Shown here piece by piece: positions 1 to 64,000 of a stretch of 64,000 bases of DNA; position 1 is the stretch's first letter, and each line of letters begins with the position of its first letter. The stretch is taken from sequence record NC_027399.1; one strand, written 5' to 3'. The notes under the pieces are model-generated. The model saw nothing but the letters and a program-made list of their open reading frames with translations. It had not been told where the DNA came from and did not search any database. The position numbers and the translations under genes are program-made.

Positions 1-1
1 T

Positions 2-391
2 AATTCAGATCGTCATGAAACAGTACTTGCAGTACAGAAATATATTGAAAGCAATCTTCACAAACCGGTTTGGTGTATGGTAAGCACTGAAGAACAACTT
101 GGAATTACTTTTGGTAGTGAAGATGGTTATGTTGCACAATTGATTATGGATTTTAGTACTGAAGAAAAATTCATTTCTTATCGTGATAAAATTTATCAAG
201 CACTATTACGCAGTGGTATCAGTGAAGATCAAGTACCAGAAATTGCACCAATGAAAGATTTTTTCCTTATCCCAAGTGATGAAAAATATGATGCAATGTT
301 TTATAAAATGAATGTGCCAGGTGTTATTGTTGAACATTTTGATGATGATAATACTGAGTGGTTGGACTTGGGTGATGACGAAGACTATTGA
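2..391 (+). CDS. Hypothetical protein, probably 5'-partial
   Basis: The frame is open from nt 2 to the stop at 391; acidic C-terminus. Confidence 0.7.
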   Translation, partial: NSDRHETVLAVQKYIESNLHKPVWCMVSTEEQLGITFGSEDGYVAQLIMDFSTEEKFISYRDKIYQALLRSGISEDQVPEIAPMKDFFLIPSDEKYDAMFYKMNVPGVIVEHFDDDNTEWLDLGDDEDY

Positions 392-539
392 TGATTTTTA
401 TTGCTTTATAGAAAATACAACTGCACTATTAGAGTATTTTGACAATACTCCTTATCATAAAATATTAGTGCAGGTTTATGATGATCTTTTTTATGAATAT
501 GGTAACTATTTTGATTGGTTCGCACATCTTAGTACATAA
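375..539 (+). CDS. Small hypothetical protein
   Basis: ATG at 375 (MTKTIDDF...) overlaps the end of the previous gene. Confidence 0.5.
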   Translation: MTKTIDDFYCFIENTTALLEYFDNTPYHKILVQVYDDLFYEYGNYFDWFAHLST

Positions 540-804
540 CTTTTTATTACTTCTTAATAACAAAATACAAATTAACTATATTTTCAGAGATGATCCTTTA
601 TATAAAAATGAAATCTCTGATATATACAAGAATATGACAACTGAAATCTATCATTATTACATGAATAAAAAATTCAAGTGCTATTATATCAAAGGAATTG
701 TAAAACCAGCAAGGTTATATATATGCACTAAAAATGATATGGTGAGTAAAGTTATAGATATCAAAGATTTAAAAGATGAGGTTCTTAGGGATGAGTGGTG
801 TTGA
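478..804 (+). CDS. Hypothetical protein (start uncertain)
   Basis: ORF track; tightly packed with neighbours. Confidence 0.55.
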   Translation: MMIFFMNMVTILIGSHILVHNFLLLLNNKIQINYIFRDDPLYKNEISDIYKNMTTEIYHYYMNKKFKCYYIKGIVKPARLYICTKNDMVSKVIDIKDLKDEVLRDEWC

Positions 805-1108
805 ATGTGTGAAAAAGAAAATCGAATTTATACAAATGACATGTAAGGTAATTTTCGATTTAGCACACAGTAACAACATGCCAACAGCATTTAAAGAAGT
901 ACTATTATTAAGTACTGAGATTATTTTTGAAGAATATTTCAGTACTAAATTGTATTTATATTATGGTAATTTTTGCAAAATTCACGGCTTTACTATAAGT
1001 AGTTCAAATGGAAGTGTTTATATTTTAACTTCATTTGGTCATTTCGAATTAACAGAAAGTGCTGTAAAAAATTTATATGAATATCCATCAAAAATGAGAG
1101 TAAATTAA
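776..1108 (+). CDS. Hypothetical protein (start may be 791)
   Basis: ORF track; the stop overlaps the next ATG. Confidence 0.6.
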   Translation: MRFLGMSGVECVKKKIEFIQMTCKVIFDLAHSNNMPTAFKEVLLLSTEIIFEEYFSTKLYLYYGNFCKIHGFTISSSNGSVYILTSFGHFELTESAVKNLYEYPSKMRVN

Positions 1109-1308
1109 TGAAAAAATGTTCGTGTTGTGGATCTACTCAAATTGCACGTTTTCGATTAGATTCTGATTGGGCCGTTGGTTGTGGTGATTTCTACCCAGTT
1201 AATGATGATTCAGAATATACTGAAGAACAACTGAAAGATTTTGATAATAGTTGGAGACCAGATTTTGAGTTTCTATATTGTTTGAATTGTAATTCGGTAC
1301 AGGAATGA
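1108..1308 (+). CDS. Small Zn-ribbon protein
   Basis: CSCC at the N-terminus and CLNC at the C-terminus; coupled to neighbours. Confidence 0.65.
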   Translation: MKKCSCCGSTQIARFRLDSDWAVGCGDFYPVNDDSEYTEEQLKDFDNSWRPDFEFLYCLNCNSVQE

Positions 1309-1574
1309 TTAAACCACATTATCATTGTATTCACTACTTAGGAACGACTATTTGTAATGAATTTACGAAAAATAAACATCATCAATTCAGTACTGTAATA
1401 CGTGATATATTGTTATACATTGAAAAAGAATTAACATTATTTTATAAAAATACCGTATATACTTATTGTAATAAAAAGTACAAAATACTCAATTTATCAT
1501 TTGATGATAGAGGATTTTTATATGTAATGAGTACTGAATATTATACTCATTTGGTTCTGCATACGGATTTATAA
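1305..1574 (+). CDS. Hypothetical protein, small paralogue family
   Basis: ATGA overlap; about 90 aa, helix then beta-rich half. Confidence 0.65.
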   Translation: MIKPHYHCIHYLGTTICNEFTKNKHHQFSTVIRDILLYIEKELTLFYKNTVYTYCNKKYKILNLSFDDRGFLYVMSTEYYTHLVLHTDL

Positions 1575-1843
1575 TGAACAAACAATTATTATACTGTAAA
1601 GTGGTTTATTACTTGACTAATTCAGTACTGAATATGAATAACACACATTTTAACTATTCACTATGTATTAGAAGTATTTTAGATAACATAGAAGATGAAC
1701 TAAATGTGTTATATACTGGAAAAACATTCACAAAAAACAATATCCGACACAAATGTAATGGTATTGTTATAACATATGGGCGTATATTTGCTTTATACGG
1801 TATACGTTACACTTGCTATTTTCATAGGGCTAAATTTAAATGA
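1574..1843 (+). CDS. Hypothetical protein, small paralogue family
   Basis: TAATG coupling; resembles 1305..1574 (IRxIL..IE.EL..LY....T). Confidence 0.65.
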   Translation: MNKQLLYCKVVYYLTNSVLNMNNTHFNYSLCIRSILDNIEDELNVLYTGKTFTKNNIRHKCNGIVITYGRIFALYGIRYTCYFHRAKFK

Positions 1844-2457
1844 AAACAGATTATTCAAAACTAAGAACAAAACTTTATGGAATTATAGAGGGGCTATCTC
1901 TAATCGATCCAAAGTACTATGAATTGCGTCGTTTACTTGCATTCGCCGAACAATATCATTGTAATACACGAAAAGATGGTTCTGAAGAATTCTCTCATCA
2001 ATTACAAATGCTTGGATTGGCTCTTACGCTTCATGAATCGATGTGTAAGCCGTTTGAAGTATACATGGCAATTGTATCTCATGATTTAATCGAAGACTAT
2101 CCAGAAGCTTCTGAAACGCTTGAGATGTTATTCCCTGATGTAATCCAATATAGTCGCAAACTGGCTAAATTTAAAGATTCAAATACTGATGAAGATTCGT
2201 ACTATGGATACTTTAATCAGCTTTCTAATTGTCAAGTATGTTCAATTGTAAAACTCGTAGATAGAGTGCACAATTTGAGTACCGCACCTGGTGTATTCAG
2301 TACTGAAAAAATTATAAGTTATTGTGATGAAACTGATAAGTATTTCTTTGATATGATAAAAAAATCCAAAGTTATGTTCAATCAACGTTCAGCATATGAA
2401 GTTCTAAAATTCATGTTGAATACCGAAGTCAGTACTATCAGGAATTTATTAAAATGA
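1840..2457 (+). CDS. RelA/SpoT-type HD-domain hydrolase (stand-alone small alarmone hydrolase-like)
   Basis: AEQYH..TRKDG...H, SHDLIED and VKLVDRVHNL match the HD motifs of SpoT/Mesh1. Confidence 0.8.
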   Translation: MKTDYSKLRTKLYGIIEGLSLIDPKYYELRRLLAFAEQYHCNTRKDGSEEFSHQLQMLGLALTLHESMCKPFEVYMAIVSHDLIEDYPEASETLEMLFPDVIQYSRKLAKFKDSNTDEDSYYGYFNQLSNCQVCSIVKLVDRVHNLSTAPGVFSTEKIISYCDETDKYFFDMIKKSKVMFNQRSAYEVLKFMLNTEVSTIRNLLK

Positions 2458-2660
2458 AAATAGTTTTAGAATTTGCATTTATTATTTTTGGTTTCATTTG
2501 GTTCACTGCTATTTCAATTTTTGCTGGATATCTCATTATTAAACCGGATATGTTGATTTTCTACTGGATTTTGACTTTAATTGCATTCATCAGTGTTGTC
2601 TATTTGTCTTATAAACTGGTATATCTATATGCAGATGAAATCAAAAAATATAACACTTAG
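2454..2660 (+). CDS. Small two-TM membrane protein
   Basis: Two hydrophobic segments. Confidence 0.7.
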   Translation: MKIVLEFAFIIFGFIWFTAISIFAGYLIIKPDMLIFYWILTLIAFISVVYLSYKLVYLYADEIKKYNT

Positions 2661-2693
2661 TTGGTTTTATGTTGAAAAGATTTAAAATCGATA

Positions 2694-2723
2694 TTGAATA
2701 AACATTTCTCCTTGTGATATAAT
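2694..2723 (+). promoter_or_regulatory. Sigma70-type early promoter (extended -10)
   Basis: TTGAAT-18-TATAAT with TGn; upstream of SD AAGGAG and ATG 2768. Confidence 0.7.
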
Positions 2724-2767
2724 ACTATATGTAAAAGGATTTTACATAAGCACAAGGAGAGTCAAAG

Positions 2768-3496
2768 ATGATAGATAATTTAGCATTTGCATCCGAAATG
2801 GCTAATCAGTTGAACATGAGTAATTTTCAGAGTCTTACACCAGTGATGGCGGAATATGCTGTTGCTCATGCCACCTGTGGTGAACAAGTTGGATCAGCAA
2901 ATTTATTAGCTGATGTATTCAGTACTGTACAAAGTACCCAATACAGTGTTAAAATGTATAGGGATAAGTTTGTACAGTTGTATATGCTTGATGTAATAAA
3001 AGAAGAACCAGAATGGACTGATTTTATTATTGAACGTAGGATTAGTGGTGTTTCTAATCCAGATAAAGATGCAGTACAAGTATTTGATGAAATACTTCAA
3101 GATGTATATAGTAATGAACAAAAAAGTCTAAATCAATACAATGTACGTTCTACCAAGACAGTGCTCGTGGGATTTGATGAAGATGAAGAATATTACTATT
3201 TTCGTTGTACTGAAGTAGATTTTAAATACGAAACTCCCAGTACAGTTAAAGTTAAAGAATTTACTGAAAAGAGTAAAAACTTCAAAAAACATTCTTCTAA
3301 TATTAGTAATATAGTTGGTTATAATAAAGATGGTATTGACATATATCAATGGGTACACCCAAATAACTCAACTTATACCAGATGTTTAAAGAAACGTTAT
3401 AATTTAAAACAAGAAGAATCATTTTATTTTAAGATAAAGAAGCATTCCTATCAACGACCTGATGAATCAGTGTTACTTGGTATGATTTACTTCTGA
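2768..3496 (+). CDS. Hypothetical protein, monocistronic
   Basis: 242 aa, strong SD, own promoter and terminator. Confidence 0.8.
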   Translation: MIDNLAFASEMANQLNMSNFQSLTPVMAEYAVAHATCGEQVGSANLLADVFSTVQSTQYSVKMYRDKFVQLYMLDVIKEEPEWTDFIIERRISGVSNPDKDAVQVFDEILQDVYSNEQKSLNQYNVRSTKTVLVGFDEDEEYYYFRCTEVDFKYETPSTVKVKEFTEKSKNFKKHSSNISNIVGYNKDGIDIYQWVHPNNSTYTRCLKKRYNLKQEESFYFKIKKHSYQRPDESVLLGMIYF

Positions 3497-3504
3497 TTTT
3501 AGTC

Positions 3505-3537
3505 GTCCAGTACAATATAAGTACTGGACATTTTTTT
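3505..3537 (+). terminator. Rho-independent terminator
   Basis: GTCCAGTAC-aatataa-GTACTGGAC followed by a T7 run. Confidence 0.8.
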
Positions 3538-3547
3538 AAGGTAAAAA

Positions 3548-3826
3548 ATGAATATATTACAAAAAGTTAATCTATTTGGAAAAGCGTATACAAATGCTTT
3601 TTATGGTATTGATAAACGTTATGAATATGCTAATTTTTTAAATAGAGAAATTGAATTTAGTGGAATGAATAGGTTATTGTCTGGTAAACGTGTAACTATT
3701 GTTTTTAATGGTTATCAGGGATATATTAATCAAATTCGTCATCTAGATGAGAAAATTTTTGCATACGTTTATACTAATAATGGAAATTTATTGATTAATT
3801 TATCTTTTTTGGAATTGATTGAATGA
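3548..3826 (+). CDS. Hypothetical protein, small paralogue family
   Basis: SD AAGGT; LSGKRV...GYINQI pattern. Confidence 0.65.
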   Translation: MNILQKVNLFGKAYTNAFYGIDKRYEYANFLNREIEFSGMNRLLSGKRVTIVFNGYQGYINQIRHLDEKIFAYVYTNNGNLLINLSFLELIE

Positions 3827-4107
3827 AATTAATAGACCAAGTTATTCTTTATAAGAAAGTATTTGATTATATGGAAGATTTTCTTGATGGTACACATTAT
3901 GAATGTTGCATTTATGTTACATGGAAAAAGAATGTAATGGAAATAGAAAAAGCTACCATTTCTAAAATAGTGCGTATAAAAAGCCTTGATACTATTGGTA
4001 CTATTATTGAACTTAATATAGGAAGATATTTTGCATTTTTTGGTGTAAAAGTACCTGAAAACGATTTTGCTCTTATAATTTCATTAGATGATATTGAGTT
4101 TCTTTGA
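3823..4107 (+). CDS. Hypothetical protein, small paralogue family
   Basis: ATGA overlap; GTIIEL; ends LDDIEFL. Confidence 0.65.
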   Translation: MKLIDQVILYKKVFDYMEDFLDGTHYECCIYVTWKKNVMEIEKATISKIVRIKSLDTIGTIIELNIGRYFAFFGVKVPENDFALIISLDDIEFL

Positions 4108-4136
4108 GTTTTATCTATTTGGTAATATAAAATATT

Positions 4137-4448
4137 ATGGATAAATTACACAAAGCAGTATTATTTTTAAAAGCATATAGCTATGAGTACTTACAAAGTC
4201 ATGGAAAATGGAATGGTAGTTATAAGGATTTATATTCATCTGTTTTTCTTAATGAAGTAAATCTTGTGATATCAGAAGTACAAAAATTATATGAAAGAAA
4301 ACTTGTGCATACGAGATTTGGTATTGGAATTATTATTAGTATATTTTGCTTCACATACGGTTCCTTTTTAGTCGCAATAGAAACAATAGTAGAAGGCAAA
4401 CCACAAACAATAGTATTAGAATTAAGTGAGATATATCTGGATGAATGA
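4137..4448 (+). CDS. Hypothetical protein, small paralogue family
   Basis: RKLVHTRFGIGIIISI, SH3/KOW-like. Confidence 0.65.
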   Translation: MDKLHKAVLFLKAYSYEYLQSHGKWNGSYKDLYSSVFLNEVNLVISEVQKLYERKLVHTRFGIGIIISIFCFTYGSFLVAIETIVEGKPQTIVLELSEIYLDE

Positions 4449-4713
4449 ACATTTTAATAGAATACAATTAATCACCCAACTTCTACAAATGGTTGATGAC
4501 ACATTTGATGAATTAAAAAATAATCTTATGAATAAGAAAATCAAATGTAAGGTATATATGAATGATGGTGATTATTTCGATATGCGAGAAGTTGAAGTAA
4601 CTGGAATTGTTACTAATATTACTTTATATGAATATGATCTAACTATTACAGTGAAAATCGACGAAGGTCGTGAATATTACGTTTGTAATCAACATATTGA
4701 GGTGGTTGAATGA
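4441..4713 (+). CDS. Hypothetical protein, small paralogue family
   Basis: LMNKKI...GIVTNI; ATGA overlap into the ligase. Confidence 0.65.
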   Translation: MNEHFNRIQLITQLLQMVDDTFDELKNNLMNKKIKCKVYMNDGDYFDMREVEVTGIVTNITLYEYDLTITVKIDEGREYYVCNQHIEVVE

Positions 4714-5855
4714 GTTTAGTAGAAATCTATAATGATTTAATGAATTTAGTACAAAATAATGAAGCATTTGAATATAAAGATCAGCGTTCAATTGGTGGTG
4801 GTTTGTATAGAATCTTTTCTTATCGAATGGCCTCATATACTGATTTCTGTGAACCTAATGCCAAAGAAACACGAGGTTCAATGTGGGAAATCAATGAAGA
4901 TGGTACTATGATTCGTTGTGCAGCCCGTACTATGAATAAATTTTTTAACGCATATGAAAACCCATTCACAATGTTTGATAAAAATATGCTTAGTACTGAA
5001 ATTGAAGTGGCGATGGATAAACGAGACGGTTCTATTATCAGTACTTTCAAGGATAATGACGGAATTATTCGTTGTAAATCTCACACTTCTCTATCTTCAG
5101 AACACGCAATTAATAGTAATGCTATCATGCGTCCTGGTTCTAGTTTATATCAATACGTAGAAGAAGCTGAACTTCAACAATATACCGTGAACCTCGAATA
5201 TACTTCACCTGAATATCGTATTGTATTGCCATATCAGAGCGAGAAACTGACTGTATTGAACGTTCGTCATCGAATCACTGGTGAACTACTGTGTGGTGAA
5301 AAACTGCGTCAGAAGTTTCCTATGCTCGCTATGCGTAGCACTAATATGATAAATGGTCAGAACATTGCAAGTAATTTTCCAATGCGTACTACAGTACTTG
5401 AAACGGTGGAAGCAGTAAAAGGAATGCGAGACATTGAAGGATTTGTGGCAGTACTGAAAGATGGCACAATGTTTAAAATTAAAACAGATTGGTACTGTGC
5501 TTTGCATTTCAATAAGGATAGTATTAATGTTGATTCTAGACTTTACGAATCAGTGCTACAAGGTGCAAGTGATGATTTAAGGCAAATGTTCTCTAATGAT
5601 CAGTATTGTCTTGATAAGATTAAAAGGATGGAAGATTTAGTATTCAGTACTTATAATTCTTTTGAAAAATTTGTTAATGATTTTTACAATGAATTTAAAC
5701 ATTTAGAACGCAAAGAATATGCACTAAAAGTACAGAAACTTCTACCAAAAGAATTAAATCATCAGGGTTATGCTTTCTCTTTGTATAACAATAAACCGTT
5801 TGATTTAAAGGAAAACATGATCAAATACAGCAAAGAAGTATTAAAAGATTTCTAA
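4710..5855 (+). CDS. rnlA: RNA ligase 1 (T4 Rnl1 family)
   Basis: Motif I KRDGS; EGFVAVLKDGTMFKIKTDWY matches T4 Rnl1 motifs IV/V; RTMNKFFN. Confidence 0.92.
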   Translation: MSLVEIYNDLMNLVQNNEAFEYKDQRSIGGGLYRIFSYRMASYTDFCEPNAKETRGSMWEINEDGTMIRCAARTMNKFFNAYENPFTMFDKNMLSTEIEVAMDKRDGSIISTFKDNDGIIRCKSHTSLSSEHAINSNAIMRPGSSLYQYVEEAELQQYTVNLEYTSPEYRIVLPYQSEKLTVLNVRHRITGELLCGEKLRQKFPMLAMRSTNMINGQNIASNFPMRTTVLETVEAVKGMRDIEGFVAVLKDGTMFKIKTDWYCALHFNKDSINVDSRLYESVLQGASDDLRQMFSNDQYCLDKIKRMEDLVFSTYNSFEKFVNDFYNEFKHLERKEYALKVQKLLPKELNHQGYAFSLYNNKPFDLKENMIKYSKEVLKDF

Positions 5856-5867
5856 TAAGGACACCAA

Positions 5868-6041
5868 ATGAAGAAAAGGAATTCGTGGAGTACTCCTGAA
5901 GAATATAGGAAGATTCAGTGTTATTTTGATACAATACACAAAGAAAAATCCAGTTCAGGAGTACGAAAAAACAGAAATAAAATTAATACTAAAAAGAAAG
6001 AACGTATATATTCTTTAGAACGTCATACAAGAGAAGCTTAA
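5868..6041 (+). CDS. Small basic hypothetical protein (57 aa, not in ORF track)
   Basis: SD AAGGA, ATG 5868, MKKRNSWSTPEEY...REA*. Confidence 0.55.
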   Translation: MKKRNSWSTPEEYRKIQCYFDTIHKEKSSSGVRKNRNKINTKKKERIYSLERHTREA

Positions 6042-6054
6042 ACGGGAGATTATT

Positions 6055-6267
6055 ATGAAAGTACAAATTCAGCACAGTATTGTTCAAGACATGTCAGTGA
6101 TTAAATTTAACAATCTTCATGATTTTTTTAGATGCATTGACTTTCTCGATAATTCATGTTTAGAATATGATATGATAAAATACAGTTCAGTTCTTGATAC
6201 TGCCAGTATCAGAGTGAATGAATTGGTACTACATAAATTTAGCAAACGTTTCGGGATTGGGAAATGA
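6055..6267 (+). CDS. Hypothetical protein
   Basis: SD GGGAG; ATGA overlap downstream. Confidence 0.65.
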   Translation: MKVQIQHSIVQDMSVIKFNNLHDFFRCIDFLDNSCLEYDMIKYSSVLDTASIRVNELVLHKFSKRFGIGK

Positions 6268-6530
6268 TTATGTATGAAAAATTTATATCAACTAAAGAAA
6301 TGCTTCATAGGTTGATTGACGACACTGACAAAGAAATTATAAGGTATTACACTGGAAAAAAAGTACAAATTTCTGCTGAACTCCTTGAGGAACTCGAATT
6401 GGAATCAGAGGATGATATTGTATGGACTATATATGCAGTCACTGTATTCGATGATTGCCTATTTTTTGATGTAGAGCACGGTGATGATGACTTACAAGAT
6501 TTAGAAATAGATGATCTTATATTTCTTTGA
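6264..6530 (+). CDS. Acidic hypothetical protein, small paralogue family
   Basis: YTGKKV...TIYAV; ends IDDLIFL. Confidence 0.65.
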   Translation: MIMYEKFISTKEMLHRLIDDTDKEIIRYYTGKKVQISAELLEELELESEDDIVWTIYAVTVFDDCLFFDVEHGDDDLQDLEIDDLIFL

Positions 6531-6805
6531 GAATAAAAATGAATACAGAACAAGCTATTAGTACTATTGAAAATTTAAATAACACTTTAGTAATTCTTGA
6601 AAAAATTAAGTTAGATGTTGAATATCAAGTACAAAGTTTATTTTTGAATAAGAAAGCATTATTTAAGGATGGCACAGAAGGATATATTGTCGAGTTGTTT
6701 TCTGAAAATGTAAATCTACCTTATGATTTTCAATTTCTTGTTCGTTCAGAAGGTGGATACCTAGATTATATATATGAGGTAAAAGATTTTGTGCAATTCA
6801 TCTAA
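6527..6805 (+). CDS. Hypothetical protein, small paralogue family
   Basis: FLNKKALF..GTEGYIVEL. Confidence 0.65.
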   Translation: MRIKMNTEQAISTIENLNNTLVILEKIKLDVEYQVQSLFLNKKALFKDGTEGYIVELFSENVNLPYDFQFLVRSEGGYLDYIYEVKDFVQFI

Positions 6806-7031
6806 AATAATTAAGCAGTACGAACAATACGTAACTATGCTTGAAACCATGAATGCGGAATTAGAAGTTTCTGCATTTAATTCTGTACATAGATACTTTA
6901 TAAATCGTCCAGTGTTATATAAAAACAATGAATATAAAATTCAAAATGTATTCAGAGATGAAGAAAGTACCATAATTTTCCTACTGTATAATAATATATA
7001 TGTGGATTATACTGAAGTAACGTTTATTTAA
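6789..7031 (+). CDS. Hypothetical protein, small paralogue family
   Basis: FINRPVLY...YKIQNV; ends VTFI. Confidence 0.6.
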   Translation: MCNSSKIIKQYEQYVTMLETMNAELEVSAFNSVHRYFINRPVLYKNNEYKIQNVFRDEESTIIFLLYNNIYVDYTEVTFI

Positions 7032-7042
7032 AGGACATAATA

Positions 7043-7987
7043 ATGCCAACAATCACATTAACAGTTGGACTTCCCGGATGTGGCAAGACTACATGGGCTG
7101 TTGAAGAAGTTCGAAGATCTAAAAGTAAAACAGTAAACATCAACCGTGATGATATGCGAGAAAGCATGGCTGGTTCTCATGAGAATTATAAGTTCAAAGA
7201 TGATAATGAGAAGTACATAGACGCTATGCAAATTGCAGCAGCAGATACAGCAGCAAAGAATAAGTGGAATATTATTATTTCAGATACCAACCTAAAGTTA
7301 TCTATCCGAAAGAAATGGAAAGATTGGGCTAAAGCCAATGGCTATGATTACAAAGAAAAGAATTTCTTTGATGACTTTGTAGCAAAAAGTACTTCAGGTG
7401 CAGATGTTCATCAGTACTTTAAAATTAAAGAATTTGTTAAACAATGCAAATACTATAATTTACTTCGATATAAATCAGTACCGGAATCGGTAATTGATAC
7501 AATGGCAGATTCTTATTTGTATAGTACTATGCCAGTTCCTTCTATTCAGAAAGATTCGATGTACGATTTTAGTACTGAATATATCATTGTTGATATTGAT
7601 GGTACTTTAGCACATAGGGGAAATCGCAACCCATATGATGAAAGTACTGTACTGGAAGATACACCAGATCTTGAAGTTATTCGTTCAGTACTTGCTGAAG
7701 TGAACCATCATAAACGAAAGGTTATTATCATGAGTGGTCGTCATGAAACTTGTGCAAAAGACACTCGTTTGTGGCTTCATGAAAATGGAGTTCCATTTGA
7801 ATATCTTTTTATGCGTTCAGAAAATGATAATCGCCCTGATGATGTGGTAAAATATGAATTGTACATGAAACATGTTGCACCATATTATAATGTTGTTAAA
7901 GTTTATGATGACCGACAACAAGTGTGTACGATGTGGCGTAAATTACTGAAATTGAAAGTTTTTCAAGTTGATTTTGGTAATTTTTGA
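7043..7987 (+). CDS. pseT: Polynucleotide 5'-kinase / 3'-phosphatase
   Basis: P-loop GLPGCGKTT, RDDMR, HAD motif DIDGTL, SGR and DDR, in the T4 PseT layout. Confidence 0.93.
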   Translation: MPTITLTVGLPGCGKTTWAVEEVRRSKSKTVNINRDDMRESMAGSHENYKFKDDNEKYIDAMQIAAADTAAKNKWNIIISDTNLKLSIRKKWKDWAKANGYDYKEKNFFDDFVAKSTSGADVHQYFKIKEFVKQCKYYNLLRYKSVPESVIDTMADSYLYSTMPVPSIQKDSMYDFSTEYIIVDIDGTLAHRGNRNPYDESTVLEDTPDLEVIRSVLAEVNHHKRKVIIMSGRHETCAKDTRLWLHENGVPFEYLFMRSENDNRPDDVVKYELYMKHVAPYYNVVKVYDDRQQVCTMWRKLLKLKVFQVDFGNF

Positions 7988-7995
7988 TAATTATT

Positions 7996-8028
7996 GAAGG
8001 GGAACACTTGATCCCCTTCTTTTCTTTT
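7996..8028 (+). terminator. Rho-independent terminator
   Basis: GAAGGGGA-8-TCCCCTTC followed by a T-rich tail. Confidence 0.8.
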
Positions 8029-8098
8029 GTTAAAATAGAAATACAAATAGAAAAATAACATTCATCTAGATTCAGTAGTTGGGCTTGGGGATAAGAAA

Positions 8099-8365
8099 AT
8101 GAGACAATTTTATGAACACTGGAAAATGTTGTTTAATAGTACAGAGTCGTTGTACTGGAATAGATATTATTCCGTTTGTATCAATGAATTGTATAATCAT
8201 TTTTTATATGAAGCTACTTCATCATTAAAAGGACAAACAGTTCAACACAACGTACTCGGCGAATGTAGAATTACAAGAGTTTATTCTTTTTATGATGATG
8301 AATTATTTTGTACAATATATTCGAATTTATACAGAATGGATGTAAAATTGCGAGATTTAATTTAA
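8099..8365 (+). CDS. Hypothetical protein, small paralogue family
   Basis: LKGQTVQHNVLGECRITRVY. Confidence 0.65.
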   Translation: MRQFYEHWKMLFNSTESLYWNRYYSVCINELYNHFLYEATSSLKGQTVQHNVLGECRITRVYSFYDDELFCTIYSNLYRMDVKLRDLI

Positions 8366-8667
8366 TGAATTTATCAGAATGTGTAAAATTGACTAAATTT
8401 TTAGATTCAGTGAATGATCGTATGTTTGAGGAATTTTGTGATAATTCTGAATATTTAAATATAGTAATGGGTATTTTTCATAAACATCTAAATTTGTATA
8501 TTGATGAACTGAATAAAAAACTAAAAAACAGAGAACTTTTCGTGTATGGTTTAGGTTACTGTGTAATTTATGATGTTTATCGTTCGATACGCGGTGAATT
8601 AAAATGTACAGTAACATTTGAAAATGATTATCATAATGTCTATATGAAATACTCAAAACTCGTATGA
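8365..8667 (+). CDS. Hypothetical protein, small paralogue family
   Basis: TAATG coupling gives start 8365; LKNRELFVYGLGYCVIYDVY. Confidence 0.65.
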   Translation: MNLSECVKLTKFLDSVNDRMFEEFCDNSEYLNIVMGIFHKHLNLYIDELNKKLKNRELFVYGLGYCVIYDVYRSIRGELKCTVTFENDYHNVYMKYSKLV

Positions 8668-8957
8668 ATAAAATAAAGTCACTTGATATTGTTTATACCC
8701 TATTTTATATCAAAGATCATACAGATGACTCTTTTTATAAAGTTATAGTCGATTATACAGAGAATTTAATACAAGAACTTAATACAATACTTATTGGTAG
8801 TGACTGTATTGTTAAACCATCTGGTGTTGAATTCAAAGCTACAATTGATTCAATATTGTTTAGTTCTATTTCTGGTTTAGTATATAAAGTGACTGAAAAT
8901 ACTAAATCATTTTATAGTTATCGTTATGTTAATCCATTAAAAATTGAGTTCTTATGA
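8664..8957 (+). CDS. Hypothetical protein, small paralogue family
   Basis: LIGSDCIV...ATIDSI; ends KIEFL. Confidence 0.65.
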   Translation: MNKIKSLDIVYTLFYIKDHTDDSFYKVIVDYTENLIQELNTILIGSDCIVKPSGVEFKATIDSILFSSISGLVYKVTENTKSFYSYRYVNPLKIEFL

Positions 8958-9229
8958 AATCACTCAAAGAAGATATTAATTTCAAATTATTATCAGTACT
9001 GAAAGAACATACTATTTATAACCAAATATGTCAAGATTTACTTAATTCAATATATTATAATAAAATTACCAAATATGTTGATAGTAAATGTTATTTTATC
9101 CATGACAAAGAAAAAGTATGCTCAACCATAAATGGGTTTTATGTATCAAAAAACGGTGATGTTTTATGTTATTTGTATCATAATAAAACATACAATTTTA
9201 TAGAATTAAAGGATGTATATATTGAATAG
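8954..9229 (+). CDS. Hypothetical protein, small paralogue family
   Basis: YVDSKCYF...STINGF; ends LKDVYIE. Confidence 0.65.
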   Translation: MKSLKEDINFKLLSVLKEHTIYNQICQDLLNSIYYNKITKYVDSKCYFIHDKEKVCSTINGFYVSKNGDVLCYLYHNKTYNFIELKDVYIE

Positions 9230-9371
9230 TATTCAGGATGATATAGAAAGGAGAATATACTTCATTGTAGTGTGTTATAAAAGAAAATACACTACGCAGT
9301 ACTATAATTTCTGGAATGCAAGATTAAATTTAGAAATTAAAAACATATTATACTATCAGAGGATATTGTGA
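9222..9371 (+). CDS. Small hypothetical protein (49 aa, TTG start)
   Basis: SD AAGGA; the stop TGA overlaps ATG 9371. Confidence 0.45.
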   Translation: MNSIQDDIERRIYFIVVCYKRKYTTQYYNFWNARLNLEIKNILYYQRIL

Positions 9372-9511
9372 TGGATTCTTATTTAGATGAATTGATTGCT
9401 GATTTACTAGTTTCTTCAGTACTATCACGTCGCGGCGAACAAAAAGAACGCAAATATAATAAAGAAAAATTTGATGATTATTTGCGTGGTTTTCTGGGAA
9501 GATTCAGATGA
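9371..9511 (+). CDS. Small hypothetical protein (46 aa)
   Basis: SD GAGGA; ATGA overlap with 9508. Confidence 0.5.
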   Translation: MDSYLDELIADLLVSSVLSRRGEQKERKYNKEKFDDYLRGFLGRFR

Positions 9512-9693
9512 ATCAACATCAAGATTACAAATATCATAAGCTGCTTGATGAATTCACAGAAAACACAAAAATGTATGGGGTGCTAAAACAGATAGCAACA
9601 AAACATAAAAAAGGAGACTATTTCAATAAAAGATATAATTCAATTATAAATCGATTTGTTACAGAAAGTAATTTTATTATTAAAGGAAAATAA
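9508..9693 (+). CDS. Hypothetical protein
   Basis: ORF track; coupled. Confidence 0.55.
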   Translation: MNQHQDYKYHKLLDEFTENTKMYGVLKQIATKHKKGDYFNKRYNSIINRFVTESNFIIKGK

Positions 9694-9696
9694 TTT

Positions 9697-9846
9697 ATGG
9701 ATATTGATGATACGTATTTATATAATCTTGAATTAGTGAGAGTTGGTGTATTATTAGTAACTTATTATACTAACTACAAATGTATTAATTCTGTTATAAA
9801 TTCTATACTTGATTCATGGGTACATTATAGTTCCAGATTACTATAA
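9697..9846 (+). CDS. Small hypothetical protein (49 aa)
   Basis: SD AAGGA, ATG 9697. Confidence 0.45.
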   Translation: MDIDDTYLYNLELVRVGVLLVTYYTNYKCINSVINSILDSWVHYSSRLL

Positions 9847-9897
9847 TGATTAATTTAAATTTAAGTTACAAAACACATAACTTCGAAAGTATAAAAT

Positions 9898-10200
9898 TTG
9901 ATGAATAAAATAAATGTTGCATACCATACTTGGGAAATGCTTTTTGACTTAACTGATGATTTTTATCCAAGTAACTATTCAAATGTTTATTATGAAGTAT
10001 ATAAAAATTATTATTCAGAACTTAATAATTATGTCAAAGGAACTAAAGTTGAACTTATATTATTATATTCAGTGAGTCCTTCAAAACTAGGAACTGTTAA
10101 TTCAATAAATGTGACACCATTTGGATTACACTTTGAAATAGAACTGTGCCATAATTCAGTAATCGTTTTCCGTGAATATTGTGAAATAAAAGAATATTAA
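9898..10200 (+). CDS. Hypothetical protein, small paralogue family
   Basis: VKGTKVEL...GTVNSI. Confidence 0.6.
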   Translation: MMNKINVAYHTWEMLFDLTDDFYPSNYSNVYYEVYKNYYSELNNYVKGTKVELILLYSVSPSKLGTVNSINVTPFGLHFEIELCHNSVIVFREYCEIKEY

Positions 10201-10214
10201 TATGTGGGGTTATC

Positions 10215-10475
10215 ATGAATTTAAAAACTGATATAGAATATTTCAATTTACTTATGTCATTAGTAAATGAACAATTGGAGCACATGAATAATACTTATAA
10301 AAACACCAATGTATTAATAGATTCACATAAACAGAATTTATATGATGAAGAGGGAAATATTTTATTATTTGATATTTCGGATAAAGACGCTACATTAATG
10401 ATAAGTGTTCAGTACAGTAACGGTTGGTTTGGTCATTTAAACTCAGAATATCATGATTTTGTGATCAAAAAATAA
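10215..10475 (+). CDS. Hypothetical protein, small paralogue family
   Basis: YKNTNVLI...GNILLF. Confidence 0.6.
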   Translation: MNLKTDIEYFNLLMSLVNEQLEHMNNTYKNTNVLIDSHKQNLYDEEGNILLFDISDKDATLMISVQYSNGWFGHLNSEYHDFVIKK

Positions 10476-10484
10476 CAAAAAATA

Positions 10485-10579
10485 TTGCAATGGCTTCTAT
10501 TGTGTTGTATAGTCTGTGTATCGGTCTCACCGGTGGATGTAAAATAAAAATTGAATATTTTTCGTATCAATGATATAGT
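10485..10579 (+). promoter_or_regulatory. Two tandem sigma70-type promoters
   Basis: TTGCAA(10485)-17-TATAGT and TTGAAT(10551)-17-TATAGT. Confidence 0.7.
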
Positions 10580-10608
10580 GTTATAAACATATAAAAGAGG
10601 AAATAAAA

Positions 10609-11280
10609 ATGATCGCTATCTGGTTTATTATGGTTATTCTTGTCGGTGTTTGGGCTAATGCATGGGGTCGTAGTGGTATTTTATTCGGTCTGTTGTCACT
10701 AATTTTATCACCACTGATTGGTGCAATCGTGCTTCTTTGTGCTGGTAAAAAAGTTGTTGCAACACAACCACAAAATATGCAACCAATTCAGAACATCGTA
10801 ATTCATACTAACGGTACTGCTCCACCAGAAGTACAAGTAACAACTGATACTACTGTACTGGAAAAAGAAGACGAATCTGATAAAAAAAAAGATCAAAGTC
10901 TTGAACCCGTAGAAGCAACCGAAGTATCTGAAGTAGTAAATGAGGTTGTTGAATCTTCCCCAAAAGAAGATAATACGAAACCAGTACCAGTTACTAAACA
11001 AAAGAGAGCACAACAAGCGAAAAAAGCACGTACTGTTAAAAAGAAATCAAGTACTGTTGGTGCAACTAAACAAACAAAAACAACTAAAACTGTTGTTGAT
11101 GATTTCAGTAATAAAAATACATCAAACAACAATGATATTATTGATAGTACTTCAATCGTACCTGGTGTGGCCGCCGCTGTTATTACAACCCAAATCCTAA
11201 CGGAGAGTAGTTCAGTGGATAGTATCTCTTCATACGATTCTGGAAGTTGTGACAGTTCTTCAAGTTCTTCATGTGATTAA
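10609..11280 (+). CDS. Membrane protein with a long low-complexity tail
   Basis: N-terminal hydrophobic hairpin, acidic then Lys/Thr-rich region, Ser-rich end ...GSCDSSSSSSCD; SD AGAGGA. Confidence 0.8.
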   Translation: MIAIWFIMVILVGVWANAWGRSGILFGLLSLILSPLIGAIVLLCAGKKVVATQPQNMQPIQNIVIHTNGTAPPEVQVTTDTTVLEKEDESDKKKDQSLEPVEATEVSEVVNEVVESSPKEDNTKPVPVTKQKRAQQAKKARTVKKKSSTVGATKQTKTTKTVVDDFSNKNTSNNNDIIDSTSIVPGVAAAVITTQILTESSSVDSISSYDSGSCDSSSSSSCD

Positions 11281-11285
11281 TAAAC

Positions 11286-11314
11286 AAAAGAAGCCCAAAT
11301 AAGGGCTTCTTTTT
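11286..11314 (+). terminator. Rho-independent terminator (bidirectional form)
   Basis: AAAAGAAGCCC-aaataa-GGGCTTCTTTTT. Confidence 0.85.
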
Positions 11315-11342
11315 ATTTAAGTAAAATATATTAAGGATTAAT

Positions 11343-12089
11343 ATGAGACATTATTTACAAGTAACAGTACCGGATGAAAAGGAATTATATATTGTTGGTG
11401 ATATTCATGGTAATGCAAGACTGTGGGATTTAACTAAAAAAGAATTTGGAATCACTGATAATGATGTAGTATTCAGCCTAGGTGATATTGTGGATCGTGG
11501 TAAAAATAATTCCAAATTACTATTTGAATTTCTTTTTCAAGACAATCGTTATATGATTAACGGTAATCACGAATCCATGCTCGTTGATGGATTGACTAAT
11601 CGTGAATGGTATCATTGTCATATGAGTAATGGTGGAGACAAACTATACGAAGAACTTGGTCATACTGGTGTAGAATTCTTTGCTCAGTACTTAAAAGATT
11701 TACCCATGATCATAGAAATACATTATCGTGGTATGAAAATTGGATTAGTACACGGTTGCTGTCCTTTACGTTATACAGACTGGAACGAATTTTTAACTGA
11801 TAGTTCAACGTTATCTCCAAAAATTGTTGAAGAATGCATTTGGTCCAGAAATGATTTTGACTATGCAAAACAAAACAACACTTATCATTCACCAAGAATT
11901 TCCAATATTGATTATGTCATTTCAGGACATTCCCCTGTATTTGATCCACTAATTTATGGAAACCGATGGTGGATTGATTCACAATTTAGTACTGGAGATT
12001 TGACTGTAGTACAACCAAACAGTGGAAAACTGAGATATTTTAGAAGAGAAAAGGATGCATATTCTTTTGATCGTAAACGTGGTTATTAA
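11343..12089 (+). CDS. Ser/Thr protein phosphatase (calcineurin-like, lambda NinI/PphA type)
   Basis: GDIHG, GDIVDRG, GNHE, HG and GHSP motifs. Confidence 0.88.
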   Translation: MRHYLQVTVPDEKELYIVGDIHGNARLWDLTKKEFGITDNDVVFSLGDIVDRGKNNSKLLFEFLFQDNRYMINGNHESMLVDGLTNREWYHCHMSNGGDKLYEELGHTGVEFFAQYLKDLPMIIEIHYRGMKIGLVHGCCPLRYTDWNEFLTDSSTLSPKIVEECIWSRNDFDYAKQNNTYHSPRISNIDYVISGHSPVFDPLIYGNRWWIDSQFSTGDLTVVQPNSGKLRYFRREKDAYSFDRKRGY

Positions 12090-12101
12090 TAAGGATAAAA
12101 T

Positions 12102-12539
12102 ATGAAACTATATCTATTAGTTAACAGTTATTGTACTGGTAAACAAGCATATATTCAGGCAATGCACGCTGGTTTTGATCTACTCATGAAATACCATGAT
12201 GATTCAACCTATGGTACCAAATGTGTTGATATGATCACCGATTGGTACAATAATCATAAAACAGTAGTAGTACTGAATGCTGGTAATTCAGATATGCTTC
12301 ATTATTATGAGACCATTCTTGACGCACAACAAACAGTTCCATACGATGTTTTCTGTGAACCCGGACTGGATGGTGCCATGACTGCAATTGCAGTACTCGC
12401 CAGTACTGAAATGGTGGAAGATATGAAACACATGCGTGATGGTTTATATGATGATGTTCCTGGATTTTTTGGTGTAAAATATGGTTGTGAATTAGAAGAA
12501 ATCCTAACTGACATGAGTACCATGAGAACTGCGGATTAA
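12102..12539 (+). CDS. Peptidyl-tRNA hydrolase type 2 (PTH2)-like protein
   Basis: GKQAYIQAMHA, W...KTVVVL and EP.L.GA.TAIA resemble PTH2-family patterns. Confidence 0.62.
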   Translation: MKLYLLVNSYCTGKQAYIQAMHAGFDLLMKYHDDSTYGTKCVDMITDWYNNHKTVVVLNAGNSDMLHYYETILDAQQTVPYDVFCEPGLDGAMTAIAVLASTEMVEDMKHMRDGLYDDVPGFFGVKYGCELEEILTDMSTMRTAD

Positions 12540-13210
12540 TGAAAATTTATAATAAAGAAACTAAACTTTATAATAATGTTATAAAATTGTATAATTCTGA
12601 AATTAATTACTTAAAAAGCAAAGTTAAGAAACTCAAAAACAATCCAGTACTTAGAAATGAAATAAAACGAACCAACGAATTATACATCAAAAAGGCAAAA
12701 ACTGAATTATCAAAAGAACATTACACCGCTTACAGTAACTGGATGGAAGCATCCTTAAATGTAAACAAAATAAAGCACAATTTGGGAATAAAAAGTTATT
12801 TACAACTAATAACCGATTTAGAAACACAAAAGGAATTTGTATTAAAAGAAATAGAAAACCAGTTAGGTTCAGTTTTATTTCATTTGTGTGAATTAGATGG
12901 TAATTCCTCAACGCATTATTCTTTCTTTAGTATGAATGGTGTATACATTTGGATTACCAACATCGCAACATCATATATTTTATATGATAATTTTGATTAT
13001 TACAGTACTGAATTATTTGAGGAACTTATAAAGTACCTTCCCAAGAAAAATTCTGAACTGAAATTCATTTTGCATGGTAAAAATAAGCATATAATTGTAA
13101 AAGATGATATTTTTATTCTTTTTGATGAAGTAAATTTTAACCATTTTAGTACAGGATCACTACAGGAACTATTTGAAGAAATTATAAGGATTAATAATGA
13201 GTATACCTAG
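12539..13210 (+). CDS. Hypothetical protein with a coiled-coil N-terminus
   Basis: TAATG coupling; 223 aa. Confidence 0.7.
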   Translation: MKIYNKETKLYNNVIKLYNSEINYLKSKVKKLKNNPVLRNEIKRTNELYIKKAKTELSKEHYTAYSNWMEASLNVNKIKHNLGIKSYLQLITDLETQKEFVLKEIENQLGSVLFHLCELDGNSSTHYSFFSMNGVYIWITNIATSYILYDNFDYYSTELFEELIKYLPKKNSELKFILHGKNKHIIVKDDIFILFDEVNFNHFSTGSLQELFEEIIRINNEYT

Positions 13211-14411
13211 TAAATTATACGTAGCACGTTCATATGCTGGAACAGATAAAATAAATGGAAGTATAATCGATGCAACAAAAGATCATACTAAAGCATATCA
13301 GGATAAAAAATCCAGAGTAGATCAACGCCACCGACATAATACACTGGCTTCACTTGAACTGGATAATGTCCCAACAAAGGGGTTCAGCGTAGTCAAACAA
13401 TATAGTTATGTCAGCCGTGAATGTTTTTTTTCTATTCATCACCCAAGAGGTTTTGAATTTAATATTTCAGTACAAAATATGATCGATTTGATTGCTAATA
13501 ATAATATAATCAATGGTTCATTTGTTGATGAAATGTACTTCGATGATAAATTACAGCTAATCAACAGTAATACTGAAGCGTTTGAAAAAATGAAAAAACG
13601 CGAAGAAATCAAAGAAAAGAACAAAAATACAAAAGAAAATCTTAAATGTGGTAGTGGTTTTGTTTATCTGAAAAATGAATTCTATTACTGCGGTAAAGTT
13701 CATGCAATTAGTGTTCATGCAAACAAAGATTATGCATTAACTGATAAAAGTCGTTCATATGATTTAGTATATGATATTGGCAAGAAACTCTATTCTTTGT
13801 GTAATGATTTGAGTAAGTACCAAATTGAACAAAGAGCACTTCTTAATACAAAAACTGATTTAGAAACAGAAGTACAGAAAGCAAATACATATTTTCAAAG
13901 TACAGTCAAAAAAGAATATGCACCTCTTTCCGACCAAAGAGAACCAGTACTAATTCATACCAAATCATTCAAGAAATCCGACTTACGTATTCAGTACAAT
14001 GATATTTCTTATTCAGAAATGTCAAACGGTGTAAATTATTTTTGTTCTAATTTATTATACTTAGCAGAATATAATAATAACACATATAGAGTGTTCTTTG
14101 GTCTTAATAAAAACTATAAGCCAGGTGTATACCGACATTATAGTAATGATTATGATATAATCAATTCTGGTAATTTTGAGATTTACTGTGCATACCCATG
14201 TACTGTGTCAGAAAATACATTAGAAATGGATGTTGACATTAATAGTCATTATTCTTTTGCTATGTGGGGTGCATATAAATCACCATTCTATCCACCATCC
14301 AAGCGTTATGACGCATATAGTACCAGTTATAAAAACAAAAAGGAACTAATTCATCTTGATCCATCTAATACAGTACTAAAAGTTGGTCGTTATTATCTAC
14401 AAGGAAAGTAA
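13197..14411 (+). CDS. Hypothetical phage protein
   Basis: 404 aa; HPRGFEFNIS..N..DLI segment. Confidence 0.75.
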   Translation: MSIPSKLYVARSYAGTDKINGSIIDATKDHTKAYQDKKSRVDQRHRHNTLASLELDNVPTKGFSVVKQYSYVSRECFFSIHHPRGFEFNISVQNMIDLIANNNIINGSFVDEMYFDDKLQLINSNTEAFEKMKKREEIKEKNKNTKENLKCGSGFVYLKNEFYYCGKVHAISVHANKDYALTDKSRSYDLVYDIGKKLYSLCNDLSKYQIEQRALLNTKTDLETEVQKANTYFQSTVKKEYAPLSDQREPVLIHTKSFKKSDLRIQYNDISYSEMSNGVNYFCSNLLYLAEYNNNTYRVFFGLNKNYKPGVYRHYSNDYDIINSGNFEIYCAYPCTVSENTLEMDVDINSHYSFAMWGAYKSPFYPPSKRYDAYSTSYKNKKELIHLDPSNTVLKVGRYYLQGK

Positions 14412-14413
14412 AA

Positions 14414-15817
14414 ATGAGCATTCTGTCCATTCTAAATGAAATTAAAAATACCAGCAGTACTAATGCAAAAAAAGATATCCTAAGAGAAAATAAAAATAAT
14501 ATTTTACTACAAAAGGTAATCAAATACGCATTGGATCCTCTTAAAGTTTATGGATATAAAAAGCTTCCAGAACCAGTCTCAGACGGTTTCAAAATGAGCC
14601 TTAATGATGCACTGGACGCACTTGACCGTATTGCTAGTCGTGAATTTACTGGTCATACTGGCCGTGATTTTATTGCATCAGTCCTTGGTTCAGTTAATGA
14701 AGATGATGCTGAAGTACTACGTAAAGTATTGGTTAAAAATCTAGATAATGGTATTCAAGCAAAAATGGCAAATGCTGTTTTTGGTAATATCGTTCTCGAT
14801 GAAAGTTATATGCGTTGTGATCTACTTACTGCAAAAACGGCAAAAAAAATTAATTTTAAAAAGTTTGGTTATGCAGTTAGTGAATTAAAACATGATGGTC
14901 AATATCTTTCGCATATTATCAAAGATGGAAAAGTCACGAGTACCAGTCGCAACTCCAAAATATATGACTTTTATGGAACTAAAGATGATGATATGCTAAA
15001 ACTTGCTGAACTTATTCAAAGTTCCGACTCTCGTTTTAGTTCCGGTGTTGTTGTGATGGGTGAAGCATTAGTATACAGTACTGACATGATTAACCCAGAA
15101 CCACGAACTACTGGTAATGGTATTATTCAGAAATTTGGTAAAAATGGTGGTACTATTGACGAAGCCCACAGGGTATTCTTTAAACTATGGGATGTTGTTC
15201 CATATGATGCGTTCATTGAAGGTGAGTGGGATGTTATTAGAAAGGAACGCCGAGAACTATTAGAAAATACATTAAATGAATTAAATTCTAACTTTGTTAA
15301 AATGACTGAGTACAGAATCGTTCATTCATTTAAAGAAGCATTTGATTATAATACAGAAGTGATGACACAAGGTTCCGAAGGTACTATCATCAAGTCTGAA
15401 GACAATATTTTCAAATCACATACATCACCAACACAACTTAAAGTCAAACTCAAGATGGAAGTTGATTTGAAAATTGTTGGATTTGAAAAAGGTGTAGGAA
15501 AACGTAAAGGAACACTTGGTTCTATTATTCTACAAAGTGATGATGGTCAATTAGTGACCAACTGTGGGACTGGTTTCACTGATAAAATGCTTGACGAAAT
15601 CTGGAAAAACAGAGATAATCTTCTTTACAAAATCGTAGCAGTTGAAGCAAATGATATAGTACTTGATAAGCGTACAAAAGTTCCAAGTTTATTCTTACCA
15701 GTATTTGTGGAAATTCGTGAAGATAAGGATACTGCTGATACTTATAGTAGAATTCAAGAAATCAAAGAAAGTAGTATTGAAGTATTCAGTACTAAACTAT
15801 TAGAATCAATCAAATAA
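14414..15817 (+). CDS. ATP-dependent DNA ligase (T4 gp30-like)
   Basis: ELKHDG motif I, GEAL, WDVVP, EGTIIK, KVKLKMEVDL and an OB-fold with GTGF. Confidence 0.93.
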   Translation: MSILSILNEIKNTSSTNAKKDILRENKNNILLQKVIKYALDPLKVYGYKKLPEPVSDGFKMSLNDALDALDRIASREFTGHTGRDFIASVLGSVNEDDAEVLRKVLVKNLDNGIQAKMANAVFGNIVLDESYMRCDLLTAKTAKKINFKKFGYAVSELKHDGQYLSHIIKDGKVTSTSRNSKIYDFYGTKDDDMLKLAELIQSSDSRFSSGVVVMGEALVYSTDMINPEPRTTGNGIIQKFGKNGGTIDEAHRVFFKLWDVVPYDAFIEGEWDVIRKERRELLENTLNELNSNFVKMTEYRIVHSFKEAFDYNTEVMTQGSEGTIIKSEDNIFKSHTSPTQLKVKLKMEVDLKIVGFEKGVGKRKGTLGSIILQSDDGQLVTNCGTGFTDKMLDEIWKNRDNLLYKIVAVEANDIVLDKRTKVPSLFLPVFVEIREDKDTADTYSRIQEIKESSIEVFSTKLLESIK

Positions 15818-15825
15818 GGTATATT

Positions 15826-16119
15826 ATGAAAATTAAATCACTAATTGCAGGTTTTTCATTGGCATCTATTATTTTCATTACTGGTTGTACTGACGCAACT
15901 CAATCACAAATCATGTCACTTGGTAATATTCATCAAGTTAAATGTTATAGTGGTGGAGTAGAAATCTTTAATGATTACAGTACTGGTAAAGTGAATGATG
16001 AAAGTGGTAATGGTATTGGATATGAATCTTACTATACTAAACAATATGTAAACACATATGCAGATTGTATTGTACATACTATGCCAAATAATTTTGTGCC
16101 TCCTTCTAAATCAGAATAA
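15826..16119 (+). CDS. Putative lipoprotein
   Basis: Signal peptide with lipobox ITGC. Confidence 0.7.
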   Translation: MKIKSLIAGFSLASIIFITGCTDATQSQIMSLGNIHQVKCYSGGVEIFNDYSTGKVNDESGNGIGYESYYTKQYVNTYADCIVHTMPNNFVPPSKSE

Positions 16120-16132
16120 GGAATATTAAAAT

Positions 16133-16158
16133 AGAGCACTTTGTGCTCTCTAATTTTT
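16133..16158 (+). terminator. Rho-independent terminator
   Basis: AGAGCAC-ttt-GTGCTCT followed by T5. Confidence 0.65.
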
Positions 16159-16554
16159 ATGTACATAAAAATGCTAAATTTTAGGAATAATGATTTTATA
16201 TTTACATCAACTGCATCACCACAGTCGTATTTGAATATGAATAATCTACCTTATGGTATTATGTACCATTGTGATGTATCTACAATTTTTGATTCCAATA
16301 ATCCTGAATTTCATTTCGTTGAAAAATCAAGATATAATAACAATGTTGGTATTATCAATGGTGGATTATATGAGTATGCATTTGATTACGATAAAAATTA
16401 TTATGTAGCAATACCAAATAGTAGTTTAGTGTATTCATATATGCTGACTGATATAATTGGATTACCATTCAGTACTAAATTATTGAAATTTGATTTGAGG
16501 GTGATTGAACCAGTACTATTATGGGATTTTATTTTTGCAATGAAATCGCTTTAA
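16141..16554 (+). CDS. Hypothetical protein (true start probably downstream, 16171 or 16237)
   Basis: ORF track; the 5' end overlaps a terminator. Confidence 0.45.
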   Translation: MCSLIFMYIKMLNFRNNDFIFTSTASPQSYLNMNNLPYGIMYHCDVSTIFDSNNPEFHFVEKSRYNNNVGIINGGLYEYAFDYDKNYYVAIPNSSLVYSYMLTDIIGLPFSTKLLKFDLRVIEPVLLWDFIFAMKSL

Positions 16555-16557
16555 TTC

Positions 16558-16677
16558 TTGACAAATGTAAAAATTTGTGATATAGTGATTGTAATGATTG
16601 CAGTATTAAAATACGTATATGTAAAATGGAGAATATACTATGATTAATTTGACATAAGAAGAAACTGCTGTTATTAT
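16558..16677 (+). promoter_or_regulatory. Two sigma70-type promoters
   Basis: TTGACA(16558)-17-TATAGT and TTGACA(16649)-17-TATTAT. Confidence 0.7.
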
Positions 16678-16695
16678 AAAAAAAATAATCAATAA

Positions 16696-16719
16696 GCTCA
16701 CCATAAGGTGAGCATTTTT
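16696..16719 (+). terminator. Rho-independent terminator
   Basis: GCTCACC-ataa-GGTGAGC-aTTTTT. Confidence 0.75.
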
Positions 16720-16768
16720 GTCTCAAAATACTTACAATTTAATAGATTAAAATATACAAAGGATTTGT

Positions 16769-17593
16769 ATGAAAGTAACAGGAAAGGGAAATCAGAAGGA
16801 TGACCTATTTCATATAGATAAGTTTTTAAATACTGGTAAATTTTTACCAGGAACAATATTTTCTCGTTCAACTACTAGACAAAAGAACAATAAAGGTGTA
16901 ATATCATATCCATATTGGAATTATAAATGCCCCAAATGTTCACATGATGAATTCGTTGAACATGGTTTATGTTCTGGTGTATTCGAAGGTGAATGTCAAA
17001 AACTAAAATTAGGAAAACGTAATTGTAGATGTGCTCCGACATATAGGTGGACACAAGAACAACGAGAATATCAAATACAAAAAGAAATCGATGAACGTGG
17101 TCTAGAAAATTATTTTATTGGATGGGTTGATCCTGAAGGATATAAAAATAATGGAAGTAAAATTATAATTGGATGTATAAATTCAGATGATGATGGTACC
17201 CAACATAAAAGTTATACTATAGCAATAAATGATTTTCTCCATGGACATAAAGGTTGTGCTAAATGTGCCGGTCAAACACAAAAACATGCATATATAAATG
17301 TTGTATATAATGAAAATAAACCAGTAGCTATAAAATTTGGAATTGCAAATGCACCACACATAAGGATTGAATTTCAAAATAGTAAAAATTTATATAAGAT
17401 GGTTCAAACGCACATTTACAAATTTTTCAGTACTGAACAATGTAAAGATGCTGAACGATATTGTAAATCAATTTATAAAAATGTTTTAACAAAAGAACAA
17501 CTATTTGATGGTTATACTGAAACCACACTATTGGAAAATATAGAAAATATTATTCAAATCTATGAAAAATATGGTGGAATCAGAACAAAATAA
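16769..17593 (+). CDS. Free-standing homing-type endonuclease (Cys-rich N-terminus, GIY-YIG/T5orf172-like C-terminus)
   Basis: CPKC and CAKC Zn motifs, then AYINVV...KFGIAN....RI..Q...Y...AE. Confidence 0.62.
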   Translation: MKVTGKGNQKDDLFHIDKFLNTGKFLPGTIFSRSTTRQKNNKGVISYPYWNYKCPKCSHDEFVEHGLCSGVFEGECQKLKLGKRNCRCAPTYRWTQEQREYQIQKEIDERGLENYFIGWVDPEGYKNNGSKIIIGCINSDDDGTQHKSYTIAINDFLHGHKGCAKCAGQTQKHAYINVVYNENKPVAIKFGIANAPHIRIEFQNSKNLYKMVQTHIYKFFSTEQCKDAERYCKSIYKNVLTKEQLFDGYTETTLLENIENIIQIYEKYGGIRTK

Positions 17594-17662
17594 TGATTGA
17601 CATTTTATTTGTTTATGTTACAATGTCTCTATAAATTGATTAATAAACACGAGGAAATACAA

Positions 17663-18364
17663 ATGCTAGATCAATTCACATTCGGTGGTTACTCATCCGG
17701 TACACAAATTACTAACTACAGTGTTCCAATTGTGGTAGAAAAAGAAAATGGGCAAGAGCGTTCTTATGACTTGTCTTCTCGTATGATGAAAGAACGTATT
17801 ATTTTCATCGATTCTGATTTCAATCCACAAATGGCACACATTCTAAAAATGCAACTACTTTGGCTTGACTCACAGGATGATGCACCAATTGTATTGTATG
17901 TATCATCACCTGGTGGTTCTGTTCATGATGGTCTAGGTATTGCTGACGTTGCGAAATACTGTCGCTCTCCAATTCGTACTATTGTAATGGGATACGCCGC
18001 CAGTATGGGTGCGTTTACACAAAGTACAGTAGGTACTCCAGGTCATCGTTTTGCTGGTGAATCTGCTATGATTATGTGTCACCAAGTATCTTCAGGCACT
18101 AAAGGTCTAATTACTGATCAGAAGATTGCTCTAAAGCATACTGAACGCCTTAATGAACTACTGATGAAACGCATTGCTGAAAGTGTTGGTGTTTCATATG
18201 AACAACTACTTGAAGATGCTGACCGTGACTTGTGGCTAAATGCTGAAGAGTCACTAAATTATGGTACTAAAGGTTTCATTGATGGTATTATTCTTAGTGC
18301 TAAAAATGAAAAAGGTGAATTCCTAGTTCGTCGTCGCGGTGGCGTAGAAGAGTGGGTCAAATAA
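17663..18364 (+). CDS. clpP: ATP-dependent Clp protease proteolytic subunit
   Basis: ERSYDLSSRMMKERIIF, SPGGSV, AASMG (Ser), MCHQ (His), DRDLW (Asp); SD GAGGA before ATG 17663. Confidence 0.92.
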   Translation: MLDQFTFGGYSSGTQITNYSVPIVVEKENGQERSYDLSSRMMKERIIFIDSDFNPQMAHILKMQLLWLDSQDDAPIVLYVSSPGGSVHDGLGIADVAKYCRSPIRTIVMGYAASMGAFTQSTVGTPGHRFAGESAMIMCHQVSSGTKGLITDQKIALKHTERLNELLMKRIAESVGVSYEQLLEDADRDLWLNAEESLNYGTKGFIDGIILSAKNEKGEFLVRRRGGVEEWVK

Positions 18365-18384
18365 TTTAGTACTGAATAATTAAA

Positions 18385-18407
18385 ACCCTCCAATTGGAGG
18401 GTATTTT
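18385..18407 (+). terminator. Rho-independent terminator
   Basis: ACCCTCC-aatt-GGAGGGT-aTTTT. Confidence 0.75.
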
Positions 18408-18421
18408 GTATAGAGAGTAAT

Positions 18422-18703
18422 ATGAAACAATTAATTCGAAACAATACAAATGAAGAATCCGAAATTCTAGATGATACTGAATTTCTCAGTACTGCATTAG
18501 AACAGATCAGTACTACTGCATTAAATCTCAAAGAAGTTGATGCAACTGATAAATTGCTTGATGGTTTTTCAGATATTCTTGAACTTCTTAGTGAAGTACT
18601 TCTTAAAAATAATATCAATCCAAAAAATGCTTTTATTCATGCAGAAAATCTACGTCAAGAAAAGGGGACTTTTCATGACAAGAAAGCAATTAATAAAGAC
18701 TAA
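18422..18703 (+). CDS. Degenerate MazG-superfamily (COG4997-like) all-alpha protein
   Basis: KQLIRN, FSDILELL and RQEKGTFHDKK resemble KLVRD / ELADLLEV / R..RGGF; the catalytic EExxE is not seen. Confidence 0.45.
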   Translation: MKQLIRNNTNEESEILDDTEFLSTALEQISTTALNLKEVDATDKLLDGFSDILELLSEVLLKNNINPKNAFIHAENLRQEKGTFHDKKAINKD

Positions 18704-18726
18704 CATCAATTAAAAGGAATTAGAAT

Positions 18727-19191
18727 ATGTCACAACAAGAACAATATGAACTAGGTAAAGTATCTTTCAACAACGGTATTGTATATACTCAGGAAGAACT
18801 TAAACAATGTAATCCACTATTTCGTACTGGATATAAGGCTGCACAACAAGCAGCGATGCTACGAAATAACAACATTTTCCCCACTGTACTCTTCGATGTT
18901 CCAAAACGTCCAGAAATTTTCAAACCAACATGGGTTGATATCATGAGTGCAATGAAACGCCCACGATACCATCGCTTACATAGTAATGAAGGCCGTTGGT
19001 TGATGTTTGGTATTGCTAAGCATATTGAAACACGTACAAGTGAAATCAAGCGTTATAAAGACGTGCTCACTATGGTGGATGAAGCATTTGACTATGTTCT
19101 CCAATATGGTTATGATGAAGGTGTATTAACGGCACAGGATTGTGAGCAATATAATTACACACCAAAGCCAGTAATTGCAAATAAAGAATAA
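18727..19191 (+). CDS. Hypothetical protein
   Basis: SD AAGGA; 154 aa. Confidence 0.75.
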   Translation: MSQQEQYELGKVSFNNGIVYTQEELKQCNPLFRTGYKAAQQAAMLRNNNIFPTVLFDVPKRPEIFKPTWVDIMSAMKRPRYHRLHSNEGRWLMFGIAKHIETRTSEIKRYKDVLTMVDEAFDYVLQYGYDEGVLTAQDCEQYNYTPKPVIANKE

Positions 19192-19240
19192 AATAGATCC
19201 AGTACTACACTCTATGTGGTATTTTTGAGGTAATTGTAAT

Positions 19241-19600
19241 ATGCGTAAAATTATTTGTGTTGATATGGATTATTCCGCTGACCCTCTGTGGTTAGGAATT
19301 GAAGATGTAGATGAACCAGAAAGTATTTCATTCATCAATGAATGTTTGACTGATTACGAGGATGTTTTGAGTAATGAAGTACTACACAGTTTAACTCTAT
19401 TCCAATCCACATGGGAAAGTTTTCACAGTTCAAAATACAAATCTGTATTTTCTGCATATTCTTTTCCTGGATCATTCAGTACCAAAGAATACCTGAGTAC
19501 TTTAGCTTTTTTGTGTGCTTCACAAATTAAAAAAGAACACCCAGAATGGCGTGTATTTTATACCTCAATGTATGATTATGAAAGGACTGAATTAAAATGA
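19241..19600 (+). CDS. Hypothetical protein
   Basis: SD GAGGT; DMDYSADPLW. Confidence 0.7.
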   Translation: MRKIICVDMDYSADPLWLGIEDVDEPESISFINECLTDYEDVLSNEVLHSLTLFQSTWESFHSSKYKSVFSAYSFPGSFSTKEYLSTLAFLCASQIKKEHPEWRVFYTSMYDYERTELK

Positions 19601-20145
19601 AATTAAAAAATGCAGATGTAAAAAACATTAGTACTAAAATTGAATACTTGCATAAGCGTAGAATTGAACTTGCATATGAAATTAGTACTAAAGCATATAA
19701 TTTAGTTAAAGGGTTATATGCCGAATATGAAAAAAATTTCAAATATAGTATTTTAAATACACTTCAATTCAAACCACAATCTTTTGATAGTTTTGAGAAA
19801 GATTTGTTTGGTGGTGGAGGATTCTATAGTACCAAAAAGAAAATTGTACTTGATGTAGTTAATCAGACCAATCCAGGTGTTACTAGGGTGATATTTGTTG
19901 ATGCTTTGTGGTTTAAAGTCAAATATACTATAACCAACGAAAAGGATGATGATTTTATTCATCGTGCTGATACAGTAGGTCAAATTTTTGTAGATCACAA
20001 TAAAGACTTTGATTTTTATAAAAAATTCCGTATTATTTCTGAATTGGGTGATATCGTATATGAAGATTCAGATTTATCCCGAATTACACGTTGGGAAAGA
20101 GAGATTGATAATATGGAATCAATTTTAGCGGATTACAATAAATGA
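19597..20145 (+). CDS. Hypothetical protein
   Basis: ATGA overlap. Confidence 0.7.
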   Translation: MKLKNADVKNISTKIEYLHKRRIELAYEISTKAYNLVKGLYAEYEKNFKYSILNTLQFKPQSFDSFEKDLFGGGGFYSTKKKIVLDVVNQTNPGVTRVIFVDALWFKVKYTITNEKDDDFIHRADTVGQIFVDHNKDFDFYKKFRIISELGDIVYEDSDLSRITRWEREIDNMESILADYNK

Positions 20146-20669
20146 TATATCATTTAACTGAAGAACAAAGTACTGAATACTTTAACAATTTAGAAGCGGT
20201 TCTGGACTATCATAAAAAAATTCATACAGATGCATGTAATATTTTAAATTCTTGGTATACTTTTTATAAATTGAATTTTAATAACCTACCGTGGTATATG
20301 AAATTTGGTGTTTTATCATATAAAAAGTTTTTAGCATCTATTGCTAACGATACTGGGTTAGAAATAAGAAATAAAATGTATCAATATGTAACACCACGCA
20401 ATATGTCTGGATGGGTTTATAAATTAAAAATTAATAAAATCCAAAAATTAACTGGTATTGATTTAAGTACCGAAAGTATAAATTTGGTAATTCATGCAAT
20501 GCATTTTGGTTTACAATATGATAGTATGTATGATTTGTATAGAACATTAGAAAAAATAAAAAAATATGGTTCAATTCCATATACTATTGATGAATATGAT
20601 TTGAAAATTTTTGAACATGTATCATTTTTAGTACAACATTATAATATAGAGAAATATAATGAAGCATAA
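20142..20669 (+). CDS. Hypothetical protein
   Basis: ATGA overlap. Confidence 0.7.
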   Translation: MIYHLTEEQSTEYFNNLEAVLDYHKKIHTDACNILNSWYTFYKLNFNNLPWYMKFGVLSYKKFLASIANDTGLEIRNKMYQYVTPRNMSGWVYKLKINKIQKLTGIDLSTESINLVIHAMHFGLQYDSMYDLYRTLEKIKKYGSIPYTIDEYDLKIFEHVSFLVQHYNIEKYNEA

Positions 20670-21129
20670 AACATGGTTAAATATTGCTAAAGCGGTTGCC
20701 GAGGAAAGTAAATGTATTTCACACAAAGTTGGTGCAGTAATTGTAAAGAATAACAGGATTCTCAGTACTGGGTATAATGGTACAAGTTCTGGAGCAGTTA
20801 ATTGTTGTGATGCGAATAGTCATTTAATTCATAATAATGAATTTCAAAATTGGGTATCAGATGAAGCTAAACATGAACATCATGAGTGGAGTAATATTCA
20901 TGAAATTCACGCAGAAATGAATGCTTTATTATATAGCTCTCCACAAGAACGACAGGGTGCAACTCTTTATAGTACAATGCAACCCTGCTATACCTGTTCT
21001 AAATTAATTGCAGGGAGTGGTATTACTAATGTAATTTATGAAAAAGAATACCCACGTACACCACCCGAAGCAATTGAAGTTTTAAAAGATGCTGGTATTA
21101 CAGTTAATAAATTATCAGATTTGGAATAA
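20659..21129 (+). CDS. dCMP deaminase
   Basis: SKC....VGAVIV, STGYNG, HAEMNAL and PCYTC. Confidence 0.92.
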   Translation: MKHKTWLNIAKAVAEESKCISHKVGAVIVKNNRILSTGYNGTSSGAVNCCDANSHLIHNNEFQNWVSDEAKHEHHEWSNIHEIHAEMNALLYSSPQERQGATLYSTMQPCYTCSKLIAGSGITNVIYEKEYPRTPPEAIEVLKDAGITVNKLSDLE

Positions 21130-21196
21130 TTATTTTAACATAATAAATGCACTTTTGGATTATATACAATTAGTATCTTTTGAGTTAAAATAATAC

Positions 21197-21230
21197 AAAA
21201 AAGGAGAACTATAAAGTTCTCCTTAATTTT
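21197..21230. terminator. Bidirectional terminator between convergent genes
   Basis: AAGGAGAACT-ataa-AGTTCTCCTT with A/T flanks. Confidence 0.8.
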
Positions 21231-21234
21231 TAAA

Positions 21235-21873
21235 TTATTCTACTGTGACTTCAACAGTATCAGTTTTGTTTCCATCATTGGTGGTTACAGTTATAGTTGC
21301 AGTACCAGCAGCTACATATGAAACTAGTCCAGTACTATCTACAGTACAAACACCCACTGCACTGGAAGACCATGTAACAGATTTATCGGTTGCATCCAAT
21401 GGTAGTACTGAAACGCTTAGTTGCTCGGTACCACCGACTGCACCAGTAAGAGTTTTTGGTGAAACAGTAACGCTTTCTACATGAACGACTGGTGGTTTTA
21501 CGTTAGTGCGTCTAAAGATAAATCCACCATTATCCAACTTGACTTTGTTGAGTTGGTAGAGTATACTGAATCCCTCGACACCGGTTTTTGGGTCAGATTC
21601 TTTGATACAAAAGGTATTTACTGCTAGTGAATCAGCAATATCTTCGTCAGCATCGGAATATTTTAGTGCTACCAGATTTGAATCGCGGTGAACTAGTCTA
21701 ATAAATGTATAAACAGTTCCATCTGTGGAAATCAAATCATACACATCAAAAGTTCTTTGTTTGTATACAAATAGGTCGCCAACATGAACTGTACCATTAA
21801 CATTTGCCGCAGTGACTTTCAATCCATCAACAACAAACGGATAATGGTTTTGTTTTGCGATAACACGTGCCAT
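21235..21873 (-). CDS. Virion-type protein with a C-terminal Ig-like (Big_2) domain
   Basis: VESVTVSP....GAVGGTEQLSVSVLP.DATDKSVTWSSS...TVDSTGLV...GTATITVTT; SD GGAGA. Confidence 0.85.
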   Translation of the reverse strand: MARVIAKQNHYPFVVDGLKVTAANVNGTVHVGDLFVYKQRTFDVYDLISTDGTVYTFIRLVHRDSNLVALKYSDADEDIADSLAVNTFCIKESDPKTGVEGFSILYQLNKVKLDNGGFIFRRTNVKPPVVHVESVTVSPKTLTGAVGGTEQLSVSVLPLDATDKSVTWSSSAVGVCTVDSTGLVSYVAAGTATITVTTNDGNKTDTVEVTVE

Positions 21874-21972
21874 TATTTTCTCCCTTTTATAAAAACTTGT
21901 AAACGTTATTAAATTTATGTTTATTATAAAATTTTATATAACCTTACTATTATTTACCAATTTAGAGGAAAT

Positions 21973-22569
21973 ATGTTTATTGTACTAAAAGAATTTTTAT
22001 ATAATACATTAATTGCTTTTTCACTTATTTTCCCATCACATGATATTCAACAGAATGTAACTGTAAACGATAGTAACGTGTTAATTTTTAATACTAAAAT
22101 AAACGACGAATCAGTACAAAGAGCGGAAACATTATATAAGAAATATAAGTACAAAACCATTTCTATTACCTCACCTGGAGGTGATGTGAATTCTGGTTTT
22201 GAATTAGCAGTCTTTGCTTCTGACCATAATATTAAAGTTAATGTACCGAAGTACTGTGCAAGTGCATGTACAGTTATATTTTTTGCTGCTGATAAACAAA
22301 ACAGAGTTATGGATAAAGATGCTATTATTGCTATTCATAATGTTTCGGTTGTGGCTAATAATGATATTTCTGGTAATGAAACCATATCTATCAATACTGC
22401 CATGGATTTAATGAAAGATACATCAGAAATTGTAGCAGCTATGTATAGTTTATATGCATATGTTGGTATTCCAGGTGAAATCCTGATGAGAACAAGCACT
22501 ATGCACGGAGCTGATTCTTATCAAATAACAAAAAAACAACTCCAAATGTGGGGCATTTTAGAAAAATAA
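21973..22569 (+). CDS. ClpP/crotonase-fold protein with a hydrophobic N-terminus
   Basis: ITSPGGDV, CASACTVIF and AIIAIHN motifs. Confidence 0.7.
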   Translation: MFIVLKEFLYNTLIAFSLIFPSHDIQQNVTVNDSNVLIFNTKINDESVQRAETLYKKYKYKTISITSPGGDVNSGFELAVFASDHNIKVNVPKYCASACTVIFFAADKQNRVMDKDAIIAIHNVSVVANNDISGNETISINTAMDLMKDTSEIVAAMYSLYAYVGIPGEILMRTSTMHGADSYQITKKQLQMWGILEK

Positions 22570-22591
22570 ATCTGTACAAGAATATCATTTG

Positions 22592-22656
22592 TGATATAAT
22601 AATTAAACAGAGAGTGATGTAGCTCTCTTTTATATAGCTTAGGGAGTACTAAGACA
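22592..22656 (+). promoter_or_regulatory. Extended -10 promoter plus two-hairpin leader with the SD in a loop
   Basis: TGaTATAAT(22592-22600); AGAGAG/CTCTCT; CTTAG-GGAGTA-CTAAG. Confidence 0.7.
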
Positions 22657-23721
22657 ATGAAAGAAAAAGTTTATGTATATATTGGACGTTTCCAAATTCC
22701 ACATATTGGTCATGAAGAAGTCCTCAAACATGCGATCAAAATTGCAGATCGTGTTATCATTCAGGTCGGTTCAAGTGAACTGGCTCGTGATCCAAAAAAT
22801 CCATTCACGTTTGAAGAACGTAAGTCAGTACTAGAAGAAATTACAAAACGTGTAGCTCAAGATGAATGGAATAAAGGTCGAACTGTTAAAATCGATATTA
22901 TGCCATTACATGATTATGTATATGATAATAATGCATGGCTAAAAGAAGTACAGGATAATGTTAAAACATGTACTTCAAGTAATGATATTACTATTACCGG
23001 TTGTCGTAAAAATGGTGATACTAGTACTGAATATCTTAACTATTTTCCTCAATGGAAAAATGACTTCATTAACGAAGTACAAAGTAATGCAAAGGGTACT
23101 ATTAGTAGTACTGAACTACGCGAAGCTTTCTTTGTCTCTGGTAAAGTTCCAACTGAATTTGTTTCAAAAGAAACAACAGAATTTCTAGAAAATTTTGTCA
23201 GTACTAAACCGGATGTATTCGATAATCTTATTAAAGAATATGAATTCATTAATCGTTATATTGAACAAATGAAAGAAGCACTACCTTATGATATTCCATT
23301 TTTAACAGCAGATAACATCGTCGTCAGTTGTGGTCACGTTCTTCTTATTCGTAGAAGAACATATCCAGGAAAAGGATTATTAGCTATGCCGGGTGGATAT
23401 TTTCAATGTTGGGATGATAAAGACCAGATTGATACTGCAATTCGTGAATTAAAAGAAGAAACTAAAATCGATGTACCTGAAAAAGTGCTTCGTGGTAATA
23501 TTGTTAGTGCAACAGACTTTACTGACATGAATAGAAGTCTTCGCTGGCGAATTCTAACTAAAGCTGTTCATATTCAATTACCTGACGTCACTCTACCTAA
23601 AGTTAAAGGAAGTGATGATGCAGAAAAAGCTCAGTGGATTCCACTAAGCGATGTAGAAAAATATCGTGATCAGTTCTTTGAGGACCATTATTCTATTTTG
23701 GCTTCAGTACTGAAACTATAA
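22657..23721 (+). CDS. nadM: Bifunctional NMN adenylyltransferase / ADP-ribose pyrophosphatase (NadM-Nudix, NatV-like)
   Basis: GRFQIPHIGH (HxGH), NPFTFEER, ISSTELR, Nudix box GG.....D......AIRELKEET and FFEDH. Confidence 0.92.
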   Translation: MKEKVYVYIGRFQIPHIGHEEVLKHAIKIADRVIIQVGSSELARDPKNPFTFEERKSVLEEITKRVAQDEWNKGRTVKIDIMPLHDYVYDNNAWLKEVQDNVKTCTSSNDITITGCRKNGDTSTEYLNYFPQWKNDFINEVQSNAKGTISSTELREAFFVSGKVPTEFVSKETTEFLENFVSTKPDVFDNLIKEYEFINRYIEQMKEALPYDIPFLTADNIVVSCGHVLLIRRRTYPGKGLLAMPGGYFQCWDDKDQIDTAIRELKEETKIDVPEKVLRGNIVSATDFTDMNRSLRWRILTKAVHIQLPDVTLPKVKGSDDAEKAQWIPLSDVEKYRDQFFEDHYSILASVLKL

Positions 23722-23750
23722 AGAATTATTACACAGAGTAATAATAAATC

Positions 23751-23796
23751 AGAGAACGTAGTAGTTCTCTAACTTAAACTAAGGGAGTCTTAGAAA
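23751..23796 (+). promoter_or_regulatory. Two-hairpin leader with the SD in a loop
   Basis: AGAGAAC/GTTCTCT; CTAAG-GGAGT-CTTAG. Confidence 0.7.
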
Positions 23797-25269
23797 ATGA
23801 AAAACGTAAATCCAAATGTAAACTTTATTTTAAACTGCGACAGCTATAAGATTCAACACAGAAAAATGCTCAAAAAGCATGTTGATGGTTATTACAGTAC
23901 TATTGTACCTCGTAAAAGCTCTCCACATAGCAACCATGTAGTTGTGGCTGGTTTGCAATACACAATTAATACCTATATCAATATTCAGATTACCAAAGAA
24001 GATGTTGATGAAGCTGAAATTGAAATTCGTGAACAAGGTTCACGTTTTGATAGAACTATTTGGGATAAAATCGTCAATGAGTTTGGTGGTAAAGTTCCAG
24101 TAAAAATTAGTGCTATTAAAGAAGGTACAGTTGTTCCAGTTCAATCAGTAGTTTGTGTTGTTGAAGCTAAAGATGAGTTTGCATTTTTGGCTAGTTATAT
24201 TGAAACTTGTATTCAACGTGGTGTATGGTATAGCAGTACTGTAGCATCTGAATGTCGTGCAATGAAAAAAATTCTTGCTGATGTAATGCAACGTCATGCT
24301 GGTCATAAGAATGTAGATTATCATTTCCACAACTTTGGAGATCGTAGTGCAACTTGTTTTGAACATGCATATGTAGCTGGTATGGCACATGCAATTATGT
24401 TCAATGGTTCGGATAGTTTAACTTCAAATCGTTATATTAAAGCTCACTATAATACTACCAAAGCGTATCTGAGTTCAGTTGACGCTACTGAACATAGCGT
24501 TATGTGCAGTAATAGTGATGCTGAACATCGCAATGATTATGGTGCAGCAGTAATGGCGGTAGATCATTGGGAAGAACAAGTTACAATGTGGGAAGAAGAT
24601 GGATTAGGTGTACCAGTAACTTCATGTGTTATTGATACTTATAATGATTATCGCTTTGTCCGTGACTTTATCGGTACTAAATTAAAAGACCGTATTGTTG
24701 AAATTGGCAAACGAGGTGGTCGCTTTGTTCTTCGTCCTGATTCACGAATTCCTAAAGAAATTTGTATTGATGTAATCGAAATTCTAATGGAAAAGTTTGG
24801 TTATACTATTAACGAACATGGTTACAAAGTACTACCACCATATATTGGAGTAATTCAAGGTGATGGTGTTAATTTCGATAGTATTCATGAAATTCTAGAT
24901 ATTCTTGATGAAAAGAAATTATCCCTTGAAAACATTGTATTTGGTTGTGGTACCAAATTGGTTAACCCTGAACGTGGTCGTGATCTTTATAGTTGGTCAA
25001 TGAAAGGTACTGCACAACATGTCGAAGATGAACGTGAATGGCAAGACCTATTCAAAGATCCAGCAGGTGAACCAGGCAAACGTTCACATAAAGGGCGTGT
25101 AGTAACCTGGAAATGTAAAGTATCTGGTAAGATTTTTGTTGATCGTGATGATCTTGATAAAATTAATCATTTCATTGAAAATCTACTTGTACCAATGTAT
25201 GACTGCGGTAAAATTATGAATTTCAGTACTTTTGATGAAGTTCGTGAGCGTGCTAACGCAGGTATCTAA
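23797..25269 (+). CDS. nadV: Nicotinamide phosphoribosyltransferase
   Basis: DSYK..H, HNFGDR, ATEHSVM, DTY, LRPDS, IQGDGV and FGCG. Confidence 0.92.
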   Translation: MKNVNPNVNFILNCDSYKIQHRKMLKKHVDGYYSTIVPRKSSPHSNHVVVAGLQYTINTYINIQITKEDVDEAEIEIREQGSRFDRTIWDKIVNEFGGKVPVKISAIKEGTVVPVQSVVCVVEAKDEFAFLASYIETCIQRGVWYSSTVASECRAMKKILADVMQRHAGHKNVDYHFHNFGDRSATCFEHAYVAGMAHAIMFNGSDSLTSNRYIKAHYNTTKAYLSSVDATEHSVMCSNSDAEHRNDYGAAVMAVDHWEEQVTMWEEDGLGVPVTSCVIDTYNDYRFVRDFIGTKLKDRIVEIGKRGGRFVLRPDSRIPKEICIDVIEILMEKFGYTINEHGYKVLPPYIGVIQGDGVNFDSIHEILDILDEKKLSLENIVFGCGTKLVNPERGRDLYSWSMKGTAQHVEDEREWQDLFKDPAGEPGKRSHKGRVVTWKCKVSGKIFVDRDDLDKINHFIENLLVPMYDCGKIMNFSTFDEVRERANAGI

Positions 25270-25276
25270 TATATTT

Positions 25277-25307
25277 TGGAGAGTCATTATGGCTCTCCAT
25301 TCTTTTT
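25277..25307 (+). terminator. Rho-independent terminator
   Basis: TGGAGAG...CTCTCCA followed by a T-rich tail. Confidence 0.75.
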
Positions 25308-25332
25308 AATTAAAGTAATAAAGGTATATAAT

Positions 25333-25509
25333 GTGCTTATTGGTTTTAAAATAGTTATTATCTTCTTTATATGGTTTATTACATATCAAATAATTGAAGA
25401 AATCAGTACTAAATTCTCTTCAAATAATTTCTTAGTAGACGTTTGTTTATTATCCATTGCGGTACTGGGATTTTTGATCATACCGGTTATATTTTCATAT
25501 TTTATATGA
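25333..25509 (+). CDS. Small two-TM membrane protein (GTG start)
   Basis: SD AAGGT; hydrophobic segments. Confidence 0.5.
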   Translation: MLIGFKIVIIFFIWFITYQIIEEISTKFSSNNFLVDVCLLSIAVLGFLIIPVIFSYFI

Positions 25510-25515
25510 AAAATG

Positions 25516-25544
25516 TTGACATTTTTTTCTTCATAAGATATAGT
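25516..25544 (+). promoter_or_regulatory. Sigma70-type promoter
   Basis: TTGACA-17-TATAGT. Confidence 0.8.
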
Positions 25545-25577
25545 ATAGATATTAACAATTAATAACGGATATCAAAA

Positions 25578-25844
25578 ATGTTCCAACATCTTTTGGATTT
25601 TTTCTGTACTGTAAACATTGAAAAACAAGCTAAGTTCATTATTGTAGAACTGGTCTGGTTTTACTTAGGTGGCCTGGTAATTACACTGTGTGCATTTTTA
25701 CATAGTGATATTAATCTTGGTATTTCCTATGCAAAAAGTGAGAATAAACCATCATTACTACTCAAGTTTATTAGATGTTTATTGTACTTAGCGTATATCT
25801 TATATATTGTTGGATTTTTTGGTGTATATTATGTAATTCATTAG
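25578..25844 (+). CDS. Small two-TM membrane protein
   Basis: Two hydrophobic helices. Confidence 0.7.
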   Translation: MFQHLLDFFCTVNIEKQAKFIIVELVWFYLGGLVITLCAFLHSDINLGISYAKSENKPSLLLKFIRCLLYLAYILYIVGFFGVYYVIH

Positions 25845-25854
25845 GAATTAATCG

Positions 25855-26592
25855 ATGATTAGTACTAAATTCATTAAAAAAGCTGGTGATAAAAGATTAC
25901 TAATCATTTCTGGAAATGGATTGTCAATGGATAGTGGTTTTGACTTATATGACATTCCTGATAATTTTCAGATAAATGATGTATGTAATATTGCCAGTTT
26001 AGGTACAAAATATCACGTAGTTCATTCTTATTATAATACTCTTAGAGTTAAATTAAAAGATATTGAACCAAACGAAATGCATTACTATATTAAATCATTA
26101 CAAGATGAGTATGGTGATAACTTTTTACACATGACCAGTAATGTAGATGATTTATATACAAGAATTGGTGGCACTGAATTAAAATTACATGGTAATATTA
26201 AAGAGGTTATAGAAAACTACACCGCTGATGGTTCTGAAATAGAAATAAAAGAATTAGGTTATGAACCATATATTCCATGTAGTGGTATTTTTTCTAAACC
26301 AGGTGTTACATTAATTGGTGAGTTCCATAGTTATTTTTATGGATATAAAATCCCAATTTATGAAGAACGAAATGAAATACTAAAATCATTAAATGAAAAT
26401 GATACTGTAGTAGTAATTGGAAGTTCTGATTCAGTACTGAAATGGAGCCATTTAATAAATGAGAAATGTTACACAGTACTAATCAATATAAGAAAAAATG
26501 AAAACGATCATCGTTTCAATGAACGAATTTATAAATCTTGTTCCAAATCTGTATTAGATTTATCTGGAATAATTTCAAAAAGGATGGTATAG
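25855..26592 (+). CDS. Divergent Sir2/sirtuin-family protein
   Basis: ISGNGLSMDSG, TSNVDDL, KLHG, KPGVTLIGE and VIGSS. Confidence 0.78.
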   Translation: MISTKFIKKAGDKRLLIISGNGLSMDSGFDLYDIPDNFQINDVCNIASLGTKYHVVHSYYNTLRVKLKDIEPNEMHYYIKSLQDEYGDNFLHMTSNVDDLYTRIGGTELKLHGNIKEVIENYTADGSEIEIKELGYEPYIPCSGIFSKPGVTLIGEFHSYFYGYKIPIYEERNEILKSLNENDTVVVIGSSDSVLKWSHLINEKCYTVLINIRKNENDHRFNERIYKSCSKSVLDLSGIISKRMV

Positions 26593-27146
26593 TGGAAAAA
26601 ATTGATTTCGGTACAAGAAGTACCAGAGCCGATTTTGCTTTTTGTTGGATTTTTGCCCGAGATTGTACTCCATACTCTGGATATGATGATCAACTTGGAA
26701 TTGATAAAGTAAATTTAGTACTAGCACAATTACGTTTTGATGGTTGCATTGGGGCGTGTGGTGGTATGGTGGAAAGTGATGATAATTCATTAGAAGAAGC
26801 TGTACAGCGTGAAGTACTGGAAGAAATTGGTTATACTGTTGATTTAACACATTTAAAACCACTTCTAAGCTTGCGTTTACCATCAGGCAGCCATTGCCAT
26901 AGCTATAGTTATGAAGTTGATTACAATGAATTACAAAGCATTAGAGATGGTGCTTATAGAGGAATACATTTCAATCCAGAATGTGCTGGTGTGAATCTTT
27001 TACATATTTCAAGATACACAAAAGGTTATGGAAACGAATGTGGATATAATGTATTATTAGAACAACACTGGAGTGGTACATCAAAAGAAGAATTTATGTA
27101 CCTTGTAGAGACAGAAAATCTATTAATTAGTTATTTGAAGGAATGA
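26592..27146 (+). CDS. Nudix hydrolase resembling the NUDT16 family
   Basis: QLRFDGCIGACGGMVESDDNSLEEAVQREVLEEIG; the GTG start overlaps the sirtuin TAG, with SD AAGGA. Confidence 0.8.
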   Translation: MEKIDFGTRSTRADFAFCWIFARDCTPYSGYDDQLGIDKVNLVLAQLRFDGCIGACGGMVESDDNSLEEAVQREVLEEIGYTVDLTHLKPLLSLRLPSGSHCHSYSYEVDYNELQSIRDGAYRGIHFNPECAGVNLLHISRYTKGYGNECGYNVLLEQHWSGTSKEEFMYLVETENLLISYLKE

Positions 27147-27478
27147 TAATGGGATACCAGTTATTTTTAGATGATATTCGTTACCCATCAAAATATTATA
27201 GTACTGAAATGGTACTATGTAGATCTTATGATGAAGCTGTCAAATATGTAGAAGAACATGGAATTCCAGAATTTATCAGTTTTGACCATGACCTTGGAGA
27301 TACTTCTGATAATGAAAAAACTGGTTATTCATTTGCTAAATTTTTGATTGATTATATGATTGATAATGGCATCAGTAATGAATTCAAATATAATATTCAT
27401 AGCTCAAATCCAGTAGGTGCAGATAATATCGATTCTTATCTAAAAGCTGGTTTTAAATATCTAAGAGAAAATATGTAA
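27143..27478 (+). CDS. Cyclic-phosphate-processing receiver-like domain protein
   Basis: LFLDDIR.P, RSYDEA, ISFDHDLG, TGY..AK and IHSSNPVG. Confidence 0.7.
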   Translation: MIMGYQLFLDDIRYPSKYYSTEMVLCRSYDEAVKYVEEHGIPEFISFDHDLGDTSDNEKTGYSFAKFLIDYMIDNGISNEFKYNIHSSNPVGADNIDSYLKAGFKYLRENM

Positions 27479-27795
27479 TGAAGATTGGTAATCATATTTT
27501 TGCATGTTTTATTAGTATATGTATCTGTTCGGTTGTTGCTGGATTGTGGTATAATTCAATGAGGTACGAAAAACACAATATTAGATATAATTCAGTTAAA
27601 GTTGTTGGTATTGGTCAATGTTCTAATAAAAGTTCGAGTACCGAGTGTTCTTTTTGGTACGAAGATGGAAATTCTACCCAATTTGCAATTTCAGATAATC
27701 CAGTTTCAATTGGTCAAATTGTTTATCAAATGTGCTGGACAGAAAAGGCTCGTGGTGATAGATGTTATGTAAATTACCAAACGAGTAAGCAGTAA
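27478..27795 (+). CDS. Membrane-anchored Cys-containing hypothetical protein
   Basis: N-terminal TM; TAATG coupling. Confidence 0.7.
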   Translation: MKIGNHIFACFISICICSVVAGLWYNSMRYEKHNIRYNSVKVVGIGQCSNKSSSTECSFWYEDGNSTQFAISDNPVSIGQIVYQMCWTEKARGDRCYVNYQTSKQ

Positions 27796-27816
27796 AAAAG
27801 TTGTATTTTAGCAGTT

Positions 27817-27872
27817 CTAAATACATATGAGAACAACATAATATTCTCCCCAACTAAGATAAGGAATATCTT
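27817..27872 (+). promoter_or_regulatory. Late-type promoter (CTAAATA) plus two-hairpin leader of phoH
   Basis: CTAAATA 27817-23; GAGAA/TTCTC; TAAGAT-AAGGAAT-ATCTTA(TG). Confidence 0.6.
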
Positions 27873-29312
27873 ATGAAAAAATATACTATTGACACTAACG
27901 TAGTACTTTCTGATCCAAATGCAATCACTGCGTTTGATGGTACATCTGTTATTCTTCCATTTAAAGTACTAGAAGAACTAGATTCTATTAAAAGTCGCAA
28001 TGTTGACGTATCTCGTGATGCACGTTTTGCAATCCGAAATATTGATGCAATTCTAGCTGATGCAACTTATGAAGAGATTAGAAATACTGGTGTTGATATT
28101 TCAAAAGTACATACGAATATGAGTGCTTCCAGTAAATTATTTGTAATTACCGATGAAGAAGCAGAAGCTTTAATTCGTACACAAGATAAAGAAGAAAAAT
28201 TAGTCACTCTTCTAAAAAGTACAGTTCCTGATGATAAAATCATTTTAGTAGCACTAGCAACTGATTCAGTACTAGTTACAAAAGATATCAATATGCGTCT
28301 AAAAGCACTATCTTATGGTGTTGAGGTTCAAGATTATCGTCATGATGTAGTACTAGAAGATAGTGATCTTATTCATGTCGGTCAACATCATCTTGACATT
28401 GATTTTTGGGAAATGTTTAAAGATATTCCTGATGCAGAAATTAAATCCAATCAAATTGGTAGAAAATTGTATCACTATATCAGTACTGAACTATTAAAAG
28501 ATTCGTTACCAACAAATATGTATATTGGTGATTATTTGTATGATAATTCTGATGTATTGTTTGTATATGATGGTATTGTTGAGCTTGATGATTCAGAAGG
28601 TAATGCAATTGAAGGTGAGTTTTTTGTATTTCAAGATGTAGGACAATCGGTTGCTTTACGTGCTAAAGTTTGGGATATTAAATCAAAAAATATCCAACAA
28701 TCATTAGCAATTAATAGTATTCTCGATCCTGACGTACATCTTACTGTACTTCTTGGTTCTGCTGGTACTGGTAAAACACTAATTACAATTGCAAGTGCAC
28801 TTGAATTAGTACTAGAGAAGAAAAAATATTCTCGTATTATTTTCTCAAAAACTCAAGATTCACAGTTTGAAGATATTGGTTTCCTACCAGGATCAGAAAG
28901 TGAAAAAGTAATTCCTTTCTGTGGTGCAGCAATTGATGCATTAGAGTTTTTACATCGTGATGACCGCGATCCACAAGGTAGTATTGAAGAAATTATGAAA
29001 CGTAATGTTATTCAATTTAAAGCATTGAACTTCGTTCGTGGTCGTAGTTTCACTGATACAATTCTTGTTATCGACGAATTCCAAAATATTTCACCCGCAC
29101 AAGCGAAGACAATCTTGACACGTGCTGGACAAAACTGTAAAGTAATCATTATGGGAAACCTATCACAAATTGATAATAAATTTATTAGTGCAGTGAATAG
29201 TGGTTTAACATATGTTACTGAAAAATTTAAAGATTGGTCCGGTTGTCGTATCATCGAGTTAGAAGGTGTTGTGCGTTCACCATTAGCCGAATTTGCTGAG
29301 AAAAATATGTAA
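27873..29312 (+). CDS. phoH: PIN-PhoH (PhoH2/YlaK-like) ATPase
   Basis: PIN motifs IDTNV, VLEELD, DDKI and TKD.N.R; PhoH motifs GSAGTGKT, RGRSF, DEFQN, GN..QID and RSPLAE. Confidence 0.9.
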   Translation: MKKYTIDTNVVLSDPNAITAFDGTSVILPFKVLEELDSIKSRNVDVSRDARFAIRNIDAILADATYEEIRNTGVDISKVHTNMSASSKLFVITDEEAEALIRTQDKEEKLVTLLKSTVPDDKIILVALATDSVLVTKDINMRLKALSYGVEVQDYRHDVVLEDSDLIHVGQHHLDIDFWEMFKDIPDAEIKSNQIGRKLYHYISTELLKDSLPTNMYIGDYLYDNSDVLFVYDGIVELDDSEGNAIEGEFFVFQDVGQSVALRAKVWDIKSKNIQQSLAINSILDPDVHLTVLLGSAGTGKTLITIASALELVLEKKKYSRIIFSKTQDSQFEDIGFLPGSESEKVIPFCGAAIDALEFLHRDDRDPQGSIEEIMKRNVIQFKALNFVRGRSFTDTILVIDEFQNISPAQAKTILTRAGQNCKVIIMGNLSQIDNKFISAVNSGLTYVTEKFKDWSGCRIIELEGVVRSPLAEFAEKNM

Positions 29313-29318
29313 TAATAT

Positions 29319-29349
29319 TTTCGGTACTGAACAACACTCAGTACCGAAA
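29319..29349. terminator. Hairpin after phoH, probable terminator
   Basis: TTTCGGTACTGA-7-TCAGTACCGAAA. Confidence 0.6.
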
Positions 29350-29372
29350 TTTAAAATAATTAAAAAAAACAT

Positions 29373-29401
29373 TTGACATATCAATCGTTGTATCCTATAA
29401 T
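29373..29401 (+). promoter_or_regulatory. Consensus sigma70 promoter
   Basis: TTGACA-17-TATAAT with an A-rich UP region. Confidence 0.9.
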
Positions 29402-29448
29402 AATCTCATCAACACGAAACACAGAAACAATAAAAGAGGAAATAAAAA

Positions 29449-29745
29449 ATGGCTAAACAAGCAAAGAAAAAAGTTCAAGAAGCTCCAGTTAAAGTTAAAA
29501 AAGCAAAAACCGAAAAACTGTCCAAAGAAGAACGCGTAAGTGCACTGTACAAAGCCGAAGCACAAACAACTCTCCAAACCCTACGTAAGAAAGGTGTGTT
29601 GACCCGCCGCCAACAACGCATGATTGCGTACACAAAAGGTCTTGGTGGTGTCAAAGGTGTACCACTGGTAAATACCTATGAAGTGGAGAAAAAAGGCGAC
29701 AAAAAAGTTGTAGTTCACAAACTCCAACAATGGCATCGTATCTAA
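29449..29745 (+). CDS. Very basic small protein, monocistronic
   Basis: Lys-rich 98 aa; SD AGAGGA. Confidence 0.85.
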   Translation: MAKQAKKKVQEAPVKVKKAKTEKLSKEERVSALYKAEAQTTLQTLRKKGVLTRRQQRMIAYTKGLGGVKGVPLVNTYEVEKKGDKKVVVHKLQQWHRI

Positions 29746-29789
29746 TATAATTTTATAGTACTGTAATTATATTACAATACTTCACATTA

Positions 29790-29812
29790 AATCCCCACTT
29801 TGTGGGGATTTT
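29790..29812 (+). terminator. Rho-independent terminator
   Basis: AATCCCCAC-ttt-GTGGGGATTTT. Confidence 0.8.
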
Positions 29813-29827
29813 CCTTATATAAGGACA

Positions 29828-29959
29828 ATGAGTATGCACCATTTATTTGAAGCTTTTTTGGATATTGTTACCTGTGTTATTCCATCTACTAAGAAAGGTA
29901 CTATCATTTTTCTTGGTATTATCCTATTATTGACAATTGGCTATTTCCTCACTGCATAA
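29828..29959 (+). CDS. Small membrane protein (43 aa, not in track)
   Basis: SD AAGGA; C-terminal TM segment. Confidence 0.55.
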   Translation: MSMHHLFEAFLDIVTCVIPSTKKGTIIFLGIILLLTIGYFLTA

Positions 29960-30036
29960 GGAGTTATAATGAAAAAATTAATCAGAGGTAGAATGACATT
30001 TCATTAAGTTAAACTAACTTAATGGAGATCATATAC

Positions 30037-30585
30037 ATGTTTTTCAACCAAACTTTCGTTTTGTATCATGACAACGGTAATGTAGAAATTACTGATGATT
30101 TATTAAAAACAGTACAGAAATATGGTGGCTCAGAAAAATTTCATAGTCTAATGAAATTTAATCTAGGTTCTTTTGAAGAACGAAAAAGAAAGTATTATCG
30201 TCCTAACGGATATTTTGATTATGAATTCACAAATCATATAGGCTTTTTTCTTTGTAATGAAAAAGGATTACTTATTTCTCCTGATTTATTTTATGGTGAA
30301 TATGAAGTAATCTGGAATAAGTACTGGGAACAGAGAAATCATACTCGTACTATGCATTTCAAACATAATAGATCATGGGTTCATAAACACAATAACACTC
30401 GTTATAAACACCCGCAAACAATGAATGCTCGTAGAGCATCATGTGCAGTATTAAAAGAAGAAGGTGAACCTGAATTTCGAGGTAAACGTAAGGTACGTTC
30501 TATTCCAACGTTGTGGGATGATAAAAAAACTCGTCACGGTACTGGATGGAAGTATAGTACAAAACGCAAACATCAATACAAATAA
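30037..30585 (+). CDS. Hypothetical phage protein with a basic C-terminus
   Basis: SD GGAG; PQT...RGKR...IPTLWDD...WK..TKRKHQY. Confidence 0.75.
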   Translation: MFFNQTFVLYHDNGNVEITDDLLKTVQKYGGSEKFHSLMKFNLGSFEERKRKYYRPNGYFDYEFTNHIGFFLCNEKGLLISPDLFYGEYEVIWNKYWEQRNHTRTMHFKHNRSWVHKHNNTRYKHPQTMNARRASCAVLKEEGEPEFRGKRKVRSIPTLWDDKKTRHGTGWKYSTKRKHQYK

Positions 30586-30632
30586 TCCAAAAGGAGAACA
30601 TTTACGTTCTCCTTTTTCTATTGGACAATTCA

Positions 30633-30986
30633 ATGTCAAAATATAAAAAGAAAATTTTATCAAAAATAATTCATACTGAATCACTTGAAGATGATAATTT
30701 GGATGATATTATTTCAGTACTACTACACTGGAAAGAACAATACCCAAATGAAGAATTACGTGTTGAATATGGTTCTTGTGGTTTAGACCCTTATGGTGGA
30801 TATGATGAATATTATATTATCCGTGATTGTTTAGAAACTGATGAAGAATTTAATACAAGAGTTCAGTACGAAGAAGATAAATTAAGAACTAAAGAACAAA
30901 AAGAAATGGAACGTTTATTAAGATGTAAAACTTTAAACGAATCAAACAAAGAAAAGTTAATCAAATATATCGAGAAATATAAATGA
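30633..30986 (+). CDS. Hypothetical protein
   Basis: ORF track (second Met); ATGA overlap downstream. Confidence 0.65.
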   Translation: MSKYKKKILSKIIHTESLEDDNLDDIISVLLHWKEQYPNEELRVEYGSCGLDPYGGYDEYYIIRDCLETDEEFNTRVQYEEDKLRTKEQKEMERLLRCKTLNESNKEKLIKYIEKYK

Positions 30987-31843
30987 ATCATATTACTGAA
31001 GAAAAAATTCTATATCACGCATTACATAATGGATCATTTACTTTACAAAGTTGTGATTATATTGGTCATACTCAGACATGTATTGATAATCTTTTGAAGT
31101 GTAAATTTCTTACATGGGAAACTAATAGTTTATGGAGTGATTATAAACATAATGATAGTTCTGAATATTATGACATAGCATTTCATCAGTATAAAATCAC
31201 CGAAACAGGTGAAGTTCGTTTAGCCATTTATCGTTTAGCTTATGCACATAAGAATCACAGAGATACTTCTAAACATGTGAAAAGGATGGAACAATTAACA
31301 AAAGTATTGAAACAGTATTCTCTGGATATTGATAACTTCAAAAAGAATTGTACTAAAAATGAAGTGAAAGCAATTAATTATTATAAAGAAAACTATAATA
31401 AAACGGTTGATATTGAAGAAGCGAAAGCTGTCGGTGATGCATTAAAACAAGCTATTCATCCAGTATTCAGTACTGAAAAAATTCAATACAAAAATTCTCA
31501 TCTAAATGATATTGATTTCGGTGATGCAGTACTTAATAATATGTTCCAAATGAGTTCTATGCTTGGTGAAAAAGGTTATGATAAATCCAGAACATGGGAT
31601 TATGTTCTTCGTAAAATTAATGAAGAATTAGGTGAAATGACACTTGAAATGAATGTAGCAGATGGGTTATCATATAAAGAAGCAGGGAAAGATGGCGTAA
31701 AAGGTGAAGCCGTTGATTTAGCAATTTGTGCTATGGATATGTTTGCGTTAGAATGTCCAGGTATGAGTGCTGAAGAAATTGAGCGTGAATTTTTAACATA
31801 CATGAACATCAAACTAGCTAAATGGAGAAAATCAATACAATGA
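30983..31843 (+). CDS. Protein with a C-terminal MazG-like NTP pyrophosphohydrolase domain
   Basis: RKINEELGEM...GEAVDLAICAMD (EExxE...ExxD). Confidence 0.68.
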   Translation: MNHITEEKILYHALHNGSFTLQSCDYIGHTQTCIDNLLKCKFLTWETNSLWSDYKHNDSSEYYDIAFHQYKITETGEVRLAIYRLAYAHKNHRDTSKHVKRMEQLTKVLKQYSLDIDNFKKNCTKNEVKAINYYKENYNKTVDIEEAKAVGDALKQAIHPVFSTEKIQYKNSHLNDIDFGDAVLNNMFQMSSMLGEKGYDKSRTWDYVLRKINEELGEMTLEMNVADGLSYKEAGKDGVKGEAVDLAICAMDMFALECPGMSAEEIEREFLTYMNIKLAKWRKSIQ

Positions 31844-32142
31844 ATAAATTTATTTTTGGCATGGTCTTGATTGGTACAGTACTGTTAAGTGGTTGTGTTA
31901 GTTATTTTGAATGTGATACTTATACACAATACTTACCATTTACTGCTAATGTTCCAGAAAATTGTTATCTTGTGAATAGCGAGATTACTGTTATTAATGG
32001 TATTCCTTCGTTTGAATATATTTGCAATAAAGGAGAAGAATTACAAGAAGGTTCATCTCGTTCTCAATATTTAACTGGTTCTACCCCATATAAATGGCCT
32101 GTAAGTACTAAAGATATTATATTCATAGGTGGTGAAGAATAA
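31840..32142 (+). CDS. Putative lipoprotein
   Basis: Lipobox LSGC after a hydrophobic stretch. Confidence 0.7.
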   Translation: MNKFIFGMVLIGTVLLSGCVSYFECDTYTQYLPFTANVPENCYLVNSEITVINGIPSFEYICNKGEELQEGSSRSQYLTGSTPYKWPVSTKDIIFIGGEE

Positions 32143-32516
32143 TGCGTAAAATTGATTATGTAGCATTTTTATTAAAGGATGGTACTGTAATTGAAAAGCA
32201 CATTATTCGTATGCCAGCGTATAATGAGAAGGGATGGTATAATAGTGTAGTTAGTATTGATGCATTCAACAATCGTGAGTCCGAACGATTTTATCAAATT
32301 AGATGCGTTAAAAAGAAACCACTTCTTGGTTTATTATGCCATTTATATAGATTAACTGAATGGGAACGTGATACACAGTTATCAACTAATCGTATGAAAA
32401 AGTATGATCCTTCATATGAACACCCTTACAATTTAGTACCATGCATTGAGCATCAAAATGTGTTTGACTTTTATAAACACATCGGGTATGATTATAAAAA
32501 GAAGCGATACATTTAA
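32142..32516 (+). CDS. Hypothetical protein
   Basis: TAATG coupling. Confidence 0.7.
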   Translation: MRKIDYVAFLLKDGTVIEKHIIRMPAYNEKGWYNSVVSIDAFNNRESERFYQIRCVKKKPLLGLLCHLYRLTEWERDTQLSTNRMKKYDPSYEHPYNLVPCIEHQNVFDFYKHIGYDYKKKRYI

Positions 32517-32527
32517 AGGTAAATTTA

Positions 32528-33730
32528 ATGAAACTTTGTAAGCATTGCCAGAAACCAAAATTCAAACATCAACGTGAAACACTGAATTGTCCAAGTCCAA
32601 CTCGTTCATTGGCTGCGAATTTTAATAGTACAACTGTATATGATGAATATGAATCCGATCCAGTACATTATGCTATTGCACAAGTACAATTGAAAGCTGA
32701 TATTGCTGAAATTACTGCTGGTCTTGATGAACTTCTTGCTAAAGGTGATATTAACGAACAATCATATAAAATGAATTTAGCAAATGCAACTGCCAATCTT
32801 ACTCGTATTGCTGAAAATAGTAAGCGACCAGAAATTACAGAATCTAATTCAGTACTGTATGTTTCTTTTAACGATGTGGTGTATTTTTATGATGCACAAT
32901 GGGAAGGAAATGCAGTACTAGAAGGTGAAAAAGCAGTAGAAGATTTATATTTTTCTAATAAATTCAAAGAATATTATGATGCTGGTATTGTACCAGTATT
33001 AGAAGTGCTAGATAATGAAAGCACTGAAATGATTAAAGTAATTTATAATGAAGAACGTGCTGAATTTATTTCTGATATTAGTCGTGATGAACATTTGAAA
33101 GAAAGAGATACAAAACAAGAAGAAGTATCTTTATCTGATTTGAATAATGATGATTTTGTACTTCCATTGCATGATAAACAATGGGTACTAAATACTATTC
33201 GAAAAAATTCTGACGATGATTGTGATGTTGAAGAACTTGAATGTGCATTGAAAAGCTGTGATGGATCTGTTGTTCTTGGTAAACCAGATACAGAAAACGA
33301 TGGAACTTATCTAATGCTTGGTATGAAAACCAACGATGGTTTCCTTGAAAATGATTACTGTCTTCTTGATAGCATTTTGCTTAAAGAATGGAGTGTACTT
33401 GAAAATTCAGGGTTGATTGAAATTGGTACTTTTGAAAGCCACATTGACATTGATGAAAGCAAAAATAAAGGCATTACTACTTTTATGTCTGAAGTAATTG
33501 CACGTTCATTATTCAGTACTGAAGCATTGGATATCAAAAGTACTTCTGATTGTAAAGAATTCTTGAAATCAGAATACAATGTACAAAAAGCAAAACGCAT
33601 CAAGAAAGAAAAATGGGGTAAAATTGAGTACCGAATCTTTGAAGATGATAATGGTGAACAGTATACTATTGTCACTTACTGTGATAAGTTGATTTCACAT
33701 TATCCATTTGCTTACAATGAGGATTATTAA
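32528..33730 (+). CDS. Acidic hypothetical protein with an N-terminal CxxC..H..C motif
   Basis: 400 aa; SD AAGGT. Confidence 0.75.
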   Translation: MKLCKHCQKPKFKHQRETLNCPSPTRSLAANFNSTTVYDEYESDPVHYAIAQVQLKADIAEITAGLDELLAKGDINEQSYKMNLANATANLTRIAENSKRPEITESNSVLYVSFNDVVYFYDAQWEGNAVLEGEKAVEDLYFSNKFKEYYDAGIVPVLEVLDNESTEMIKVIYNEERAEFISDISRDEHLKERDTKQEEVSLSDLNNDDFVLPLHDKQWVLNTIRKNSDDDCDVEELECALKSCDGSVVLGKPDTENDGTYLMLGMKTNDGFLENDYCLLDSILLKEWSVLENSGLIEIGTFESHIDIDESKNKGITTFMSEVIARSLFSTEALDIKSTSDCKEFLKSEYNVQKAKRIKKEKWGKIEYRIFEDDNGEQYTIVTYCDKLISHYPFAYNEDY

Positions 33731-33948
33731 TGATCATCTATGCTGTTCAGGAAATTGATTTTTATACTGAAGAATACGACAATCAAAAAATTCGTAAATT
33801 ATTTTTAAATTTAGACGATGCACTTAATTATGTAAAAACTACATATGATATTAAAATTACTAACGTTAATACATGTAAAACATATATAGAAAATGATGAA
33901 GAACGTGGAGAAGTTTCCGTTGGTATTTATGAAATGAGTGTGTTATAA
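33730..33948 (+). CDS. Hypothetical protein
   Basis: TAATG coupling. Confidence 0.65.
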   Translation: MIIYAVQEIDFYTEEYDNQKIRKLFLNLDDALNYVKTTYDIKITNVNTCKTYIENDEERGEVSVGIYEMSVL

Positions 33949-33970
33949 TTAAATAATTTTTAACAAACAA

Positions 33971-34089
33971 GAAAGTACTGTCGCCGTGCATCTGGGTAAA
34001 ATCAGTATAAGTCCGTAAAGCACAATGCCAATACTCAACCATCTCCCTACTCCTTGAGATCTACCAAAGTTGAGGGTGGTAGTACTTTC
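33971..34089 (+). ncRNA. Candidate structured non-coding RNA, family unassigned
   Basis: Intergenic and GC-richer than flanks; 15-bp closing stem with three G:U pairs and four internal helices; extended -10 at 33941-49; T tract after the stem. Confidence 0.6.
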
Positions 34090-34099
34090 ACCTTTTTAG

Positions 34100-34345
34100 A
34101 TGAGAAATATTATGATTTTATTAATTATTACAGTACTGTTAGGATTTTTTAATTGTTTGATTTATTTAAGAATTGAAAAGAAAGAAGGATATTGCTTTCA
34201 TAGTACAAAAGATGGTAAATTAGTTTCAATGTTTAGTATAGAATCTCCATCAATTTGTAAATTCTTTATTCTTTTACAATTCATCCCGTTTGTTAATATT
34301 GTTTTCGCACTTTTATATTTCGTAGATATTCTTAATGGACATTAA
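34100..34345 (+). CDS. Small two-TM membrane protein
   Basis: Hydrophobic N- and C-terminal segments. Confidence 0.6.
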   Translation: MRNIMILLIITVLLGFFNCLIYLRIEKKEGYCFHSTKDGKLVSMFSIESPSICKFFILLQFIPFVNIVFALLYFVDILNGH

Positions 34346-34347
34346 TA

Positions 34348-35004
34348 ATGAATATTAAAACAACAGCAGATAAGTACTGGTTCATTATGAACCACCCAAA
34401 ATTTGTAAATAAAAATTACATTGTACCAAAAATCGAAATTGAACCACATAACGTATGTCCACAAACCAACAGAATTGAATCGTATGAATATTTGAATACA
34501 AAAGTCCAGTACTGGATTGAATTTTATATCCCAGTGCAAGAAGATGGGAAATGGGAAATTGCACATGATTACAAACTCGATTGTGGTGGCGACACCATAG
34601 ATGAAGCAATTGACTGCTTATATAATTCAGTACTAAATGAATATGGAAATTATACACAAGAAGAACTTGACAAAAAGGAGGATGAAGTATATAATTACAA
34701 CAAATCCAAGTTTGGTAGTGCAACAATGTCATATATTTTATCTAAAATTCATGAAGACATGTTTGAATACGTAAATGATAAAATTTTGCCAGATGAAGAA
34801 GCGGAATGCTATAATCATAACACGGTTGGTTATTATGAAAAAAAAATTAAAGAATTAAAAGGAACTTTAAATTCATTGATCGAATTCAAAAGAAATTCAC
34901 CAAAAGAAATGCACAAAGTAATTGACAAAGATATAAAAAACGTAGAACATGACATTTTTGCGAATGAAATGAGTATTAAATTTATGGTGGATTTGGATCT
35001 ATGA
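34348..35004 (+). CDS. Hypothetical protein
   Basis: 218 aa. Confidence 0.75.
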   Translation: MNIKTTADKYWFIMNHPKFVNKNYIVPKIEIEPHNVCPQTNRIESYEYLNTKVQYWIEFYIPVQEDGKWEIAHDYKLDCGGDTIDEAIDCLYNSVLNEYGNYTQEELDKKEDEVYNYNKSKFGSATMSYILSKIHEDMFEYVNDKILPDEEAECYNHNTVGYYEKKIKELKGTLNSLIEFKRNSPKEMHKVIDKDIKNVEHDIFANEMSIKFMVDLDL

Positions 35005-35369
35005 ATAAAGATCTTTCAAAATTAGTTGAAGACCTACGGAATATGCCGAAAATTGAACAAGTTGGTTCGTTTAAACGTTTCTTAGTTATTGCACGTGCAT
35101 TAGATAAAAAGGGACGTGTACTCAGTACCAAAACCAATTCATACACACAAACACATCCAGTACAGAAGAAGTTTGCAGTTAGGGCTGGACGGTGTGAAGC
35201 TGTATGGCTCCATGCAGAAATTCGTTGTTTGTTAGCTGCAAGAAAAGATGTTCATACATTACTAATTGCCAGAATTAACAAAGAAGGTCTTCCTGTTCCC
35301 GCAAAGCCATGTTCTGTTTGTGAACTGGCTATAAAAGAATATGGTGTAAAAAGGGTGATTTATACATGA
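35001..35369 (+). CDS. Zinc-dependent cytidine/CMP deaminase-like protein
   Basis: WLHAEI and AKPCSVC motifs. Confidence 0.78.
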   Translation: MNKDLSKLVEDLRNMPKIEQVGSFKRFLVIARALDKKGRVLSTKTNSYTQTHPVQKKFAVRAGRCEAVWLHAEIRCLLAARKDVHTLLIARINKEGLPVPAKPCSVCELAIKEYGVKRVIYT

Positions 35370-35539
35370 AAAATATTTTTAAAAAAGAATATGATGGTGA
35401 AAGCCTTTGTGATGTTCAACGAGATGTTGTTGAAGCATTCAGTACAGTATTCAATCCAGAAATGATTGATATCCCAGTCGATGAATACGGATTTCAGGAA
35501 GGTACATTTGTTGTAAGTATTAAATGGAAGCCAGAATAA
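35366..35539 (+). CDS. Small hypothetical protein (57 aa, not in track)
   Basis: ATGA and TAATG coupling on both sides. Confidence 0.6.
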   Translation: MKNIFKKEYDGESLCDVQRDVVEAFSTVFNPEMIDIPVDEYGFQEGTFVVSIKWKPE

Positions 35540-35667
35540 TGCGTGATCTTATTATGTTCTTTTCTGCAATCATAGGATTATGTACTTATTATTTTTCCAA
35601 TCATTATATTATAGCTATGGTATTTGCTATTATATATATTGCACTTTACAGTACTGACGACGAATAA
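35539..35667 (+). CDS. Small membrane protein (42 aa, not in track)
   Basis: TAATG coupling; hydrophobic. Confidence 0.5.
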   Translation: MRDLIMFFSAIIGLCTYYFSNHYIIAMVFAIIYIALYSTDDE

Positions 35668-35689
35668 AAGCACCCCAGCGGTGCTTTTT
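35666..35689 (+). terminator. Rho-independent terminator
   Basis: AAAGCACC-ccagc-GGTGCTTTTT. Confidence 0.8.
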
Positions 35690-35724
35690 GTATTTGTACA
35701 AAATATAATCTAAGTGACTTTTTA

Positions 35725-35766
35725 TTGATTTAAATCAAGAATAAAATCACCTTTTAGTGATATAAT
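35725..35766 (+). promoter_or_regulatory. FNR box plus -10 (class II FNR-type promoter) of the nrdD operon
   Basis: TTGAT-TTAA-ATCAA 35725-38, centred at 35731.5; TGaTATAAT with -10 at 35761-66. Confidence 0.8.
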
Positions 35767-35822
35767 ATGTTACGTAGCATTTAAATAAATCTACCACATA
35801 ATAAAAAAATCAAGGAAGAAAA

Positions 35823-37628
35823 ATGAATTCAAATAAATTATATGAAGATATTGAAAATTTTATTAATAATACAAATAAAGATATTACTACTGAAAATGCT
35901 AATAAAGATGCCAAAGTAGTTAATACACATAGAGATTTATTTGCTGGTATCCTTTCTAAACATTACGCCCAAGATACTATCCCAGAAGAATTTATTAAAT
36001 GGCACAATGATGGTTATGGACACTGCCACGATTTAGATTACTGGATCTCACCACTAACAAATTGCTGCCTTATTAATTATCCAGATATGCTTAGAAATGG
36101 TTTTAAAATTGGTAGTGCTAACATTGAAGAACCAAAAAGTTTTTCTGTGGCTTGTACGGTACTAACACAGATTGTGCAAGCGGTTGCAAGTTCACAATAT
36201 GGTGGACAATCATTAGCTCACATTGACAAATATTTAGAACCATATGTTCAAATGTCATGGAATAAACTATTAGAAAAACAAAAGAAATATAATTTAAGTA
36301 CCGAATTCATTGAAGACGAATTAAAAAAAGAAGTTTATGATGGGTGTCAAACATTTTTATATCAATTAAACAGTACTGTGTCCGTGTCAGGTCAAACCCC
36401 TTTCATATCTATTAGTTTAGGTTTAAGTACTACTAAATTTGGACGTTTAATTACTGAACAATATTTAAAAGTTCATGAAAAAGGTTTAGGTAAAGATGGC
36501 ATTACTCCAGTATTTCCGAAAGTTATTTTCTTTTTAGAAGATGGTATTAATACTAATAGTACTGATCCAAATTATGATTTAAAACAACAAGCATTACATT
36601 GTAGTTCTAAAAGAATTTATCCTGATTTCGTTAGTGTTACATTGAATAAAGAAACCACAGGTAGTACTTCTGAAGCTGTTACTCCAATGGGTTGTCGTTC
36701 ATTCCTTTCCAAATGGATAAATGAAGATGGTGAAGAGCAATATAATGGCCGTTGTAATTTAGGGGTGGCATCAATCAACCTACCGTTAATTGCTCTTGAA
36801 AGTACGTCAGACGCCGTTTTCTTTGACAAGTTACACCATCACATGGACATGGCATACCGCTTCTTATCACTTCGTGTAGAGCGTTTAAAAGACACAAAAG
36901 CCCGACAGAATCCAGTACTGTACATGTACGGAGCCTTAGCTCGTTTAGATCCAGATGAGACTATTGAGCAACTATTTTACAATGGTAGAAGTTCCATTAG
37001 TATTGGGTATGTTGGTTTATCTGAATGTTCTGAAATTCTTAAAGGAAAAATAGACAAAGATTTTGGATTAAAAGTACTAAAATATATGCAAATGAAATGC
37101 AATCAATATAAAGAAGAAACTAATATCGCATATAGTTTATATGGAACACCAGCCGAGAGTTTGTGTTATAAATTTGCAAAAGCTATAAATGAGAAATACC
37201 CCTCTGTATTGAATAGAGATTACATTAGTAATTCATTCCATTATCCAGTTCATTATGATATTTCAATTTTTGATAAATTTCAATATGAAAGTTTATTTGG
37301 AAATATCAGTTCAGGTGGTAATATTAGTTATGTTGAAACTCCAAATCTTTCTAATAATTTAAAAGCATTAGAAACAATAGTTGATTATGCTAGTACGAAA
37401 GTACAATATTTCGGTATAAATCAACCAGTGGATCACTGCTATGAATGTGGATATGATGGACAATTCAACGTAGATAAAAATGGATATAATTGCCCACACT
37501 GTGGTAATAATGATGAAAGTACTATATCAGTTATTAGACGTGTTTCAGGTTATCTTGGTGCACCAAATAGTCGTCCGTTCAATAAGGGAAAACAAGCCGA
37601 AGTAATTGAAAGAATTAAACACCAATAA
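35823..37628 (+). CDS. nrdD: Anaerobic (class III) ribonucleoside-triphosphate reductase
   Basis: [42 protein letters not shown], CxxC...CxxC and RRVSGYLG. Confidence 0.95.
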
Positions 37629-37638
37629 GGAGTCAATT

Positions 37639-38001
37639 ATGACAATTAAAGCAAAACAAATTTTATCCGGCGAACATACTGGAACAATCTTTTTACACGA
37701 TGATGAATATGCACGTATTTTAGTATCAAAAACATTTTCAGAAGATGATGAAGTATTATTCAGTACTTTTGAAAATGAAGAAATGCGTGAAGTTGATATT
37801 CAAGAACAACCAAAAATTGAAGGTGGTCAACATTTAAATGTAAATGTATTATCACGTTCTCAATTAGAAGAAGCACAGAAATTTCCTGAAAAATATCCTC
37901 AACTTACTATTCGTGTTTCTGGATATGCAGTTCGTTTTAATTCTCTTACGAAAGAACAACAAAATGATGTAATTTCACGAACTTTCACTACTAAGTTCTA
38001 A
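37639..38001 (+). CDS. grcA: Autonomous glycyl radical cofactor (GrcA/YfiD type)
   Basis: [11 protein letters not shown]...[31 protein letters not shown]; SD AAGGAG. Confidence 0.93.
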
Positions 38002-38005
38002 TCTA

Positions 38006-38353
38006 ATGTTTTTTGAATATGATGATGAAAATATATATCCAATTGTGGTTAATAAGTATAAAGAACCATATGATGTATATATTGGAAGAGGTTCAAAATG
38101 GGGTAATCCGTTTACTCACATAAAAAATCGTGATACGAAAGCTGAGTTTATTGTCAATACCAGAGAAGAATCTATTTCAAAATATAGAGAATGGATATTT
38201 AATAAAATTGAAAATGGTGAAATTACCATTGATGAGTTACTAGAATTATCTGGTAAAAAATTAGGATGTTTTTGTAAGCCTAAATCATGTCATGGTGATG
38301 TTCTTGTGGAAATAGTGAGTGCGTTATTAGATGAATTATCAAACAATAATTAA
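38006..38353 (+). CDS. DUF4326-like protein
   Basis: DVYIGRGSKWGNPF...L.GK.LGCFCKPKSCHGDVL. Confidence 0.8.
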   Translation: MFFEYDDENIYPIVVNKYKEPYDVYIGRGSKWGNPFTHIKNRDTKAEFIVNTREESISKYREWIFNKIENGEITIDELLELSGKKLGCFCKPKSCHGDVLVEIVSALLDELSNNN

Positions 38354-38801
38354 AGATGACTTAATAAATGGGGAGGGAGTTAGATGCTCCCTTTTTGTTT
38401 CGGGTTGTTCAATGGGTTGTAAAAATTGCTACAATGAAAAAGCATGGGATTATAGAAGCGGTACTGAATTCGGTACTGAACATGTCGAGCTTATACTAAA
38501 CGAATTATCTAAATCATATATATCAGGATTATCATTACTTGGTGGTGATCCACTTATGCCTAAAAATTTCAGTACTGTGATTGAACTTTGTAAAATTGTT
38601 AAAGAACAGTATCCTGACAAAAATATTTGGTGTTGGAGTGGTTACACACTTGATGAAATTATAAATAATCATGCGGCCCCTGTATTAGAATATATTGATG
38701 TTCTAATTGATGGAAAATTCAAAGAAGAACTAAAAGATTTATCTCTACCATATAGAGGCTCTAGAAATCAACGTATTTTATATAAAGGGAAAGATTTTTG
38801 A
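38331..38801 (+). CDS. nrdG: Anaerobic RNR activating enzyme (radical SAM)
   Basis: NGEGVRCSLFVSGCSMGCKNCYN (CxxxCxxC), GGDP and RGSRNQ. Confidence 0.93.
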   Translation: MNYQTIIKDDLINGEGVRCSLFVSGCSMGCKNCYNEKAWDYRSGTEFGTEHVELILNELSKSYISGLSLLGGDPLMPKNFSTVIELCKIVKEQYPDKNIWCWSGYTLDEIINNHAAPVLEYIDVLIDGKFKEELKDLSLPYRGSRNQRILYKGKDF

Positions 38802-38962
38802 TGAAATATAGTGATCTAATTACTGAAAAAATTCGTAAACGTGGTGATAAATGGGAAGTGACCGATAGTACTGGTAAAAAGGTATTAGGTACACACCCAA
38901 CACGTGAAGAAGCACTTAAACAACTCCGTGCAGTAGAATGGTCTAAGCACAGTGGTAAATAA
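38801..38962 (+). CDS. Small basic protein (53 aa, not in track)
   Basis: MKYSDLITEKIRKRGDKWEVTDSTGKKVLGTHPTREEALKQLRAVEWSKHSGK; TGATG coupling. Confidence 0.7.
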   Translation: MKYSDLITEKIRKRGDKWEVTDSTGKKVLGTHPTREEALKQLRAVEWSKHSGK

Positions 38963-38963
38963 T

Positions 38964-38989
38964 AAAAGCCTCCATATGGAGGCTTTTTT
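38964..38989. terminator. Bidirectional terminator
   Basis: AAAAGCCTCC-atat-GGAGGCTTTTTT. Confidence 0.85.
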
Positions 38990-38990
38990 A

Positions 38991-41201
38991 TTAGCTATTG
39001 AATGATATTACATAATCAAAATCAGCGTGGAAAGAAAAATCAAAAGTTCCTGCTGGATGTGAAAATGAGGTTCCTGCACTATCTTTTAAAATTGTTAATA
39101 CATCAGTACTTGGAGTAACTAATGGTATTAATGTCACACCAGTTGCCTGTGGAGTAAACACACTACCTTTTGTATATCCAGTTTGAATTGAGCTTGAAAT
39201 AAATGGTAAACCAGATATTCTAAATGGTCCAGCCGTATTAATAGTCAAATTACTATTTCTCAATCTTATATGTATTCTGATTATATCACCGAATCTGTGA
39301 TATATACCAGTTGCTTCCGTTAGAGTTATATAACTTCCTGCAATTTGAAGTACAGGAGTAAATGTTCCATAATCATATTTAAATTGTGCATTTGATGAAG
39401 TGAATACCAACGGTTGAACAAATGCATATGAACTATTGAAAACGTATTTGCTTACCCAACTATTTTTAAACTCCTGAAGGGTTAACATTGAATAACTACT
39501 AGTATCATCTGATCTTCTATATTGTCTATGTATTTGACCACCAGTAACAATTGGGTTTATTTCATTTGAGACTGATTGTTGAACATGTCCAGATCTAGTA
39601 ACATCCATACAACCAATATTACCTCTACATACCATTGCTGGGAAGAAATTTTGTGAAGGATCCCAAGGGTCTACGTTATCTACATTAAAACGATTACCGG
39701 TTGTATTACCGGCAGCATAATTGATTATACCAACTCTTTCTAAAATTACATTTCCTATTTTACTATTACCTACCCATGAACCTGATTGTGATGTATGATA
39801 AAATGGAGTTCTCGGAGACCACATTATTTTGGCTTCTAAAATATTACAATTTAATATTTCACGACCATATCTTGAATATACAGTTTTGGCACGACCTGTT
39901 ATTCCTTTATATTCACCCAACGGCCATACACCAGTTTGTTTATTATTTGATAATCTACCACCATTTGCGGTTGTTATGGAATTAGCAGTTTTAAAAAAAT
40001 ATGTATTAAAAAAATTATCCAGTGAAGAATATGCAGTATGCGTGAAATTAAGACTTGTATCACCATAATAGTGATATTTTTCAGTGAAACTAGAATCATT
40101 CCATCCTGCTCTATAAATGTCTGATGCAGGATATGGTGGTAAATAAGTTGATGCATAAGCATAGTTTCTTGTTAGCCATTGCCCACCAAATACATCACCT
40201 GCTATATTATACCATAATTTAATAAATCCTCTTTCAACTGCGTCTTCACCTTGAAATATCCCGGTTATTCCACAACTTGAAATTTGTAAATTATCCTCAG
40301 TTGAAAATGCACTAATTCCTTCACATAATCTACCAATCATAAATCCTGATATATTTAAATCATGCATATGATATCTTACATAACCATCTTTTCCAGAATC
40401 ACCAGAAATAAAAACACCAATTGTTCCATTTAAATCATATGGCCCACTAGTTTTGCTCCAATTACCACGAATACCAGTAGTTTGCATATTTGTTCCAATT
40501 ATAACAGAATCGTTGTATAGTCTAATTGCTGCCCTCATTGTATAAATTGGTTCTGGATCTATATTTTGATCAGTTCCGGCAGTTATCCATCCCGGATAAA
40601 CAGTACCGTCATCTCTTGGTAATTCATAAGTTTGTGGAAATGTTATACATGGATATCTTTGTGACAATACAACTGGTAAATTATTAGTTTTTCCATAATC
40701 AATTGCCGCTTGTAAATAAGGAACTGCATCTAATGTAGTTCCATGTATATATTTTTCATTATTAATGACAAACATTTCTGGAGTTATAAATTTTAATGCA
40801 TCTTTTAATACTCCACCAGTATCAAGTGTTATATTATTTGAAATATTATCCAAATTTTTTTGTACTGATAACCCGTTACTAGTTCCAATTTTACCAGCAG
40901 CATCATCATTAGAAAGAATAATTTGTTCTAAAATATTAATTTGATATGATGATATATTAGTTACTATAATAATAGTTGATTCATCTACAATATTCCAAGA
41001 ATCAACCATCCCTGTTTCATTCCCATTAAGTTTCCAAATTGTTTCAGTACTGGAATCATATACAAATTTTAAACCAGCAATATCTAGTCCATCTTCTAAA
41101 TATTTTACTTCCTCAATTTTTGACCCAGTAATTCTTGCTATGCTTTGTATATTAGTTTCTTTAGAAACTGAACCTTTCGGTTGTATTAAACTATTTGTCA
41201 T
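38991..41201 (-). CDS. Tailspike / putative capsule depolymerase (QPKGS N-terminal type), 736 aa
   Basis: N-terminus LIQPKGSVSKETN; D...LQAAID head motif; beta-helix-like body. Confidence 0.85.
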   Translation of the reverse strand: MTNSLIQPKGSVSKETNIQSIARITGSKIEEVKYLEDGLDIAGLKFVYDSSTETIWKLNGNETGMVDSWNIVDESTIIIVTNISSYQINILEQIILSNDDAAGKIGTSNGLSVQKNLDNISNNITLDTGGVLKDALKFITPEMFVINNEKYIHGTTLDAVPYLQAAIDYGKTNNLPVVLSQRYPCITFPQTYELPRDDGTVYPGWITAGTDQNIDPEPIYTMRAAIRLYNDSVIIGTNMQTTGIRGNWSKTSGPYDLNGTIGVFISGDSGKDGYVRYHMHDLNISGFMIGRLCEGISAFSTEDNLQISSCGITGIFQGEDAVERGFIKLWYNIAGDVFGGQWLTRNYAYASTYLPPYPASDIYRAGWNDSSFTEKYHYYGDTSLNFTHTAYSSLDNFFNTYFFKTANSITTANGGRLSNNKQTGVWPLGEYKGITGRAKTVYSRYGREILNCNILEAKIMWSPRTPFYHTSQSGSWVGNSKIGNVILERVGIINYAAGNTTGNRFNVDNVDPWDPSQNFFPAMVCRGNIGCMDVTRSGHVQQSVSNEINPIVTGGQIHRQYRRSDDTSSYSMLTLQEFKNSWVSKYVFNSSYAFVQPLVFTSSNAQFKYDYGTFTPVLQIAGSYITLTEATGIYHRFGDIIRIHIRLRNSNLTINTAGPFRISGLPFISSSIQTGYTKGSVFTPQATGVTLIPLVTPSTDVLTILKDSAGTSFSHPAGTFDFSFHADFDYVISFNS

Positions 41202-41227
41202 CTACTTAACCTCATATGTAATTGCAA

Positions 41228-41235
41228 TATTTATA
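41228..41235 (-). promoter_or_regulatory. T4-like late promoter TATAAATA
   Basis: Exact TATAAATA 27 nt upstream of ATG 41201. Confidence 0.7.
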
Positions 41236-41252
41236 ATTCATCAAAACCTTAA

Positions 41253-43208
41253 TTATATTAAAAATAGTCTAATATAACATCTTGTTATTGTTGGTGTTAT
41301 TGGTGATGCTGTTGGATTATATAATGTTACATAAAAAGAGCCATTAATATTATTAGAAACAACTGAACATAGTAAACCATTAATATTTCCATCAAATTTA
41401 GGTTGTGAAAATGATTGTATTAAACCAGTGACACCAATCGTATCAGTGTAACTTTGTAATGCAGATGTGATGGATGCACCAGCGGCAATAGCCCCTGGAT
41501 TAAATGCAAAGTTCCAATCAATATATTTTGAACGTTGTATATATATGCCATCAAATAATATAGAAACGGTACCTGAATTTATGAAACGTAAACTTCCTGC
41601 TCCAATTTGTGATGGTTTTAACTGAAATGTTATAAGTTGCCAACCAGTAGATGCTGTTATAGTACTAGAACCAATATCAGTCGTACCATCAATATTTAAT
41701 TTTAATTCACCATTAGTTCCAGCAGTATCTACACATTTTACACGAGCTTGAATTGTCAATACTGTGTTAGAATCTAAATATTGTTTACCCAATTGAAATC
41801 TTCTAATTTCAACCAATGATGGTACATTCATTGTCGTGTACAATGATGCCATGGTGTCAGTTTGAAACATATTATTACTAGTACCAAACATGTTATGTGC
41901 TGAAATAAAATTTGGATCAATATAATCACCAACAGATGTTATGTTTCCATTACTAGTAAAACAAATAACAGGCTCTATACTTTGCGGTCTAGTACTTGTA
42001 ACATTAAATTGCATATTACCGCTGGCGACCACACCTCTATTATAAAAATTTCCAGATGCTTGTAATTTTCCACCTTCAACTGAACCAAAATATCCAGAAC
42101 AAGATAATGCGTCATTATCAATTAATTTAGTAAGATAAGCACATCCCGAACGCATACGTAATATGCCTTCATAATTATTATGATCAGTTGTGAAATGTGT
42201 AAAACCATTATTTGTTATTCTACATCTTGACATTTGCCCAAAGTCAATAACCGCTTTAGGGGTAATATTAGCACTTGTTGGTGTACCATCCCATTCGAAC
42301 TTATTACGTTCAATCCATATTAAATCTGGATTTGAATTAGTTGATGATTTAATCCAATTCCCACTACTATAACCTAATGTATTATTAGAAAAATGAAAAT
42401 TATTTACATTACTATTTGGAGTTCCAATATAATCATCCATTAATAAAATACCAGTAGTATCACTACCTATTCTTCTGAATAATGTATATTCACATGATGA
42501 TTCCATCATATCACGAGCAATAATTCCCCAGTCAGATATATTTTGAATAGCACAATTATTGATTCTCATATACGACCACGAAGTAACTTTAATTAAAGGT
42601 CCAGTATCAGTACTTGATTCACCTCGAACTTGTAAATTAAATAAACCACCACCCATTGGCCTTGTAGTTTGACCAGTACCATTAAAATGTATACCATAAC
42701 TTGCTGATGCTATTTTTTTAATAGTACTGCCGCCCGTATTAATATTAGAACCAGAATCTCCCCACAAACGTAATGTAGATGTAATATCTAATTCACCTAT
42801 CATAACATCTTTATAAATTTCACGAGGAGGAATATATAAAGATTCTGTCCCAGCTAAAATAGCTTTTTTAAATCTAGTGCTATCATCCGTAGCTGAATCT
42901 GAATCATAATCTAATAAATTTGGTATATTTTTAGTTAAACCATATGAAAATAGAGTATATGTCCCACTTGATGTTGTTAATATACATTTTACTGGATCTG
43001 AAACCCATGAAATCACATTACCATTAATAAAATTTCCGACATATGGTATTTGTGTATTATTATCAATAAAAACTTTTATGGTGGATGTATCAAGTCCAAC
43101 ACTAATATATTGTACTTCATCTATTTTAGTATTAAATTCAATTGCACATGATTTTCTAGATGTGTATCTTGATGTTGAACCTTTTGCTTGTGTTAATTCA
43201 GTAGACAT
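41253..43208 (-). CDS. Tailspike / putative capsule depolymerase (QPKGS type), 651 aa
   Basis: LTQAKGS; DDSTRFKKAI; beta-helix; CBM-like C-terminus. Confidence 0.85.
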   Translation of the reverse strand: MSTELTQAKGSTSRYTSRKSCAIEFNTKIDEVQYISVGLDTSTIKVFIDNNTQIPYVGNFINGNVISWVSDPVKCILTTSSGTYTLFSYGLTKNIPNLLDYDSDSATDDSTRFKKAILAGTESLYIPPREIYKDVMIGELDITSTLRLWGDSGSNINTGGSTIKKIASASYGIHFNGTGQTTRPMGGGLFNLQVRGESSTDTGPLIKVTSWSYMRINNCAIQNISDWGIIARDMMESSCEYTLFRRIGSDTTGILLMDDYIGTPNSNVNNFHFSNNTLGYSSGNWIKSSTNSNPDLIWIERNKFEWDGTPTSANITPKAVIDFGQMSRCRITNNGFTHFTTDHNNYEGILRMRSGCAYLTKLIDNDALSCSGYFGSVEGGKLQASGNFYNRGVVASGNMQFNVTSTRPQSIEPVICFTSNGNITSVGDYIDPNFISAHNMFGTSNNMFQTDTMASLYTTMNVPSLVEIRRFQLGKQYLDSNTVLTIQARVKCVDTAGTNGELKLNIDGTTDIGSSTITASTGWQLITFQLKPSQIGAGSLRFINSGTVSILFDGIYIQRSKYIDWNFAFNPGAIAAGASITSALQSYTDTIGVTGLIQSFSQPKFDGNINGLLCSVVSNNINGSFYVTLYNPTASPITPTITRCYIRLFLI

Positions 43209-43239
43209 TATATAATTTCTCCAAATATAATCTTAATAA

Positions 43240-43275
43240 TATTTATAAAGAAAAAGCCCCCAGAGAGGGGGCTTT
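43240..43275 (-). promoter_or_regulatory. Late promoter TATAAATA abutting the upstream gene's terminator
   Basis: TATAAATA 43240-47; hairpin AAAGCCCCC/GGGGGCTTT 43253-75. Confidence 0.75.
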
Positions 43276-43284
43276 ATTGTTAGT

Positions 43285-45393
43285 TTATCCAGCTAATATA
43301 AAAGAAACCATTCTAGAAACATTAATATTTCCAGTAAATCCAGATACTTGCCATCTTGGTTTACATTTTACAGCACCCACTGGGGCATTGAATGTCCTAG
43401 ATGGTGTAGCAATATATCTACTATTACCATCTGAATAGTTTGGTAATGTTGTATCATTAAAAACAGTTCTCATATTTATTGATGAAGCAGATGAAGTTGA
43501 AATTAAATTGTCATTTACATCATACCAAGCAACTGAAAAAGTACACTGAATATTTCCAGTACTATCTAGTGCCGACAATGATAAATATAGACCTAATCTA
43601 TTTTTTACTGTAACAGGAATAAATGATTTAGTGGCTAAGTTAAAATAACCACCGGCACCAGTGACTTGTAATTGAGTTCCAGCAGTTCCACCTGTTATAA
43701 CTGTAGCAGACATGGCATTTCTATCTACACATGTATAACGTGTGAGTGCATCTAATGTTGCAGTACTGTTTACCACGGTGCCTACAACTTCATCACCCAT
43801 ATTATAACCTTTATTAAGTATCATTGTGTTAGATGGTAGTTGGAAGTAAGGATCTTTAATATATCCATTAATATATAATATAGTTTCATCTGAACACATT
43901 AAACAATCTTCTAGGTAAGGAGTTACTTCATGTCTTTGGTCTAGCCCATTGATATATACTGGGGTAGATTTTGCATCAATATGCAATCTACTAGATGAGT
44001 TAGTTCCAGTCGTATTGCTTCTTAACCTACTCAAATTAGTTATATTGTTCATAATAATAGATCTGTTGGAACCTACACTAGAACTTTGTGGACTTTCTGC
44101 TGAAAGAAGTAAACCATTGTATCCTTCCATATGACAACTCGTAAAGCTTACTTTAGAATATCCCCAAGTTGAAGTTCCATAAAAAACATTACCACTCGTA
44201 AAATCAAAAGAGCAATTAGTGAAATTTACATCAAAACCAGGCTGACTAATTTGAATGTGATTAGTTCTAGAACCACCAATTGTACAATCATTAAAAGTCA
44301 TCCTTTCGCCAGAGTTAGAACTCGTAGTATTAGGTACATAAATTCCAATTATTGTACTTTCTATATGGCAATCGGTTGCTGTAAATAAATAGGTATTTAT
44401 TGAACCAAAGGTTAAACCGTATCTTACCCCTCCTATAGATACACCATATAGAATGACATTTCTAACATCACTCATATTACTGGTATTACCAACAAAAATA
44501 CCATCTACATTTCCATCAAGGGTATTACCTAATACGCGGAAAGTACCTCCAATAGAACCTAGATTCCAACCTTTGTGATATGTTGTACTTATTCCTGACA
44601 CCTTATTTATTATTCTTATAACATAACTATTATCAGGCATACCTGAGCCATCAATTGTCACATTACCAATAGCAACAACAGAAACATAAGAGGGAATATC
44701 AAGTTGTCTTGATGGTTTGTAGGTTCCAGCCTTTAAATAAATAGCTTTTCTCCCATAAAAACCAACATTGGATACATAATTACTAACAATGGCAACAGCA
44801 GCATCCCATGCATCTGAAAAATCAACTGCTGGATTAAGAGCACCAAACCAAGCCATATCGATATAGTTCTCTGGTCTTTTCCATCTTTTTCCTGTTGCAG
44901 TGACAATAACAGTATATCCATCATCGATGGAAGTTACATCAGAAGAATCATAACAAAATATACCACCAGTAGTTGTACCTAATGTTGAATTTATTTGATT
45001 TAAAATAATTTGTTGACCATTTGTGGTTGGTTCTATTGAACGCAGCGAAGTTACAGATGATACTTTTCCTATATTACTATATCCTACTTCTCCTGTAATT
45101 TCTTGTCGCAAGTTAATATCTACTTGAGTTTTAATCAAAGCGAATTGCCCAGATGTAGTTTGTAATGTCAGTGAACCATTAGTAATAATCCATGAAATTG
45201 GAGTTCCAGTGGCTGTACCACGATACCAACAAGTTTCTGTACTTTCATCATATAAAATTGTATAAGGATCTATAAGTACTGAAGTAGATATATATCCTAC
45301 CGCAGTTTTTTTAATTCCAAAAAGACGAGCTATCGCTTCTTTATTTGTTTCTTTTGATATAGAACCTTTTGGCTGTGTTAATTTATTTGCCAT
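43285..45393 (-). CDS. Tailspike / putative capsule depolymerase (QPKGS type), 702 aa
   Basis: LTQPKGSISKETN; WFGA...DFSDAW..A...IYLKAGTY; beta-helix. Confidence 0.87.
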   Translation of the reverse strand: MANKLTQPKGSISKETNKEAIARLFGIKKTAVGYISTSVLIDPYTILYDESTETCWYRGTATGTPISWIITNGSLTLQTTSGQFALIKTQVDINLRQEITGEVGYSNIGKVSSVTSLRSIEPTTNGQQIILNQINSTLGTTTGGIFCYDSSDVTSIDDGYTVIVTATGKRWKRPENYIDMAWFGALNPAVDFSDAWDAAVAIVSNYVSNVGFYGRKAIYLKAGTYKPSRQLDIPSYVSVVAIGNVTIDGSGMPDNSYVIRIINKVSGISTTYHKGWNLGSIGGTFRVLGNTLDGNVDGIFVGNTSNMSDVRNVILYGVSIGGVRYGLTFGSINTYLFTATDCHIESTIIGIYVPNTTSSNSGERMTFNDCTIGGSRTNHIQISQPGFDVNFTNCSFDFTSGNVFYGTSTWGYSKVSFTSCHMEGYNGLLLSAESPQSSSVGSNRSIIMNNITNLSRLRSNTTGTNSSSRLHIDAKSTPVYINGLDQRHEVTPYLEDCLMCSDETILYINGYIKDPYFQLPSNTMILNKGYNMGDEVVGTVVNSTATLDALTRYTCVDRNAMSATVITGGTAGTQLQVTGAGGYFNLATKSFIPVTVKNRLGLYLSLSALDSTGNIQCTFSVAWYDVNDNLISTSSASSINMRTVFNDTTLPNYSDGNSRYIATPSRTFNAPVGAVKCKPRWQVSGFTGNINVSRMVSFILAG

Positions 45394-45421
45394 TATAATT
45401 CTCCAAATATAATTATAATAA

Positions 45422-45458
45422 TATTTATAAATAAAAAGCCCCGATATTGGGGCTTTTT
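45422..45458 (-). promoter_or_regulatory. Late promoter TATAAATA abutting a terminator
   Basis: TATAAATA 45422-29; AAAAAGCCCC/GGGGCTTTTT 45433-58. Confidence 0.75.
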
Positions 45459-45464
45459 ATTTAA

Positions 45465-48400
45465 TTAACCAGACACTTGAATATTAAATGTCATATTAGT
45501 AGTCGGTGCAACATCAACATATATAGTAACTGTAGTTCCAGAAACAACCGTCCAATATTTTGTTGGGCCACTATATGTTCCTTGTGGGGTTACTTGAACA
45601 GAAAATGCAGAAATAGAACCAATAAAAGTTGATGATAAATCATATCCAATACTAGTTTGACCAGCAGGAATTGACCATTGATTTCTATAAAAAGAATAAT
45701 CTCTTCCAGTAGATGTATTAATTACATTTGATAACATTTTCATCGTTATGGATGTTGCAGTTACTGGTGTCGTTGTTCCATCAAATTCGGTATTAGCTAT
45801 TTTCAATTTATTAATTGATGTTGAATTTCTAGCATATATTTTTTTAATTATGCCATAACAATTAGTCATAGATAAATTAACTAAATTGTTAAATGTCCCA
45901 ATAGTATAATTTGTTGTCGAATTAAATTTACAATTATTAAAACTAACTCTAGTATTTGATGTATATTCGTTTTGACCAATATAGTCAACAACCGCACTAT
46001 TACCTGTTATAGTTGAATCAAATTGACAATTATCAAATGATATATCACGCAATACATATGTTAACTGTAATCCAGTCGTTGGTAATGTAAACTTACAATT
46101 AATATATTTTAATGTCTTACCATCTTTAAACACAGTATTAGATTGATCATTACTTACATCTATTCTACCAAAATGACAATCTCTATATACATCAAACAAT
46201 TGTGAATTTATTTGTGAATATGCATTTGGCATTATAATATTTTCAGCAACCCAATATGTTTGTACTATATTAGATGAATTTGGGTATGTATATACCAATG
46301 GAACACCACTAGTAGTGTCAAGTGAATATCCATTTGACACTTTCATATATTCACATGTACCAAGTGGTGAAATTATACCACCTACATTTTTTCCAACTTG
46401 AAAATTCTTGATATCAAAATGGACACAATCACCATTAACTACTACAATAACAGCATATCCAGGAGTTTGAGTTTGTTTAAAAGTCAATCCATCAATACAA
46501 AAATAATCATTAAGACCAATTGTTTGTGATGATTTAACAACTGCACATGCATGACTAGCAATAGAATTATTTGGATTAACTCCAATAGAATCAATCATCA
46601 TATTTTTAAATAAAATATTTTTATTATTTCCACCACCATTCCCAGAAATATAAAATAAATGTTCACCTATATTATCTGCATATATTCCATCTAATACAAT
46701 ATTAGATATATTATTACCCCATTGACTTCCACAATATAAAGAATTAACCATAGTAGTATTTTGAAAATATACAAACGTTGAATTATTTCCCAATCTCCAA
46801 TTTATCACTCTACCATACCAAGGATTCGTTCCTGATGTATCAATAATATTACTTCTATTACCATCAGTATATAATCCTGATACGGTAGAATAACTTAAAC
46901 TGTTAAAACGAATCATATCGCTATCTAATGGAGTTGCTCCATCAGGTAATTTAAATATAGTTCCATCAAATTTAAAAGTCATACCTTTTAATGTAGGTAT
47001 TACTACTGTTGTTATTAAAATTGTTCCAGTTGGTGTTATATATGTCATTCCAGACGTTAATGAATTAACTTCACTTTGCATTAGTGCTGTTTGATCTTGT
47101 GTTGAATTTGGTATTAATTTACTTATCAATACTTTACTATCAGTAAATTGTTTTTTTATATTATCTATTTCTGCTTGAACACTTAGACCACTTGAAGTAC
47201 CTACAATGCTAGATCCATTATTTGATGATAATAGTACTGAATTTACTTTATTGTTAAGAGTTTGCTGTAAATTGTTTCCATCAGATGTACCAACCATTAA
47301 TGAACCAGTATTTGATGATAAATCAGATTTACTAACAAATTGACCATTAGCAGTTTCATAAGTCAAATATGGATTAGTATTAAGAATTAATTTTCCTAAT
47401 ATTGCAACTAAATTATCTCCAATATTCAACGAACCATTAAGATCTATGTATTGACCATTATAAGTATAATGTCCTAATTCGATATTTTGTAATACACCAT
47501 TAATAAAAATATTAATACTTCCAAAATTATATGGAACAAAAATTCTGTTAATATTATCACTAGTTGCGGTATATGTCCAAGTAATAACATCTTTATTGGA
47601 GTCCAATTTATAAAACGGAGTAGAAGGTACATTTCCTAATGTACCAATACCAGACCAGACTGTACCATCTACCGGATATAACCAGTACTGATTTATTGTT
47701 GAAGTATTACCTGCTTTCCAAATTTTTAATGATCTTCGTGGTAATCCAAATGCTACTTCAATACTAGGTAAATGTGGTTGCCATTTTAAATTAATACCCT
47801 CAGCTTTTAATGAATCTTTTAATAAGTTCAATTCAGTAATTGATGCATAAGAACTTAAATCAGCTTTAGTAACTATATTGTCATCTTGTATAGGAGAATT
47901 ATATACAATAACGTGTATATCATCACCTTCTTGTAGTGGTGAACTTAATGTTACTTCTGTTCCATTTAAATCATAAGCTCCATTATCTGGATTTTGTAGA
48001 ATACCATTAATAAAAACCTGTAATTCACTAAAATGGAAATAAGGAATATTTATTTTATTACTGTTATTTACATCATCAATTACACTATTATACTCGGTAT
48101 TAATATTGTCAATTAAATTTAAACTATCCAAGAAAACTAATACTTCATCTCCTGCAAAAAGCTTACTTACGAATGATAATGTATTTCCTGATATTGTATA
48201 ATGTGTATCATATTGTAAAACCCCATTAATATATACAACTGGATCTATTATTGTACCTGTTATAGTAAAATCAGTTTGGTCTTGTATTGCTACTGCTGTG
48301 TAATTAGGCACAATCTTATCATTACTTAATACAAATATATTATCATCTTGTTGCATTGAAGAATTCAATGTAATAGTATTGTTTACTATTGTAAATGAAT

Positions 48401-49046
48401 TTGGGTATTGTAAAACACCATTTATGAATAAGTAATTACTATTTTTTTCATATGGTAAAATAATAGTTGTTTGATTATCTAATGCAGTACTAATATATTG
48501 TGTGTTAGTTGTATTATCTGAATCTTCACCAACAACAATATAAACATTATCACCAGCTTGTAGAGAATTCGAGAATGTTACAGTACCACCAAATGTTTGA
48601 TATGATATACCAGGATATTGCAAAATTCCATTAATATAAATTATTGCTTTTTTGAAATCCAAATTAGGAACAGTAAAAACAGTTTGTCCGGCTGATGCAA
48701 TTGAACTCCATGTGACGGTTGTTTTAGTAGAATCAAATATAGTAACCCAGTCAGAATCATTACTATTATTAACCACTCGCATCATAAGTTTAACTGGTGC
48801 TGAATTATTATTTTCCCAATCACCTGTGTTAAAAGATAGCATCCCAGCAACATTATCTTGTTTTCCAAAATTTGTCACTAATGTATTACTAGCAAGATCA
48901 GTAGTACTTGAATTATCAATTTCATTAATTGTGAATTTACCTTCAGGCATATTTTTAGAATCTGGTAATTTTTCATTATCAAATTTCACACCACCTTTAA
49001 GTGTAGCATCAACCGCTGATAGTGAGCCTTTAAATTTAAATGCCAT
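45465..49046 (-). CDS. Large branching/scaffold tailspike with five docking-type repeats and a beta-helix depolymerase domain, 1193 aa
   Basis: Five repeats (F..P...I.INGxLQ...Y...G......L..GD); [12 protein letters not shown] module; DQTALMQ..V...Y...GT..I head of a beta-helix. Confidence 0.87.
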
Positions 49047-49088
49047 GTCATAATTCCTTTTAAATTAAAAATCTATAAAGTATTTAAT

Positions 49089-49120
49089 AAAAAATAAAGC
49101 CCAAGCTGGGCTTTATTTTT
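49089..49120 (-). terminator. Terminator between tailspike genes
   Basis: TAAAGCCCA-agc-TGGGCTTTA with A/T flanks. Confidence 0.75.
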
Positions 49121-49126
49121 AATCTT

Positions 49127-50881
49127 TTATGCACCTCTAATATAAGCTTGTATTTGTCTATTTCTTGTATCCATAGATACTAAGTTGATAGTAATAGTAG
49201 AACCATCAGATGTTGTACTAACAGATACTTGAACCCCAGTAGGTGTATTTGTACTTGGACCCCATACATTGTCTGGATATGTATCTAATTTCGATGATAT
49301 CATATTAATTACGGGTACGGTGCTTTCCCATGAACACAATAGAGGTACTGTAAAATATTCAGCTCTTCCACCTATAGTATCTCTTGCTGATATCTCAAGA
49401 ACTATTTTTTGTGGAATCATATATTGTGTCATTGCTGGTCTGCTTAATGATAATGTTAATGTTCCATTTGATGCTGCTGGCGGTAATGTTCCAGTAGATG
49501 TATTCCCCATTTTAACCAAACCAGATGATTTTTGATATGTCCCTGTATTAACTATATCAGGTAAACCATAGTTTCCGGTTATTACTTTATTAGCTATAGT
49601 TACTTCTTTCATATAGCCTAAGTTTCCACCCGAAAACGAATTTCCTGAAGCAATAAGGATTTTTCCAGTACCACCAGCACATATAATATCATAATCTGGT
49701 GTTAATACACCAGTACCACCGTCATCTACACCAGAAGTAAATCTATTACCATTTAATAAAATTATCCCAGAATCATTAATTAATATATTAGCCCCATTAT
49801 TTGTATTAGAGGATATTCTTCCGTTTCGTTGTATTGAGCAGGTTGTAACTGATACACTTGCACCATCGGCAACAGTAATTCCTGCATATCCGTTACGGTC
49901 AATCAATTCCCCAGTAATTACATTACCTACTGATTGATAAAAATAAAAACCATCGGTTCCATTCCATTCTACTCGGCACCCAACCCATGCATTATTATTA
50001 GCTCCTGTTCGCATCGCAATGCCACGAGAGACTTGTGCATTTATTGTACAATCGACTGCACGAGAGTCAATCCAGTCTTGCATTGCTGTATTATTACCAC
50101 TAAAATTACAACCACGAGCATAAACGGTTGCTACATACCCACTAGTTCTTCCTAAACCAATACCCCATCTATAAAATCCACATTTTTCGAATCTACACCC
50201 AGAAACTTGTGATGTAGCATTCATAGAACCCACTGTGTTGTTTCTACCATCAAATACAATATTGTCGAAAGTATGTCTCCCTGAAAGAACAAAAATACCA
50301 GGCGAACCAGATGCTAATCTAATAACAGTACCGCAATTATTAAATGATGCATCATTCGAAACAGTGTATGGTTTTCTACTTTGACCATACATATTGAATC
50401 CTGATGGTAATGTACATACATTACTATGTACATATATACCTTTAGATGGTGGATAATAAATTGACATTAATCCAGAATTTATTGCTTTTTGTAAAGCATA
50501 ATCAACATTAATTTCAATCCCAACTACATTTTTTATGTTGTAAATATCATCAGATGTCATAAAATTATATATAGAATTTGCGGTTGTTGTTGAAGTAGAA
50601 ACAGAAATTTTTCTTAATGTTAAAGTGCCATTAGTAGTTAATACAGTCATAATTTCGCCAGTACTATCTATACTCCATGATGAAATTGTTCCAGTTTCTA
50701 AACTTGAAATAGTTCCCCATATATATTGAGTATTTGGATCAATAAGAAGTTTTAAACCATTAACTGAAAGATTTTGTTTTATAAAATCTATTTCAGAATA
50801 ATTTATTGAATAAGTTTTAGATAAAATTTCTCTAGCGATTTCAGTAGAAGTTGAACCTTTAGGTTGTATAAAATTTCCCAT
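49127..50881 (-). CDS. Tailspike / putative capsule depolymerase (QPKGS type), 584 aa
   Basis: FIQPKGS; ALQKAIN..IYYPP..G.Y; beta-helix repeats. Confidence 0.87.
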   Translation of the reverse strand: MGNFIQPKGSTSTEIAREILSKTYSINYSEIDFIKQNLSVNGLKLLIDPNTQYIWGTISSLETGTISSWSIDSTGEIMTVLTTNGTLTLRKISVSTSTTTANSIYNFMTSDDIYNIKNVVGIEINVDYALQKAINSGLMSIYYPPSKGIYVHSNVCTLPSGFNMYGQSRKPYTVSNDASFNNCGTVIRLASGSPGIFVLSGRHTFDNIVFDGRNNTVGSMNATSQVSGCRFEKCGFYRWGIGLGRTSGYVATVYARGCNFSGNNTAMQDWIDSRAVDCTINAQVSRGIAMRTGANNNAWVGCRVEWNGTDGFYFYQSVGNVITGELIDRNGYAGITVADGASVSVTTCSIQRNGRISSNTNNGANILINDSGIILLNGNRFTSGVDDGGTGVLTPDYDIICAGGTGKILIASGNSFSGGNLGYMKEVTIANKVITGNYGLPDIVNTGTYQKSSGLVKMGNTSTGTLPPAASNGTLTLSLSRPAMTQYMIPQKIVLEISARDTIGGRAEYFTVPLLCSWESTVPVINMISSKLDTYPDNVWGPSTNTPTGVQVSVSTTSDGSTITINLVSMDTRNRQIQAYIRGA

Positions 50882-50890
50882 ATTTTAATC

Positions 50891-53230
50891 CTATTTTTGT
50901 AATTGTTTTTCAATTCTATCAAGTTTTCTACGCTGATAGGCCATTTCCACTGCTAAACACTCTTCCATTCTGAGCATATATATTTCTCCCTCGGCTTTAT
51001 ATGGAGATAATACATTACCATTTTGATCATATGTTTCTTCTGATTCTATCCATGATTCATAAGTTATTAAGCCATAATCTTGCCAATTTAATCCTGCATT
51101 TTCTAACACTGATTTAATTTTTTGTGCTATATACCCAACATGCCATCTTGCATCGGTTATCCCTTTTACATTGATTGCAGCTTTCATTTTCCACATATTA
51201 AATTCAACATTTTCCCATGCATCAAGAAGTTCATCTGGTATTTTTTGTATATTGGATTTGTAATTTTCATCTGAAACAACAGTTACTGGATTTTGAACAT
51301 ATAAATTGTTAACCGTCAATGATGGTGAACCTATTGAATAAACAGATGTTGTTGTTGGTGTTATTGCATTACTACCAAAGACCCATTCTTGTGAACCATT
51401 AAATGAACGTATATATAATCTTCCTGAGCTATCAACCAAAATCCTAGCCATTGATGTTGTTTTGTCACCATTAGAATAAAAATCAATACTTTTTGAACCG
51501 GCGGTTCCGTTATAAATTCCAAGCTGAATACTACCATTGGTTTTTATTTGTCCGGTATTAGTAAAAGACAAAATATCTGTAGGTGTAACACTATAATCAG
51601 TTGATGTAGTGTAACTGACAACCAATTCACCATTATCATTCACAGTTAATATATGATTTTTATTGCATATATTTTTATTCGAAATTGAAATCTTTGAAGT
51701 TATATTTCTATTTGTATATGTATTAAATGTGCAATTAATTACCAAATAAGAATCATCCAGTACAGTTGCGGTGTCTGAATCGATATTATACGATGGTCCT
51801 TTATTGTATGTGTTAAGACTGTAATACGGGTTAATAAAATGGTTATTATCAAAAATGATGTTTTTACTGTTTCCTGTTATTTTAATTGATTTAACGTCAG
51901 TACTTGAATAAGCAGTTAAGCGATTCGTTGTTACTTGGCGGCAATTTTTGAAATTTATATTATAACAAGCTTCGATATAACCTAATCGATAATTGGTATC
52001 AACTGCCGAACCATTTTGTGAAAATATAGTTCCATAAAAATTAACATTAAAACAGTTTTTTAAATTATAACATTTAGCTTTTAAATTATGAGTTTCTATA
52101 TGCCCACCAAATACATTTATTGCATGATGTGGATAAGTACTATTAATTGATGAAGCATTGAATAAAATTGCATTATCAGCATTCGAGGTTTCAATTGTTG
52201 GTCTAATAAACGTTATTTGGTTTGAATCATCTCCACTACCATCACCAGTTGTACCACCATTTGCTGGGCCAGTATAAACTTCAAAAGTAAATCCATAAGA
52301 AACATCAGATGTTGATTGCATATTTGAAATATTTTGTATAAAGATATCTTCAAAAGTACTATCAAATAATAAATTAGCTACTACACCTCGTGCAAATCCA
52401 GAAAAACCTACACAACGCCAATTACTATGTACCACTGGCAGCCAGGCAGTTGAACTTCCTAGTACTGCACCAGTTTGATATGAAGCACCAGATCTAAATC
52501 CAATATTAATTAAATTTATTTTACATTGTGTTGCAGTAAAAGCATTTTGACCTTGTGTAATTGGTTGTAGAACAGTAGAAGTCATACCAGAACCAATTAA
52601 AGTATAACATGTACTCAAAGATCCAGTACTGTTTAAATATTTTGTGAATTTCATTTCAGTACTGTACTGAAAAACTCCAGGAGGAAAAACGATTGGCATT
52701 ACACCGTACATTTGTGAATTCACCGCTGTTTGTGGAATATATGATTGTACATAAGAAATAGCAGCATCCAATGCAGGAGACCAATCCCAAGTTTCCATAT
52801 CATTTAAATTTGGTTTACTTGTAATTAAATGTTGGAATTCCATAATAGACACAAAATTGCTATTCATATAACCAGCAACTGATTCGATTGATGATAAAGA
52901 ATCATTAATTTTTTTTCTTTGGTATCCTATTTTAAGGGAAGTATCTGGATTACTTAATCCTATTTTTAATAAAGTATAAGTACTGAAATCAGTGGTTAAT
53001 ATCAAATTACCATCACTATTCAGATTCCATGTTTGTGGATTTCCTTTAGCATTCCCAACATAAAAAACCATCTCAGAAATAGGATCAAAAACAACAATAT
53101 ATGTATCAATTAATATTTCAGTACTTAAATATTCAACTTCGGAAAATTTTAATCCCAAACTTAATGCTATGCTATTTTTATTTGTTTCTTTAGAAACAGA
53201 GCCTTTTGGTTGAATTAATCCGTTTATCAT
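50891..53230 (-). CDS. Tailspike / putative depolymerase with a C-terminal S74 intramolecular chaperone, 779 aa
   Basis: LIQPKGSVSKETN; SDENYKSNI...W...HVGYIAQ...YGL...LR.EE.L coiled end. Confidence 0.88.
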   Translation of the reverse strand: MINGLIQPKGSVSKETNKNSIALSLGLKFSEVEYLSTEILIDTYIVVFDPISEMVFYVGNAKGNPQTWNLNSDGNLILTTDFSTYTLLKIGLSNPDTSLKIGYQRKKINDSLSSIESVAGYMNSNFVSIMEFQHLITSKPNLNDMETWDWSPALDAAISYVQSYIPQTAVNSQMYGVMPIVFPPGVFQYSTEMKFTKYLNSTGSLSTCYTLIGSGMTSTVLQPITQGQNAFTATQCKINLINIGFRSGASYQTGAVLGSSTAWLPVVHSNWRCVGFSGFARGVVANLLFDSTFEDIFIQNISNMQSTSDVSYGFTFEVYTGPANGGTTGDGSGDDSNQITFIRPTIETSNADNAILFNASSINSTYPHHAINVFGGHIETHNLKAKCYNLKNCFNVNFYGTIFSQNGSAVDTNYRLGYIEACYNINFKNCRQVTTNRLTAYSSTDVKSIKITGNSKNIIFDNNHFINPYYSLNTYNKGPSYNIDSDTATVLDDSYLVINCTFNTYTNRNITSKISISNKNICNKNHILTVNDNGELVVSYTTSTDYSVTPTDILSFTNTGQIKTNGSIQLGIYNGTAGSKSIDFYSNGDKTTSMARILVDSSGRLYIRSFNGSQEWVFGSNAITPTTTSVYSIGSPSLTVNNLYVQNPVTVVSDENYKSNIQKIPDELLDAWENVEFNMWKMKAAINVKGITDARWHVGYIAQKIKSVLENAGLNWQDYGLITYESWIESEETYDQNGNVLSPYKAEGEIYMLRMEECLAVEMAYQRRKLDRIEKQLQK

Positions 53231-53259
53231 TACATTAACCTCAATTTACAATATACTAA

Positions 53260-53298
53260 TATTTATAATAAAAAAGCCCCCATAAGGAGGCTTTTTTT
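53260..53298 (-). promoter_or_regulatory. Late promoter TATAAATA abutting a terminator
   Basis: TATAAATA 53260-67; imperfect hairpin AAAAAGCC...GGCTTTTTTT 53271-98. Confidence 0.7.
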
Positions 53299-53299
53299 A

Positions 53300-55966
53300 T
53301 TATAATGATATTTGCCAATATATAGTAGATGCATCTAAATTATTAGAACTTGTTATAGTGAAAGATACACCATTAACGATATTAGAAATTGATAATGTTC
53401 CTATATTAGAAGATGATAATATTCTTTTAAGATCTATATTAGATACATATCTTAAAGTGCTCGCTGTACTAGATGTAGATAATTTAACAGCAGATGTATT
53501 AATGGTGGCAGTGCCTGCTGTTAATGTTACCATACCAGATGTTGGTGCGGTTGTTGAATTTATATCTAAAGTGTTGTTATTTAACATTGGTGACAATGGC
53601 TGTGATGAATATCCACCCAACAAATACCATAAGTTCCCATATCCTGCCATATTAGTATTTTTAACACTAACTAGTTCTGGTCTAATACCAGACGAGCCTC
53701 TAAAATATAAACATCTTGTTTGAATCGTACTGTAAGGAAAATCACAATTGTCAATATAAAGTGAAAATTGATTTGCAGGATCTGAATTAGAGCCACAATC
53801 GACACATGCACTTGAATTATCAATTCCTCTTGAATTTATAATCCTTCCGCCCAACATAGCATATCCATATTGATTGTTAAGAGCTTCACAATCTTCAATA
53901 TTTCCACCTTCCCATACTAAACTGAATCCGTTTCTACCATTATTAGTTGCTTTGCACCCAATGAGTCTAGTATTGATCGCACCGTCACCCTGACCGAATC
54001 CATCTAATGTTGAATAATCAGCCAAACAATTAATATATTTTACATTTCTTGCTCTTATTTGGAATCCATCATCACCAGATTTATATGCACGACAATTTGA
54101 AAATGTTATATTTCTTCCAATATCATGAGTATCAAAACCTGACAATGTTGACGACGTTGAAGTACAATCATTTATTAATATACCATTTGGTTCTCCATAT
54201 ATGGATGACCAATTTATAGAAACTCCATGTCTACAATCATCAAAAAAGCATTTATCAACAGTAACTTCTTCTGAATATCCTAAGATTTCTACACCATACC
54301 ACCCCTGATGATATGCATTACAATTTTCAATTAATACATTTCTACAACTGTTTATTTTTAATGCAGTTCTTCCGCTAACATCACCTGTGTATTTTTCTTT
54401 AGAACCATATAATTGTGTATTTTTAATAACGATATTATCACAATATACCATATTCATTGTTATTGGGAATAACGTAGTATAATTGATATTATTGAATGTT
54501 AAACCATCAATATTTACATTTTTCACAATATCCATTTTAGAAATTAATGTATTATCACTTATTGTAAAATCATAAAGGGCAATTTTATCAATATATAATT
54601 GATTAGCATCAATCTTCGTTATTTGTCTCATTATTCCAATTTTAACACCTTGAGCATTAACCCCTTCAACCAATTTTTCAGAACGAATTTCTACATAATC
54701 ACCAACTGAAAATTTAGATGCATCAGTAACATTAACAATAAAAGATGAACTAGACACGTCACTTGTTAATGTTGTTGTTATTGTAGTTGATACTGAACCA
54801 GAACAAATCAGACCTTGAATCGTTGGTCCAGATGGGAAAAGGAAAACATCTTTATTAAAATATAAATTTGTATTACTTTTTATAGTTAGTGCTTTAGTTA
54901 AAGTTAAATTAGAATCAAATCTCAACGATACGTTACCAGTAGATAAAAATGTATTAATACCATCAATAGTAGTAAACCATGATGATAATGCTGGACCAAT
55001 ATATCTTCTTTTAATCCTTTTATTATTAATGACGAAACATGTTCCACCATCTTCAACGGTAATGGTGTCATTATTGTCATAATAAAAATAACCAGCACCC
55101 TCCGTTGTGTTTAATGTTTTACCACAAACGAAAATCTCATTAATTTCATCCCAATTTATATTTTTTATATCTGAATAAATTATTTTAGATATACTATTAC
55201 TATTATATAATATATCAAATTCTTCTTGTATAGAATTTCCAGATTTAGTATTAATATATGAAGATGCATTTACATCCAATAATTCTTGTTTTAAAACATA
55301 TTCATCACTTTGGATAATAATATCACCAAGCATTATAATAATTTCGTCATCTTGATATAATTCTTCAGAAAAAGTGATGATTCTATCAGCACCAATACTA
55401 TAAGCAGTAATGGGATTCTGCAAAACACCATTAATATAAACAATTGCAGTACTGAAATCATATGGCACTTGAATTGTTGTTTGGCCTTGCATTGCATTAG
55501 CTGTATAAATTCTATTAAGTTTATCATTAGTACTGATATTCGGATTGCCAATAAAAACATATAATAAATCACCAGCTTCTAATTCAGTAGTGAATGTTAA
55601 TGTGCTACCAGATACGGTGTAATTCAACCCAGGTAATTGAATTGAACCATTAACAAATACAGTTATAGTACTGAATGTGAATGGAATATTAAAATCAGTT
55701 TGACCATCAGTTGCTGATGCAGAATATGTTTTAATACTTGCATTAAAATTCGGAGTAATTTTTTCAAAACCAGTACTGGTTTCGGGATTATTACCAAGGA
55801 CACCAACCCCATTCCACACTGTACCATCAGTGTATAACCAATAATCATCTGATGTTGCAGTAGTACCAGATTTCCACATTTTTAATGAATTTTTAGTTAG
55901 TCCATAAGCAACTTCAACAGTAGGTAGATGTGCGTTCCAGTCCAGAGTTAAACCCTCTGTTTCCAT
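53300..55966 (-). CDS. Tailspike / putative depolymerase with two docking-type repeats, 888 aa; lacks its N-terminal anchor because of an upstream frameshift
   Basis: AHLPTVEVAYGL module, two INGxLQ-type repeats, beta-helix. Confidence 0.85.
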   Translation of the reverse strand: METEGLTLDWNAHLPTVEVAYGLTKNSLKMWKSGTTATSDDYWLYTDGTVWNGVGVLGNNPETSTGFEKITPNFNASIKTYSASATDGQTDFNIPFTFSTITVFVNGSIQLPGLNYTVSGSTLTFTTELEAGDLLYVFIGNPNISTNDKLNRIYTANAMQGQTTIQVPYDFSTAIVYINGVLQNPITAYSIGADRIITFSEELYQDDEIIIMLGDIIIQSDEYVLKQELLDVNASSYINTKSGNSIQEEFDILYNSNSISKIIYSDIKNINWDEINEIFVCGKTLNTTEGAGYFYYDNNDTITVEDGGTCFVINNKRIKRRYIGPALSSWFTTIDGINTFLSTGNVSLRFDSNLTLTKALTIKSNTNLYFNKDVFLFPSGPTIQGLICSGSVSTTITTTLTSDVSSSSFIVNVTDASKFSVGDYVEIRSEKLVEGVNAQGVKIGIMRQITKIDANQLYIDKIALYDFTISDNTLISKMDIVKNVNIDGLTFNNINYTTLFPITMNMVYCDNIVIKNTQLYGSKEKYTGDVSGRTALKINSCRNVLIENCNAYHQGWYGVEILGYSEEVTVDKCFFDDCRHGVSINWSSIYGEPNGILINDCTSTSSTLSGFDTHDIGRNITFSNCRAYKSGDDGFQIRARNVKYINCLADYSTLDGFGQGDGAINTRLIGCKATNNGRNGFSLVWEGGNIEDCEALNNQYGYAMLGGRIINSRGIDNSSACVDCGSNSDPANQFSLYIDNCDFPYSTIQTRCLYFRGSSGIRPELVSVKNTNMAGYGNLWYLLGGYSSQPLSPMLNNNTLDINSTTAPTSGMVTLTAGTATINTSAVKLSTSSTASTLRYVSNIDLKRILSSSNIGTLSISNIVNGVSFTITSSNNLDASTIYWQISL

Positions 55967-56220
55967 TTTTTCTTTTAATTTGCTGTATATAACCGGAACC
56001 CAAGCAGTATCTGAAATACCACCATCAGTATTTGGATTATTAGTACTGGTAATATGAGGTAATGTACCTTTCCATACATATCCAGTTTTAATTGAAGTTA
56101 CTGGATCTGTATAATATAAAATTTGGTTGTTTGATACTAATCGTTTGTTAATAACAAAGTCACCAGCATCAATTAGTGCACCTGAAATATTTGTTGCAAA
56201 CTTAAATTGTTCAATGACAT
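55967..56220 (-). pseudogene. Frameshifted 5' part of the 888-aa tailspike
   Basis: SD GAGGT plus ATG 56220 gives MSLNNLS.. and stops after 15 codons. The -1 frame encodes NQILYYTD..GYVWKGTLPH..TDGGISDTAW, continuous with METEG. Confidence 0.8.
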
Positions 56221-56253
56221 ATTAAACCTCATCTAAAAGTTTATGTATAGTAT

Positions 56254-56281
56254 TATTTATGATGCACATTAGAACTAAATA
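56254..56281. promoter_or_regulatory. Back-to-back divergent late promoters
   Basis: CATAAATA on - (56254-61) and CTAAATA on + (56275-81). Confidence 0.6.
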
Positions 56282-56314
56282 CATGAAAGCAAATGCAAAC
56301 TAAGAGGTTTTGAC

Positions 56315-59305
56315 ATGTCTTTAAGTAATTTAAGCTCAAGTAACAGTAATGGGGCATTTCTTGATTATGGAGAATTCAGAAGTGGTGTTTACATCCAAAC
56401 ATCAAATCAGATTTTATACTTCACTGATGAAAATGGAAATAAAGTAGGTTATCAGTGGAAGGGACTTTTGCCTCACACAACAACAACAAATGATCCAAGC
56501 ACGGATGGTGGTATTTCGGATACTGCTTGGTGTAGTATTGTTGGCAGTGGATTTATTGAAAAATTATCAAAAGAGGGGATTGATTTAAGTTGGAAAGCAC
56601 ACTTACCAACAGTTGAAGTTTCTTACAATTTACCGCATAAATCACTAAAAATATGGGAAGAAGGTACGAATAGTACTGATAATGATTATTGGTTATACCC
56701 AGGTGATGGTACCGTGTGGAATGGGATTGGTGTTCTTGGTGATATACCAGATGCACCTTTTAAGCAAATTGTACCACAAAATAATGTAATAGAATGGAGT
56801 GCAATTGCAACAGAAGGACAAAACCAATTTACTGTACCGTATGAATTCACAAATATATCAGTTTTTATTAATGGATTATTACAGAATAAAAGTACTGGTG
56901 GATATGTAGTTAATGGTAGTACTGTTACATTAAATGGTTCATTAAAAGCTGGTGATGACATTCACGTAGTAATATCAAATATCCCTATTAAAAATATAAA
57001 TTATATTACTGATGTTGAATTATCACAACCCGATGCAGCACAAAAAATTGGATTATTGCATGGTGGAAATATACAAAATTTACAAAATTTTCTTTCTTTT
57101 GATATGTTTAATATTGATAAAACTGGTTCAACTGATGTAACTAGTCAAATAAATAATATTTTTTCATTAGCAAATCAATTAAATATTCCAATAAAACAAC
57201 ATGATGGTACATATTTAGTTTCTGGCTCCACTATATTTACAATAAACACGGATTGTGATCTATCCGGCGTAACAATTTTACCATCTTCTAATTTTACTGG
57301 ATATTTTCTATATACACAAAATGAACAGCCAACAACATATAATTCATCTTCATCATTGGTCACTTTAATAAATTCAGCAACAATTAATGCAAATGATTCA
57401 ATATTATATGGATTAATAAATGATACCACATTGGATGGTAATGCTATTTTTATGAAAGGCAATGATCCTCTATATGTTGCTCGTGGCACAACAAAAAATT
57501 GGTGGTGTAATACGAGAATATCAAATCGAGGTAAAATGGATGATTATTTAAAATATGGGGTATCAGGTATAAATGAAGTTATTTCATTACCTATATCAAA
57601 AAAAGTAACTACAATAAAATTACCAAATTGGGATTTTATAAATCAACCTGCTAATAATGGCGTAATAAGATTTAATAATATTTCTAGATATAGAATACAC
57701 GGTGGTAGTGTTTTTAATAGGCCACTTAATGATATAAATAAAGATCCAGTTATAATTAGTATAAATTATGCATATGATATAATACTTCAAGATTTTTATG
57801 ATGAATATCCATCTTGGCCATTAGTAGGTGGCTCTATTGCTTATGCATATACTATAAATTTCAACTATATTAATCGTGTTACATTTAAAGATATTAATTC
57901 ACAAGGTTATGGTTGGGGAATTGTTGGGGGGCAACTAGCAACTAATATTACATATCTTCGTTGTAATATTAATAGAGTTGATATGCATGATCCATTTATG
58001 GGGTATTTAAAAATTTTAGACTGTGATTTGGGATATTATGGCGTATCTGCAACTGGTATGGGAGATATGTATATTGAAAGAACTACTTTTAATATTGATG
58101 ATCTAGCATTTAATGGTTGGAGAGAAGTTGATGGTATAATAAACACTAGACCGGATTTTGGTGGGTGGTTTGATGGTGGTGTATATATAAAAGATATTAC
58201 AATTATTGGAGATGCATCCAAATTTAGAGAAATTAATAATCGCGGAGTTTCTTTATTTTCAGCATATTCATATAATGCAACATTAAGTTATATTCCGAAT
58301 GGATCACCAGTCGAACCGTGGGGATTTAAAGAAATTATAGTTAATGGATTACGATGCACTAAACCTATAACAGGAAAAAGATTTTCATCACTAGTATATG
58401 CTGCTTCTGTACAAAATGTAGATTATTTTCCAAGACATGTAAAATTTAATAATTGTGATTTTAATTCTTCTGATGTTGAATGTATAGATTTACATGGATG
58501 GAAAATAACACCAGACAATTCAAGTAAAACATCAATATCAAATACTATGAATTTTAAATCAACAAATTTTATAGAATTCACTGATTGTTCATTTGTGGGG
58601 TTAGAAATTTTAAGACCATATTCTTCATATGATTATATGAATTTAGAGTTAAAACTTAATAATTGTAAATATATTGGTTCAAACATTTCTCCTATTAGTT
58701 TTTACACTGATCAAGTTGGAAATTACGAGTTTACAAACTGTGATATCAATTTTATTAGTGATACTACAAAGAGTACTTCAAGTTTATCAAATAGACAGTC
58801 ATCATTTGTAATAAATGGTGGTCAGATAAATTCTGTATCAGTACCATTTTCAATATTATATAATAGTGGTTATTCGACTCCAGTTTTAGTTAATAATACA
58901 ATTTTTAAAGGTTCATTTTCACAATCATCAGTGACTTCTATTAATTTAAATGTGGCAGAATTCGCACAATTATCAAATTGTAGATTTTATAGTAATGTGA
59001 ATAATTCTTATATATCACCAGCATTATGGCTAGGTAGTACTTCGAACTCAGCAACATCAATAACTGTTATGCGTGGAAATAAAATTAATACAGTTATAAC
59101 CAATACCACAACTGTTAGTGGTATATCCATAAAAACTGATATAATTCCATTTGGAGTTGCATCTGGACACATAAATGGGTCTTTTTATGTTGATGCTACT
59201 GGAACAACTGGAACATACCAATTGTATTTAAATTCGTTGAATTTGAAATCACAAATTGGAAAAATTGTTTCAAATGGTACAATATCAGGAATTTATTTAC
59301 AGTAA
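56315..59305 (+). CDS. Tailspike / putative capsule depolymerase with one docking-type repeat, 996 aa
   Basis: MSL-type N-terminus, AHLPTVEV module, INGLLQ repeat, DKTGSTDVT..I head motif, beta-helix. Confidence 0.87.
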   Translation: MSLSNLSSSNSNGAFLDYGEFRSGVYIQTSNQILYFTDENGNKVGYQWKGLLPHTTTTNDPSTDGGISDTAWCSIVGSGFIEKLSKEGIDLSWKAHLPTVEVSYNLPHKSLKIWEEGTNSTDNDYWLYPGDGTVWNGIGVLGDIPDAPFKQIVPQNNVIEWSAIATEGQNQFTVPYEFTNISVFINGLLQNKSTGGYVVNGSTVTLNGSLKAGDDIHVVISNIPIKNINYITDVELSQPDAAQKIGLLHGGNIQNLQNFLSFDMFNIDKTGSTDVTSQINNIFSLANQLNIPIKQHDGTYLVSGSTIFTINTDCDLSGVTILPSSNFTGYFLYTQNEQPTTYNSSSSLVTLINSATINANDSILYGLINDTTLDGNAIFMKGNDPLYVARGTTKNWWCNTRISNRGKMDDYLKYGVSGINEVISLPISKKVTTIKLPNWDFINQPANNGVIRFNNISRYRIHGGSVFNRPLNDINKDPVIISINYAYDIILQDFYDEYPSWPLVGGSIAYAYTINFNYINRVTFKDINSQGYGWGIVGGQLATNITYLRCNINRVDMHDPFMGYLKILDCDLGYYGVSATGMGDMYIERTTFNIDDLAFNGWREVDGIINTRPDFGGWFDGGVYIKDITIIGDASKFREINNRGVSLFSAYSYNATLSYIPNGSPVEPWGFKEIIVNGLRCTKPITGKRFSSLVYAASVQNVDYFPRHVKFNNCDFNSSDVECIDLHGWKITPDNSSKTSISNTMNFKSTNFIEFTDCSFVGLEILRPYSSYDYMNLELKLNNCKYIGSNISPISFYTDQVGNYEFTNCDINFISDTTKSTSSLSNRQSSFVINGGQINSVSVPFSILYNSGYSTPVLVNNTIFKGSFSQSSVTSINLNVAEFAQLSNCRFYSNVNNSYISPALWLGSTSNSATSITVMRGNKINTVITNTTTVSGISIKTDIIPFGVASGHINGSFYVDATGTTGTYQLYLNSLNLKSQIGKIVSNGTISGIYLQ

Positions 59306-59309
59306 AAAT

Positions 59310-59345
59310 AAAAGCACCTTCGGGTGCTTTTATTTTTACTAAATA
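59310..59345 (+). terminator. Terminator with a UUCG loop followed by late promoter CTAAATA
   Basis: AAAAGCACC-TTCG-GGTGCTTTT; CTAAATA 59339-45. Confidence 0.8.
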
Positions 59346-59377
59346 CATAATAAAATCTTTATAACGAGGTTTATTAA

Positions 59378-61681
59378 ATGTCATTAATTCAACTTTCACC
59401 AAGTAATGGTGATTTATTATTAATAAATTCCGGCTCATTTAGTACTGGTAAAGTTATAAGAACTAGAAATGAACTTGTTTTTTATACTGATCAATATGGT
59501 AACAGCACTGGATATCGCTGGTTAGGTAATTTACCTCACGTGATTAATGGTAATTCACCACAAACTGATGGTGGTATTTCAAGTACATCATGGGAATCTT
59601 ATATTACTTCAAATTTATATGATAAATTAAAATCAGAAAATATAACTCTATCAGGTACCGCCCATTTACCTACTGTTGAAGTTGCTTATGGACTGAAAAA
59701 AGGATCATTAAAAGTTTGGTCTGCTGGATTAGTCAGTTCATCATCACAGTACTGGTTATATACCGATGGGACTGTATGGAGTGGTGTTGGTGTGTTAGGA
59801 ACTGAACCAGATGTTCCATTCACACAAATACATCTACAACGAGATATTATAAAATATAATTATATTGTTCAAACAGATGGTGAAACACTAATTAATATAC
59901 CATATGATTTTACATCTATCGATGTTTTTATTAATGGTGTATTACAAAATTCGAATTCAGGTTCTTATAAAATTATTCAAAGTACAATTCAGTTTAGCGA
60001 CGTATTGAATAAAGGTGATAATATTCAATTCTATCTTTCTAATGTTCCAATTTCGAGTGTTCGCTTTGCTTTATCTAGTGATTTAACTAATTATGTTTTA
60101 AAATCAGACCTTTCTAATACATCAGGTGCGAATAACGTTGGGTTTTATCCAGGCGGGACTGTTCAAGATGCAATCGTATATACTACACCTGAAATGTTTG
60201 GTGCAATTGGAGATGGTATTACAGATGATACTAATGCATTACAAAATGCAATTAATTTTTCAAAAAATAAAACATTACTTTTTAGTAATGGTAAAAAATA
60301 TAGAACAAAAAATTTAATAGTACCACATCCAATGACATTTAAAGGTTTAGGTAGAAGACAAGATGGTGCTATTATTCCATACGGAAATGTTTCATCTGAA
60401 TCATTCATTCATACTGGAACATTAATATTATTAACTACTTCTAGTACAGTAACATTCTATGATCTTACAGTTGATGCAAGAGGAATAACTCTATCATTCG
60501 TTGATGGACAAAGATTAACTGGAGTTGGTGCAGCAGACAATAACAGTGGTGTATATCAATCTGGTCTTCAAATGTATAATTGTAATGTTTCTGGATTTAG
60601 TGGGAATAATTTATACGGCGGCGGGTCAAAATCATTTGGTATCCTAAAAGATTGCCAATTTGAAAGTTCGGGTAAATCATGTGTTAGAATAGATGGTGTA
60701 GATTGGAGAATTTCACATTGTGCAATTGGTAGATCATTAGAATCTTATGGTATTGAAATTCTAAATGAGAATAACTTTGTTTCTAATTGTGATTCTTATT
60801 TCAATAAACTTTCTGGTATTTTTTATCAACAACCAACTGGAATGGCTTTTATTAAATTAATAGGGAACACTATTAACAGTAATGGTCAACATGGTATTTC
60901 TTGTTCATTACCATATGCCCAGCCAGCAGGTACCGTAATTACGAACAATATTTTTTGGAATAATAGTACAGAATTGACAGGAACTTATCATAATATTGAT
61001 TTAAATTATGGTCGAGGACATATAGTTGAAAATAATGTTCATAAAGCATATCAAGCCACTGCTGGTTCTGATTCTGCGAGATGTGGTTACTGCATAAATT
61101 TGAGAAACGGGGCAACACTATCTGGATTCATTAATGATGCAATAGATCCATTATACTCATATGTTATCGATAAGATAAATGTAAATTCCCAAAATTTTGC
61201 TAACCAAAATGAAATATCAATTGGTACAGGTTTATCATTAACAAAAACCGTATCTTCAGATACATCAATAGGAATAAAACTTAATATAAATTCAGAAAGC
61301 TATGATAGAGTTCAAATAAATCCTGGTAAAATTTTATTAGGAAATGGTTCAGCAGAACCAACACATGGTATACAACAATTAGCAGCGTATCCTGGAATAA
61401 CAATGGGAGTACTAGGATTAGGTGTTGTTGGAAATTATTCTTCATCAGTTTTTCGTATAGGGACACATCGTATATGGTCTGGTGGCGATAACACACTGAG
61501 AACCAAATATGGGGCAGATCCTACATCAGCAACAGATGGAAATATATTATCAGTAAAAGTGTCAGTCCCATCTACCGCTACAAGTACTGGTATAGTTGGA
61601 CAATGGGCAGCCGATGATACATATTTATATATATGTACAGCAGCTAACACATGGAAGAGGGTATCTATAAATACTTGGTAA
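59378..61681 (+). CDS. Tailspike / putative capsule depolymerase (pectate-lyase-3-like) with one docking-type repeat, 767 aa
   Basis: TPEMFGAIGDGITDDTNALQNAI; beta-helix; MSL-type N-terminus. Confidence 0.9.
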   Translation: MSLIQLSPSNGDLLLINSGSFSTGKVIRTRNELVFYTDQYGNSTGYRWLGNLPHVINGNSPQTDGGISSTSWESYITSNLYDKLKSENITLSGTAHLPTVEVAYGLKKGSLKVWSAGLVSSSSQYWLYTDGTVWSGVGVLGTEPDVPFTQIHLQRDIIKYNYIVQTDGETLINIPYDFTSIDVFINGVLQNSNSGSYKIIQSTIQFSDVLNKGDNIQFYLSNVPISSVRFALSSDLTNYVLKSDLSNTSGANNVGFYPGGTVQDAIVYTTPEMFGAIGDGITDDTNALQNAINFSKNKTLLFSNGKKYRTKNLIVPHPMTFKGLGRRQDGAIIPYGNVSSESFIHTGTLILLTTSSTVTFYDLTVDARGITLSFVDGQRLTGVGAADNNSGVYQSGLQMYNCNVSGFSGNNLYGGGSKSFGILKDCQFESSGKSCVRIDGVDWRISHCAIGRSLESYGIEILNENNFVSNCDSYFNKLSGIFYQQPTGMAFIKLIGNTINSNGQHGISCSLPYAQPAGTVITNNIFWNNSTELTGTYHNIDLNYGRGHIVENNVHKAYQATAGSDSARCGYCINLRNGATLSGFINDAIDPLYSYVIDKINVNSQNFANQNEISIGTGLSLTKTVSSDTSIGIKLNINSESYDRVQINPGKILLGNGSAEPTHGIQQLAAYPGITMGVLGLGVVGNYSSSVFRIGTHRIWSGGDNTLRTKYGADPTSATDGNILSVKVSVPSTATSTGIVGQWAADDTYLYICTAANTWKRVSINTW

Positions 61682-61709
61682 TTAATAAAATAAATAGGAT
61701 TTATCAATT

Positions 61710-63869
61710 ATGTCATTAACTAATTTAAACTCAACAAACTCAAAAAGTATGTTGATTAATTCAGGAACATTTAGAAGTGGGGTGTATATAACCTCACCTA
61801 ATCAATTTCTATCATATACTGATAATAATGGAATGAATGCTGCATATTATTATACTGGTGTTTTGCCATATACAACTTCATCAAATACCCCAACATCAGA
61901 TAGTCCATTATGGAAAATATTATACATCGCCGATAAGTTTTCTTATCTTAAAACCGATATTGTACCAATTACAAGTGGTGGTACTGGTGCAAACACTGCA
62001 CAAAATGCAAGAACTAATTTAGGATTAGGAACTGCAAATACTCCTACATTTTCAAATATTGAATTAAGTTCTTTAACACCATATATAGATTTTCATTTTA
62101 ATAACAGTTCATCTGATTATACTACTAGGTTAATAGAGAATTCAAGCGGTGAATTAACATTAGTTGGTTCATTAAGATTGAATAACAATTTGGTGGTTAC
62201 AGGAAACACCACACTAGTAAATGCATTACCTATAGCAAGTGGTGGTACTGGTTCTAATACAGTTGCTGCCGCCAATACTGCATTTGGATTAGGAACAGGA
62301 GACAGTCCAACATTCCAAGGATTAAATATTCAATACGTTGGAAATGAACCAAGAATAAATTTGAATAATTCAGTGTTTAGATCTAATGCAGGTAATGCAC
62401 TGGTTATAAGTGCTTTACAAGGAATTTATTTAAGGCCAGCAGGTGATAATGTATCAACACCACAAATTTTATATTCAACGGCTGGTACATTGACAATGAC
62501 TGGTACTAATGTAAGTATAAGTGGTAGTTTGACACTTGGTACTGCATTGTCTATATCAAGTGGTGGTACCGGAGCAATCGATGCACCAACAGCAAGAACT
62601 AATTTAGGATTAGGAACATCAGCTACTGTAAATACTGGAACATCTGGTGCAACGATACCTTTATTAAATGCGGCAAATACATGGTCATCTACACAAACAA
62701 TACAGGGAAATCTTGCAGTAGGTACTGTTGGTACTACTTCTACTATTACCCTTGGAGGTTCTTCATTTGCACGAGATAATGGTTCAAAAGCATTAATAAT
62801 CACTTCATCCTCGGCGTCAGATGCATCACCTGCCGGAATTTATTTAAGACCAATGGGCGATACTGTAAGTACTGTACAAATTTATGGTAATTCAACTGGA
62901 TGGTCTATTAATGGAAATACGTTAGTTTCTGGTACTTTGTCCAACACCGGTGCTGCTAGTTTTCTTAATAATGTGTATACTGTGGATAGTACTGGATTTT
63001 ATTCATCTACTACAGGTAAAGTACTAGGTTCATCAACTAACCCTTGGTCAACAAATTATAGTAATTCAGTTACATCAGGTACTTCAACTGCATTATCATT
63101 AAATGGTACATCAAATAGTATAAATTTACAAATTGGAGGCACAACATTAATTCAACTTGGAACATCTGGATTTGTATCAAACAACAATGTAAGTTATCGT
63201 TCTAAAAATACTACTGGAACATCATTGGATATTTGTAAAATTGATACTAGTAATATTACACAAATTGGTAATATTACTATACCAACTAACATAAATTCTT
63301 CAGTACATCCAACAGTAAACGTGGCTGGTACTTCTTATACACTTTATAGTACTGGAAACAAACCTACGGTAAGTGCATTTAGAGCAAGTTATTTAACCAC
63401 CGCTGGTTCTGATTCTAAACAAACATTAACTGCATCTAATACACCACAGACTTTATTGGTCAATACCATAACTGCTGCATCGAGTATCATAACTGCTAAC
63501 ACCAGTACTGGAACATTCTTATCAAATGTCACACAAGGAATGATGTTATGTATAAGTGCTCAAATCATTAGAGAAGTAACTGGTGGTGGTGATGTTTATT
63601 GGATGATGTTTTTGGAAACAAGTCCTGATGGAACGACATGGACACCAGTTACAGGTTCAAATAGAATAGTTACATTAAGTTCTAGTACTACAAATGAAAT
63701 GAAACAAGTAGATTTTTCAGTAGCAATACAATCTACAGCGGGAACATATCTTAGAATTCGACATGCATGTACAGATAGTACTAAAACCGTTTCTGTAATT
63801 TCTAAAGATTCGTTATTTGCAGGTGTTCCAATTTCATCTGGTTTGATAGTAAGTTTCTTAACTATATAA
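61710..63869 (+). CDS. Tail fibre-type receptor-binding protein, 719 aa
   Basis: Three PI.SGGTG.....A.T..GLGT repeats and PYIDFH; no beta-helix signature. Confidence 0.85.
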   Translation: MSLTNLNSTNSKSMLINSGTFRSGVYITSPNQFLSYTDNNGMNAAYYYTGVLPYTTSSNTPTSDSPLWKILYIADKFSYLKTDIVPITSGGTGANTAQNARTNLGLGTANTPTFSNIELSSLTPYIDFHFNNSSSDYTTRLIENSSGELTLVGSLRLNNNLVVTGNTTLVNALPIASGGTGSNTVAAANTAFGLGTGDSPTFQGLNIQYVGNEPRINLNNSVFRSNAGNALVISALQGIYLRPAGDNVSTPQILYSTAGTLTMTGTNVSISGSLTLGTALSISSGGTGAIDAPTARTNLGLGTSATVNTGTSGATIPLLNAANTWSSTQTIQGNLAVGTVGTTSTITLGGSSFARDNGSKALIITSSSASDASPAGIYLRPMGDTVSTVQIYGNSTGWSINGNTLVSGTLSNTGAASFLNNVYTVDSTGFYSSTTGKVLGSSTNPWSTNYSNSVTSGTSTALSLNGTSNSINLQIGGTTLIQLGTSGFVSNNNVSYRSKNTTGTSLDICKIDTSNITQIGNITIPTNINSSVHPTVNVAGTSYTLYSTGNKPTVSAFRASYLTTAGSDSKQTLTASNTPQTLLVNTITAASSIITANTSTGTFLSNVTQGMMLCISAQIIREVTGGGDVYWMMFLETSPDGTTWTPVTGSNRIVTLSSSTTNEMKQVDFSVAIQSTAGTYLRIRHACTDSTKTVSVISKDSLFAGVPISSGLIVSFLTI

Positions 63870-63873
63870 TAAT

Positions 63874-63908
63874 AAAAAAAAGCCGCAATTTATGTTGCGG
63901 CTTTTTTT
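63874..63908 (+). terminator. Rho-independent terminator
   Basis: AGCCGCAA-tttatg-TTGCGGCT followed by a T run. Confidence 0.85.
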
Positions 63909-63956
63909 ACATTATGATATTATTACATCATTCTAAATCCATTTAAAAATCTTTTA

Positions 63957-63985
63957 TTGACAAAGGATCTATTTTAAGTTAAAAT
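63957..63985 (+). promoter_or_regulatory. Sigma70-type promoter for the gene beyond the window
   Basis: TTGACA-17-TAAAAT. Confidence 0.7.
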
Positions 63986-64000
63986 GCAAAAATAACTATC

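Follow-up and report, generated by a model that had tools for sequence, protein, structure and literature searches.

In Klebsiella phage K64-1, a giant (jumbo) phage, the palindrome AGTACT occurs 940 times in the 346.6-kb genome against 117 expected copies (7.9-fold, about 8-fold). Because it also brackets early promoters, the motif looks like a genome-wide DNA signal read by a putative phage protein. The enrichment acts at the level of DNA, is strand-symmetric, and does not depend on the reading frame, on codon usage, on protein sequence or on repeat families. No earlier description of such a signal was found in literature searches, in agreement with the remark of a previous sequence-only reading that it is undescribed for this phage group.

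Over-Representation of AGTACT

The window analyzed here is a 64,000-nt stretch of the K64-1 genome (positions 282603–346602). It contains 158 copies of AGTACT, whereas dinucleotide-preserving shuffles gave 15.4 ± 3.7 (maximum 24) and the zero-order expectation is 21.6 (7.3-fold). The hyper-abundance noticed in the sequence-only reading is thus real and stronger than first stated. The 12 positions it listed for nt 1–3000 and the seven positions of the 12-mer TTCAGTACTGAA were all exact on recount. The enrichment was placed at nt 1–38990, where it is indeed present, but nt 38990 is not a boundary, as the sites continue to nt 64000 (Table 1). In the tail-fibre block the density is lower and resembles that of other virion genes. 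Non-coding and coding DNA of the window carry 3.0 and 2.4 copies per kb, which are treated as equal. The GTAC tetramer is itself enriched 2.4-fold (429 copies), and 37% of its copies are flanked by A…T, where base composition predicts about 12%; the excess of the hexamer thus goes beyond that of its GTAC core. Under a maximal-order Markov model AGTACT has a z of only 4.2, since its pentamers are themselves enriched.

Table 1. Coordinates of AGTACT-related features in the window.
Feature	Coordinates	Strand	Details
Small early/middle-type gene region	1..38990		115 AGTACT, 2.95 per kb, 8.7x zero-order; 154 CAGTAC/GTACTG half-sites
Tail-fibre/tail-spike gene block	38991..64000		43 AGTACT, 1.74 per kb, 5.1x
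Perfect 12-bp palindrome TTCAGTACTGAA	1621..1632		Sequence match
Perfect 12-bp palindrome TTCAGTACTGAA	2296..2307		Sequence match
Perfect 12-bp palindrome TTCAGTACTGAA	17426..17437		Sequence match
Perfect 12-bp palindrome TTCAGTACTGAA	23703..23714		Sequence match
Perfect 12-bp palindrome TTCAGTACTGAA	26430..26441		Sequence match
Perfect 12-bp palindrome TTCAGTACTGAA	31466..31477		Sequence match
Perfect 12-bp palindrome TTCAGTACTGAA	33512..33523		Sequence match
8-bp palindrome CAGTACTG, 36 copies	1388..63510		~0.5 expected
CAGTACTG, starts 1–12			1388, 1623, 2298, 2920, 5449, 8994, 12401, 13003, 15076, 15978, 17428, 18487
CAGTACTG, starts 13–24			20763, 23705, 24234, 26432, 28481, 31468, 31877, 32850, 33514, 34131, 34507, 35649
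CAGTACTG, starts 25–36			36371, 36913, 38570, 41045, 43761, 47683, 52624, 52657, 55447, 55771, 59747, 63503
13 AGTACT outside ORF calls	22..56047		22, 3520, 9418, 18368, 19201, 22645, 25405, 26717, 29757, 33974, 34081, 35650, 56042
Intergenic stretch, predicted RNA fold closed by 15-bp stem	33971..34089	+	Stem from AGTACT at 33974 and 34081

Shape and Distribution of the Motif

The most enriched hexamer of the whole genome is CAGTAC/GTACTG (11.5-fold), and the signal in its full form extends over 12 bp as a graded palindrome, TTCAGTACTGAA, present in 33 copies against 0.04 expected. Its enrichment declines smoothly with the number of mismatches (816-, 75-, 11-, 2.8- and 1.4-fold from zero to four). 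The consensus, (T/A)(T/C)CAGTACTG(A/G)(A/T), has two-fold symmetry: in the window, C precedes 77 sites and G follows 76 (positions −1 and +6), and genome-wide the plus strand carries 616 CAGTAC and 644 GTACTG. The two halves co-occur beyond independence, with 242 copies of CAGTACTG against about 158. Words close to the motif are enriched as well. Depletion is seen in no one-base neighbor of CAGTAC (all 18 at least 0.88-fold, median hexamer 0.84-fold), and its transition neighbors stand at 1.5- to 3.0-fold.

There is one AGTACT per ~370 bp and one CAGTAC half-site per 275 bp on average in K64-1, a density kept over the whole genome there and in the inner RaK2-like clade, and 94% of the K64-1 AGTACT sites have a unique 30-nt context. 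The density is uniform across gene classes and reaches 7.7-fold in homing-endonuclease genes. Spacing along the genome is Poisson-like, with no regular array, so that nothing points to an ordered coat. K64-1 otherwise purges palindromes, and the excess of about 820 AGTACT sites, which falls on a single word, is larger than the deficits of the avoided palindromes taken together.

Frame Independence and Proteome Imprint

Reading frames were assigned with our own ORF set, and synonymous codons were shuffled while every protein was kept. The window holds 92, 11 and 42 sites in frames 0, 1 and 2, plus 13 intergenic ones, against 29.7, 1.1 and 9.2 expected from the shuffles (z = 13.0, 9.9 and 11.9; overall z = 19.4). 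The frame and codon-shuffle checks proposed with the sequence-only reading thus show all three frames enriched and a z-score far from zero. About 80% of the AGTACT sites in K64-1 are intragenic; outside the early region, densities are 2.33 per kb in coding and 2.72 per kb in intergenic DNA.

The signal has changed protein sequences, as that reading supposed from Ser-Thr, Val-Leu and Gln-Tyr pairs and from FSTE and ISTK peptides. Ser-Thr is the most over-represented dipeptide genome-wide (817 vs. 458, z = 16.8), followed by Val-Leu (1.59-fold), and Gln-Tyr stands at 1.45-fold, while the reversed pairs TS, LV and YQ stay at 0.9–1.03. The commonest frame-0 tetrapeptides are FSTE, ISTK and FSTK, and AGT-ACT encodes 396 of the 817 Ser-Thr pairs, where codon usage would predict 124.

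Early Promoters and Hairpins

The sole peak in the spacing between AGTACT copies lies at 20 bp (20 pairs against ~2.5 expected), and the consensus of the pair is aaaAGTACTTGACA-N9-tCAGTACTGtATAAT. These paired copies abut the −35 and −10 elements of about 20 early sigma70-type promoters, and AGTACT is present at −5 and +15 relative to −35-like hexamers in some 41–46 cases. The early region has twelve promoters with a 12/12 sigma70 consensus within 20 kb, and a 5′-UTR hairpin frequently has a third AGTACT copy as its loop. The bracketing of promoters is a new finding. The same architecture, with divergent spacers, is found in RaK2 (16 copies), in 121Q (3 copies) and in at least five uncultured genomes of 354–371 kb; the arrangement is kept across the inner RaK2-like clade. 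Promoter association, the stronger half-site CAGTAC and clade-wide occurrence were the three points that the sequence-only reading had overlooked. It had also described the motif as closing the stem of a non-coding RNA at nt 33971. The closing stem is present in the predicted fold (nt 33966–34094, ΔG −32.1 kcal/mol, z −2.56), and the stretch gave no Rfam match in support of ncRNA status.

Conservation and Turnover

Non-coding copies of the motif are strongly conserved: between K64-1 and OU509535 (945 AGTACT sites), 0.46% of non-coding motif positions differ against 2.27% nearby, a roughly 5-fold lower divergence. In coding copies, third codon positions show 32 differences against 46.2 expected, the third position of ACT is as variable inside the motif as outside, and gains and losses are balanced (46 vs. 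58). Per-site constraint on coding copies is therefore weak, a pattern that biased-repair drive would also yield.

The enrichment characterizes an entire clade, of which K64-1 is one member. The trait is common to the inner RaK2-like clade (121Q/phAPEC6, GAP32, Kaldavass and Xanthomonas phage XaC1), with 6.0- to 9.5-fold enrichment in phAPEC6, GAP32, Kaldavass and XaC1. Positional turnover is about 83%, and in XaC1 orthologues only 8 of 47 K64-1 sites are kept in position; the trait is maintained through almost complete positional turnover. AGTACT is absent or avoided in PA5oct (1 of 12 expected, 0.08-fold), XacN1 (0 of 6.5) and muut (0 of 11.8). The trait tracks phage phylogeny, not host.

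A Putative Reader and Alternative Explanations

Our tentative preference is that the motif is the recognition site of a putative two-fold-symmetric DNA-binding factor encoded by the clade. A site for a DNA-binding protein, listed in the sequence-only reading beside possible packaging, condensing and recombination roles and a repair bias, fits best with the graded symmetric 12-bp consensus, the fixed promoter register and the conserved non-coding copies. A homodimeric, sequence-specific protein of the phage lineage would read the motif, and paired sites on the same helix face may be operators at early promoters; in the simplest case, immediate-early transcription would be shut off once the factor accumulates. 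Some 900 dispersed sites could be held by weak selection on number, not position, and would load the same factor on phage DNA (2.7 sites per kb) rather than on that of the host (E. coli has 0.2 per kb). The phage chromosome would thereby be marked or coated, which may serve protection, compaction, packaging choice or transcription control. When about 35 ORFs, from the early region and the surroundings of the sigma-factor gene, were scanned against Pfam and PHROGs, no sequence-specific DNA-binding domain was detected. The only nucleoid-type protein found was the H-NS-like gp430, whose family reads AT-rich minor grooves rather than palindromic sites; its detections were confined to Alcyoneusvirus and Asteriusvirus relatives, some with Salmonella hosts. 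We know of no phage repressor with about 1000 intragenic sites.

It is unlikely, though with a real chance, that a phage-encoded enzyme modifies the motif sequence-specifically, by methylation or some other adduct; the mark would protect or identify phage DNA and so select for density, with promoter copies making early transcription mark-sensitive. K64-1 encodes a Dam-family N6-adenine and a C5-cytosine methyltransferase as well as a Mom-family enzyme. HIP1 of cyanobacteria, a parallel case, is associated with methyltransferases. The avoidance of AGTACT in the unrelated muut, PA5oct and XacN1 suggests AGTACT-cutting restriction, which the clade must tolerate somehow, and the RaK2 authors reported phage DNA refractory to methylation-sensitive enzymes. 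However, the C5 enzyme of RaK2 reportedly acts on CpG, a dinucleotide missing from the motif, and its 46%-identical homologue is encoded by muut, a phage without any AGTACT. Mom is confined to the Klebsiella phages and only an 18% remnant is left in OU509535; this lack of co-variation with the trait argues against it as cause. The 12-bp span of information exceeds the usual methyltransferase site, and protection by a mark leaves the benefit of more sites unexplained. Quite unlikely is a functionless molecular drive, in which near-cognate sequences would be turned into the motif faster than mutation removes it, either by a phage-encoded endonuclease (mismatch or nicking) or by gene conversion that is biased during the intense recombination of these T4-like phages, much as VSP repair drives CCWGG in E. 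coli. Weak coding constraint, balanced gains and losses, uniform and equal densities, Poisson-like spacing and a genome with many endonucleases plus endonuclease VII are consistent with drive, but it explains neither the exact 20-bp promoter register across genera nor the low divergence of non-coding copies, and the lack of depleted neighbor words argues against VSP-type bias. On that ground, and with a C5 enzyme reported as a CpG methylase in RaK2 and Mom not co-varying, the methylation-directed repair bias offered in the sequence-only reading is disfavored. Its broader proposal of a genome-wide cis signal, which works on duplex DNA and takes precedence over codons and even amino acids, is supported by the enrichment of all frames and of non-coding DNA, by symmetric flanks and unique contexts, and by clade conservation with turnover.

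It is very unlikely that the motif serves as a preferred site of the phage type II topoisomerase or stands out by its mechanics, and so helps to untangle or tightly pack the 346-kb genome. Symmetry around a 4-bp GTAC core over ~12 bp would fit 4-base-staggered cleavage, the CA, TA and TG steps, one every 3 bp, give the motif great flexibility, site density is uniform, and the phage encodes a T4-type topoisomerase II, the T4 enzyme being established to recognize T4 DNA site-specifically. Topoisomerase consensus sequences are weak, though, we know of none enriched 8- to 800-fold, and placement beside −35 and −10 stays unexplained. A host reader is highly improbable; the closest candidate, the nucleoid-occlusion protein SlmA, would be activated by replicating phage DNA and block division. 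Infection of Enterobacterales by four of the positive phages and the AGTACT core of the SlmA-binding sequence GTGAGTACTCAC favor it, but SlmA requires G, T, purine, A, G at positions 1–5 (PMC3020112), where the phage motif prefers T, T, C. The SlmA-type flanks GTG and GTA are depleted beside AGTACT (0.37- and 0.46-fold), the genome has only two full consensus sites, and the trait occurs in Xanthomonas phage XaC1 but is missing in E. coli phage muut, so that SlmA is largely refuted. A by-product of composition (codon or dipeptide usage, the GTAC tetramer, spill-over from avoided palindromes, or repeat copies) has a practically negligible probability. AGT, ACT and GTA are favored codons and the Markov z is low, but z = 19 remains after protein- and codon-usage-preserving shuffles, AGT-ACT is in excess among Ser-Thr pairs, non-coding DNA is equally enriched, and the site excess outweighs the avoided-palindrome deficit; shuffles and unique contexts refute codon usage and repeat elements as cause.

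Comparison With Known Dispersed Motifs

HIP1 (GCGATCGC) of cyanobacteria is likewise a short palindrome, over-represented tens- to hundreds-fold, dispersed in coding and non-coding DNA in all frames without a larger repeat, imprinted on proteins and kept in abundance while positions turn over. In contrast, the K64-1 motif belongs to a lytic phage that otherwise purges palindromes, is AT-rich, graded over 12 bp and in fixed promoter register, and has no evident cognate methyltransferase in K64-1, the C5 enzyme being reported as CpG-specific in RaK2. The DUS of Neisseria and USS of Pasteurellaceae are also over-represented genome-wide (9–12-mers), kept by self-recognition and stronger than the choice of codons and amino acids, and many are placed in hairpins close to the ends of genes, but they are asymmetric and read by the competence machinery of the cell, while this motif is palindromic and in a virus without an uptake step.

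Sites of the nucleoid-occlusion factors SlmA and Noc are 12–14-bp palindromes scattered over the chromosome, by which a dimeric protein marks DNA. E. coli has tens of SlmA sites per 4.6 Mb, whereas K64-1 has 940 AGTACT per 0.35 Mb; moreover, its flanks fail SlmA specificity, SlmA-type flanks are avoided, no SlmA homologue was found in K64-1, and the trait extends to a Xanthomonas phage. With mycobacteriophage L5 stoperators, phiC31 conserved inverted repeats and SPO1 TF1 sites, which are dispersed repressor sites, a phage-encoded DNA-binding protein likewise has many targets on the phage's genome, and some of these overlap early promoters. Their sites number in the tens and are mostly intergenic, stoperators being asymmetric and oriented, whereas K64-1 has ~940, 80% intragenic, with a proteome-wide imprint and a putative reader. 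Chi (GCTGGTGG) and other orientation-dependent signals such as KOPS are dispersed short words that distinguish own from foreign DNA for a DNA-processing machine and are maintained by number, not position; they are asymmetric and strand-biased, unlike the equal CAGTAC and GTACTG of K64-1. Chi itself is separately enriched in K64-1, with 13 copies against 3.

Abundance of AGTACT in the K64-1 Genome

The first 20 kb of the window is 100% identical to positions 282603-302602 of AB897757/NC_027399.1, the 346,602-bp genome of Klebsiella phage K64-1 (genus Alcyoneusvirus), and the window therefore corresponds to genome positions 282603-346602. The whole K64-1 genome was assembled from the public record for judgement on the genome scale, and gene positions for the frame tests came from ATG-started ORFs that we called greedily (81 in the window, 525 in the genome); this set agreed well with the RefSeq table. 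Every coordinate given by the sequence-only reading was correct.

The palindrome AGTACT occurs 158 times in the window against 15.4 +/- 3.7 (maximum 24) in dinucleotide shuffles, which is 7.3x the zero-order expectation, and the next 6-bp palindrome reaches 2.1x. The whole genome carries 940 copies (7.9x), and among all 2080 hexamers the half-site CAGTAC/GTACTG shows the strongest enrichment (1260 copies, 11.5x). The 8-bp form CAGTACTG is found 242 times in the genome (2.9 expected) and the full 12-bp palindrome TTCAGTACTGAA 33 times (0.04 expected). It had been asked earlier whether the GTAC tetramer, itself enriched 2.5x, could account for the excess; A...T flanks stand on 37% of GTAC against about 12% by base composition, and the excess of the hexamer remains. 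The maximal-order Markov z for AGTACT in the window is only 4.2 because the pentamers of AGTACT are themselves enriched, and this value does not mean that the signal vanishes. In the public K64-1 record 35 bases are given as N, several within the promoter-rich early region; these may hide a few copies of the motif, and one hairpin reads AGATTCCAGNACTGGAATCT.

Density is about 2-3 per kb genome-wide. Core virion genes (5.5x), replication genes (6.5x), tail fibre genes (5.1x) and homing-endonuclease genes (7.7x) are all enriched, and no lower density was seen for recently mobile genes, represented by the last class. Spacing is Poisson-like (CV 0.91-1.0), with no regularity or helical phasing besides codon periodicity and a 20-bp promoter peak. 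The exception to the even density is the early region at genome 224-245 kb, where AGTACT reaches 7.4 per kb (21.8x) and 11.5 per kb in non-coding DNA.

A Signal Carried by the DNA

The claim that AGTACT sits in all reading frames was borne out. When the window was shuffled synonymously with every protein kept, 29.7/1.1/9.2 sites were expected in the three frames and 92/11/42 were found (z 13.0, 9.9 and 11.9); genome-wide, the frames hold 416/81/253 sites. Without the early region, coding and intergenic DNA are equal in density (2.33 and 2.72 per kb). Codon, dipeptide or GTAC composition as the source is rejected by the protein-preserving and codon-order shuffles and by this equal non-coding density. 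A repeat or mobile element is also rejected, since 94% of AGTACT sites lie in unique 30-nt contexts. The flanks are mirror images: position -1 is C in 77 sites and G in 7, and position +6 is G in 76 and C in 2. The + strand carries 616 CAGTAC and 644 GTACTG, though about 90% of genes lie on that strand, and these equal counts in both orientations argue against a signal acting in RNA. AGTACT is thus a DNA-level signal.

The proposed imprint on the proteome was likewise found. Ser-Thr is the most over-represented dipeptide (817 against 458, z 16.8), followed by Val-Leu (1.59x), and Gln-Tyr stands at 1.45x, while the reversed dipeptides stay at 0.90-1.03. Of the 817 Ser-Thr pairs, 396 are written as AGT-ACT, where codon usage predicts 124. 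The motif has rewritten hundreds of dipeptides.

Motif Anatomy and the Process Behind It

The information in the motif spans 12 bp. The preferred 3-nt flanks are TTC (9.2x), TCC (5.1x), ACC (4.1x) and ATC (3.1x), and enrichment decays smoothly with zero to four mismatches to TTCAGTACTGAA (816x, 75x, 11x, 2.8x and 1.4x). The two halves occur together about 1.5x above independence. Each of the 18 one-base neighbours of CAGTAC reaches or exceeds the genomic median, with no value below 0.88x, and AATACT/AGTATT stands at 1.03x. Such a pattern would be expected of a two-fold-symmetric protein that reads a graded binding energy. It does not fit directional mutation or repair, since the sequence from which such a process starts should then be depleted. 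The methylation-directed (VSP-type) repair bias offered as one cause by the sequence-only reading was consequently dropped, as no neighbour of CAGTAC or AGTACT is depleted; a Vsr gene was not found among the K64-1 annotations.

Like HIP1, the motif shows a genome-wide excess, occurs in all frames and in non-coding DNA without a larger repeat, and keeps its abundance despite turnover. Oriented signals of the Chi/KOPS type are asymmetric and strand-biased, whereas the K64-1 motif is a palindrome without bias. Avoidance of a restriction target (ScaI/Eco255I for AGTACT, RsaI for GTAC) would have the opposite sign to the 7.9x excess in K64-1.

Relatives and Site Turnover

Relatives were compared in samples of 25-50 kb with zero-order expectations. 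No hexamer ranks above AGTACT and CAGTAC in any of the four positive phages.

Motif and GCGC content of relatives (ratios to zero-order expectation, 25-50 kb samples)
Phage	Relationship	Host	AGTACT	CAGTAC	GCGC
phAPEC6	Asteriusvirus	E. coli	6.0x	7.5x	0 copies
GAP32	Mimasvirus	Cronobacter	7.1x	6.4x	0 copies
Kaldavass		Erwinia	9.5x	9.5x	0 copies
XaC1	portal 60% identical	Xanthomonas	8.2x	6.7x	0 copies
PA5oct	sheath 41% identical	Pseudomonas	1 vs 12 expected	0.60x	1.31x
XacN1	portal 34% identical	Xanthomonas	0 vs 6.5 expected	1.21x	0.39x
muut	unrelated	E. coli	0 vs 11.8 expected	1.02x	0.86x

Presence of the trait tracks the inner RaK2-like clade rather than the host. Determination by the host is rejected, because the Xanthomonas phage XaC1 is positive, and the Xanthomonas phage XacN1 and the E. 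coli phage muut are negative. When IMG/VR was scanned for the exact pattern AGTACTTG-N12-AGTACTG, more than one match was found only in genomes of 345-371 kb: 16 in RaK2, 3 in 121Q, 4 and 5 in genomes of 354 and 357 kb, and 4 in a contig of 109 kb. Five further genomes of 355-371 kb had one match each. At all these loci AGTACT is enriched 7-22x and GCGC is lacking, while single matches on contigs of other sizes showed ratios near 1, as chance predicts. Muut, PA5oct and XacN1 avoid AGTACT outright, and XacN1 is also without GATC. This avoidance outside the clade suggests AGTACT-cutting restriction systems in these hosts, which would make the enrichment in the RaK2-like phages more pointed.

Divergence statistics rest on one close pair, K64-1 and OU509535 (1.9% divergence, 91% aligned). 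Between them 94.8% of AGTACT sites are intact (rank 888 of 926), and the median hexamer stands at 91.3%. The two genomes have 836 sites in common, with 46 found only in K64-1 and 58 only in OU509535. Third codon positions within the motif show 32 differences, where the same codons outside it predict 46.2 (P = 0.018). In non-coding DNA, 5 of 1079 motif positions differ (0.46%), against 2.27% for the remainder. Individual coding sites are thus weakly constrained and non-coding sites strongly. Across 22 orthologue pairs of K64-1 and XaC1, 8 of 47 K64-1 sites match in position (0.17 expected), an overlap for much of which conserved Ser-Thr residues can account, and abundance is conserved at 6-9.5x in five genera. 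Turnover of sites is therefore near-complete, with density held.

Possible Operator Sites on Early Promoters

The sole peak in site-to-site distances lies at exactly 20 bp (20 pairs, about 2.5 expected), and 19 of the 20 pairs are at 224-244 kb. Their consensus is aaaAGTACTTGACA-N9-(t/c)CAGTACTG(t/g)(a/c)TAAT, in which one copy adjoins the -35 hexamer and the other provides the TG before the -10 hexamer. With single-sided cases included, about 41-46 promoters have AGTACT at offset -5 or +15 from a -35-like hexamer. A consensus scan found twelve perfect (12/12) sigma70 promoters in these 20 kb, and about a dozen more match at 11/12. The promoters of this cluster lie mostly on the + strand and have tiny ORFs under their control, often with a tandem CTTTACAAATCTTTACAAAA element in front. 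Many transcripts are predicted to open with a hairpin that has the motif as its loop, e.g., GGGAATCAGTACTGATTCCC, and nine of the twelve perfect palindromes of 16-24 bp centred on the motif are in the early region. The sites overlap core promoter elements in fixed register, as the operators of a phage regulator do, and this operator-type arrangement is conserved in RaK2, 121Q and at least five uncultured genomes and is under purifying constraint. No double-site promoter was found in the window, and no link to the late TATAAATA promoters was seen, AGTAC preceding 3 of 36 TGAAACG motifs.

In the related phage CBB, a cluster of RpoD-like promoters was described in the early short-ORF region with no mention of AGTACT (PMC5259590), and none of the literature searched mentions AGTACT or GTAC in these phages. 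The homologous region of Muenster is annotated as a terminal repeat, and several Asteriusvirus records carry the gp430 homologue twice, once under an annotated direct terminal repeat. The terminal-repeat annotation fits DNA that enters the cell first.

Candidate Readers and Modifiers

The K64-1 Mom protein (gp190; Pfam 6.5e-37) is, within the clade, restricted to Klebsiella phages. OU509535, 98% identical to K64-1, keeps an 18% remnant of the gene and still has 945 sites, and Mom is rejected as the driver; phAPEC6 has an RNase HI gene in the Mom slot. Mom is an anti-restriction module that was gained or lost recently. The C5 methyltransferase gp237 is likewise rejected as the driver: 121Q and PBECO4 carry homologues at 63% identity, a homologue at 46% identity is present in muut, where AGTACT has 0 copies, and by the RaK2 report the enzyme is CpG-specific. 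The RaK2 authors drew CpG methylation from bisulfite data that their paper (PMC3622015) does not show. For the Dam-family enzyme gp580, a member of a very widespread family, the phyletic pattern was uninformative.

SlmA binds GTGAGTACTCAC and needs G, T, purine, A and G at half-site positions 1-5 (PMC3020112). The K64-1 flanks fail this requirement, with GTG at 0.37x, GTA at 0.46x and only 2 full-consensus sites in the genome. A phage or host SlmA is further rejected because no homologue was found in the K64-1 six-frame ORFs, the Xanthomonas phage XaC1 carries the trait and the E. coli phage muut lacks it. About 35 ORFs were searched with Pfam and PHROGs and none showed a specific DNA-binding domain. 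The early-region protein gp430 is a full H-NS-like protein: its N-terminus carries the dimerisation domain (Pfam 4e-6), and part of its C-terminus resembles the DNA-binding loop of H-NS (TKGNKGS where H-NS has TGQGRTP). It was found only in Alcyoneusvirus and Asteriusvirus relatives, including some phages of Salmonella hosts, and is worth testing, though not an obvious reader of a palindrome.

GCGC and the Possible Roles of the Motif

GCGC is absent from the window (36 expected) and from the whole 346.6 kb (219 expected). CTTAAG is also absent (118 expected), CTAG stands at 0.30x, and at least 15 six-bp palindromes are present at 0-4 copies. Zero GCGC is common to every motif-positive relative (sampled loci L015, L016, L017 and L020, and IMG/VR loci L023-L082), and GCGC is not zero outside the clade, in PA5oct, XacN1 and muut. 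A 56-kb host sample, taken from E. coli K-12 and not from Klebsiella, has 0.20 AGTACT per kb against 2.7 in the phage and no CAGTACTG; for GCGC the contrast is reversed, with 7.3 per kb in E. coli and 0 in the phage. AGTACT and GCGC together tell phage from host DNA. The absence of GCGC is either restriction-type avoidance carried to an extreme or a sign that a nuclease directed at GCGC is used against host DNA.

The best-supported reading is that AGTACT is a recognition motif for a putative dimeric DNA-binding factor of the phage lineage. Such a factor would use paired operator-like sites on early promoters, and the genome-wide population of sites would be kept by weak selection on their number; from the recognition motif we infer the steps to 'operator' and 'coat'. 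A modification target, conversion drive, or a topoisomerase or mechanical role is possible. The phage-host contrast in the two words makes a self-marking role attractive as a possibility. In a version that we consider unlikely, the motif would be a tag of self-identity: a protein of the clade would read (C)AGTACT(G), 14-fold denser in the phage, and the absence of GCGC would let a nuclease of the phage or of an ally destroy host DNA. If true, this would be a self/non-self system based purely on sequence, in a phage that has neither hypermodified bases nor a phage nucleus; the protein would direct processes limited to phage DNA, for instance protection, packaging or the control of transcription.

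Phage genomes characteristically purge palindromes, and this clade is an extreme example, yet one palindrome is enriched about 8x and its 12-mer about 800x. The force implied is comparable to that behind uptake sequences or HIP1 and has not been described in a virus. The putative factor of the recognition-motif reading could be approached cheaply, as the motif offers a concrete handle for a new DNA-binding or DNA-marking protein in the form of a 12-bp duplex (TTCAGTACTGAA, set beside a comparison duplex with GAGTACTC flanks), and relatives grow on E. coli K-12. It also gives entry to the programme of early transcription in RaK2-like jumbo phages, and these phages are in development for Klebsiella and E. 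coli therapy. AGTACT enrichment with zero GCGC is a simple diagnostic and picked out clade members among metagenomic contigs.

Further Features

Features located in K64-1 and OU509535
Feature	Reference	Positions	Observation
N bases	K64-1 genome	6911-6914, 183702-183709, 242803-242816 and others
Mom-family gene	K64-1 genome	135456-136040	between DHFR and helicase genes (also in RaK2)
Mom remnant	OU509535	292243-292344	short
Sigma70 promoter cluster (12/12 and 11/12)	K64-1 genome	224000-245000	tiny ORFs downstream
Long hairpins	K64-1 genome	225200-226400	three copies, e.g., GCCCACAGGGTGCGG ... CCGCACCCTTTTGGGC
gp430	K64-1 genome	230004-230504	H-NS-like
Gene annotated 'endonuclease'	window	16769-17593	only CapR homology domain matched (Pfam 1e-13), no nuclease fold
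Intergenic 129-nt element	window	33966-34094	multi-branched fold closed by a 15-bp stem (dG -32.1 kcal/mol, z -2.56)

The loop of the long hairpins, about 50 nt, carries GAGAATGATAATCATTTAC followed directly by AGTACT. This element matches 16 of 19 positions of the enterobacterial Fur-box consensus, and the hairpins may be operators that respond to iron, or else structured RNAs. The window was scanned for Rfam families and tRNAs with no match, also at the 129-nt element, opposite which a 30-codon ORF is annotated in RefSeq. The product name 'endonuclease' may be unreliable. The RecBCD Chi octamer GCTGGTGG, a recombination signal of the host, occurs 13 times on the + strand (0.8 expected) and 3 times on the - strand (0.5 expected) and is thus enriched in the phage with a strand bias.

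Follow-up and report, generated by a model that had tools for sequence, protein, structure and literature searches.

Do the genes with which a jumbo phage rebuilds NAD+ share an element of post-transcriptional control, and does that control extend to phoH, as a preliminary description of this locus proposed? The window analysed here is the final 64 kb of the genome of Klebsiella jumbo phage K64-1 (NC_027399.1). It carries both genes of the NARP2 pathway, and Pfam agrees with the gene calls made earlier:

22657..23721, + strand: nadM-Nudix, an NMN adenylyltransferase/Nudix, the Nmnat gene of NARP2 (Pfam CTP_transf_like and NUDIX).
23797..25269, + strand: nadV, a nicotinamide phosphoribosyltransferase, the Nampt gene of NARP2 (Pfam NAMPT_N and NAPRTase).

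Nampt and Nmnat together constitute NARP2, with which phages restore NAD+ and overcome defences that deplete it, e.g., Thoeris and DSR2 (10.1101/2024.02.11.579819). The pathway consumes PRPP and over-produces NAD+, its cost has been remarked on, and the NARP2 operon of KVP40, the phage in which it was characterised, is toxic in E. coli (10.1101/2024.02.11.579819). That paper makes no mention of a riboswitch or UTR, and our literature search returned no paper tying nadV or NARP2 to a leader, UTR, or riboswitch.

The nadM, nadV, and phoH leaders have exactly the sequences and coordinates first described. Those of the two NAD genes consist of the following features:

22573..22600, + strand: predicted nadM promoter (TGTACA, 16-nt spacer, extended -10 TGATATAAT), a promoter-like site ranked second in 22300-28000.
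22609..22628, + strand: nadM hairpin 1, a 6-7 bp stem with loop (U)GAUGUA(G) (sequence, folding, covariation).
22629..22637, + strand: nadM AU-rich linker of 9 nt (from alignments, in which relatives vary in sequence and in length, 8-15 nt).
22638..22653, + strand: nadM hairpin 2, CUUAG/CUAAG, with the ribosome-binding GGAG (22643-22646) in its loop (sequence, folding).
23751..23770, + strand: nadV hairpin 1, AGAGAAC/GUUCUCU, with loop GUAGUA (sequence, folding, covariation).
23779..23793, + strand: nadV hairpin 2, CUAAG-GGAGU-CUUAG, 3 nt 5' of the ATG at 23797 (sequence, folding).

In nadM, the arms of hairpin 1 are AGAGAG (22609-22614) and CTCTCT (22623-22628), enclosing a loop at 22615-22622, and those of hairpin 2 are CTTAG (22638-22642) and CTAAG (22649-22653), enclosing GGAGTA, with the ATG at 22657, 3 nt further on. 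In nadV, AGAGAAC (23751-23757) and GTTCTCT (23764-23770) are followed by an 8-nt linker. The second stem had been called inverted between the two genes; it is, and the difference amounts to one flipped pair (U-A to A-U) plus an extra loop base. The K64-1 nadM hairpin 2 is set apart from those of all relatives by one compensatory flip, and most RaK2-like relatives carry the 15-mer of the nadV hairpin 2 unchanged in the leader of nadM, of nadV, or of both; it also recurs in an unrelated 172.6-kb phage contig. This exact 15-mer occurs in 29 stretches of IMG/VR, about half of them from RaK2-like phages and one from the 172.6-kb contig; the remaining matches are isolated and chance-like, without the other parts of the motif.

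The predicted nadM promoter belongs to the class TGAACA/TGAAACG + TATAAT, which is present at many K64-1 sites and has been reported for CBB and GAP32 (PMC5259590). Its extended -10 sits 8-9 nt 5' of hairpin 1 in 10 of the 11 RaK2-like phages examined, XaC1 being the sole exception. Hairpin 1 as a general trait of TGNTATAAT promoters was discarded, as 38 of 104 sites have one against 35.1 in shuffles, i.e., no enrichment. A scan for promoters and terminators flagged the K64-1 nadM hairpin 1 as terminator-like; an intrinsic terminator or attenuator was rejected because the T-rich tail is missing in GAP32, Yen9-04, CBB, XbC2, and others.

Folded singly, the nadM, nadV, and phoH leaders are only modestly more stable than shuffled sequences (z = -2.2, -2.0, and -1.6), so the evidence must be comparative. 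The GGAG of nadM and nadV is nevertheless unpaired in every fold computed. The preliminary description had suggested building a covariance model from the leaders and scanning the genome and its relatives with it. In the complete genomes of K64-1, GAP32, and Yen9-04, a covariance model (R1) recovers only the nadM and nadV leaders, with E from 1e-9 to 1e-16, and what follows them is noise. Hairpin 1 shows a compensatory change at seven of its seven pairs among 26 distinct sequences, and in the two-hairpin alignment 94.5% of cells are paired and eight pairs are altered on both sides, a combination of paired fraction and two-sided changes that none of 500 shuffles reached and that collapses in slid controls. 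The G-U pairs are compatible with the sense strand alone. Only three K64-1 hairpins combine at least five pairs with a YG(N)NGTAG loop, the nadM and nadV leaders among them, and the leader is missing from full-length bacterial NadM-Nudix genes, save on one 2.8-kb MAG contig. The earlier proposal that pairing rather than sequence is conserved in nadM and nadV thus holds, on comparative evidence far beyond chance, and these comparisons across genomes show that the leader is conserved, specific to the two genes, and selected as a sense-strand RNA structure.

The second hairpin extends well beyond the relatives of K64-1. Besides KVP40, about 20 additional phage lineages have a GGAGN pentaloop with 4-7 closing pairs directly 5' of the ATG of nadM and nadV. 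With at least four nested pairs required, 29 of 40 NAD leaders have it, compared with 10 of the 366 genes of three genomes that bear a GGAG (p = 6e-27); within the same contigs, it is found in 23 of 30 NAD leaders against one of 30 neighbouring genes (p = 3e-9), although both p-values count related sequences and thus overstate independence. NAD leaders hold 17 different variants of this stem. KVP40 has UGGG-GAG-CCCA 5' of natV and AUGG-GAG-CCAU 5' of nadV, in genes 43 kb apart, and its natV leader lacks hairpin 1. The canonical hairpin 2 is missing from the nadV leaders of Munch, EJP2, and Hallingskeid. In one lineage (B), the stop codon of nadM and hairpin 1 of nadV overlap, and hence this hairpin need not be at the 5' end.

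GGAG is the sole universal sequence of the leader; the other conserved part is the loop of hairpin 1, which is lineage-specific. These loops are alike within one genome and unlike between lineages, while the stems differ (permutation p = 1.5e-4, which again counts related sequences as independent, from a table in which the nadM loops of L144 and L146 and the nadV loop of L147 were read by eye). The best-sampled lineages have GUUGUA, AUAGA, and AGAGA; others bear a GGA (ACGGA, AGGGA, GCGGA, GUGGA), and EJP2, Hallingskeid, and L158 have GCGAA, GCGGA, and GUGGA. Both leaders of a phage have the loop in common, and it is found nowhere else in the genomes checked: the complete 172.6-kb phage contains exactly two copies of its lineage-specific core GGATAGACC, and these are the two leaders. 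Part of this sharing within genomes could come from duplication or gene conversion. Loops that match within a phage and differ between lineages favour a trans-acting factor that co-evolves over a universal metabolite.

The third proposed member of the regulon, phoH, has a leader of another kind:

27817..27875, + strand: phoH leader, with a late-promoter-like CTAAATAC (27817-27824), a weak hairpin (27829-27848), and an AT-rich RBS hairpin (27855-27873).

The repeats GAGAA (27829-27833) and TTCTC (27844-27848) are there, as is the alternative pairing of GTTCT (27814-27818) with AGAAC (27830-27834) that had been noticed before. The downstream hairpin, TAAGAT-AAGGAAT-ATCTTA (27855-27873), overlaps the ATG at 27873 and holds the ribosome-binding site AAGGAA in its loop, with no GGAG; RBS hairpins of at least five pairs occur in 13.5-17.8% of all genes in these phages. 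An ATAAATA late motif has been reported (PMC5259590). The covariance model does not match the phoH leader at E<=10, both hairpins are absent from the phoH leaders of GAP32, Yen9-04, CBB, XbC2, EJP2, KVP40, and two IMG/VR phages, and there is no conservation outside Alcyoneusvirus. With a late-type promoter, a generic AT-rich hairpin, no match to the model, and relatives devoid of the hairpins, phoH has to be removed from the shared regulon. Judged from these sequence features, phoH is a late gene in its own right, and its ordinary leader resembles the other two by chance. As a separate observation, phoH was found in every complete motif-bearing genome tested, yet it is common in large phages; outside the RaK2-like group PhoH has no PIN domain, and PhoH as a trans-acting factor is a lead only.

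What could read such a leader? The preliminary description likened the exposed GGAG to the targets of T4 RegB. In K64-1, GAP32, Yen9-04, KVP40, EJP2, Munch, and G002 (the 172.6-kb phage), all motif-bearing, no RegB (PF10715) scored above cut-off, and the profile gave just two sub-threshold matches of about 12 bits, so that the analogy is not supported. We found no phage-encoded homologue of RegA or CsrA. GAP32-like phages have a 'hyp' gene between nadM and nadV, which was dismissed as regulator because K64-1 lacks a homologue. Of the common post-transcriptional operator first envisaged, there stands the conserved paired leader on nadM and nadV; phoH drops out, and a part for RegB is not supported. 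Our best guess is that a different phage RNA-binding regulator would act on this leader.

We tentatively propose that the nadM/nadV leader may be an undescribed translational operator, recognised by a protein that acts in trans and co-evolves with the phage lineage. Such an operator would have three parts: a hairpin of 5-7 bp with a purine-rich loop of five or six nucleotides, an A-rich linker of 8-15 nt, and, 0-4 nt 5' of the AUG, a short hairpin whose pentaloop presents the Shine-Dalgarno GGAG. The putative protein would recognise the loop of hairpin 1 and would, in combination with hairpin 2, act as a competitor of the 30S subunit; in its absence, hairpin 2 would hold the GGAG open at a constant distance 5' of the AUG. 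The most economical candidates for this factor would be either enzyme of the cassette, or else another phage protein. As nadM and nadV carry the same leader, they are probably switched together after transcription, and synthesis of the two enzymes, whose pathway is costly, would be coordinated and restrained.

Several known systems resemble parts of this arrangement. The T4 gene 43 operator is a 5-bp stem with a loop of about 8 nt just 5' of the Shine-Dalgarno, where recognition depends on the loop and control is autogenous. The leader described here is likewise a hairpin 5' of the Shine-Dalgarno in the mRNA of a T4-related phage, but nadM and nadV would share one putative operator, and an extra hairpin displays the Shine-Dalgarno. 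In the E. coli thrS operator, a dimeric metabolic enzyme binds two hairpin loops by the RBS and competes with the 30S subunit; the nadM/nadV leader also has two hairpins at the ribosome-binding site, although without evident tRNA mimicry.

The main rival, rather unlikely in our opinion, is a passive module without regulator, in which hairpin 1 stabilises the transcript against RNase E and exonucleases and hairpin 2 frees the Shine-Dalgarno, so that both enzymes are robustly translated from a single-stranded site at optimal spacing. Stem-loops near the transcript start do stabilise E. coli mRNAs, as in the ompA leader, and here the nadM hairpin 1 starts 8-9 nt past the conserved extended -10, a few nucleotides from the predicted mRNA 5' end (about +2), and the GGAG is unpaired in all folds. 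This account leaves unexplained why loops are kept while stems drift and why both leaders of a genome have in common a loop found nowhere else. Such hairpins are also mostly missing from the remaining transcripts of this promoter class (38 of 104 sites against 35.1 in shuffles). Unlike an ompA-type stabiliser, moreover, the leader has a conserved loop and is gene-specific, and the nadV copy of lineage B is internal. Inverted repeats could also be DNA operators bound by a dimeric transcription factor, for instance one resembling NrtR, since CTAAG-N5-CTTAG is palindromic DNA beside NAD genes and NrtR often controls such genes in bacteria. We regard this as scarcely credible: the arms are separated by anything from 3 to 6 nt, their sequence is free to change as long as complementarity is kept (the 17 stem variants), G-U pairs are functional in RNA alone, and the neighbouring Nudix proteins have Nudt16-like and cREC_REC domains and no DNA-binding domain.

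Other alternatives keep the RNA and change its reader. A minimal riboswitch for NAD+, NMN, nicotinamide, ADP-ribose, or PRPP, opening or closing the ribosome-binding site, would fit an element that, across many lineages, strictly accompanies NAD genes and moves along with them, and two-hairpin riboswitches with conserved loops exist (guanidine-II). NAD+ riboswitches of class I (nadA motif) and class II (pnuC motif) are likewise cis-acting leaders of NAD-related genes, and class II involves the Shine-Dalgarno. A riboswitch is nonetheless improbable, because Rfam 15 at gathering threshold has no match in the whole window, NAD+-I and NAD+-II included (permissive searches with the K64-1 nadM and GAP32 nadV leaders gave only unrelated families, far sub-threshold at E of about 1-7), there is no conserved internal-loop core, the hairpin-1 loop varies by lineage, unlike an aptamer core, and by eye no kissing or alternative pairing among loop 1, linker, and hairpin 2 is conserved across lineages. 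A host CsrA-type regulator binding GGA in both loops, the second overlapping the Shine-Dalgarno, would suit the spacing of about 20-27 nt between loops, which is within the range for CsrA dimers, and the GGA always present in hairpin 2; the loops of hairpin 1 have it in some lineages only and lack it in the best-sampled ones, any Shine-Dalgarno contains GGA, and the phages encode no CsrA, which makes this very improbable. We consider it highly improbable that hairpin 1, as a 5-bp stem with an R-N-R-N-A pentaloop, acts like the boxB of lambda nut and recruits an arginine-rich antiterminator so that downstream terminators are read through. Lambda boxB is likewise a 5-bp stem with a purine-rich pentaloop close to a promoter. 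The hairpins of EJP2, Hallingskeid, L158, and many others do combine a 5-bp stem with a GNRA-like pentaloop in the vicinity of a promoter, and GAP32-like phages have a terminator-like hairpin directly 3' of nadM. Yet no boxA-like element was seen by eye 5' of the hairpin, the nadM-nadV interval of K64-1 has no terminator, the hairpin is intercistronic in some lineages, and RaK2-like phages have hexaloops. As for a RegB-like endoribonuclease or regulator that would treat nadM, nadV, and phoH as one regulon through a GGAG exposed in a loop, the accessible GGAG of the first two genes recalls T4 RegB sites; given two genes instead of many early ones, no detectable RegB, and the AAGGAA, late promoter, and lack of conservation that largely refute it for phoH, this is barely plausible.

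The operator we propose would be a defined 50-nt element that could mark NARP2 cassettes compactly, and it is a candidate for a new entry in RNA family databases. The leader might even be a feedback sensor coupling NARP2 to the NAD+ state of the cell, either through a moonlighting NadM-Nudix or NadV repressor or through a minimal RNA switch; this is distinctly unlikely, and, if true, expression of NARP2 would rise when host immunity drains NAD+. More generally, a leader conserved in distant phages and specific to these two genes suggests that counter-defence is controlled after transcription.

The window matches Klebsiella phage K64-1 (NC_027399.1) at 100% identity and corresponds to record positions 282603-346602; K64-1 is a jumbo phage of 346.6 kb, RaK2-like, in the genus Alcyoneusvirus. 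Its features at issue are the following (window positions). For nadM, nadV and phoH the Pfam assignments agree with the preliminary description.

22609-22653, + strand: nadM leader
22657-23721: nadM (natV), cytidylyltransferase-like plus Nudix
23751-23793, + strand: nadV leader
23797-25269: nadV, nicotinamide phosphoribosyltransferase
25855-26592: Sir2, member of the NAD-centred cluster downstream of nadV
26538-27146: Nudt16-like Nudix protein, downstream of nadV
27143-27478: cREC_REC 'cyclic-phosphate processing receiver' protein, downstream of nadV
27817-27875, + strand: phoH leader
27873-29312: phoH, PIN plus PhoH protein

On re-reading the sequence, every motif and coordinate previously described in the three leaders proved correct, and the minimum-energy fold of each (RNAfold) contains both an upstream hairpin 1 and a hairpin 2 at the ATG. 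Folding z-scores, computed with dinucleotide shuffles, are modest at -2.2 (nadM), -2.0 (nadV) and -1.6 (phoH), and single sequences are therefore unable to settle whether the leaders are real. A U-rich tail gives hairpin 1 of nadM a terminator-like look in K64-1; it is not kept in relatives.

RaK2-like phages recovered by blastn, from near-identical to about 65% identity, include Mimasvirus, Eneladusvirus, Asteriusvirus and unclassified phages. Their leaders, read in 15 phages, keep the pairing claimed for nadM and nadV: the hairpin-1 stem varies (AGAGAG/CUCUCU, CAAGG/CCUUG, CAAAG/CUUUG, GAAAG/CUUUC, GCCGA/UCGGU, CCAAC/GUUGG) and the architecture stays. The hairpin-1 loop is constant as YG(N)NGUAG, with GCGAA/GCGGA/GUGGA in Asterius-like phages, and the 15 nt of hairpin 2, CUAAG-GGAGU-CUUAG, are invariant in most relatives read. 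An extended -10 element, TGNTATAAT, lies 8-9 nt upstream of the nadM leader in 10 of 11 RaK2-like phages (the exception is XaC1), preceded by a TGAAACG/TGAACA-type element; promoters of this class have been reported from CBB and GAP32 (PMC5259590).

A covariance model of the nadM/nadV leader, trained on 14 leaders, was scanned against the complete genomes of K64-1, GAP32, Yen9-04, Munch and EJP2. The preliminary description had proposed such a scan for all three genes; the model left phoH unmatched even at E<=10. In K64-1, GAP32 and Yen9-04 the only strong matches were these two leaders (E 1e-9 to 1e-16), the others being terminators or noise. Scores were weak in the more diverged Munch (nadV E = 0.008, nadM E = 0.9), and the leaders of EJP2, also more diverged, went undetected. 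Aligned to the model, 26 distinct sequences have 94.5% of their cells paired, and all seven helix-1 pairs (7/7) show both-sided changes; the observed pairing values were reached by 0/500 shuffles, and sliding the 3' partner out of register destroys the signal. The inverted second stem had been taken as conservation of pairing: K64-1 nadM does carry a compensatory flip, but it is the only one in the RaK2-like group, where helix 2 is fully paired and otherwise almost invariant.

Variation in hairpin 2 appears at greater distances. A search with its exact 15-mer led to G002, a complete 172.6-kb phage from IMG/VR whose NadM is only ~38% identical to that of K64-1. Ahead of its nadM come a promoter of the sigma-70 type, a hairpin whose loop core is GGAUAGACC, and the identical 15-mer. 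Ahead of its nadV, hairpin 1 has the same loop core on another stem and overlaps the stop codon of nadM; GAUAAG-GAG-CUUAUC lies between this hairpin and the ATG. The only two sites of GGATAGACC in this genome are those in the nadM and nadV leaders. About 20 further lineages came from protein-guided retrieval, and KVP40 was added separately; in the surveys, gene starts were set by a simple ORF and Shine-Dalgarno rule made for this analysis. In these lineages nadM and nadV carry a GGAGN pentaloop on a stem of 4-7 pairs that stops 0-4 nt short of the ATG. The stem has 17 different sequences, a diversity that attests to many independent compensations. When pairs were counted in a register anchored on GGAGN, 29 of 40 NAD leaders had 4 or more that were nested, vs 10 of the 366 genes with GGAG in three genomes (p = 6e-27; three of the 10 are NAD genes themselves); on the same contigs the figures were 23/30 vs 1/30 neighbouring genes (p = 3e-9). 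Because the sequences are related, these p-values overstate independence. Apart from one on a phage-like-looking 2.8-kb MAG contig, the 15 full-length NadM-Nudix genes of bacteria have no such leader. Among ~1740 genes of three genomes only 10 have a GGAGN-pentaloop site, and one of these is a 74-aa ORF of K64-1 (record 237652-237876, outside the window). Its look-alike leader consists of a TGTATAAT promoter, a hairpin of 8 bp around the loop AUUA, and CAAA-GGAGU-UUUG before the ATG.

The phoH leader is of another kind. The hairpin that encloses its ribosome-binding site is rich in AT and lacks GGAG, and CTAAATAC upstream is the late-promoter motif of the RaK2-like group (PMC5259590); KVP40 phoH has a late-type TATAAAT. 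Both hairpins are missing in the phoH leaders of GAP32, Yen9-04, CBB, XbC2, EJP2, KVP40 and two other phages, and KP13-7 has lost the alternative GTTCT/AGAAC pairing once suggested. In K64-1, GAP32 and EJP2, 13.5-17.8% of all genes have an inverted repeat of 5 or more pairs around the ribosome-binding site. AT-rich repeats placing the Shine-Dalgarno in a hairpin loop (window 27855-27873 included) precede 12-18% of genes in these genomes, several-fold above a crude shuffle control, which suggests that such hairpins are habitual throughout the genomes of these jumbo phages. Since its hairpin is generic and AT-rich, its promoter late and its leader not conserved, phoH falls outside the proposed common element and, judged by these comparisons, is not part of it.

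Several differences were seen around the NAD genes. A homing-endonuclease-type ORF is inserted between nadM and nadV in RaK2 (locus L002, 8341-9366) and KP13-7 (L003, 8376-9800), adjoining the nadV leader, which is intact, on its upstream side; Muenster is annotated with a homing endonuclease at the corresponding locus, and KP13-7 has a second inserted ORF directly before phoH (L003, 13892-14830). K64-1 has neither insertion. GAP32-like phages carry a terminator-like hairpin after the nadM stop (GGAGUAC/tetraloop/GUACUCC/U-run; GAP32 locus L004, ~8120-8150, and L005, L006, L007) and, between nadM and nadV, an extra 171-aa ORF that matches no Pfam family; K64-1 has neither of the two. The Nudix and cREC_REC parts form a single 301-aa ORF in GAP32 (L004, 13105-14010) and two in K64-1, so a fusion or fission occurred. 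In window 38991-63869, a GC-rich terminator hairpin precedes each large tail-fibre or depolymerase-type ORF, with a late-promoter-like TAAATA(C/T) ~30-40 nt before the ATG. AACUUAA in the nadV linkers (window 23771-23778; also GAP32, XbC2, XaC1) may be similar to the 'epsilon' enhancer of translation in T7 gene 10.

The hairpin-1 loops are purine-rich penta- or hexaloops, roughly R-N-R-N-A. Within one genome the nadM and nadV loops match and the stems differ (p = 1.5e-4, permutation over eight lineage representatives, three entries read by eye); between lineages the loops differ, as G(N)NGUA, GCGRA/GUGGA, AUAGA, AGAGA, AGGGA/ACGGA and GGGGU. This is what one expects of a recognition site whose factor evolves with the phage, not of an aptamer binding a universal metabolite, and a riboswitch is less likely. 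The hairpins are not general to transcripts from TGNTATAAT promoters, with no genome-wide enrichment after this promoter type; two more TGATATAAT promoters in the window have hairpins directly after them, ATGTAAAA-GGA-TTTTACAT (2715-2747) and ATGTT-ACGT-AGCAT (~35755-35782).

The most economical reading of these sequences is a shared translational operator on the nadM and nadV mRNAs, in which the hairpin-1 loop would be the specific recognition site for a trans factor and hairpin 2 the ribosome entry site, occluded once the factor is bound. The main rival is a module that passively stabilises the mRNA and presents the ribosome-binding site. A RegB-type endoribonuclease had been suggested for the GGAG loops; PF10715 has no match above cut-off in seven motif-bearing phage genomes, and a RegB-like reading is less likely, as is a CsrA-type one. 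No phage-encoded homologue of CsrA, or of RegA, was found. We also hold less likely that the leaders are boxB-like or act as DNA operators. No Rfam family matches them. An NrtR-type regulator from the neighbouring Nudix genes was rejected, their products being the Nudt16-like and cREC_REC proteins. T4 gene 43 offers a parallel to the proposed operator, as does thrS of E. coli. Such control of nadM and nadV, the Nmnat and Nampt of the NAD+ reconstitution pathway NARP2, would make sense because this pathway is reported to be costly and toxic (10.1101/2024.02.11.579819).

Follow-up and report, generated by a model that had tools for sequence, protein, structure and literature searches.

A gene neighbourhood that joins a sirtuin, a Nudix hydrolase, a cyclic-phosphate-processing receiver-like (cREC) domain and a PIN domain, optionally with a 2H protein, has been described computationally in jumbo phages by Iyer et al. 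in 2021 and 2022 (PMC7824862, PMC9503650). In other genomes, an association of cREC with RNA ligases has been noted as well (PMC7824862). In section 3.7.3 of the 2022 study, the neighbourhood was predicted to form a NAD-dependent RNA-repair or ADP-ribose (ADPr)-processing system, without an assignment of the Nudix protein to NUDT16; according to this prediction, the sirtuin would remove the 2'-phosphate of RNA in a KptA-like manner, accompanied by processing of ADPr>P (PMC9503650). A related theme is NARP2, which is defined as an NAD+ reconstitution pathway of Nampt (NadV) and NMN adenylyltransferase (PMC13464706). NUDT16 is presented as a homodimer with a 'mouth' built by two subunits and with decapping, IDPase and ADPr-processing activities (PMC6459841, PMC4485890). 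Our literature searches returned no experimental study of a phage or bacterial Nudt16-like branch or of this module, and the papers on Cad1, R-body and NARP3 mention mammalian NUDT16 or unrelated pathways only.

Here, we analysed a window of 64,000 nt from the genome of the Klebsiella jumbo phage K64-1 (NC_027399.1), centering on the gene gp642. The features relevant to this locus are as follows:

22657..23721, plus strand: gp637, NadM-type NMN adenylyltransferase fused to a generic Nudix domain (PF01467, CTP_transf_like; PF00293, NUDIX)
23797..25269, plus strand: gp638, NadV nicotinamide phosphoribosyltransferase (PF04095, NAPRTase; PF18127, NAMPT_N)
25277..25299, plus strand: terminator-like hairpin right after NadV
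25516..25544, plus strand: sigma-70-like promoter match TTGACA-17-TATAGT (11/12, consensus match), candidate start of the Sir2-Nudix-cREC-PhoH unit
25578..25844, plus strand: gp640, small membrane protein, first gene after the promoter-like site (ORF list, RefSeq)
25855..26592, plus strand: gp641, CobB-like sirtuin of 245 aa (PF02146, E 2.7e-11; PHROG 2162)
26592..27146, plus strand: gp642, Nudt16-like Nudix hydrolase of 184 aa (ORF translation, PF22327, PDB matches, AF2, Foldseek)
27143..27478, plus strand: gp643, cREC domain of 111 aa (PF20274, E 1.9e-24)
27478..27795, plus strand: gp644, small predicted membrane protein of 105 aa between cREC and PhoH (PHROG 14661)
27873..29312, plus strand: gp645, PIN-PhoH protein of 479 aa, predicted RNase and ATPase (PF13638, PF02562)
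29319..29349, called on the minus strand: hairpin with a 14-bp stem after PIN-PhoH, candidate end of the unit

Sir2, the Nudt16-like protein, cREC and PIN-PhoH follow each other in the consecutive order of the neighbourhood of Iyer et al. 2022, with the 2H gene missing; a 2H/Acb1 homologue was found nowhere in the 64,000-nt window. An earlier note on this DNA had put gp642 forward as a candidate for an undescribed system; the sirtuin/Nudix/cREC/PIN neighbourhood was, however, already predicted by Iyer et al. in 2021 and 2022. What is new beyond that work is the NUDT16-type assignment of the operon's Nudix protein. Directly upstream of the gp642 unit, gp637 and gp638 provide both enzymes of NARP2; the match of gp638 to NF006629 (E 9e-115, 384 bits) lies under that model's curated cut-off of 405, and the position of NadM 5' of NadV is conserved in related loci. 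gp642, by contrast, is not one of the two enzymes that define NARP2 and apparently resides in the next transcription unit. Judging from consensus matches, which set the boundaries, NadV/NadM appear to form a transcription unit separate from that of Sir2-Nudix-cREC-PhoH. Terminator-like sites were found 11 times against 2.6 expected, and the overall count of promoter-like sites was not above the shuffled expectation. The earlier note had also grouped NadV, NadM-Nudix, the sirtuin and gp642 into a four-enzyme NAD/ADPr system. That the first three adjoin gp642 is borne out by the Pfam domains of the neighbours; however, the grouping missed the tightest partners, cREC and PIN-PhoH, and included NadV and NadM, which look separate.

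RefSeq lists gp642 as 'NUDIX hydrolase' with identical coordinates. Its ORF shares start/stop codon overlaps with the neighbouring genes at both ends: the GTG start codon, preceded by AAGGA 8 nt 5', overlaps the TAG stop of the sirtuin gene gp641, and the stop overlaps the start of gp643 (ATGA). A TTG at 26538, which would extend the protein to 202 aa, was rejected as the start because the starts of orthologues match the GTG position and RefSeq concurs. The nearest solved structures to gp641 are those of CobB (1s5p/6rxj, ~5e-14), and the HG catalytic motif is part of the alignment. The RefSeq label of gp643, 'nudix hydrolase', is wrong, as its domain is cREC. An AF2 model of gp643 (pLDDT 89) gave weak Foldseek matches to receiver domains (TM 0.45-0.6), the fold search yielded no enzyme analogue, and a sequence search of the PDB with this cREC returned nothing meaningful.

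In each of 16 related phage loci, the Nudix gene is followed by cREC and PIN-PhoH, and in nine of them Nudix and cREC are one fused ORF; PF22327 is present in every one of the 20 fused cREC clusters found. Sir2 lies directly 5' of Nudix in 14 of the loci, a gp644 homologue occupies the same position in 14, and an Acb1/2H gene, absent from the K64-1/RaK2 locus, is located 5' of Sir2 in 13. One phage lineage keeps Nudix-cREC-PhoH with no adjacent sirtuin detected. The Nudix::cREC proteins of Serratia phage BF, Cronobacter GAP32 and Pectobacterium CBB are orthologous to gp642 (52-55% identity), and their loci share NadM, NadV, Sir2, cREC, the membrane protein and PIN-PhoH with K64-1. Yersinia phage fHe-Yen9-04 likewise has a natural fusion, and the K-12-infecting relative Sharanji is recorded on MG1655. 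In K64-1/RaK2, by contrast, the two genes are separate but overlapping, and 2H/Acb1 is absent from the locus. As judged from sequence, the sirtuin, the Nudt16-like protein, cREC, the membrane protein and PIN-PhoH are encoded by a predicted translationally coupled gene string, conserved in RaK2/121Q/GAP32-type jumbo phages. The RaK2 genome also codes for an RNA ligase and a polynucleotide kinase away from the locus.

Sequence and fold searches confirmed that gp642 belongs to the NUDT16/X29 family (PF22327) rather than to a generic family of Nudix proteins. In Pfam, PF22327 matched with an E-value of 7.8e-16 and 58.9 bits (cut-off 27), compared with 35.3 bits for the generic PF00293. A phmmer search of the PDB returned NUDT16 at 3e-10 to 1e-9 and X29 at 2e-7, while the best generic Nudix reached 0.03; with a family profile, NUDT16/X29 scored ~1e-25 (X29 on top at 2.4e-25) and the best generic Nudix 3e-11. 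The AF2 model of gp642 (pLDDT 96.8) shows the N-terminal strand of the NUDT16/X29 family as well as its base-binding helix at the C-terminus. Its best 39 Foldseek matches in the PDB were all NUDT16/X29/TIRR (TM 0.72-0.80, E 3e-14), versus TM 0.49-0.62 for other Nudix folds. The identity to NUDT16/X29 is ~30% over 141 residues. The NUDT16-like resemblance, which the earlier note had read from the letters, is therefore upheld by the best profile, sequence and fold matches, whose scores lie well outside the range of chance similarity. The 35-residue segment that it quoted is present and pairs with residues 48-82 of human NUDT16 in an ungapped alignment, 18 of 35 positions being identical (HMMER alignment, manual count); the NUDT16 string that it gave for comparison agrees with the PDB chains in the HMMER alignment, and the downstream motifs H.Y..EL....GA.R..H..E..G and L...F/W.G...E fall in columns aligned with NUDT16. 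Generic bacterial Nudix families, which the note had named as the result that would speak against it, did not come out first: NUDT16/X29 led in Pfam, phmmer, the profile search and Foldseek.

TIRR (NUDT16L1, syndesmos), a catalytically inactive paralogue of NUDT16, has its fold in common with gp642 (TM ~0.72), but gp642 retains all catalytic residues examined. The literature describes TIRR as a 53BP1- and RNA-binding regulator. T4 NudE.1 is likewise a phage Nudix protein, active on ADP-ribose, FAD and Ap3A according to its record note. We ruled it out as a characterised member, since it is recognised by the generic NUDIX model alone, without a match to PF22327, and thus falls outside the Nudt16-like family. 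In Aeromonas T4-like phages, the Nudt16-like gene is labelled 'nudE'.

With the solved structures of NUDT16/X29 (2XSQ, 5W6X, 6B09, 6X7U, 1U20), gp642 shares PF22327, the fold, the RxDG motif, the Nudix glutamates and the extra-box glutamate. In the HMMER alignment, R50, D52, G59, E76, E79, E80 and E136 of NUDT16 correspond to R48, D50, G57, E74, E77, E78 and E130 of gp642; among 63 family members, no variation is seen at E74, E77, E78 and E130, and very little at R48 and D50. gp642 is hence apparently a catalytically competent Nudix pyrophosphatase. It differs from NUDT16/X29 in its setting, which is prokaryotic-viral with Sir2, cREC and PhoH, in its placement within a non-eukaryotic clade and in the pocket. 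The base-recognition set of NUDT16, i.e., His24, the Gly-Phe57-Pro loop and Gln170, is absent, its positions being taken by F17, G-A-C and E167. F17 places an aromatic residue at the base-stacking H24 position, invariant in the family alignment, and equivalents of His24 and Gln170 are almost confined to the metazoan clade. The Phe-Pro pair of the GFP loop, a loop tied to 6-oxo-purine preference by Tresaugues et al. (PMC4485890), is lost across the cREC-linked phage clade, which reads G[ATH][CSVT]GG. As aromatic and hydrogen-bonding character are kept, the pocket is plausibly similar to that of NUDT16, if not identical. The glutamate at the Q170 position and the GAC loop each fit adenine or hypoxanthine, so that the pocket residues leave the substrate unfixed. 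gp642 and vertebrate NUDT16 also have the same Nudix box, longer by one residue. This box occurs in 27 of ~150 members, and because its carriers are scattered over the tree, convergence is the likelier origin.

An exhaustive search of representative proteins placed 201 clusters in the Nudt16-like family, compared with seven relatives from a word-indexed protein search. Matches occur in 92 phage records, and chromosomal genes in Arcobacteraceae, Clostridia and Obscuribacterales, located among housekeeping metabolic genes; the survey of bacterial loci used a narrow alignment and one peptide pattern and is therefore a small sample. Family members include an NMNAT-like::Nudt16-like fusion, a gene string of PncB-type NAPRTase, NMNAT-like, Nudt16-like and NadE on an 888-kb contig, and a bacterial Ham1/ITPase fusion, flanked by the genes for adenylosuccinate synthase and SAICAR synthase, that keeps GFPGG. 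Aeromonas phages carry stand-alone Nudt16-like genes without Sir2 or cREC. In the maximum-likelihood tree, the phage clade lies within a 25-member non-eukaryotic clade (support 100/99) and eukaryotes form a clade of their own. The clade of gp642 thus does not group with metazoan NUDT16. Forcing the phage clade and eukaryotes together cost a delta lnL of 69 (p-AU 0.078 in the AU test on the careful tree); this sister relationship is disfavoured, not formally rejected. A previous AU test on a quick tree suffered from an under-optimised unconstrained search, the constrained tree scoring higher. The description 'eukaryotic rather than bacterial' was accordingly misleading, given the bacterial chromosomes and phage records in the family and the separation of the phage clade from that of eukaryotes.

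What might gp642 do within this operon? We assign a probability of about 0.5 to a role in which it would cut the pyrophosphate of ADPr derivatives made by the sirtuin, working with cREC and beside the re-making of NAD+ by NARP2. The phage sirtuin would use NAD+ to yield nicotinamide and an ADPr derivative substituted on the distal ribose, which could be O-acyl-ADPr from deacylation, ADPr-1''-2''-cyclic phosphate from the RNA 2'-phosphate removal predicted by Iyer et al., or plain ADPr. cREC would then process the distal substituent, e.g. a cyclic phosphate, before the Nudt16-like enzyme cleaves the pyrophosphate to AMP and (modified) ribose-5-phosphate. NadV/NadM would rebuild NAD+ from the nicotinamide set free. 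The substrate, the order of the steps and their purpose, either RNA repair or the clearing of ADPr-type metabolites during infection, are what we infer. In favour of this role we counted the top matches to NUDT16/X29, the intact catalytic residues, the operon coupling and fusions, the NAD-linked family members (888-kb contig string, NMNAT-like fusion), the contextual prediction of Iyer et al. (PMC9503650) and the RNA ligase and polynucleotide kinase of RaK2. The exposed distal ribose in NUDT16 was counted as well: PMC6459841 describes human NUDT16-ADPr complexes with buried adenosine and a distal ribose exposed to solvent at the mouth, and substituted ADPr would thus be tolerated. Counted against it were the Ham1/ITPase fusion in a purine-biosynthesis neighbourhood, which points to inosine nucleotides, the stand-alone Aeromonas phage genes, the lineage without an adjacent sirtuin, the lack of 2H/Acb1 in K64-1, pocket residues that are not substrate-decisive, and operon boundaries set by consensus matches only. 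In our assessment, RNA decapping and IDP/ITP sanitation are the two serious rivals to this role.

The closest characterised relatives of gp642 are RNA decapping enzymes, with X29 topping the family profile search, and gp642 might be one as well, removing NAD, FAD, dephospho-CoA or similar NDP-X caps, or a 5' pyrophosphate, from RNA of the host or the phage. cREC acting on 2',3'-cyclic-phosphate 3' ends and the PIN-PhoH nuclease/ATPase would then be its partners in RNA turnover or repair. In line with this, human NUDT16 is known in complex with FAD (6x7u), metabolite caps are among the substrates of NUDT16 (PMC7337524), PIN-PhoH is besides cREC the invariant downstream partner, and cREC has the association with RNA ligases mentioned above. 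We nevertheless consider decapping unlikely, as the cREC fusion and the Sir2, NadV and NadM neighbours point to small-molecule NAD/ADPr chemistry and the chromosomal members in bacteria reside amid housekeeping metabolic genes. That gp642 sanitises the nucleotide pool as mammalian NUDT16 does, with diphosphatase activity on (d)IDP/(d)ITP/XDP, and shields phage replication from deaminated purine nucleotides, among them possibly the products of host deaminase-type defences, seems quite improbable to us. IDP/dIDP is the reported preferred substrate of human NUDT16 (PMC4485890), defence deaminases that turn ATP into ITP are known (Cad1 paper), and the Ham1/ITPase fusion between two purine-biosynthesis genes suits such a role. 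Yet the GFP loop retained in that fusion is lost in the cREC-linked phage clade, and the phage operon holds no purine-metabolism gene.

The earlier note had suggested an enzyme that erases defensive ADP-ribosylation, set by DarT on DNA, CmdT on mRNA or PARP-like enzymes on protein, and feeds the products into NAD salvage. Human NUDT16 does process protein-conjugated mono- and poly-ADPr (PMC6459841), and its fold and catalytic centre are conserved in gp642. In that study, however, Nudix cleavage converts the ADP-ribose conjugate into a phosphoribose form, so that 'erases' needs correcting to 'trims' (PMC6459841); the phosphoribose remnant may still impair a target such as DarT-modified DNA. Moreover, the operon contains no macro, ARH or NADAR glycohydrolase, as judged from Pfam and RefSeq annotation, and PADLOC gave no match for Nudix, Sir2 or cREC. 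Neither NadV nor NadM uses AMP or ribose-5-phosphate, the products of the cleavage. Erasure is therefore very unlikely in our view. A further idea, which we regard as rather doubtful, is that the Nudt16-like/cREC pair, which many jumbo phages encode as one polypeptide, forms a two-step counter-defence enzyme that destroys ADPr-based immune messengers or toxic ADPr metabolites of host TIR/SIR2-type systems. Candidate targets would be ribose-ribose-linked cyclic ADPR isomers and conjugates such as His-ADPR, and, by analogy, such an enzyme would exploit a NUDT16-style pocket that buries adenosine and exposes the substituted distal ribose. If this were true, animal NUDT16/TIRR would have branched off from an enzyme family that belongs mainly to bacteria and phages.

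NAD+/ADP-ribose chemistry is a main battleground of phage-bacterial immunity, where experimental tests have so far addressed the NAD-rebuilding half (NARP1-3). The module conserved in the 16 jumbo-phage loci adjoins NARP2 and mostly also an Acb1-like anti-CBASS gene. Its NUDT16-type identity leads to testable substrate hypotheses, i.e., ADPr substituted on the distal ribose, metabolite-capped RNA and IDP, and the solved structures of human NUDT16 can guide mutagenesis of the phage enzyme. Taken together, our analysis places NUDT16, usually viewed as an animal enzyme, in a family made up mostly of prokaryotic and viral members.

The gene for gp642, a 184-residue Nudix protein, is located as follows.

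26592-27146, + strand: gp642, annotated as 'NUDIX hydrolase'

The window is 100% identical to the Klebsiella jumbo phage K64-1 (Alcyoneusvirus, RaK2-like, 346.6 kb), and subtracting 282602 converts record into window positions. The circular K64-1 record, as linearised, ends with position 346602, which is window position 64000; features at the right edge therefore resume at record position 1. The gene shares bases with its neighbours on both sides: the GTG start, preceded by AAGGA, overlaps the TAG that ends the upstream Sir2 gene, and the TGA stop overlaps the ATG with which the following gene begins. A TTG at 26538 (202 aa) was ruled out as the start, as orthologues begin at the GTG position.

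An earlier note had proposed from a NUDT16 signature that gp642 resembles this protein. This signature agrees with the PDB chains, and the downstream motifs named with it lie in aligned columns of the gp642/NUDT16 comparison; the feature is real and its sequence was correctly read. Pfam, phmmer, profile and Foldseek searches all agree on this identity. gp642 matches PF22327 (Nudt16-like) with 58.9 bits (E 7.8e-16, cut-off 27), compared to 35.3 bits for the generic NUDIX model. Among all PDB chains, phmmer ranked human NUDT16 top (3e-10 to 1e-9), followed by Xenopus X29 (2e-7) and TIRR/syndesmos (~1e-3), and the best ordinary Nudix reached 0.03. A family profile built from 63 relatives matched NUDT16/X29 at 1e-25 and the best generic Nudix at 3e-11, the latter via the Nudix box only. 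The AlphaFold model of gp642 (pLDDT 96.8) retrieved exclusively NUDT16, X29 or TIRR as its first 39 Foldseek matches in the PDB (TM 0.72-0.80), the next-best folds being CoA pyrophosphatase and NUDT9 (TM 0.49-0.62).

We compared gp642 with human NUDT16 employing a HMMER alignment, an L-INS-i alignment that included snake and gecko NUDT16, and published structures (PMC4485890, PMC6459841).

Functional residues of human NUDT16 and their counterparts in gp642
Phosphate binding: human R50, D52; gp642 R48, D50
Metal carbonyl: human G59; gp642 G57
Nudix glutamates: human E76, E79, E80; gp642 E74, E77, E78
Extra-box metal ligand: human E136; gp642 E130
Base stacking: human H24; gp642 F17
Base hydrogen bond: human Q170; gp642 E167
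Base recognition: human G-F57-P loop; gp642 G-A-C

E74, E77, E78 and E130 are invariant in 63 family members and R48 and D50 nearly so; judging from this retention of catalytic residues, gp642 appears to be an active enzyme rather than a TIRR-like pseudoenzyme. F17 is invariant family-wide, histidine at this position being limited to the metazoan clade, and nearly all non-metazoan members carry glutamate at the Q170 position. The whole cREC-linked phage clade shows G[ATH][CSVT]GG, and most other members GFPGG. As Tresaugues et al. (PMC4485890) linked the GFP motif to 6-oxo-purine preference, its loss hints, if weakly, that the specificity of this phage clade may have shifted. The Nudix box of gp642 and of vertebrate NUDT16 is one residue beyond the canonical length, which holds for only 27 of ~150 members scattered over different parts of the tree. 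Convergence has therefore probably contributed to the striking 35-residue likeness between the two.

Scanning 1.84 billion representatives exhaustively with HMMER yielded 201 clusters at E <= 1e-3, all sharing the signature xRW/FDGxxGxxGG. One 13-member clade is metazoan NUDT16 as judged from look-ups (snakes, gecko, salmon, tick, nematode, flatworm), with cryptophyte-type sequences branching beside it; the rest of the family, as sampled, is metagenomic, phage or bacterial. Copies occur in six Arcobacteraceae MAGs, four of them chromosome-level records, and in MAGs of Clostridia and Obscuribacterales; the Arcobacteraceae locus examined has housekeeping neighbours, e.g. alanine racemase. INPHARED holds 92 phage records with a Nudt16-like gene, including the enterobacterial jumbo phages 121Q, PBECO4, GAP32, BF, CBB, Munch and fHe-Yen9-04 as well as Lahexavirus and T4-like phages of Aeromonas, in the last of which the gene carries the label nudE. 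One phage copy is already called 'U8 snoRNA-decapping enzyme' in UniProt. In a careful IQ-TREE run, the cREC-linked phage clade (support 100/98) was nested in a 25-member non-eukaryotic clade (100/99), and eukaryotes formed a clade of their own. Constraining phage and eukaryote sequences together cost 69 log-likelihood units (p-AU 0.078), so that this grouping appears disfavoured, short of formal rejection. The description 'eukaryotic rather than bacterial' thus named the correct family but misjudged where that family occurs, given the bacterial chromosomes, the phage records and the separate clades.

gp642 comes second in a run of four genes overlapping by start and stop (Sir2, Nudt16-like, cREC and a small membrane protein), which are followed by PIN-PhoH.

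25277-25299: terminator-like hairpin after NadV
25516-25544: near-consensus promoter match before gp640, a small membrane protein
25855-26592: Sir2 gene, overlapping the gp642 start
27143-27478: cREC gene (gp643), PF20274 E 2e-24
29319-29349: long hairpin after PhoH
29373-29401: perfect promoter consensus match after PhoH

Taken as consensus matches, the flanking hairpins and promoter-like sites suggest that Sir2, Nudix, cREC and PhoH form a unit of their own, apart from NadM/NadV. We compared 16 related loci, comprising 14 viral-contig loci (all but 2 on 346-378 kb contigs) and 2 distinct metagenomic contexts. The Nudix gene was followed by cREC and PIN-PhoH in 16/16, with Nudix and cREC as a single fused ORF in nine. 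Sir2 lay directly 5' of Nudix in 14/16 and NadV farther upstream in equally many, and NadM-Nudix was found in those 12 loci where the 6-kb flank extends far enough to include it. Searching with the cREC portion alone, taken from a fused protein, returned 20 fused clusters, every one containing PF22327.

Between NadV and Sir2, 13 related loci (L003 4068-4514 and 12 others) carry an Acb1-like (anti-CBASS) 2H phosphodiesterase gene that is absent from the K64-1/RaK2 locus, where this interval (25276-25844) contains only two small membrane-protein ORFs; no Acb1 homologue was found anywhere in the 64-kb window. RefSeq labels gp643 'nudix hydrolase', but its protein has no Nudix match, and the label probably stems from orthologues that encode Nudix and cREC in a single ORF. 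The sirtuin gp641 most resembles CobB and retains the catalytic HG motif; no zinc-binding cysteines were seen by eye in the CobB-aligned region. On one viral contig (L015 4854-5608), tblastn matches the Sir2 orthologue as two segments that overlap but differ in frame, suggesting a frameshift or an assembly error.

Elsewhere, the family occurs in a string of PncB-type NAPRTase, NMNAT-like, Nudt16-like and NadE (NAD synthase) genes on an 888-kb metagenomic contig (L042 2798-7837). The Nudt16-like gene of this string (278 aa) has the NMNAT-like gene on one side and the NAD synthase gene on the other, with the NAPRTase upstream; the arrangement resembles a Preiss-Handler NAD operon into which a Nudt16-like gene has been inserted. 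The domain is also fused to NMNAT-like, Ham1 (ITPase) and HD domains. A 391-aa protein of a bacterial MAG (GCA_964451885.1, L020 6001-7176) joins Ham1/ITPase and Nudt16-like domains, echoing the mammalian ITPA and NUDT16 pairing, and neighbours adenylosuccinate synthase and SAICAR synthase in a purine-biosynthesis setting. Two metagenomic proteins (P0037, P0099) join HD_4 (RelA/SpoT-type HD) to the Nudt16-like domain in either order. In P0211, PF12694, which we take to be a YpsA/SLOG-type 'MoCo carrier' domain, is joined to cREC; if so identified, this fusion would be a further tie of cREC to ADPr-type ligand domains.

Two further regions of the window were noted. A DUF4326 protein (PF14216, E 5e-25; 38006-38353) lies among anaerobic ribonucleotide reductase genes (NrdD, a GrcA-like gene, NrdG); DUF4326 is predicted to be an enzyme that connects NAD+-utilising signalling systems to DNA modification (Iyer et al. 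2021, PMC7824862). The ~1.7 kb at 54631-56315, which separates two tail-fibre/tail-spike gene clusters of divergent orientation, holds only tiny annotated ORFs of 20-32 codons and may be regulatory or non-coding.

cREC was defined and linked to Nudix and NAD+ systems of jumbo phages by Iyer, Anantharaman, Krishnan, Burroughs and Aravind (2021, PMC7824862). Iyer et al. (2022, PMC9503650) proposed that the sirtuin is KptA-like and strips RNA 2'-phosphates, the resulting ADPr>P being handled by Nudix, cREC and 2H; their classification of phage Nudix domains has T4-NudE-like and NadM-like clades, and their account of these domains does not mention NUDT16. NARP2, consisting of NadV and an NMN adenylyltransferase, is an already known pathway (PMC13464706). 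Our literature search found no experimental work on the Nudix, cREC or sirtuin of this module. Judging from its sequence, gp642 is a new member of a known enzyme family within a computationally predicted module.

Beyond the observed family, fold, catalytic residues, gene order, fusions and conservation of the module, the best-supported reading is that gp642 acts as a pyrophosphatase of an ADP-ribose derivative from NAD+, for which we infer substrate, order of steps and purpose. The adjacent sirtuin, or host NADases, would make the derivative out of NAD+, gp642 would cut its pyrophosphate, cREC would handle the distal-ribose substituent and NARP2 would recycle nicotinamide. The NUDT16 architecture suits such cleavage, because human NUDT16 bound to ADPr or di-ADPr buries the adenosine and leaves the distal ribose facing outwards through the mouth (PMC6459841). 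Competing readings are RNA decapping coupled to PIN-PhoH and the sanitation of IDP/ITP. The earlier proposal, an eraser of macromolecular ADP-ribosylation, is the weakest, since Nudix cleavage is described as leaving a phosphoribose remnant and no glycohydrolase accompanies gp642.

Taken together, our analysis adds modestly to the known picture: the Nudix-cREC module contains a Nudix of specifically the NUDT16 type, the Nudt16-like family is mostly prokaryotic and viral, and at least three independent contexts connect this family with NAD genes.

Follow-up and report, generated by a model that had tools for sequence, protein, structure and literature searches.

Klebsiella phage K64-1, a RaK2-like jumbo phage (Alcyoneusvirus; 346.6 kb), carries between two genes a structured RNA domain of ~119 nt organised as a four-way junction (33971-34089, + strand). 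The domain has a defined fold and strand, is conserved among relatives, has no coding capacity, keeps a syntenic position and has terminator-like flanks. From the comparison of homologous sequences, we conclude that it is a real structured plus-strand RNA family restricted to RaK2-like jumbo phages. Our preferred, though tentative, reading is that the element is a conserved non-coding RNA built into a terminator hairpin, which would persist as a stable RNA and bind a partner through its invariant loops. The window analysed here is a 64,000-nt stretch of the K64-1 genome (NC_027399.1), to which all K64-1 coordinates refer. RaK2-like jumbo phages (K64-1, RaK2, GAP32, CBB, BF) are of interest for phage therapy against Klebsiella and other Enterobacterales, and we know of no regulatory RNA described in them. 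The element is compact and well defined (~120 nt, one copy), and its near-invariance beside proteins at ~35% identity implies that it does something these phages need.

The element occupies an intergenic gap of 151 nt, between the end of a 72-aa ORF (33730-33948, +) and the next ATG at 34100. A first-pass annotation of the window had described this gap as ORF-free and richer in GC than its flanks, and both points hold, the GC content being 0.45 in the element and 0.31 in the window. The ATG opens an 81-aa membrane ORF (34100-34345, +), which is an optional insert between the RNA element and the gene for a 218-aa protein of unknown function (phrog_16370; 34348-35004, +). The dCMP deaminase gene (35001-35369, +) comes next, followed by nrdD, also on the plus strand. 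The 218-aa protein is the syntenic downstream partner in all lineages: in each distant relative the element lies upstream of a homologue of this protein and of dCMP deaminase, and the dCMP deaminase/nrdD cluster is downstream of the element throughout. The genes flanking the element on both sides change between lineages, including the one in the slot of the 72-aa ORF. Extra ORFs are often inserted directly beside the element, and in several lineages 0.3-1.7 kb of unrelated ORFs separate it from the deaminase cluster. In every homologue a start codon and Shine-Dalgarno (S-D) sequence lie within 10-26 nt of the element's tail, and most have the stop codon of the preceding gene 5-25 nt ahead of the closing helix, P1.

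The minimum free energy fold of the plus strand recovers the three helices proposed in the first-pass annotation (P1, P2 and P3) at -32.1 kcal/mol (z = -1.93), a value equalled by 5 of 200 shuffles, and the minus strand folds no better than shuffles (z = +0.78). Inverted repeats (≥12 nt, within 200 nt) number 68 in the window, and its promoter-like sites are not enriched (31 observed versus 24.8 +/- 5.4 expected). Given this background, the K64-1 sequence alone is marginal evidence; proof of a structured RNA rests on the comparison of homologous sequences.

BLAST showed the non-coding stretch to be conserved in Erwinia phage Hallingskeid, Klebsiella phage fENko-Kae01 and Serratia phage BF, and also in Yersinia phage fHe-Yen9-04 and the Erwinia pEa_SNUABM phages. 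We built a covariance model (R1) from the K64-1 group with the observed structure, gathered syntenic loci from IMG/VR and metagenomes using core DNA patterns and alignment of the 218-aa protein, and built a second model (R2) from all homologues found. At the K64-1 site, R1 and R2 score 160 and 129 bits, respectively, on the plus strand only. The homologues have E values of 1e-8 to 1e-25 and represent ~20 distinct phage contigs from several genera; GAP32, CBB and Munch are among the covariance-model matches. R2 detects a single copy in the window and no match in unrelated loci. A search of 185,579 bacterial and archaeal genomes with a core pattern of 20 bases yielded 12 matches, none of which fits the model; all 12 lie within GC-rich coding sequence, and their rate equals the chance expectation. 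Looser patterns of 16-17 bases returned mostly chance matches in IMG/VR.

When MAFFT and RNAalifold were run on the raw sequences, the stems were misaligned and the predicted fold was wrong, so we used an alignment of 21 sequences guided by the covariance model. In this alignment, 92.6% of pair cells are paired, compared with 38-45% when partners are slid by 1-3 columns, and 24 of the 33 pairs change on both sides; the observed covariation was reached by none of 500 shuffles. The alignment is model-fitted, and register shifts supply part of the "covariation" of P1 and P2. In P3, all six pairs have compensatory changes and the helix has a truly different sequence in each lineage (CUCAAC/GUUGAG, CAGGGU/ACCCUG, CAUUGA/UCAAUG, CUGGAA/UUCCAG and CUGAGA/UCUUGG). 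RNAalifold independently recovers P1, P2, P2b and P3. There are 32 G:U cells versus 4 A.C cells, indicating that the plus strand is the folded strand, as had been argued earlier from the G:U pairs of K64-1. The expectation that homologues in related jumbo phages would covary, and with it the proposal of a discrete non-coding multi-stem RNA on this strand, was thus borne out.

In several homologues each of the six reading frames is interrupted by stop codons, and no ORF is conserved; hence, the element is non-coding. RefSeq places a 30-aa ORF, gp657, on the minus strand at 33949-34038. This annotation is probably spurious, given the stop codons in several homologues and the lack of a conserved frame, and the non-coding status of the element corrects it. 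About 45 unpaired positions are invariant across homologues despite a neighbouring 218-aa protein that is only 30-42% identical across lineages, which indicates strong constraint on the RNA.

The domain is closed by P1, whose 5′ arm (GAAAGUACUGUCGCC, 33971-33985) pairs with the 3′ arm (GGUGGUAGUACUUUC, 34075-34089). The 15 bp with three G:U pairs proposed for K64-1 are present, and P1 is 11-15 bp long across homologues; 10 of 15 pairs change on both sides, with register shifts in the model-fitted alignment adding part of this count. P1 is AU-rich in its outer 9-11 bp, and its inner GCC:GG(C/U) is conserved, CC being found in 21 of 21 sequences. Where K64-1 has GUC/GGU pairs, other clades have an A.G or AA/G internal loop, and G33983, which forms a G:U pair in K64-1, is an A in all other Alcyoneusviruses, giving A:U. 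Both arms contain AGTACT, which had been pointed out as a possible feature; this hexamer is not special to P1, since it is in 7.3-fold excess across the whole window and over-represented 6-12-fold throughout the phage clade.

Inner P1 and junction J1/2 together form the motif GCCGUGC, followed by two variable bases (AU in K64-1; 33983-33991). CCGUGC is identical in all 21 aligned sequences and the leading G is at least 80% conserved. The P2 hairpin (33992-34005), CUGG-GUAAAA-UCAG with an A-rich loop, is paired in 100% of cells. Most relatives have CUGG-CAAAAU-CCAG, with G:U alternating with G:C, and the GAP32-like group has one further U:A pair. P2 had originally been drawn as two nested helices. 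The inner one, CTGG (33992-95) with TCAG (34002-05), is this conserved hairpin; the outer one, GTGC (33986-89) with GCAC (34020-23), can form in K64-1 but in only about half of homologues, and it competes with the covarying P2b. Junction J2/2b (34006-34019) contains a near-invariant UAAG(U/A)CCGU at 34008-34016. It leads into P2b, a mini-hairpin (GCA-CAA-UGC, 34020-34028) of which RNAalifold retains 2 bp and whose counterparts in homologues are AGC/GCU, CGC/GCG, CUC/GAG or GC-N6-GC.

The third branch is formed by P3, in which CUCAAC (34034-34039) pairs with GUUGAG (34069-34074) as first proposed. Its 3′ arm abuts P1 directly, so coaxial stacking of the two helices is possible. Within P3 lies the P3a hairpin (34041-34060), whose AUCUC/GAGAU stem (34041-45/34056-60) had also been noted in K64-1; it is weak or short in many homologues, with 87% of cells paired, and is absent from the RNAalifold prediction. 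The P3a loop CCUACUC (34046-34052) is invariant in all 21 sequences, and the unpaired CUACCAA that follows (34061-34067) has a near-invariant UACCAA core. Beyond P1, the 3′ tail (ACCUUUUUAG, 34090-34099) has a U tract at 34093-97, within the CCTTTTT recorded earlier at 34091-97; a U-rich tail and UUAAUU follow P1 in every homologue.

Several features of these flanks are those of an intrinsic terminator. In all homologues an 11-15-bp stem runs into a U-rich tail, an A-rich 5′ flank precedes P1, and in the GAP32 group the P1 stem leads straight into UUUCUUUUU. However, the element is not a compact G+C-based hairpin: its "loop" is a ~90-nt multi-branch core and the base of its stem is AU-rich. 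A terminator scan does not call the element, since the scan needs a loop of 3-8 nt. K64-1 has a terminator of its own at 49087-49123 (AUAAAAAAUAAAGCCCA-loop-UGGGCUUUAUUUUUAAU), with an A-tract/GCC...GGC/U-tract form, which R1 weakly aligns to P1. In E. coli phage 121Q, the syntenic slot is filled by the hairpin AGTACTGC-loop-GCAGTACT followed by T5 (L052, 2456-2479), which is the P1 sequence without the core and shares its AGTACTG stem sequence. Xanthomonas phage XbC2 has a canonical GC-rich terminator in this slot (L115, 1454-1476) and no core, and UE-S1 has nothing there. The U-rich tail of the element also follows the plain terminators of XbC2 and 121Q. The intrinsic terminators of the clade therefore resemble the element in their A-rich 5′ flank, the G+C top of the stem (GCC...GGC), the syntenic slot and the succession of U-rich tail, UUAAUU, S-D sequence and ATG on the 3′ side; they differ in having a loop of 3-8 nt where the element has a ~90-nt conserved four-way junction.

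We infer termination, accumulation of a stable RNA and partner binding from these features. The small loop of a terminator would have been replaced by the ~90-nt four-way-junction core (P2, P2b and P3/P3a). Transcription entering from upstream, or in K64-1 possibly started at a local promoter, would terminate or pause at the P1 stem and its U tract, and trimming of the 5′ side to the base of P1 would leave a nuclease-protected RNA of ~125 nt with both ends paired. In such an RNA, GCCGUGC, the A-rich P2 loop, UAAGNCCGU, CCUACUC and UACCAA may form a partner-binding surface; the candidate partner would be a conserved protein or RNA, of phage or host. Polymerases that read through would allow expression of the 218-aa protein, dCMP deaminase and NrdD.

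Some observations sit uneasily with this reading. A stem with an AU-rich base that closes a 90-nt multiloop is a poor textbook intrinsic terminator. Genes start 10-26 nt past the tail, leaving no space for a promoter, so substantial read-through would be required. Four distinct junction motifs are invariant, a pattern closer to the core of an aptamer or ribozyme than to a typical base-pairing sRNA. In addition, 121Q-like phages and XbC2 do without the core. The 218-aa neighbour offers no clue to a partner, as it has no informative fold or family match.

Parallels for a terminator-embedded RNA exist in bacteria. Enterobacterial 3′-end-derived sRNAs such as CpxQ, SroC and DapZ bear a terminator, are processed at the 5′ side, and have one short seed and a simple hairpin. 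The element resembles them in lying at the 3′ end of an upstream transcript with a stem and U tail, and the proposed RNA would likewise be released by 5′ processing without a dedicated promoter; unlike them, it is multi-branched, with the terminator stem as its closing helix, and carries several invariant motifs. Among phage RNAs, T4 rnaC and rnaD (species 1 and 2) are similarly small, of unknown function and located among T4-type phage genes, and they are stable RNAs inside operons, processed from longer transcripts. They lack sequence or structure similarity to the element and, unlike it, are located in a tRNA cluster, and the tRNA-like T arm of rnaC has no counterpart in the K64-1 element; R1, run with filters off on the T4 tRNA/rnaC/rnaD locus, found nothing at E < 2. 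If the element does give a stable RNA, it would be a new orphan RNA class comparable to T4 rnaC/rnaD.

Database comparisons place the element outside known families. No Rfam 15 family reached its gathering threshold anywhere in the window, and for the region 33700-34400 a cutoff of E ≤ 10 let through three chance-level matches, all outside the element core; this was the check that the first-pass annotation had proposed for novelty. Among the Rfam ribozyme, riboswitch, 6S, Y RNA, tmRNA, SRP, 5S, CRISPR-repeat and retron RNA families, none matched in the element. Apparent resemblances to segments of tRNA-Leu, 16S, RNase P RNA and tmRNA amount to 6-8-mers and are unreliable leads. The family, absent from Rfam 15, is possibly among the anonymous candidates of a published survey (PMC10690425), which reported 8495 'DNAVirus_X' candidate structured RNAs from IMG/VR, 1241 of them overlapping predicted terminators; those candidates rest on the same type of evidence as the element, namely covariation in intergenic regions of phages. 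For the related phage PA5oct, an RNA-seq study described four ncRNAs, which are located elsewhere in that genome than the element; two of them were reported to lack similarity to any GenBank sequence except isolate MIJ3.

The read-through that a terminator-embedded RNA requires fits a cis-regulatory role equally well. The element might be a gated attenuator, in which the core senses a small molecule (e.g. a pyrimidine or deoxynucleotide) or binds a protein, and binding sets the rate of P1 closure and thereby termination at the U tract or read-through to the genes for the 218-aa protein, dCMP deaminase and NrdD. With the U tract directly after P1, P1 closure would in itself serve as the expression platform. 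Consistent with such control, the element never changes strand, precedes a start codon by 10-26 nt and lies upstream of the same nucleotide-metabolism cluster, and the space between its tail and the following gene is too short for a promoter. Variable, covarying stems around highly conserved junction bases are the usual aptamer signature, and the genes downstream of this aptamer-like core are functionally coherent; the element thus shares with transcriptional riboswitch aptamers its covarying stems, invariant junctions, downstream metabolic genes and U tract. However, with its 11-15 bp P1 exceeds the length expected of a ligand-gated P1 helix and would be far more stable than one, and inspection of the alignment by eye showed neither a separate expression platform nor a conserved anti-terminator pairing. 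Moreover, 0.3-1.7 kb of unrelated ORFs precede the deaminase cluster in several lineages, 121Q and XbC2 keep the genes yet carry a plain terminator, and no known riboswitch class in Rfam matches. We therefore consider an attenuator, the main rival of our preferred reading, possible but unlikely. A ligand- or protein-gated P1 terminator would amount to an unusual riboswitch-like control of phage deoxynucleotide supply.

A different cis-acting role would be processing, with an RNase III or RNase E site, or a new self-cleaving ribozyme, cutting between cistrons so that the halves of the transcript have different stabilities. P1 stacked on P3 would make a quasi-continuous helix of ~21 bp with an internal loop, between co-directional genes and with AU-rich flanks. 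T7 RNase III sites are long helices with an internal loop, and the P1-P3 helix resembles them; small ribozymes likewise combine an invariant core with variable stems. We nevertheless regard processing as decidedly unlikely, since an RNase III site would have no need of ~45 invariant unpaired bases and known ribozyme families are unmatched even at E ≤ 10.

The first-pass annotation had favoured a stand-alone small RNA transcribed from its own promoter, possibly acting as a decoy for a defence protein (CRISPR, retron or toxin), a tRNA- or 6S-like mimic, or a riboregulator. The decoy and riboregulator ideas are speculative; a tRNA-targeting nuclease would be a further conceivable defence for such a decoy. 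Phage RNA decoys do exist, among them RNA anti-CRISPRs and pseudo-ToxI. The promoter on which this proposal was based is present in K64-1: a sigma70-like site (TTGGTA-18-TGtTATAAT, 33920-33949, +; 10/12 consensus) overlaps the stop codon of the 72-aa ORF, and its good extended -10 (33941-49) lies 21 nt before P1. A sigma70-like promoter is not conserved, however. This site is confined to the K64-1/RaK2 group; in fHe-Yen9-04 an 11/12 consensus match lies 15 nt before P1, but 12 of the 19 homologues lack any sigma70-like site within 90 nt (background, 17% of windows), and where homologues do have such sites, these differ in position.

Nor does the element resemble the RNAs that it might imitate. 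It has no similarity to CRISPR repeats, tRNA, tmRNA, 6S or retron RNAs. The suggested tRNA- or 6S-like mimicry fails, as ARAGORN predicts no tRNA or tmRNA gene in the window, Rfam gives no tRNA or 6S match, and the element lacks a GUUCRANYC T loop; its junction spacers are 6, 13 and 5 nt, compared with 2, 1 and a variable number in tRNA. The element contains no tandem repeats of the kind found in a CRISPR mini-array or type III antitoxin. PADLOC found no defence-related neighbours, and there is no adjacent reverse transcriptase, toxin or cas domain. We conclude that a decoy RNA with a dedicated promoter is quite improbable.

If the element does give a stable RNA with a partner, host 5S rRNA is one specific target that can be proposed. 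The RNA would clamp nascent or free 5S rRNA and disturb or re-route 5S RNP or ribosome assembly. Two invariant unpaired motifs in the 3′ domain of the phage RNA, (U)CCCUACUC and (C)UACCA, are complementary to G100-A108 and U74-G79, respectively, of enterobacterial 5S rRNA (E. coli positions 100-108 and 74-79). Together these sites make up both strands of helix V/loop E, and the motifs follow each other in the correct antisense order, so the phage RNA could clamp both strands. The predicted duplexes have energies of -24 to -30 kcal/mol for most variants, with two weaker ones at -19.3 and -16.4, and the second site reaches 9 nt in some lineages. For 13 of the 18 variants the duplex ranks first against 2410 background windows, and segment shuffles give p = 0.0003-0.02; however, the match is post hoc and is not significant when ~100 candidate abundant RNAs are allowed for. 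Matches of 8-9 nt to rRNA are common by chance, and loop E is structured and protein-bound in ribosomes. We regard 5S rRNA as a very improbable target. Homology of the element to 5S rRNA was considered separately and rejected, as there is no Rfam 5S match and the local alignment is a single 9-mer (p ~0.05). As for phage mRNA targets, the 64-kb window contains no site complementary to the CCCUACUC loop besides the element itself.

In an AT-rich genome with many inverted repeats and promoter-like hexamers, and with gp657 annotated at the site, one might suspect a small ORF, an inverted repeat arisen by chance or an element acting as DNA (a cruciform or a protein-binding site). These explanations are effectively refuted, and their probability is close to nil, given the compensatory changes in P1 and P3, the tolerance of G:U on one strand only and the stop codons in every frame of several homologues.

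The 218-aa protein that accompanies the element has a confident predicted model (pLDDT 83). Searches of Pfam, PHROGs, PADLOC and PDB sequences, and Foldseek against PDB and BFVD, returned no function for it. To the eye, the N-terminal domain of the model appears HicB- or dsRBD-like (alpha-beta-beta-beta-alpha), a visual impression accompanied by weak dsRBD matches with E > 0.5.

The syntenic downstream partner of the RNA element is a plus-strand gene (window 34348-35004) encoding a 218-aa protein, phrog_16370, conserved throughout the RaK2-like phages. A domain of ~100 aa at its N-terminus also occurs as a stand-alone protein in Vibrio, Shewanella and GC-rich phages of ~130 kb. Given that residues H16, P17, P33, H34, C37, H73, D78, G80 and G81 are invariant, the sequence suggests a metal site or an active site. 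AF2 models the 218-aa protein with confidence (pLDDT 83), but fold and family searches with this protein gave no match.

Hot spots of gene insertion lie at the borders of the RNA element. In phage RCIP0023, two extra ORFs (L048 912-1724) immediately follow the RNA, and in fHe-Yen9-04 a 310-aa DUF723/treble-clef zinc-finger ORF (L009 12682-13614), which is homing-endonuclease-like and is accompanied by a strong promoter-like site, lies immediately before it. In other contigs, among them L061, L074, L058, L059 and L076, 0.3-1.7 kb of ORFs separate the RNA from the 218-aa gene. RefSeq annotates a 30-aa minus-strand ORF within the RNA element itself (ACQ27_gp657, window 33949-34038). This ORF is not conserved among homologues of the element and is most likely a spurious annotation.

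Two lineages carry a phage-encoded tyrosyl-tRNA synthetase gene <1.5 kb from the RNA element, upstream of it in Serratia phage BF (L004 1-586) and downstream of it in L006 (3008-4246). Nothing resembling tRNA-Tyr was detected in the RNA element itself.

The palindrome AGTACT occurs at 158 sites in the window versus 21.6 expected, for example at 33974-79, 34081-86, 34132-37 and 34373-78. The sites are mostly intragenic, with TTCAGTACTGAA a frequent context. A 6-12x excess was observed in all stretches of RaK2-like jumbo phages examined (the window, L008, L005, L009, L052 and L063), and was not found in the comparison sequences, T4 and an E. coli rrn locus. Several other palindromic hexamers are wholly missing, with zero occurrences of CAGCTG, AGGCCT, AGCGCT and CGATCG. 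Over-representation of AGTACT together with the absence of other palindromic hexamers suggests a clade-wide signal at the DNA level in RaK2-like phages.

Long, perfect hairpins with an A-tract, a GC core and a U-tract are located at window positions 45428-45463, 49087-49123, 59301-59340 and 63875-63908. All four probably act as intrinsic terminators of K64-1 in both directions. The hairpin at 49087-49123 is aligned weakly by the covariance model of the RNA element to P1, the closing helix.
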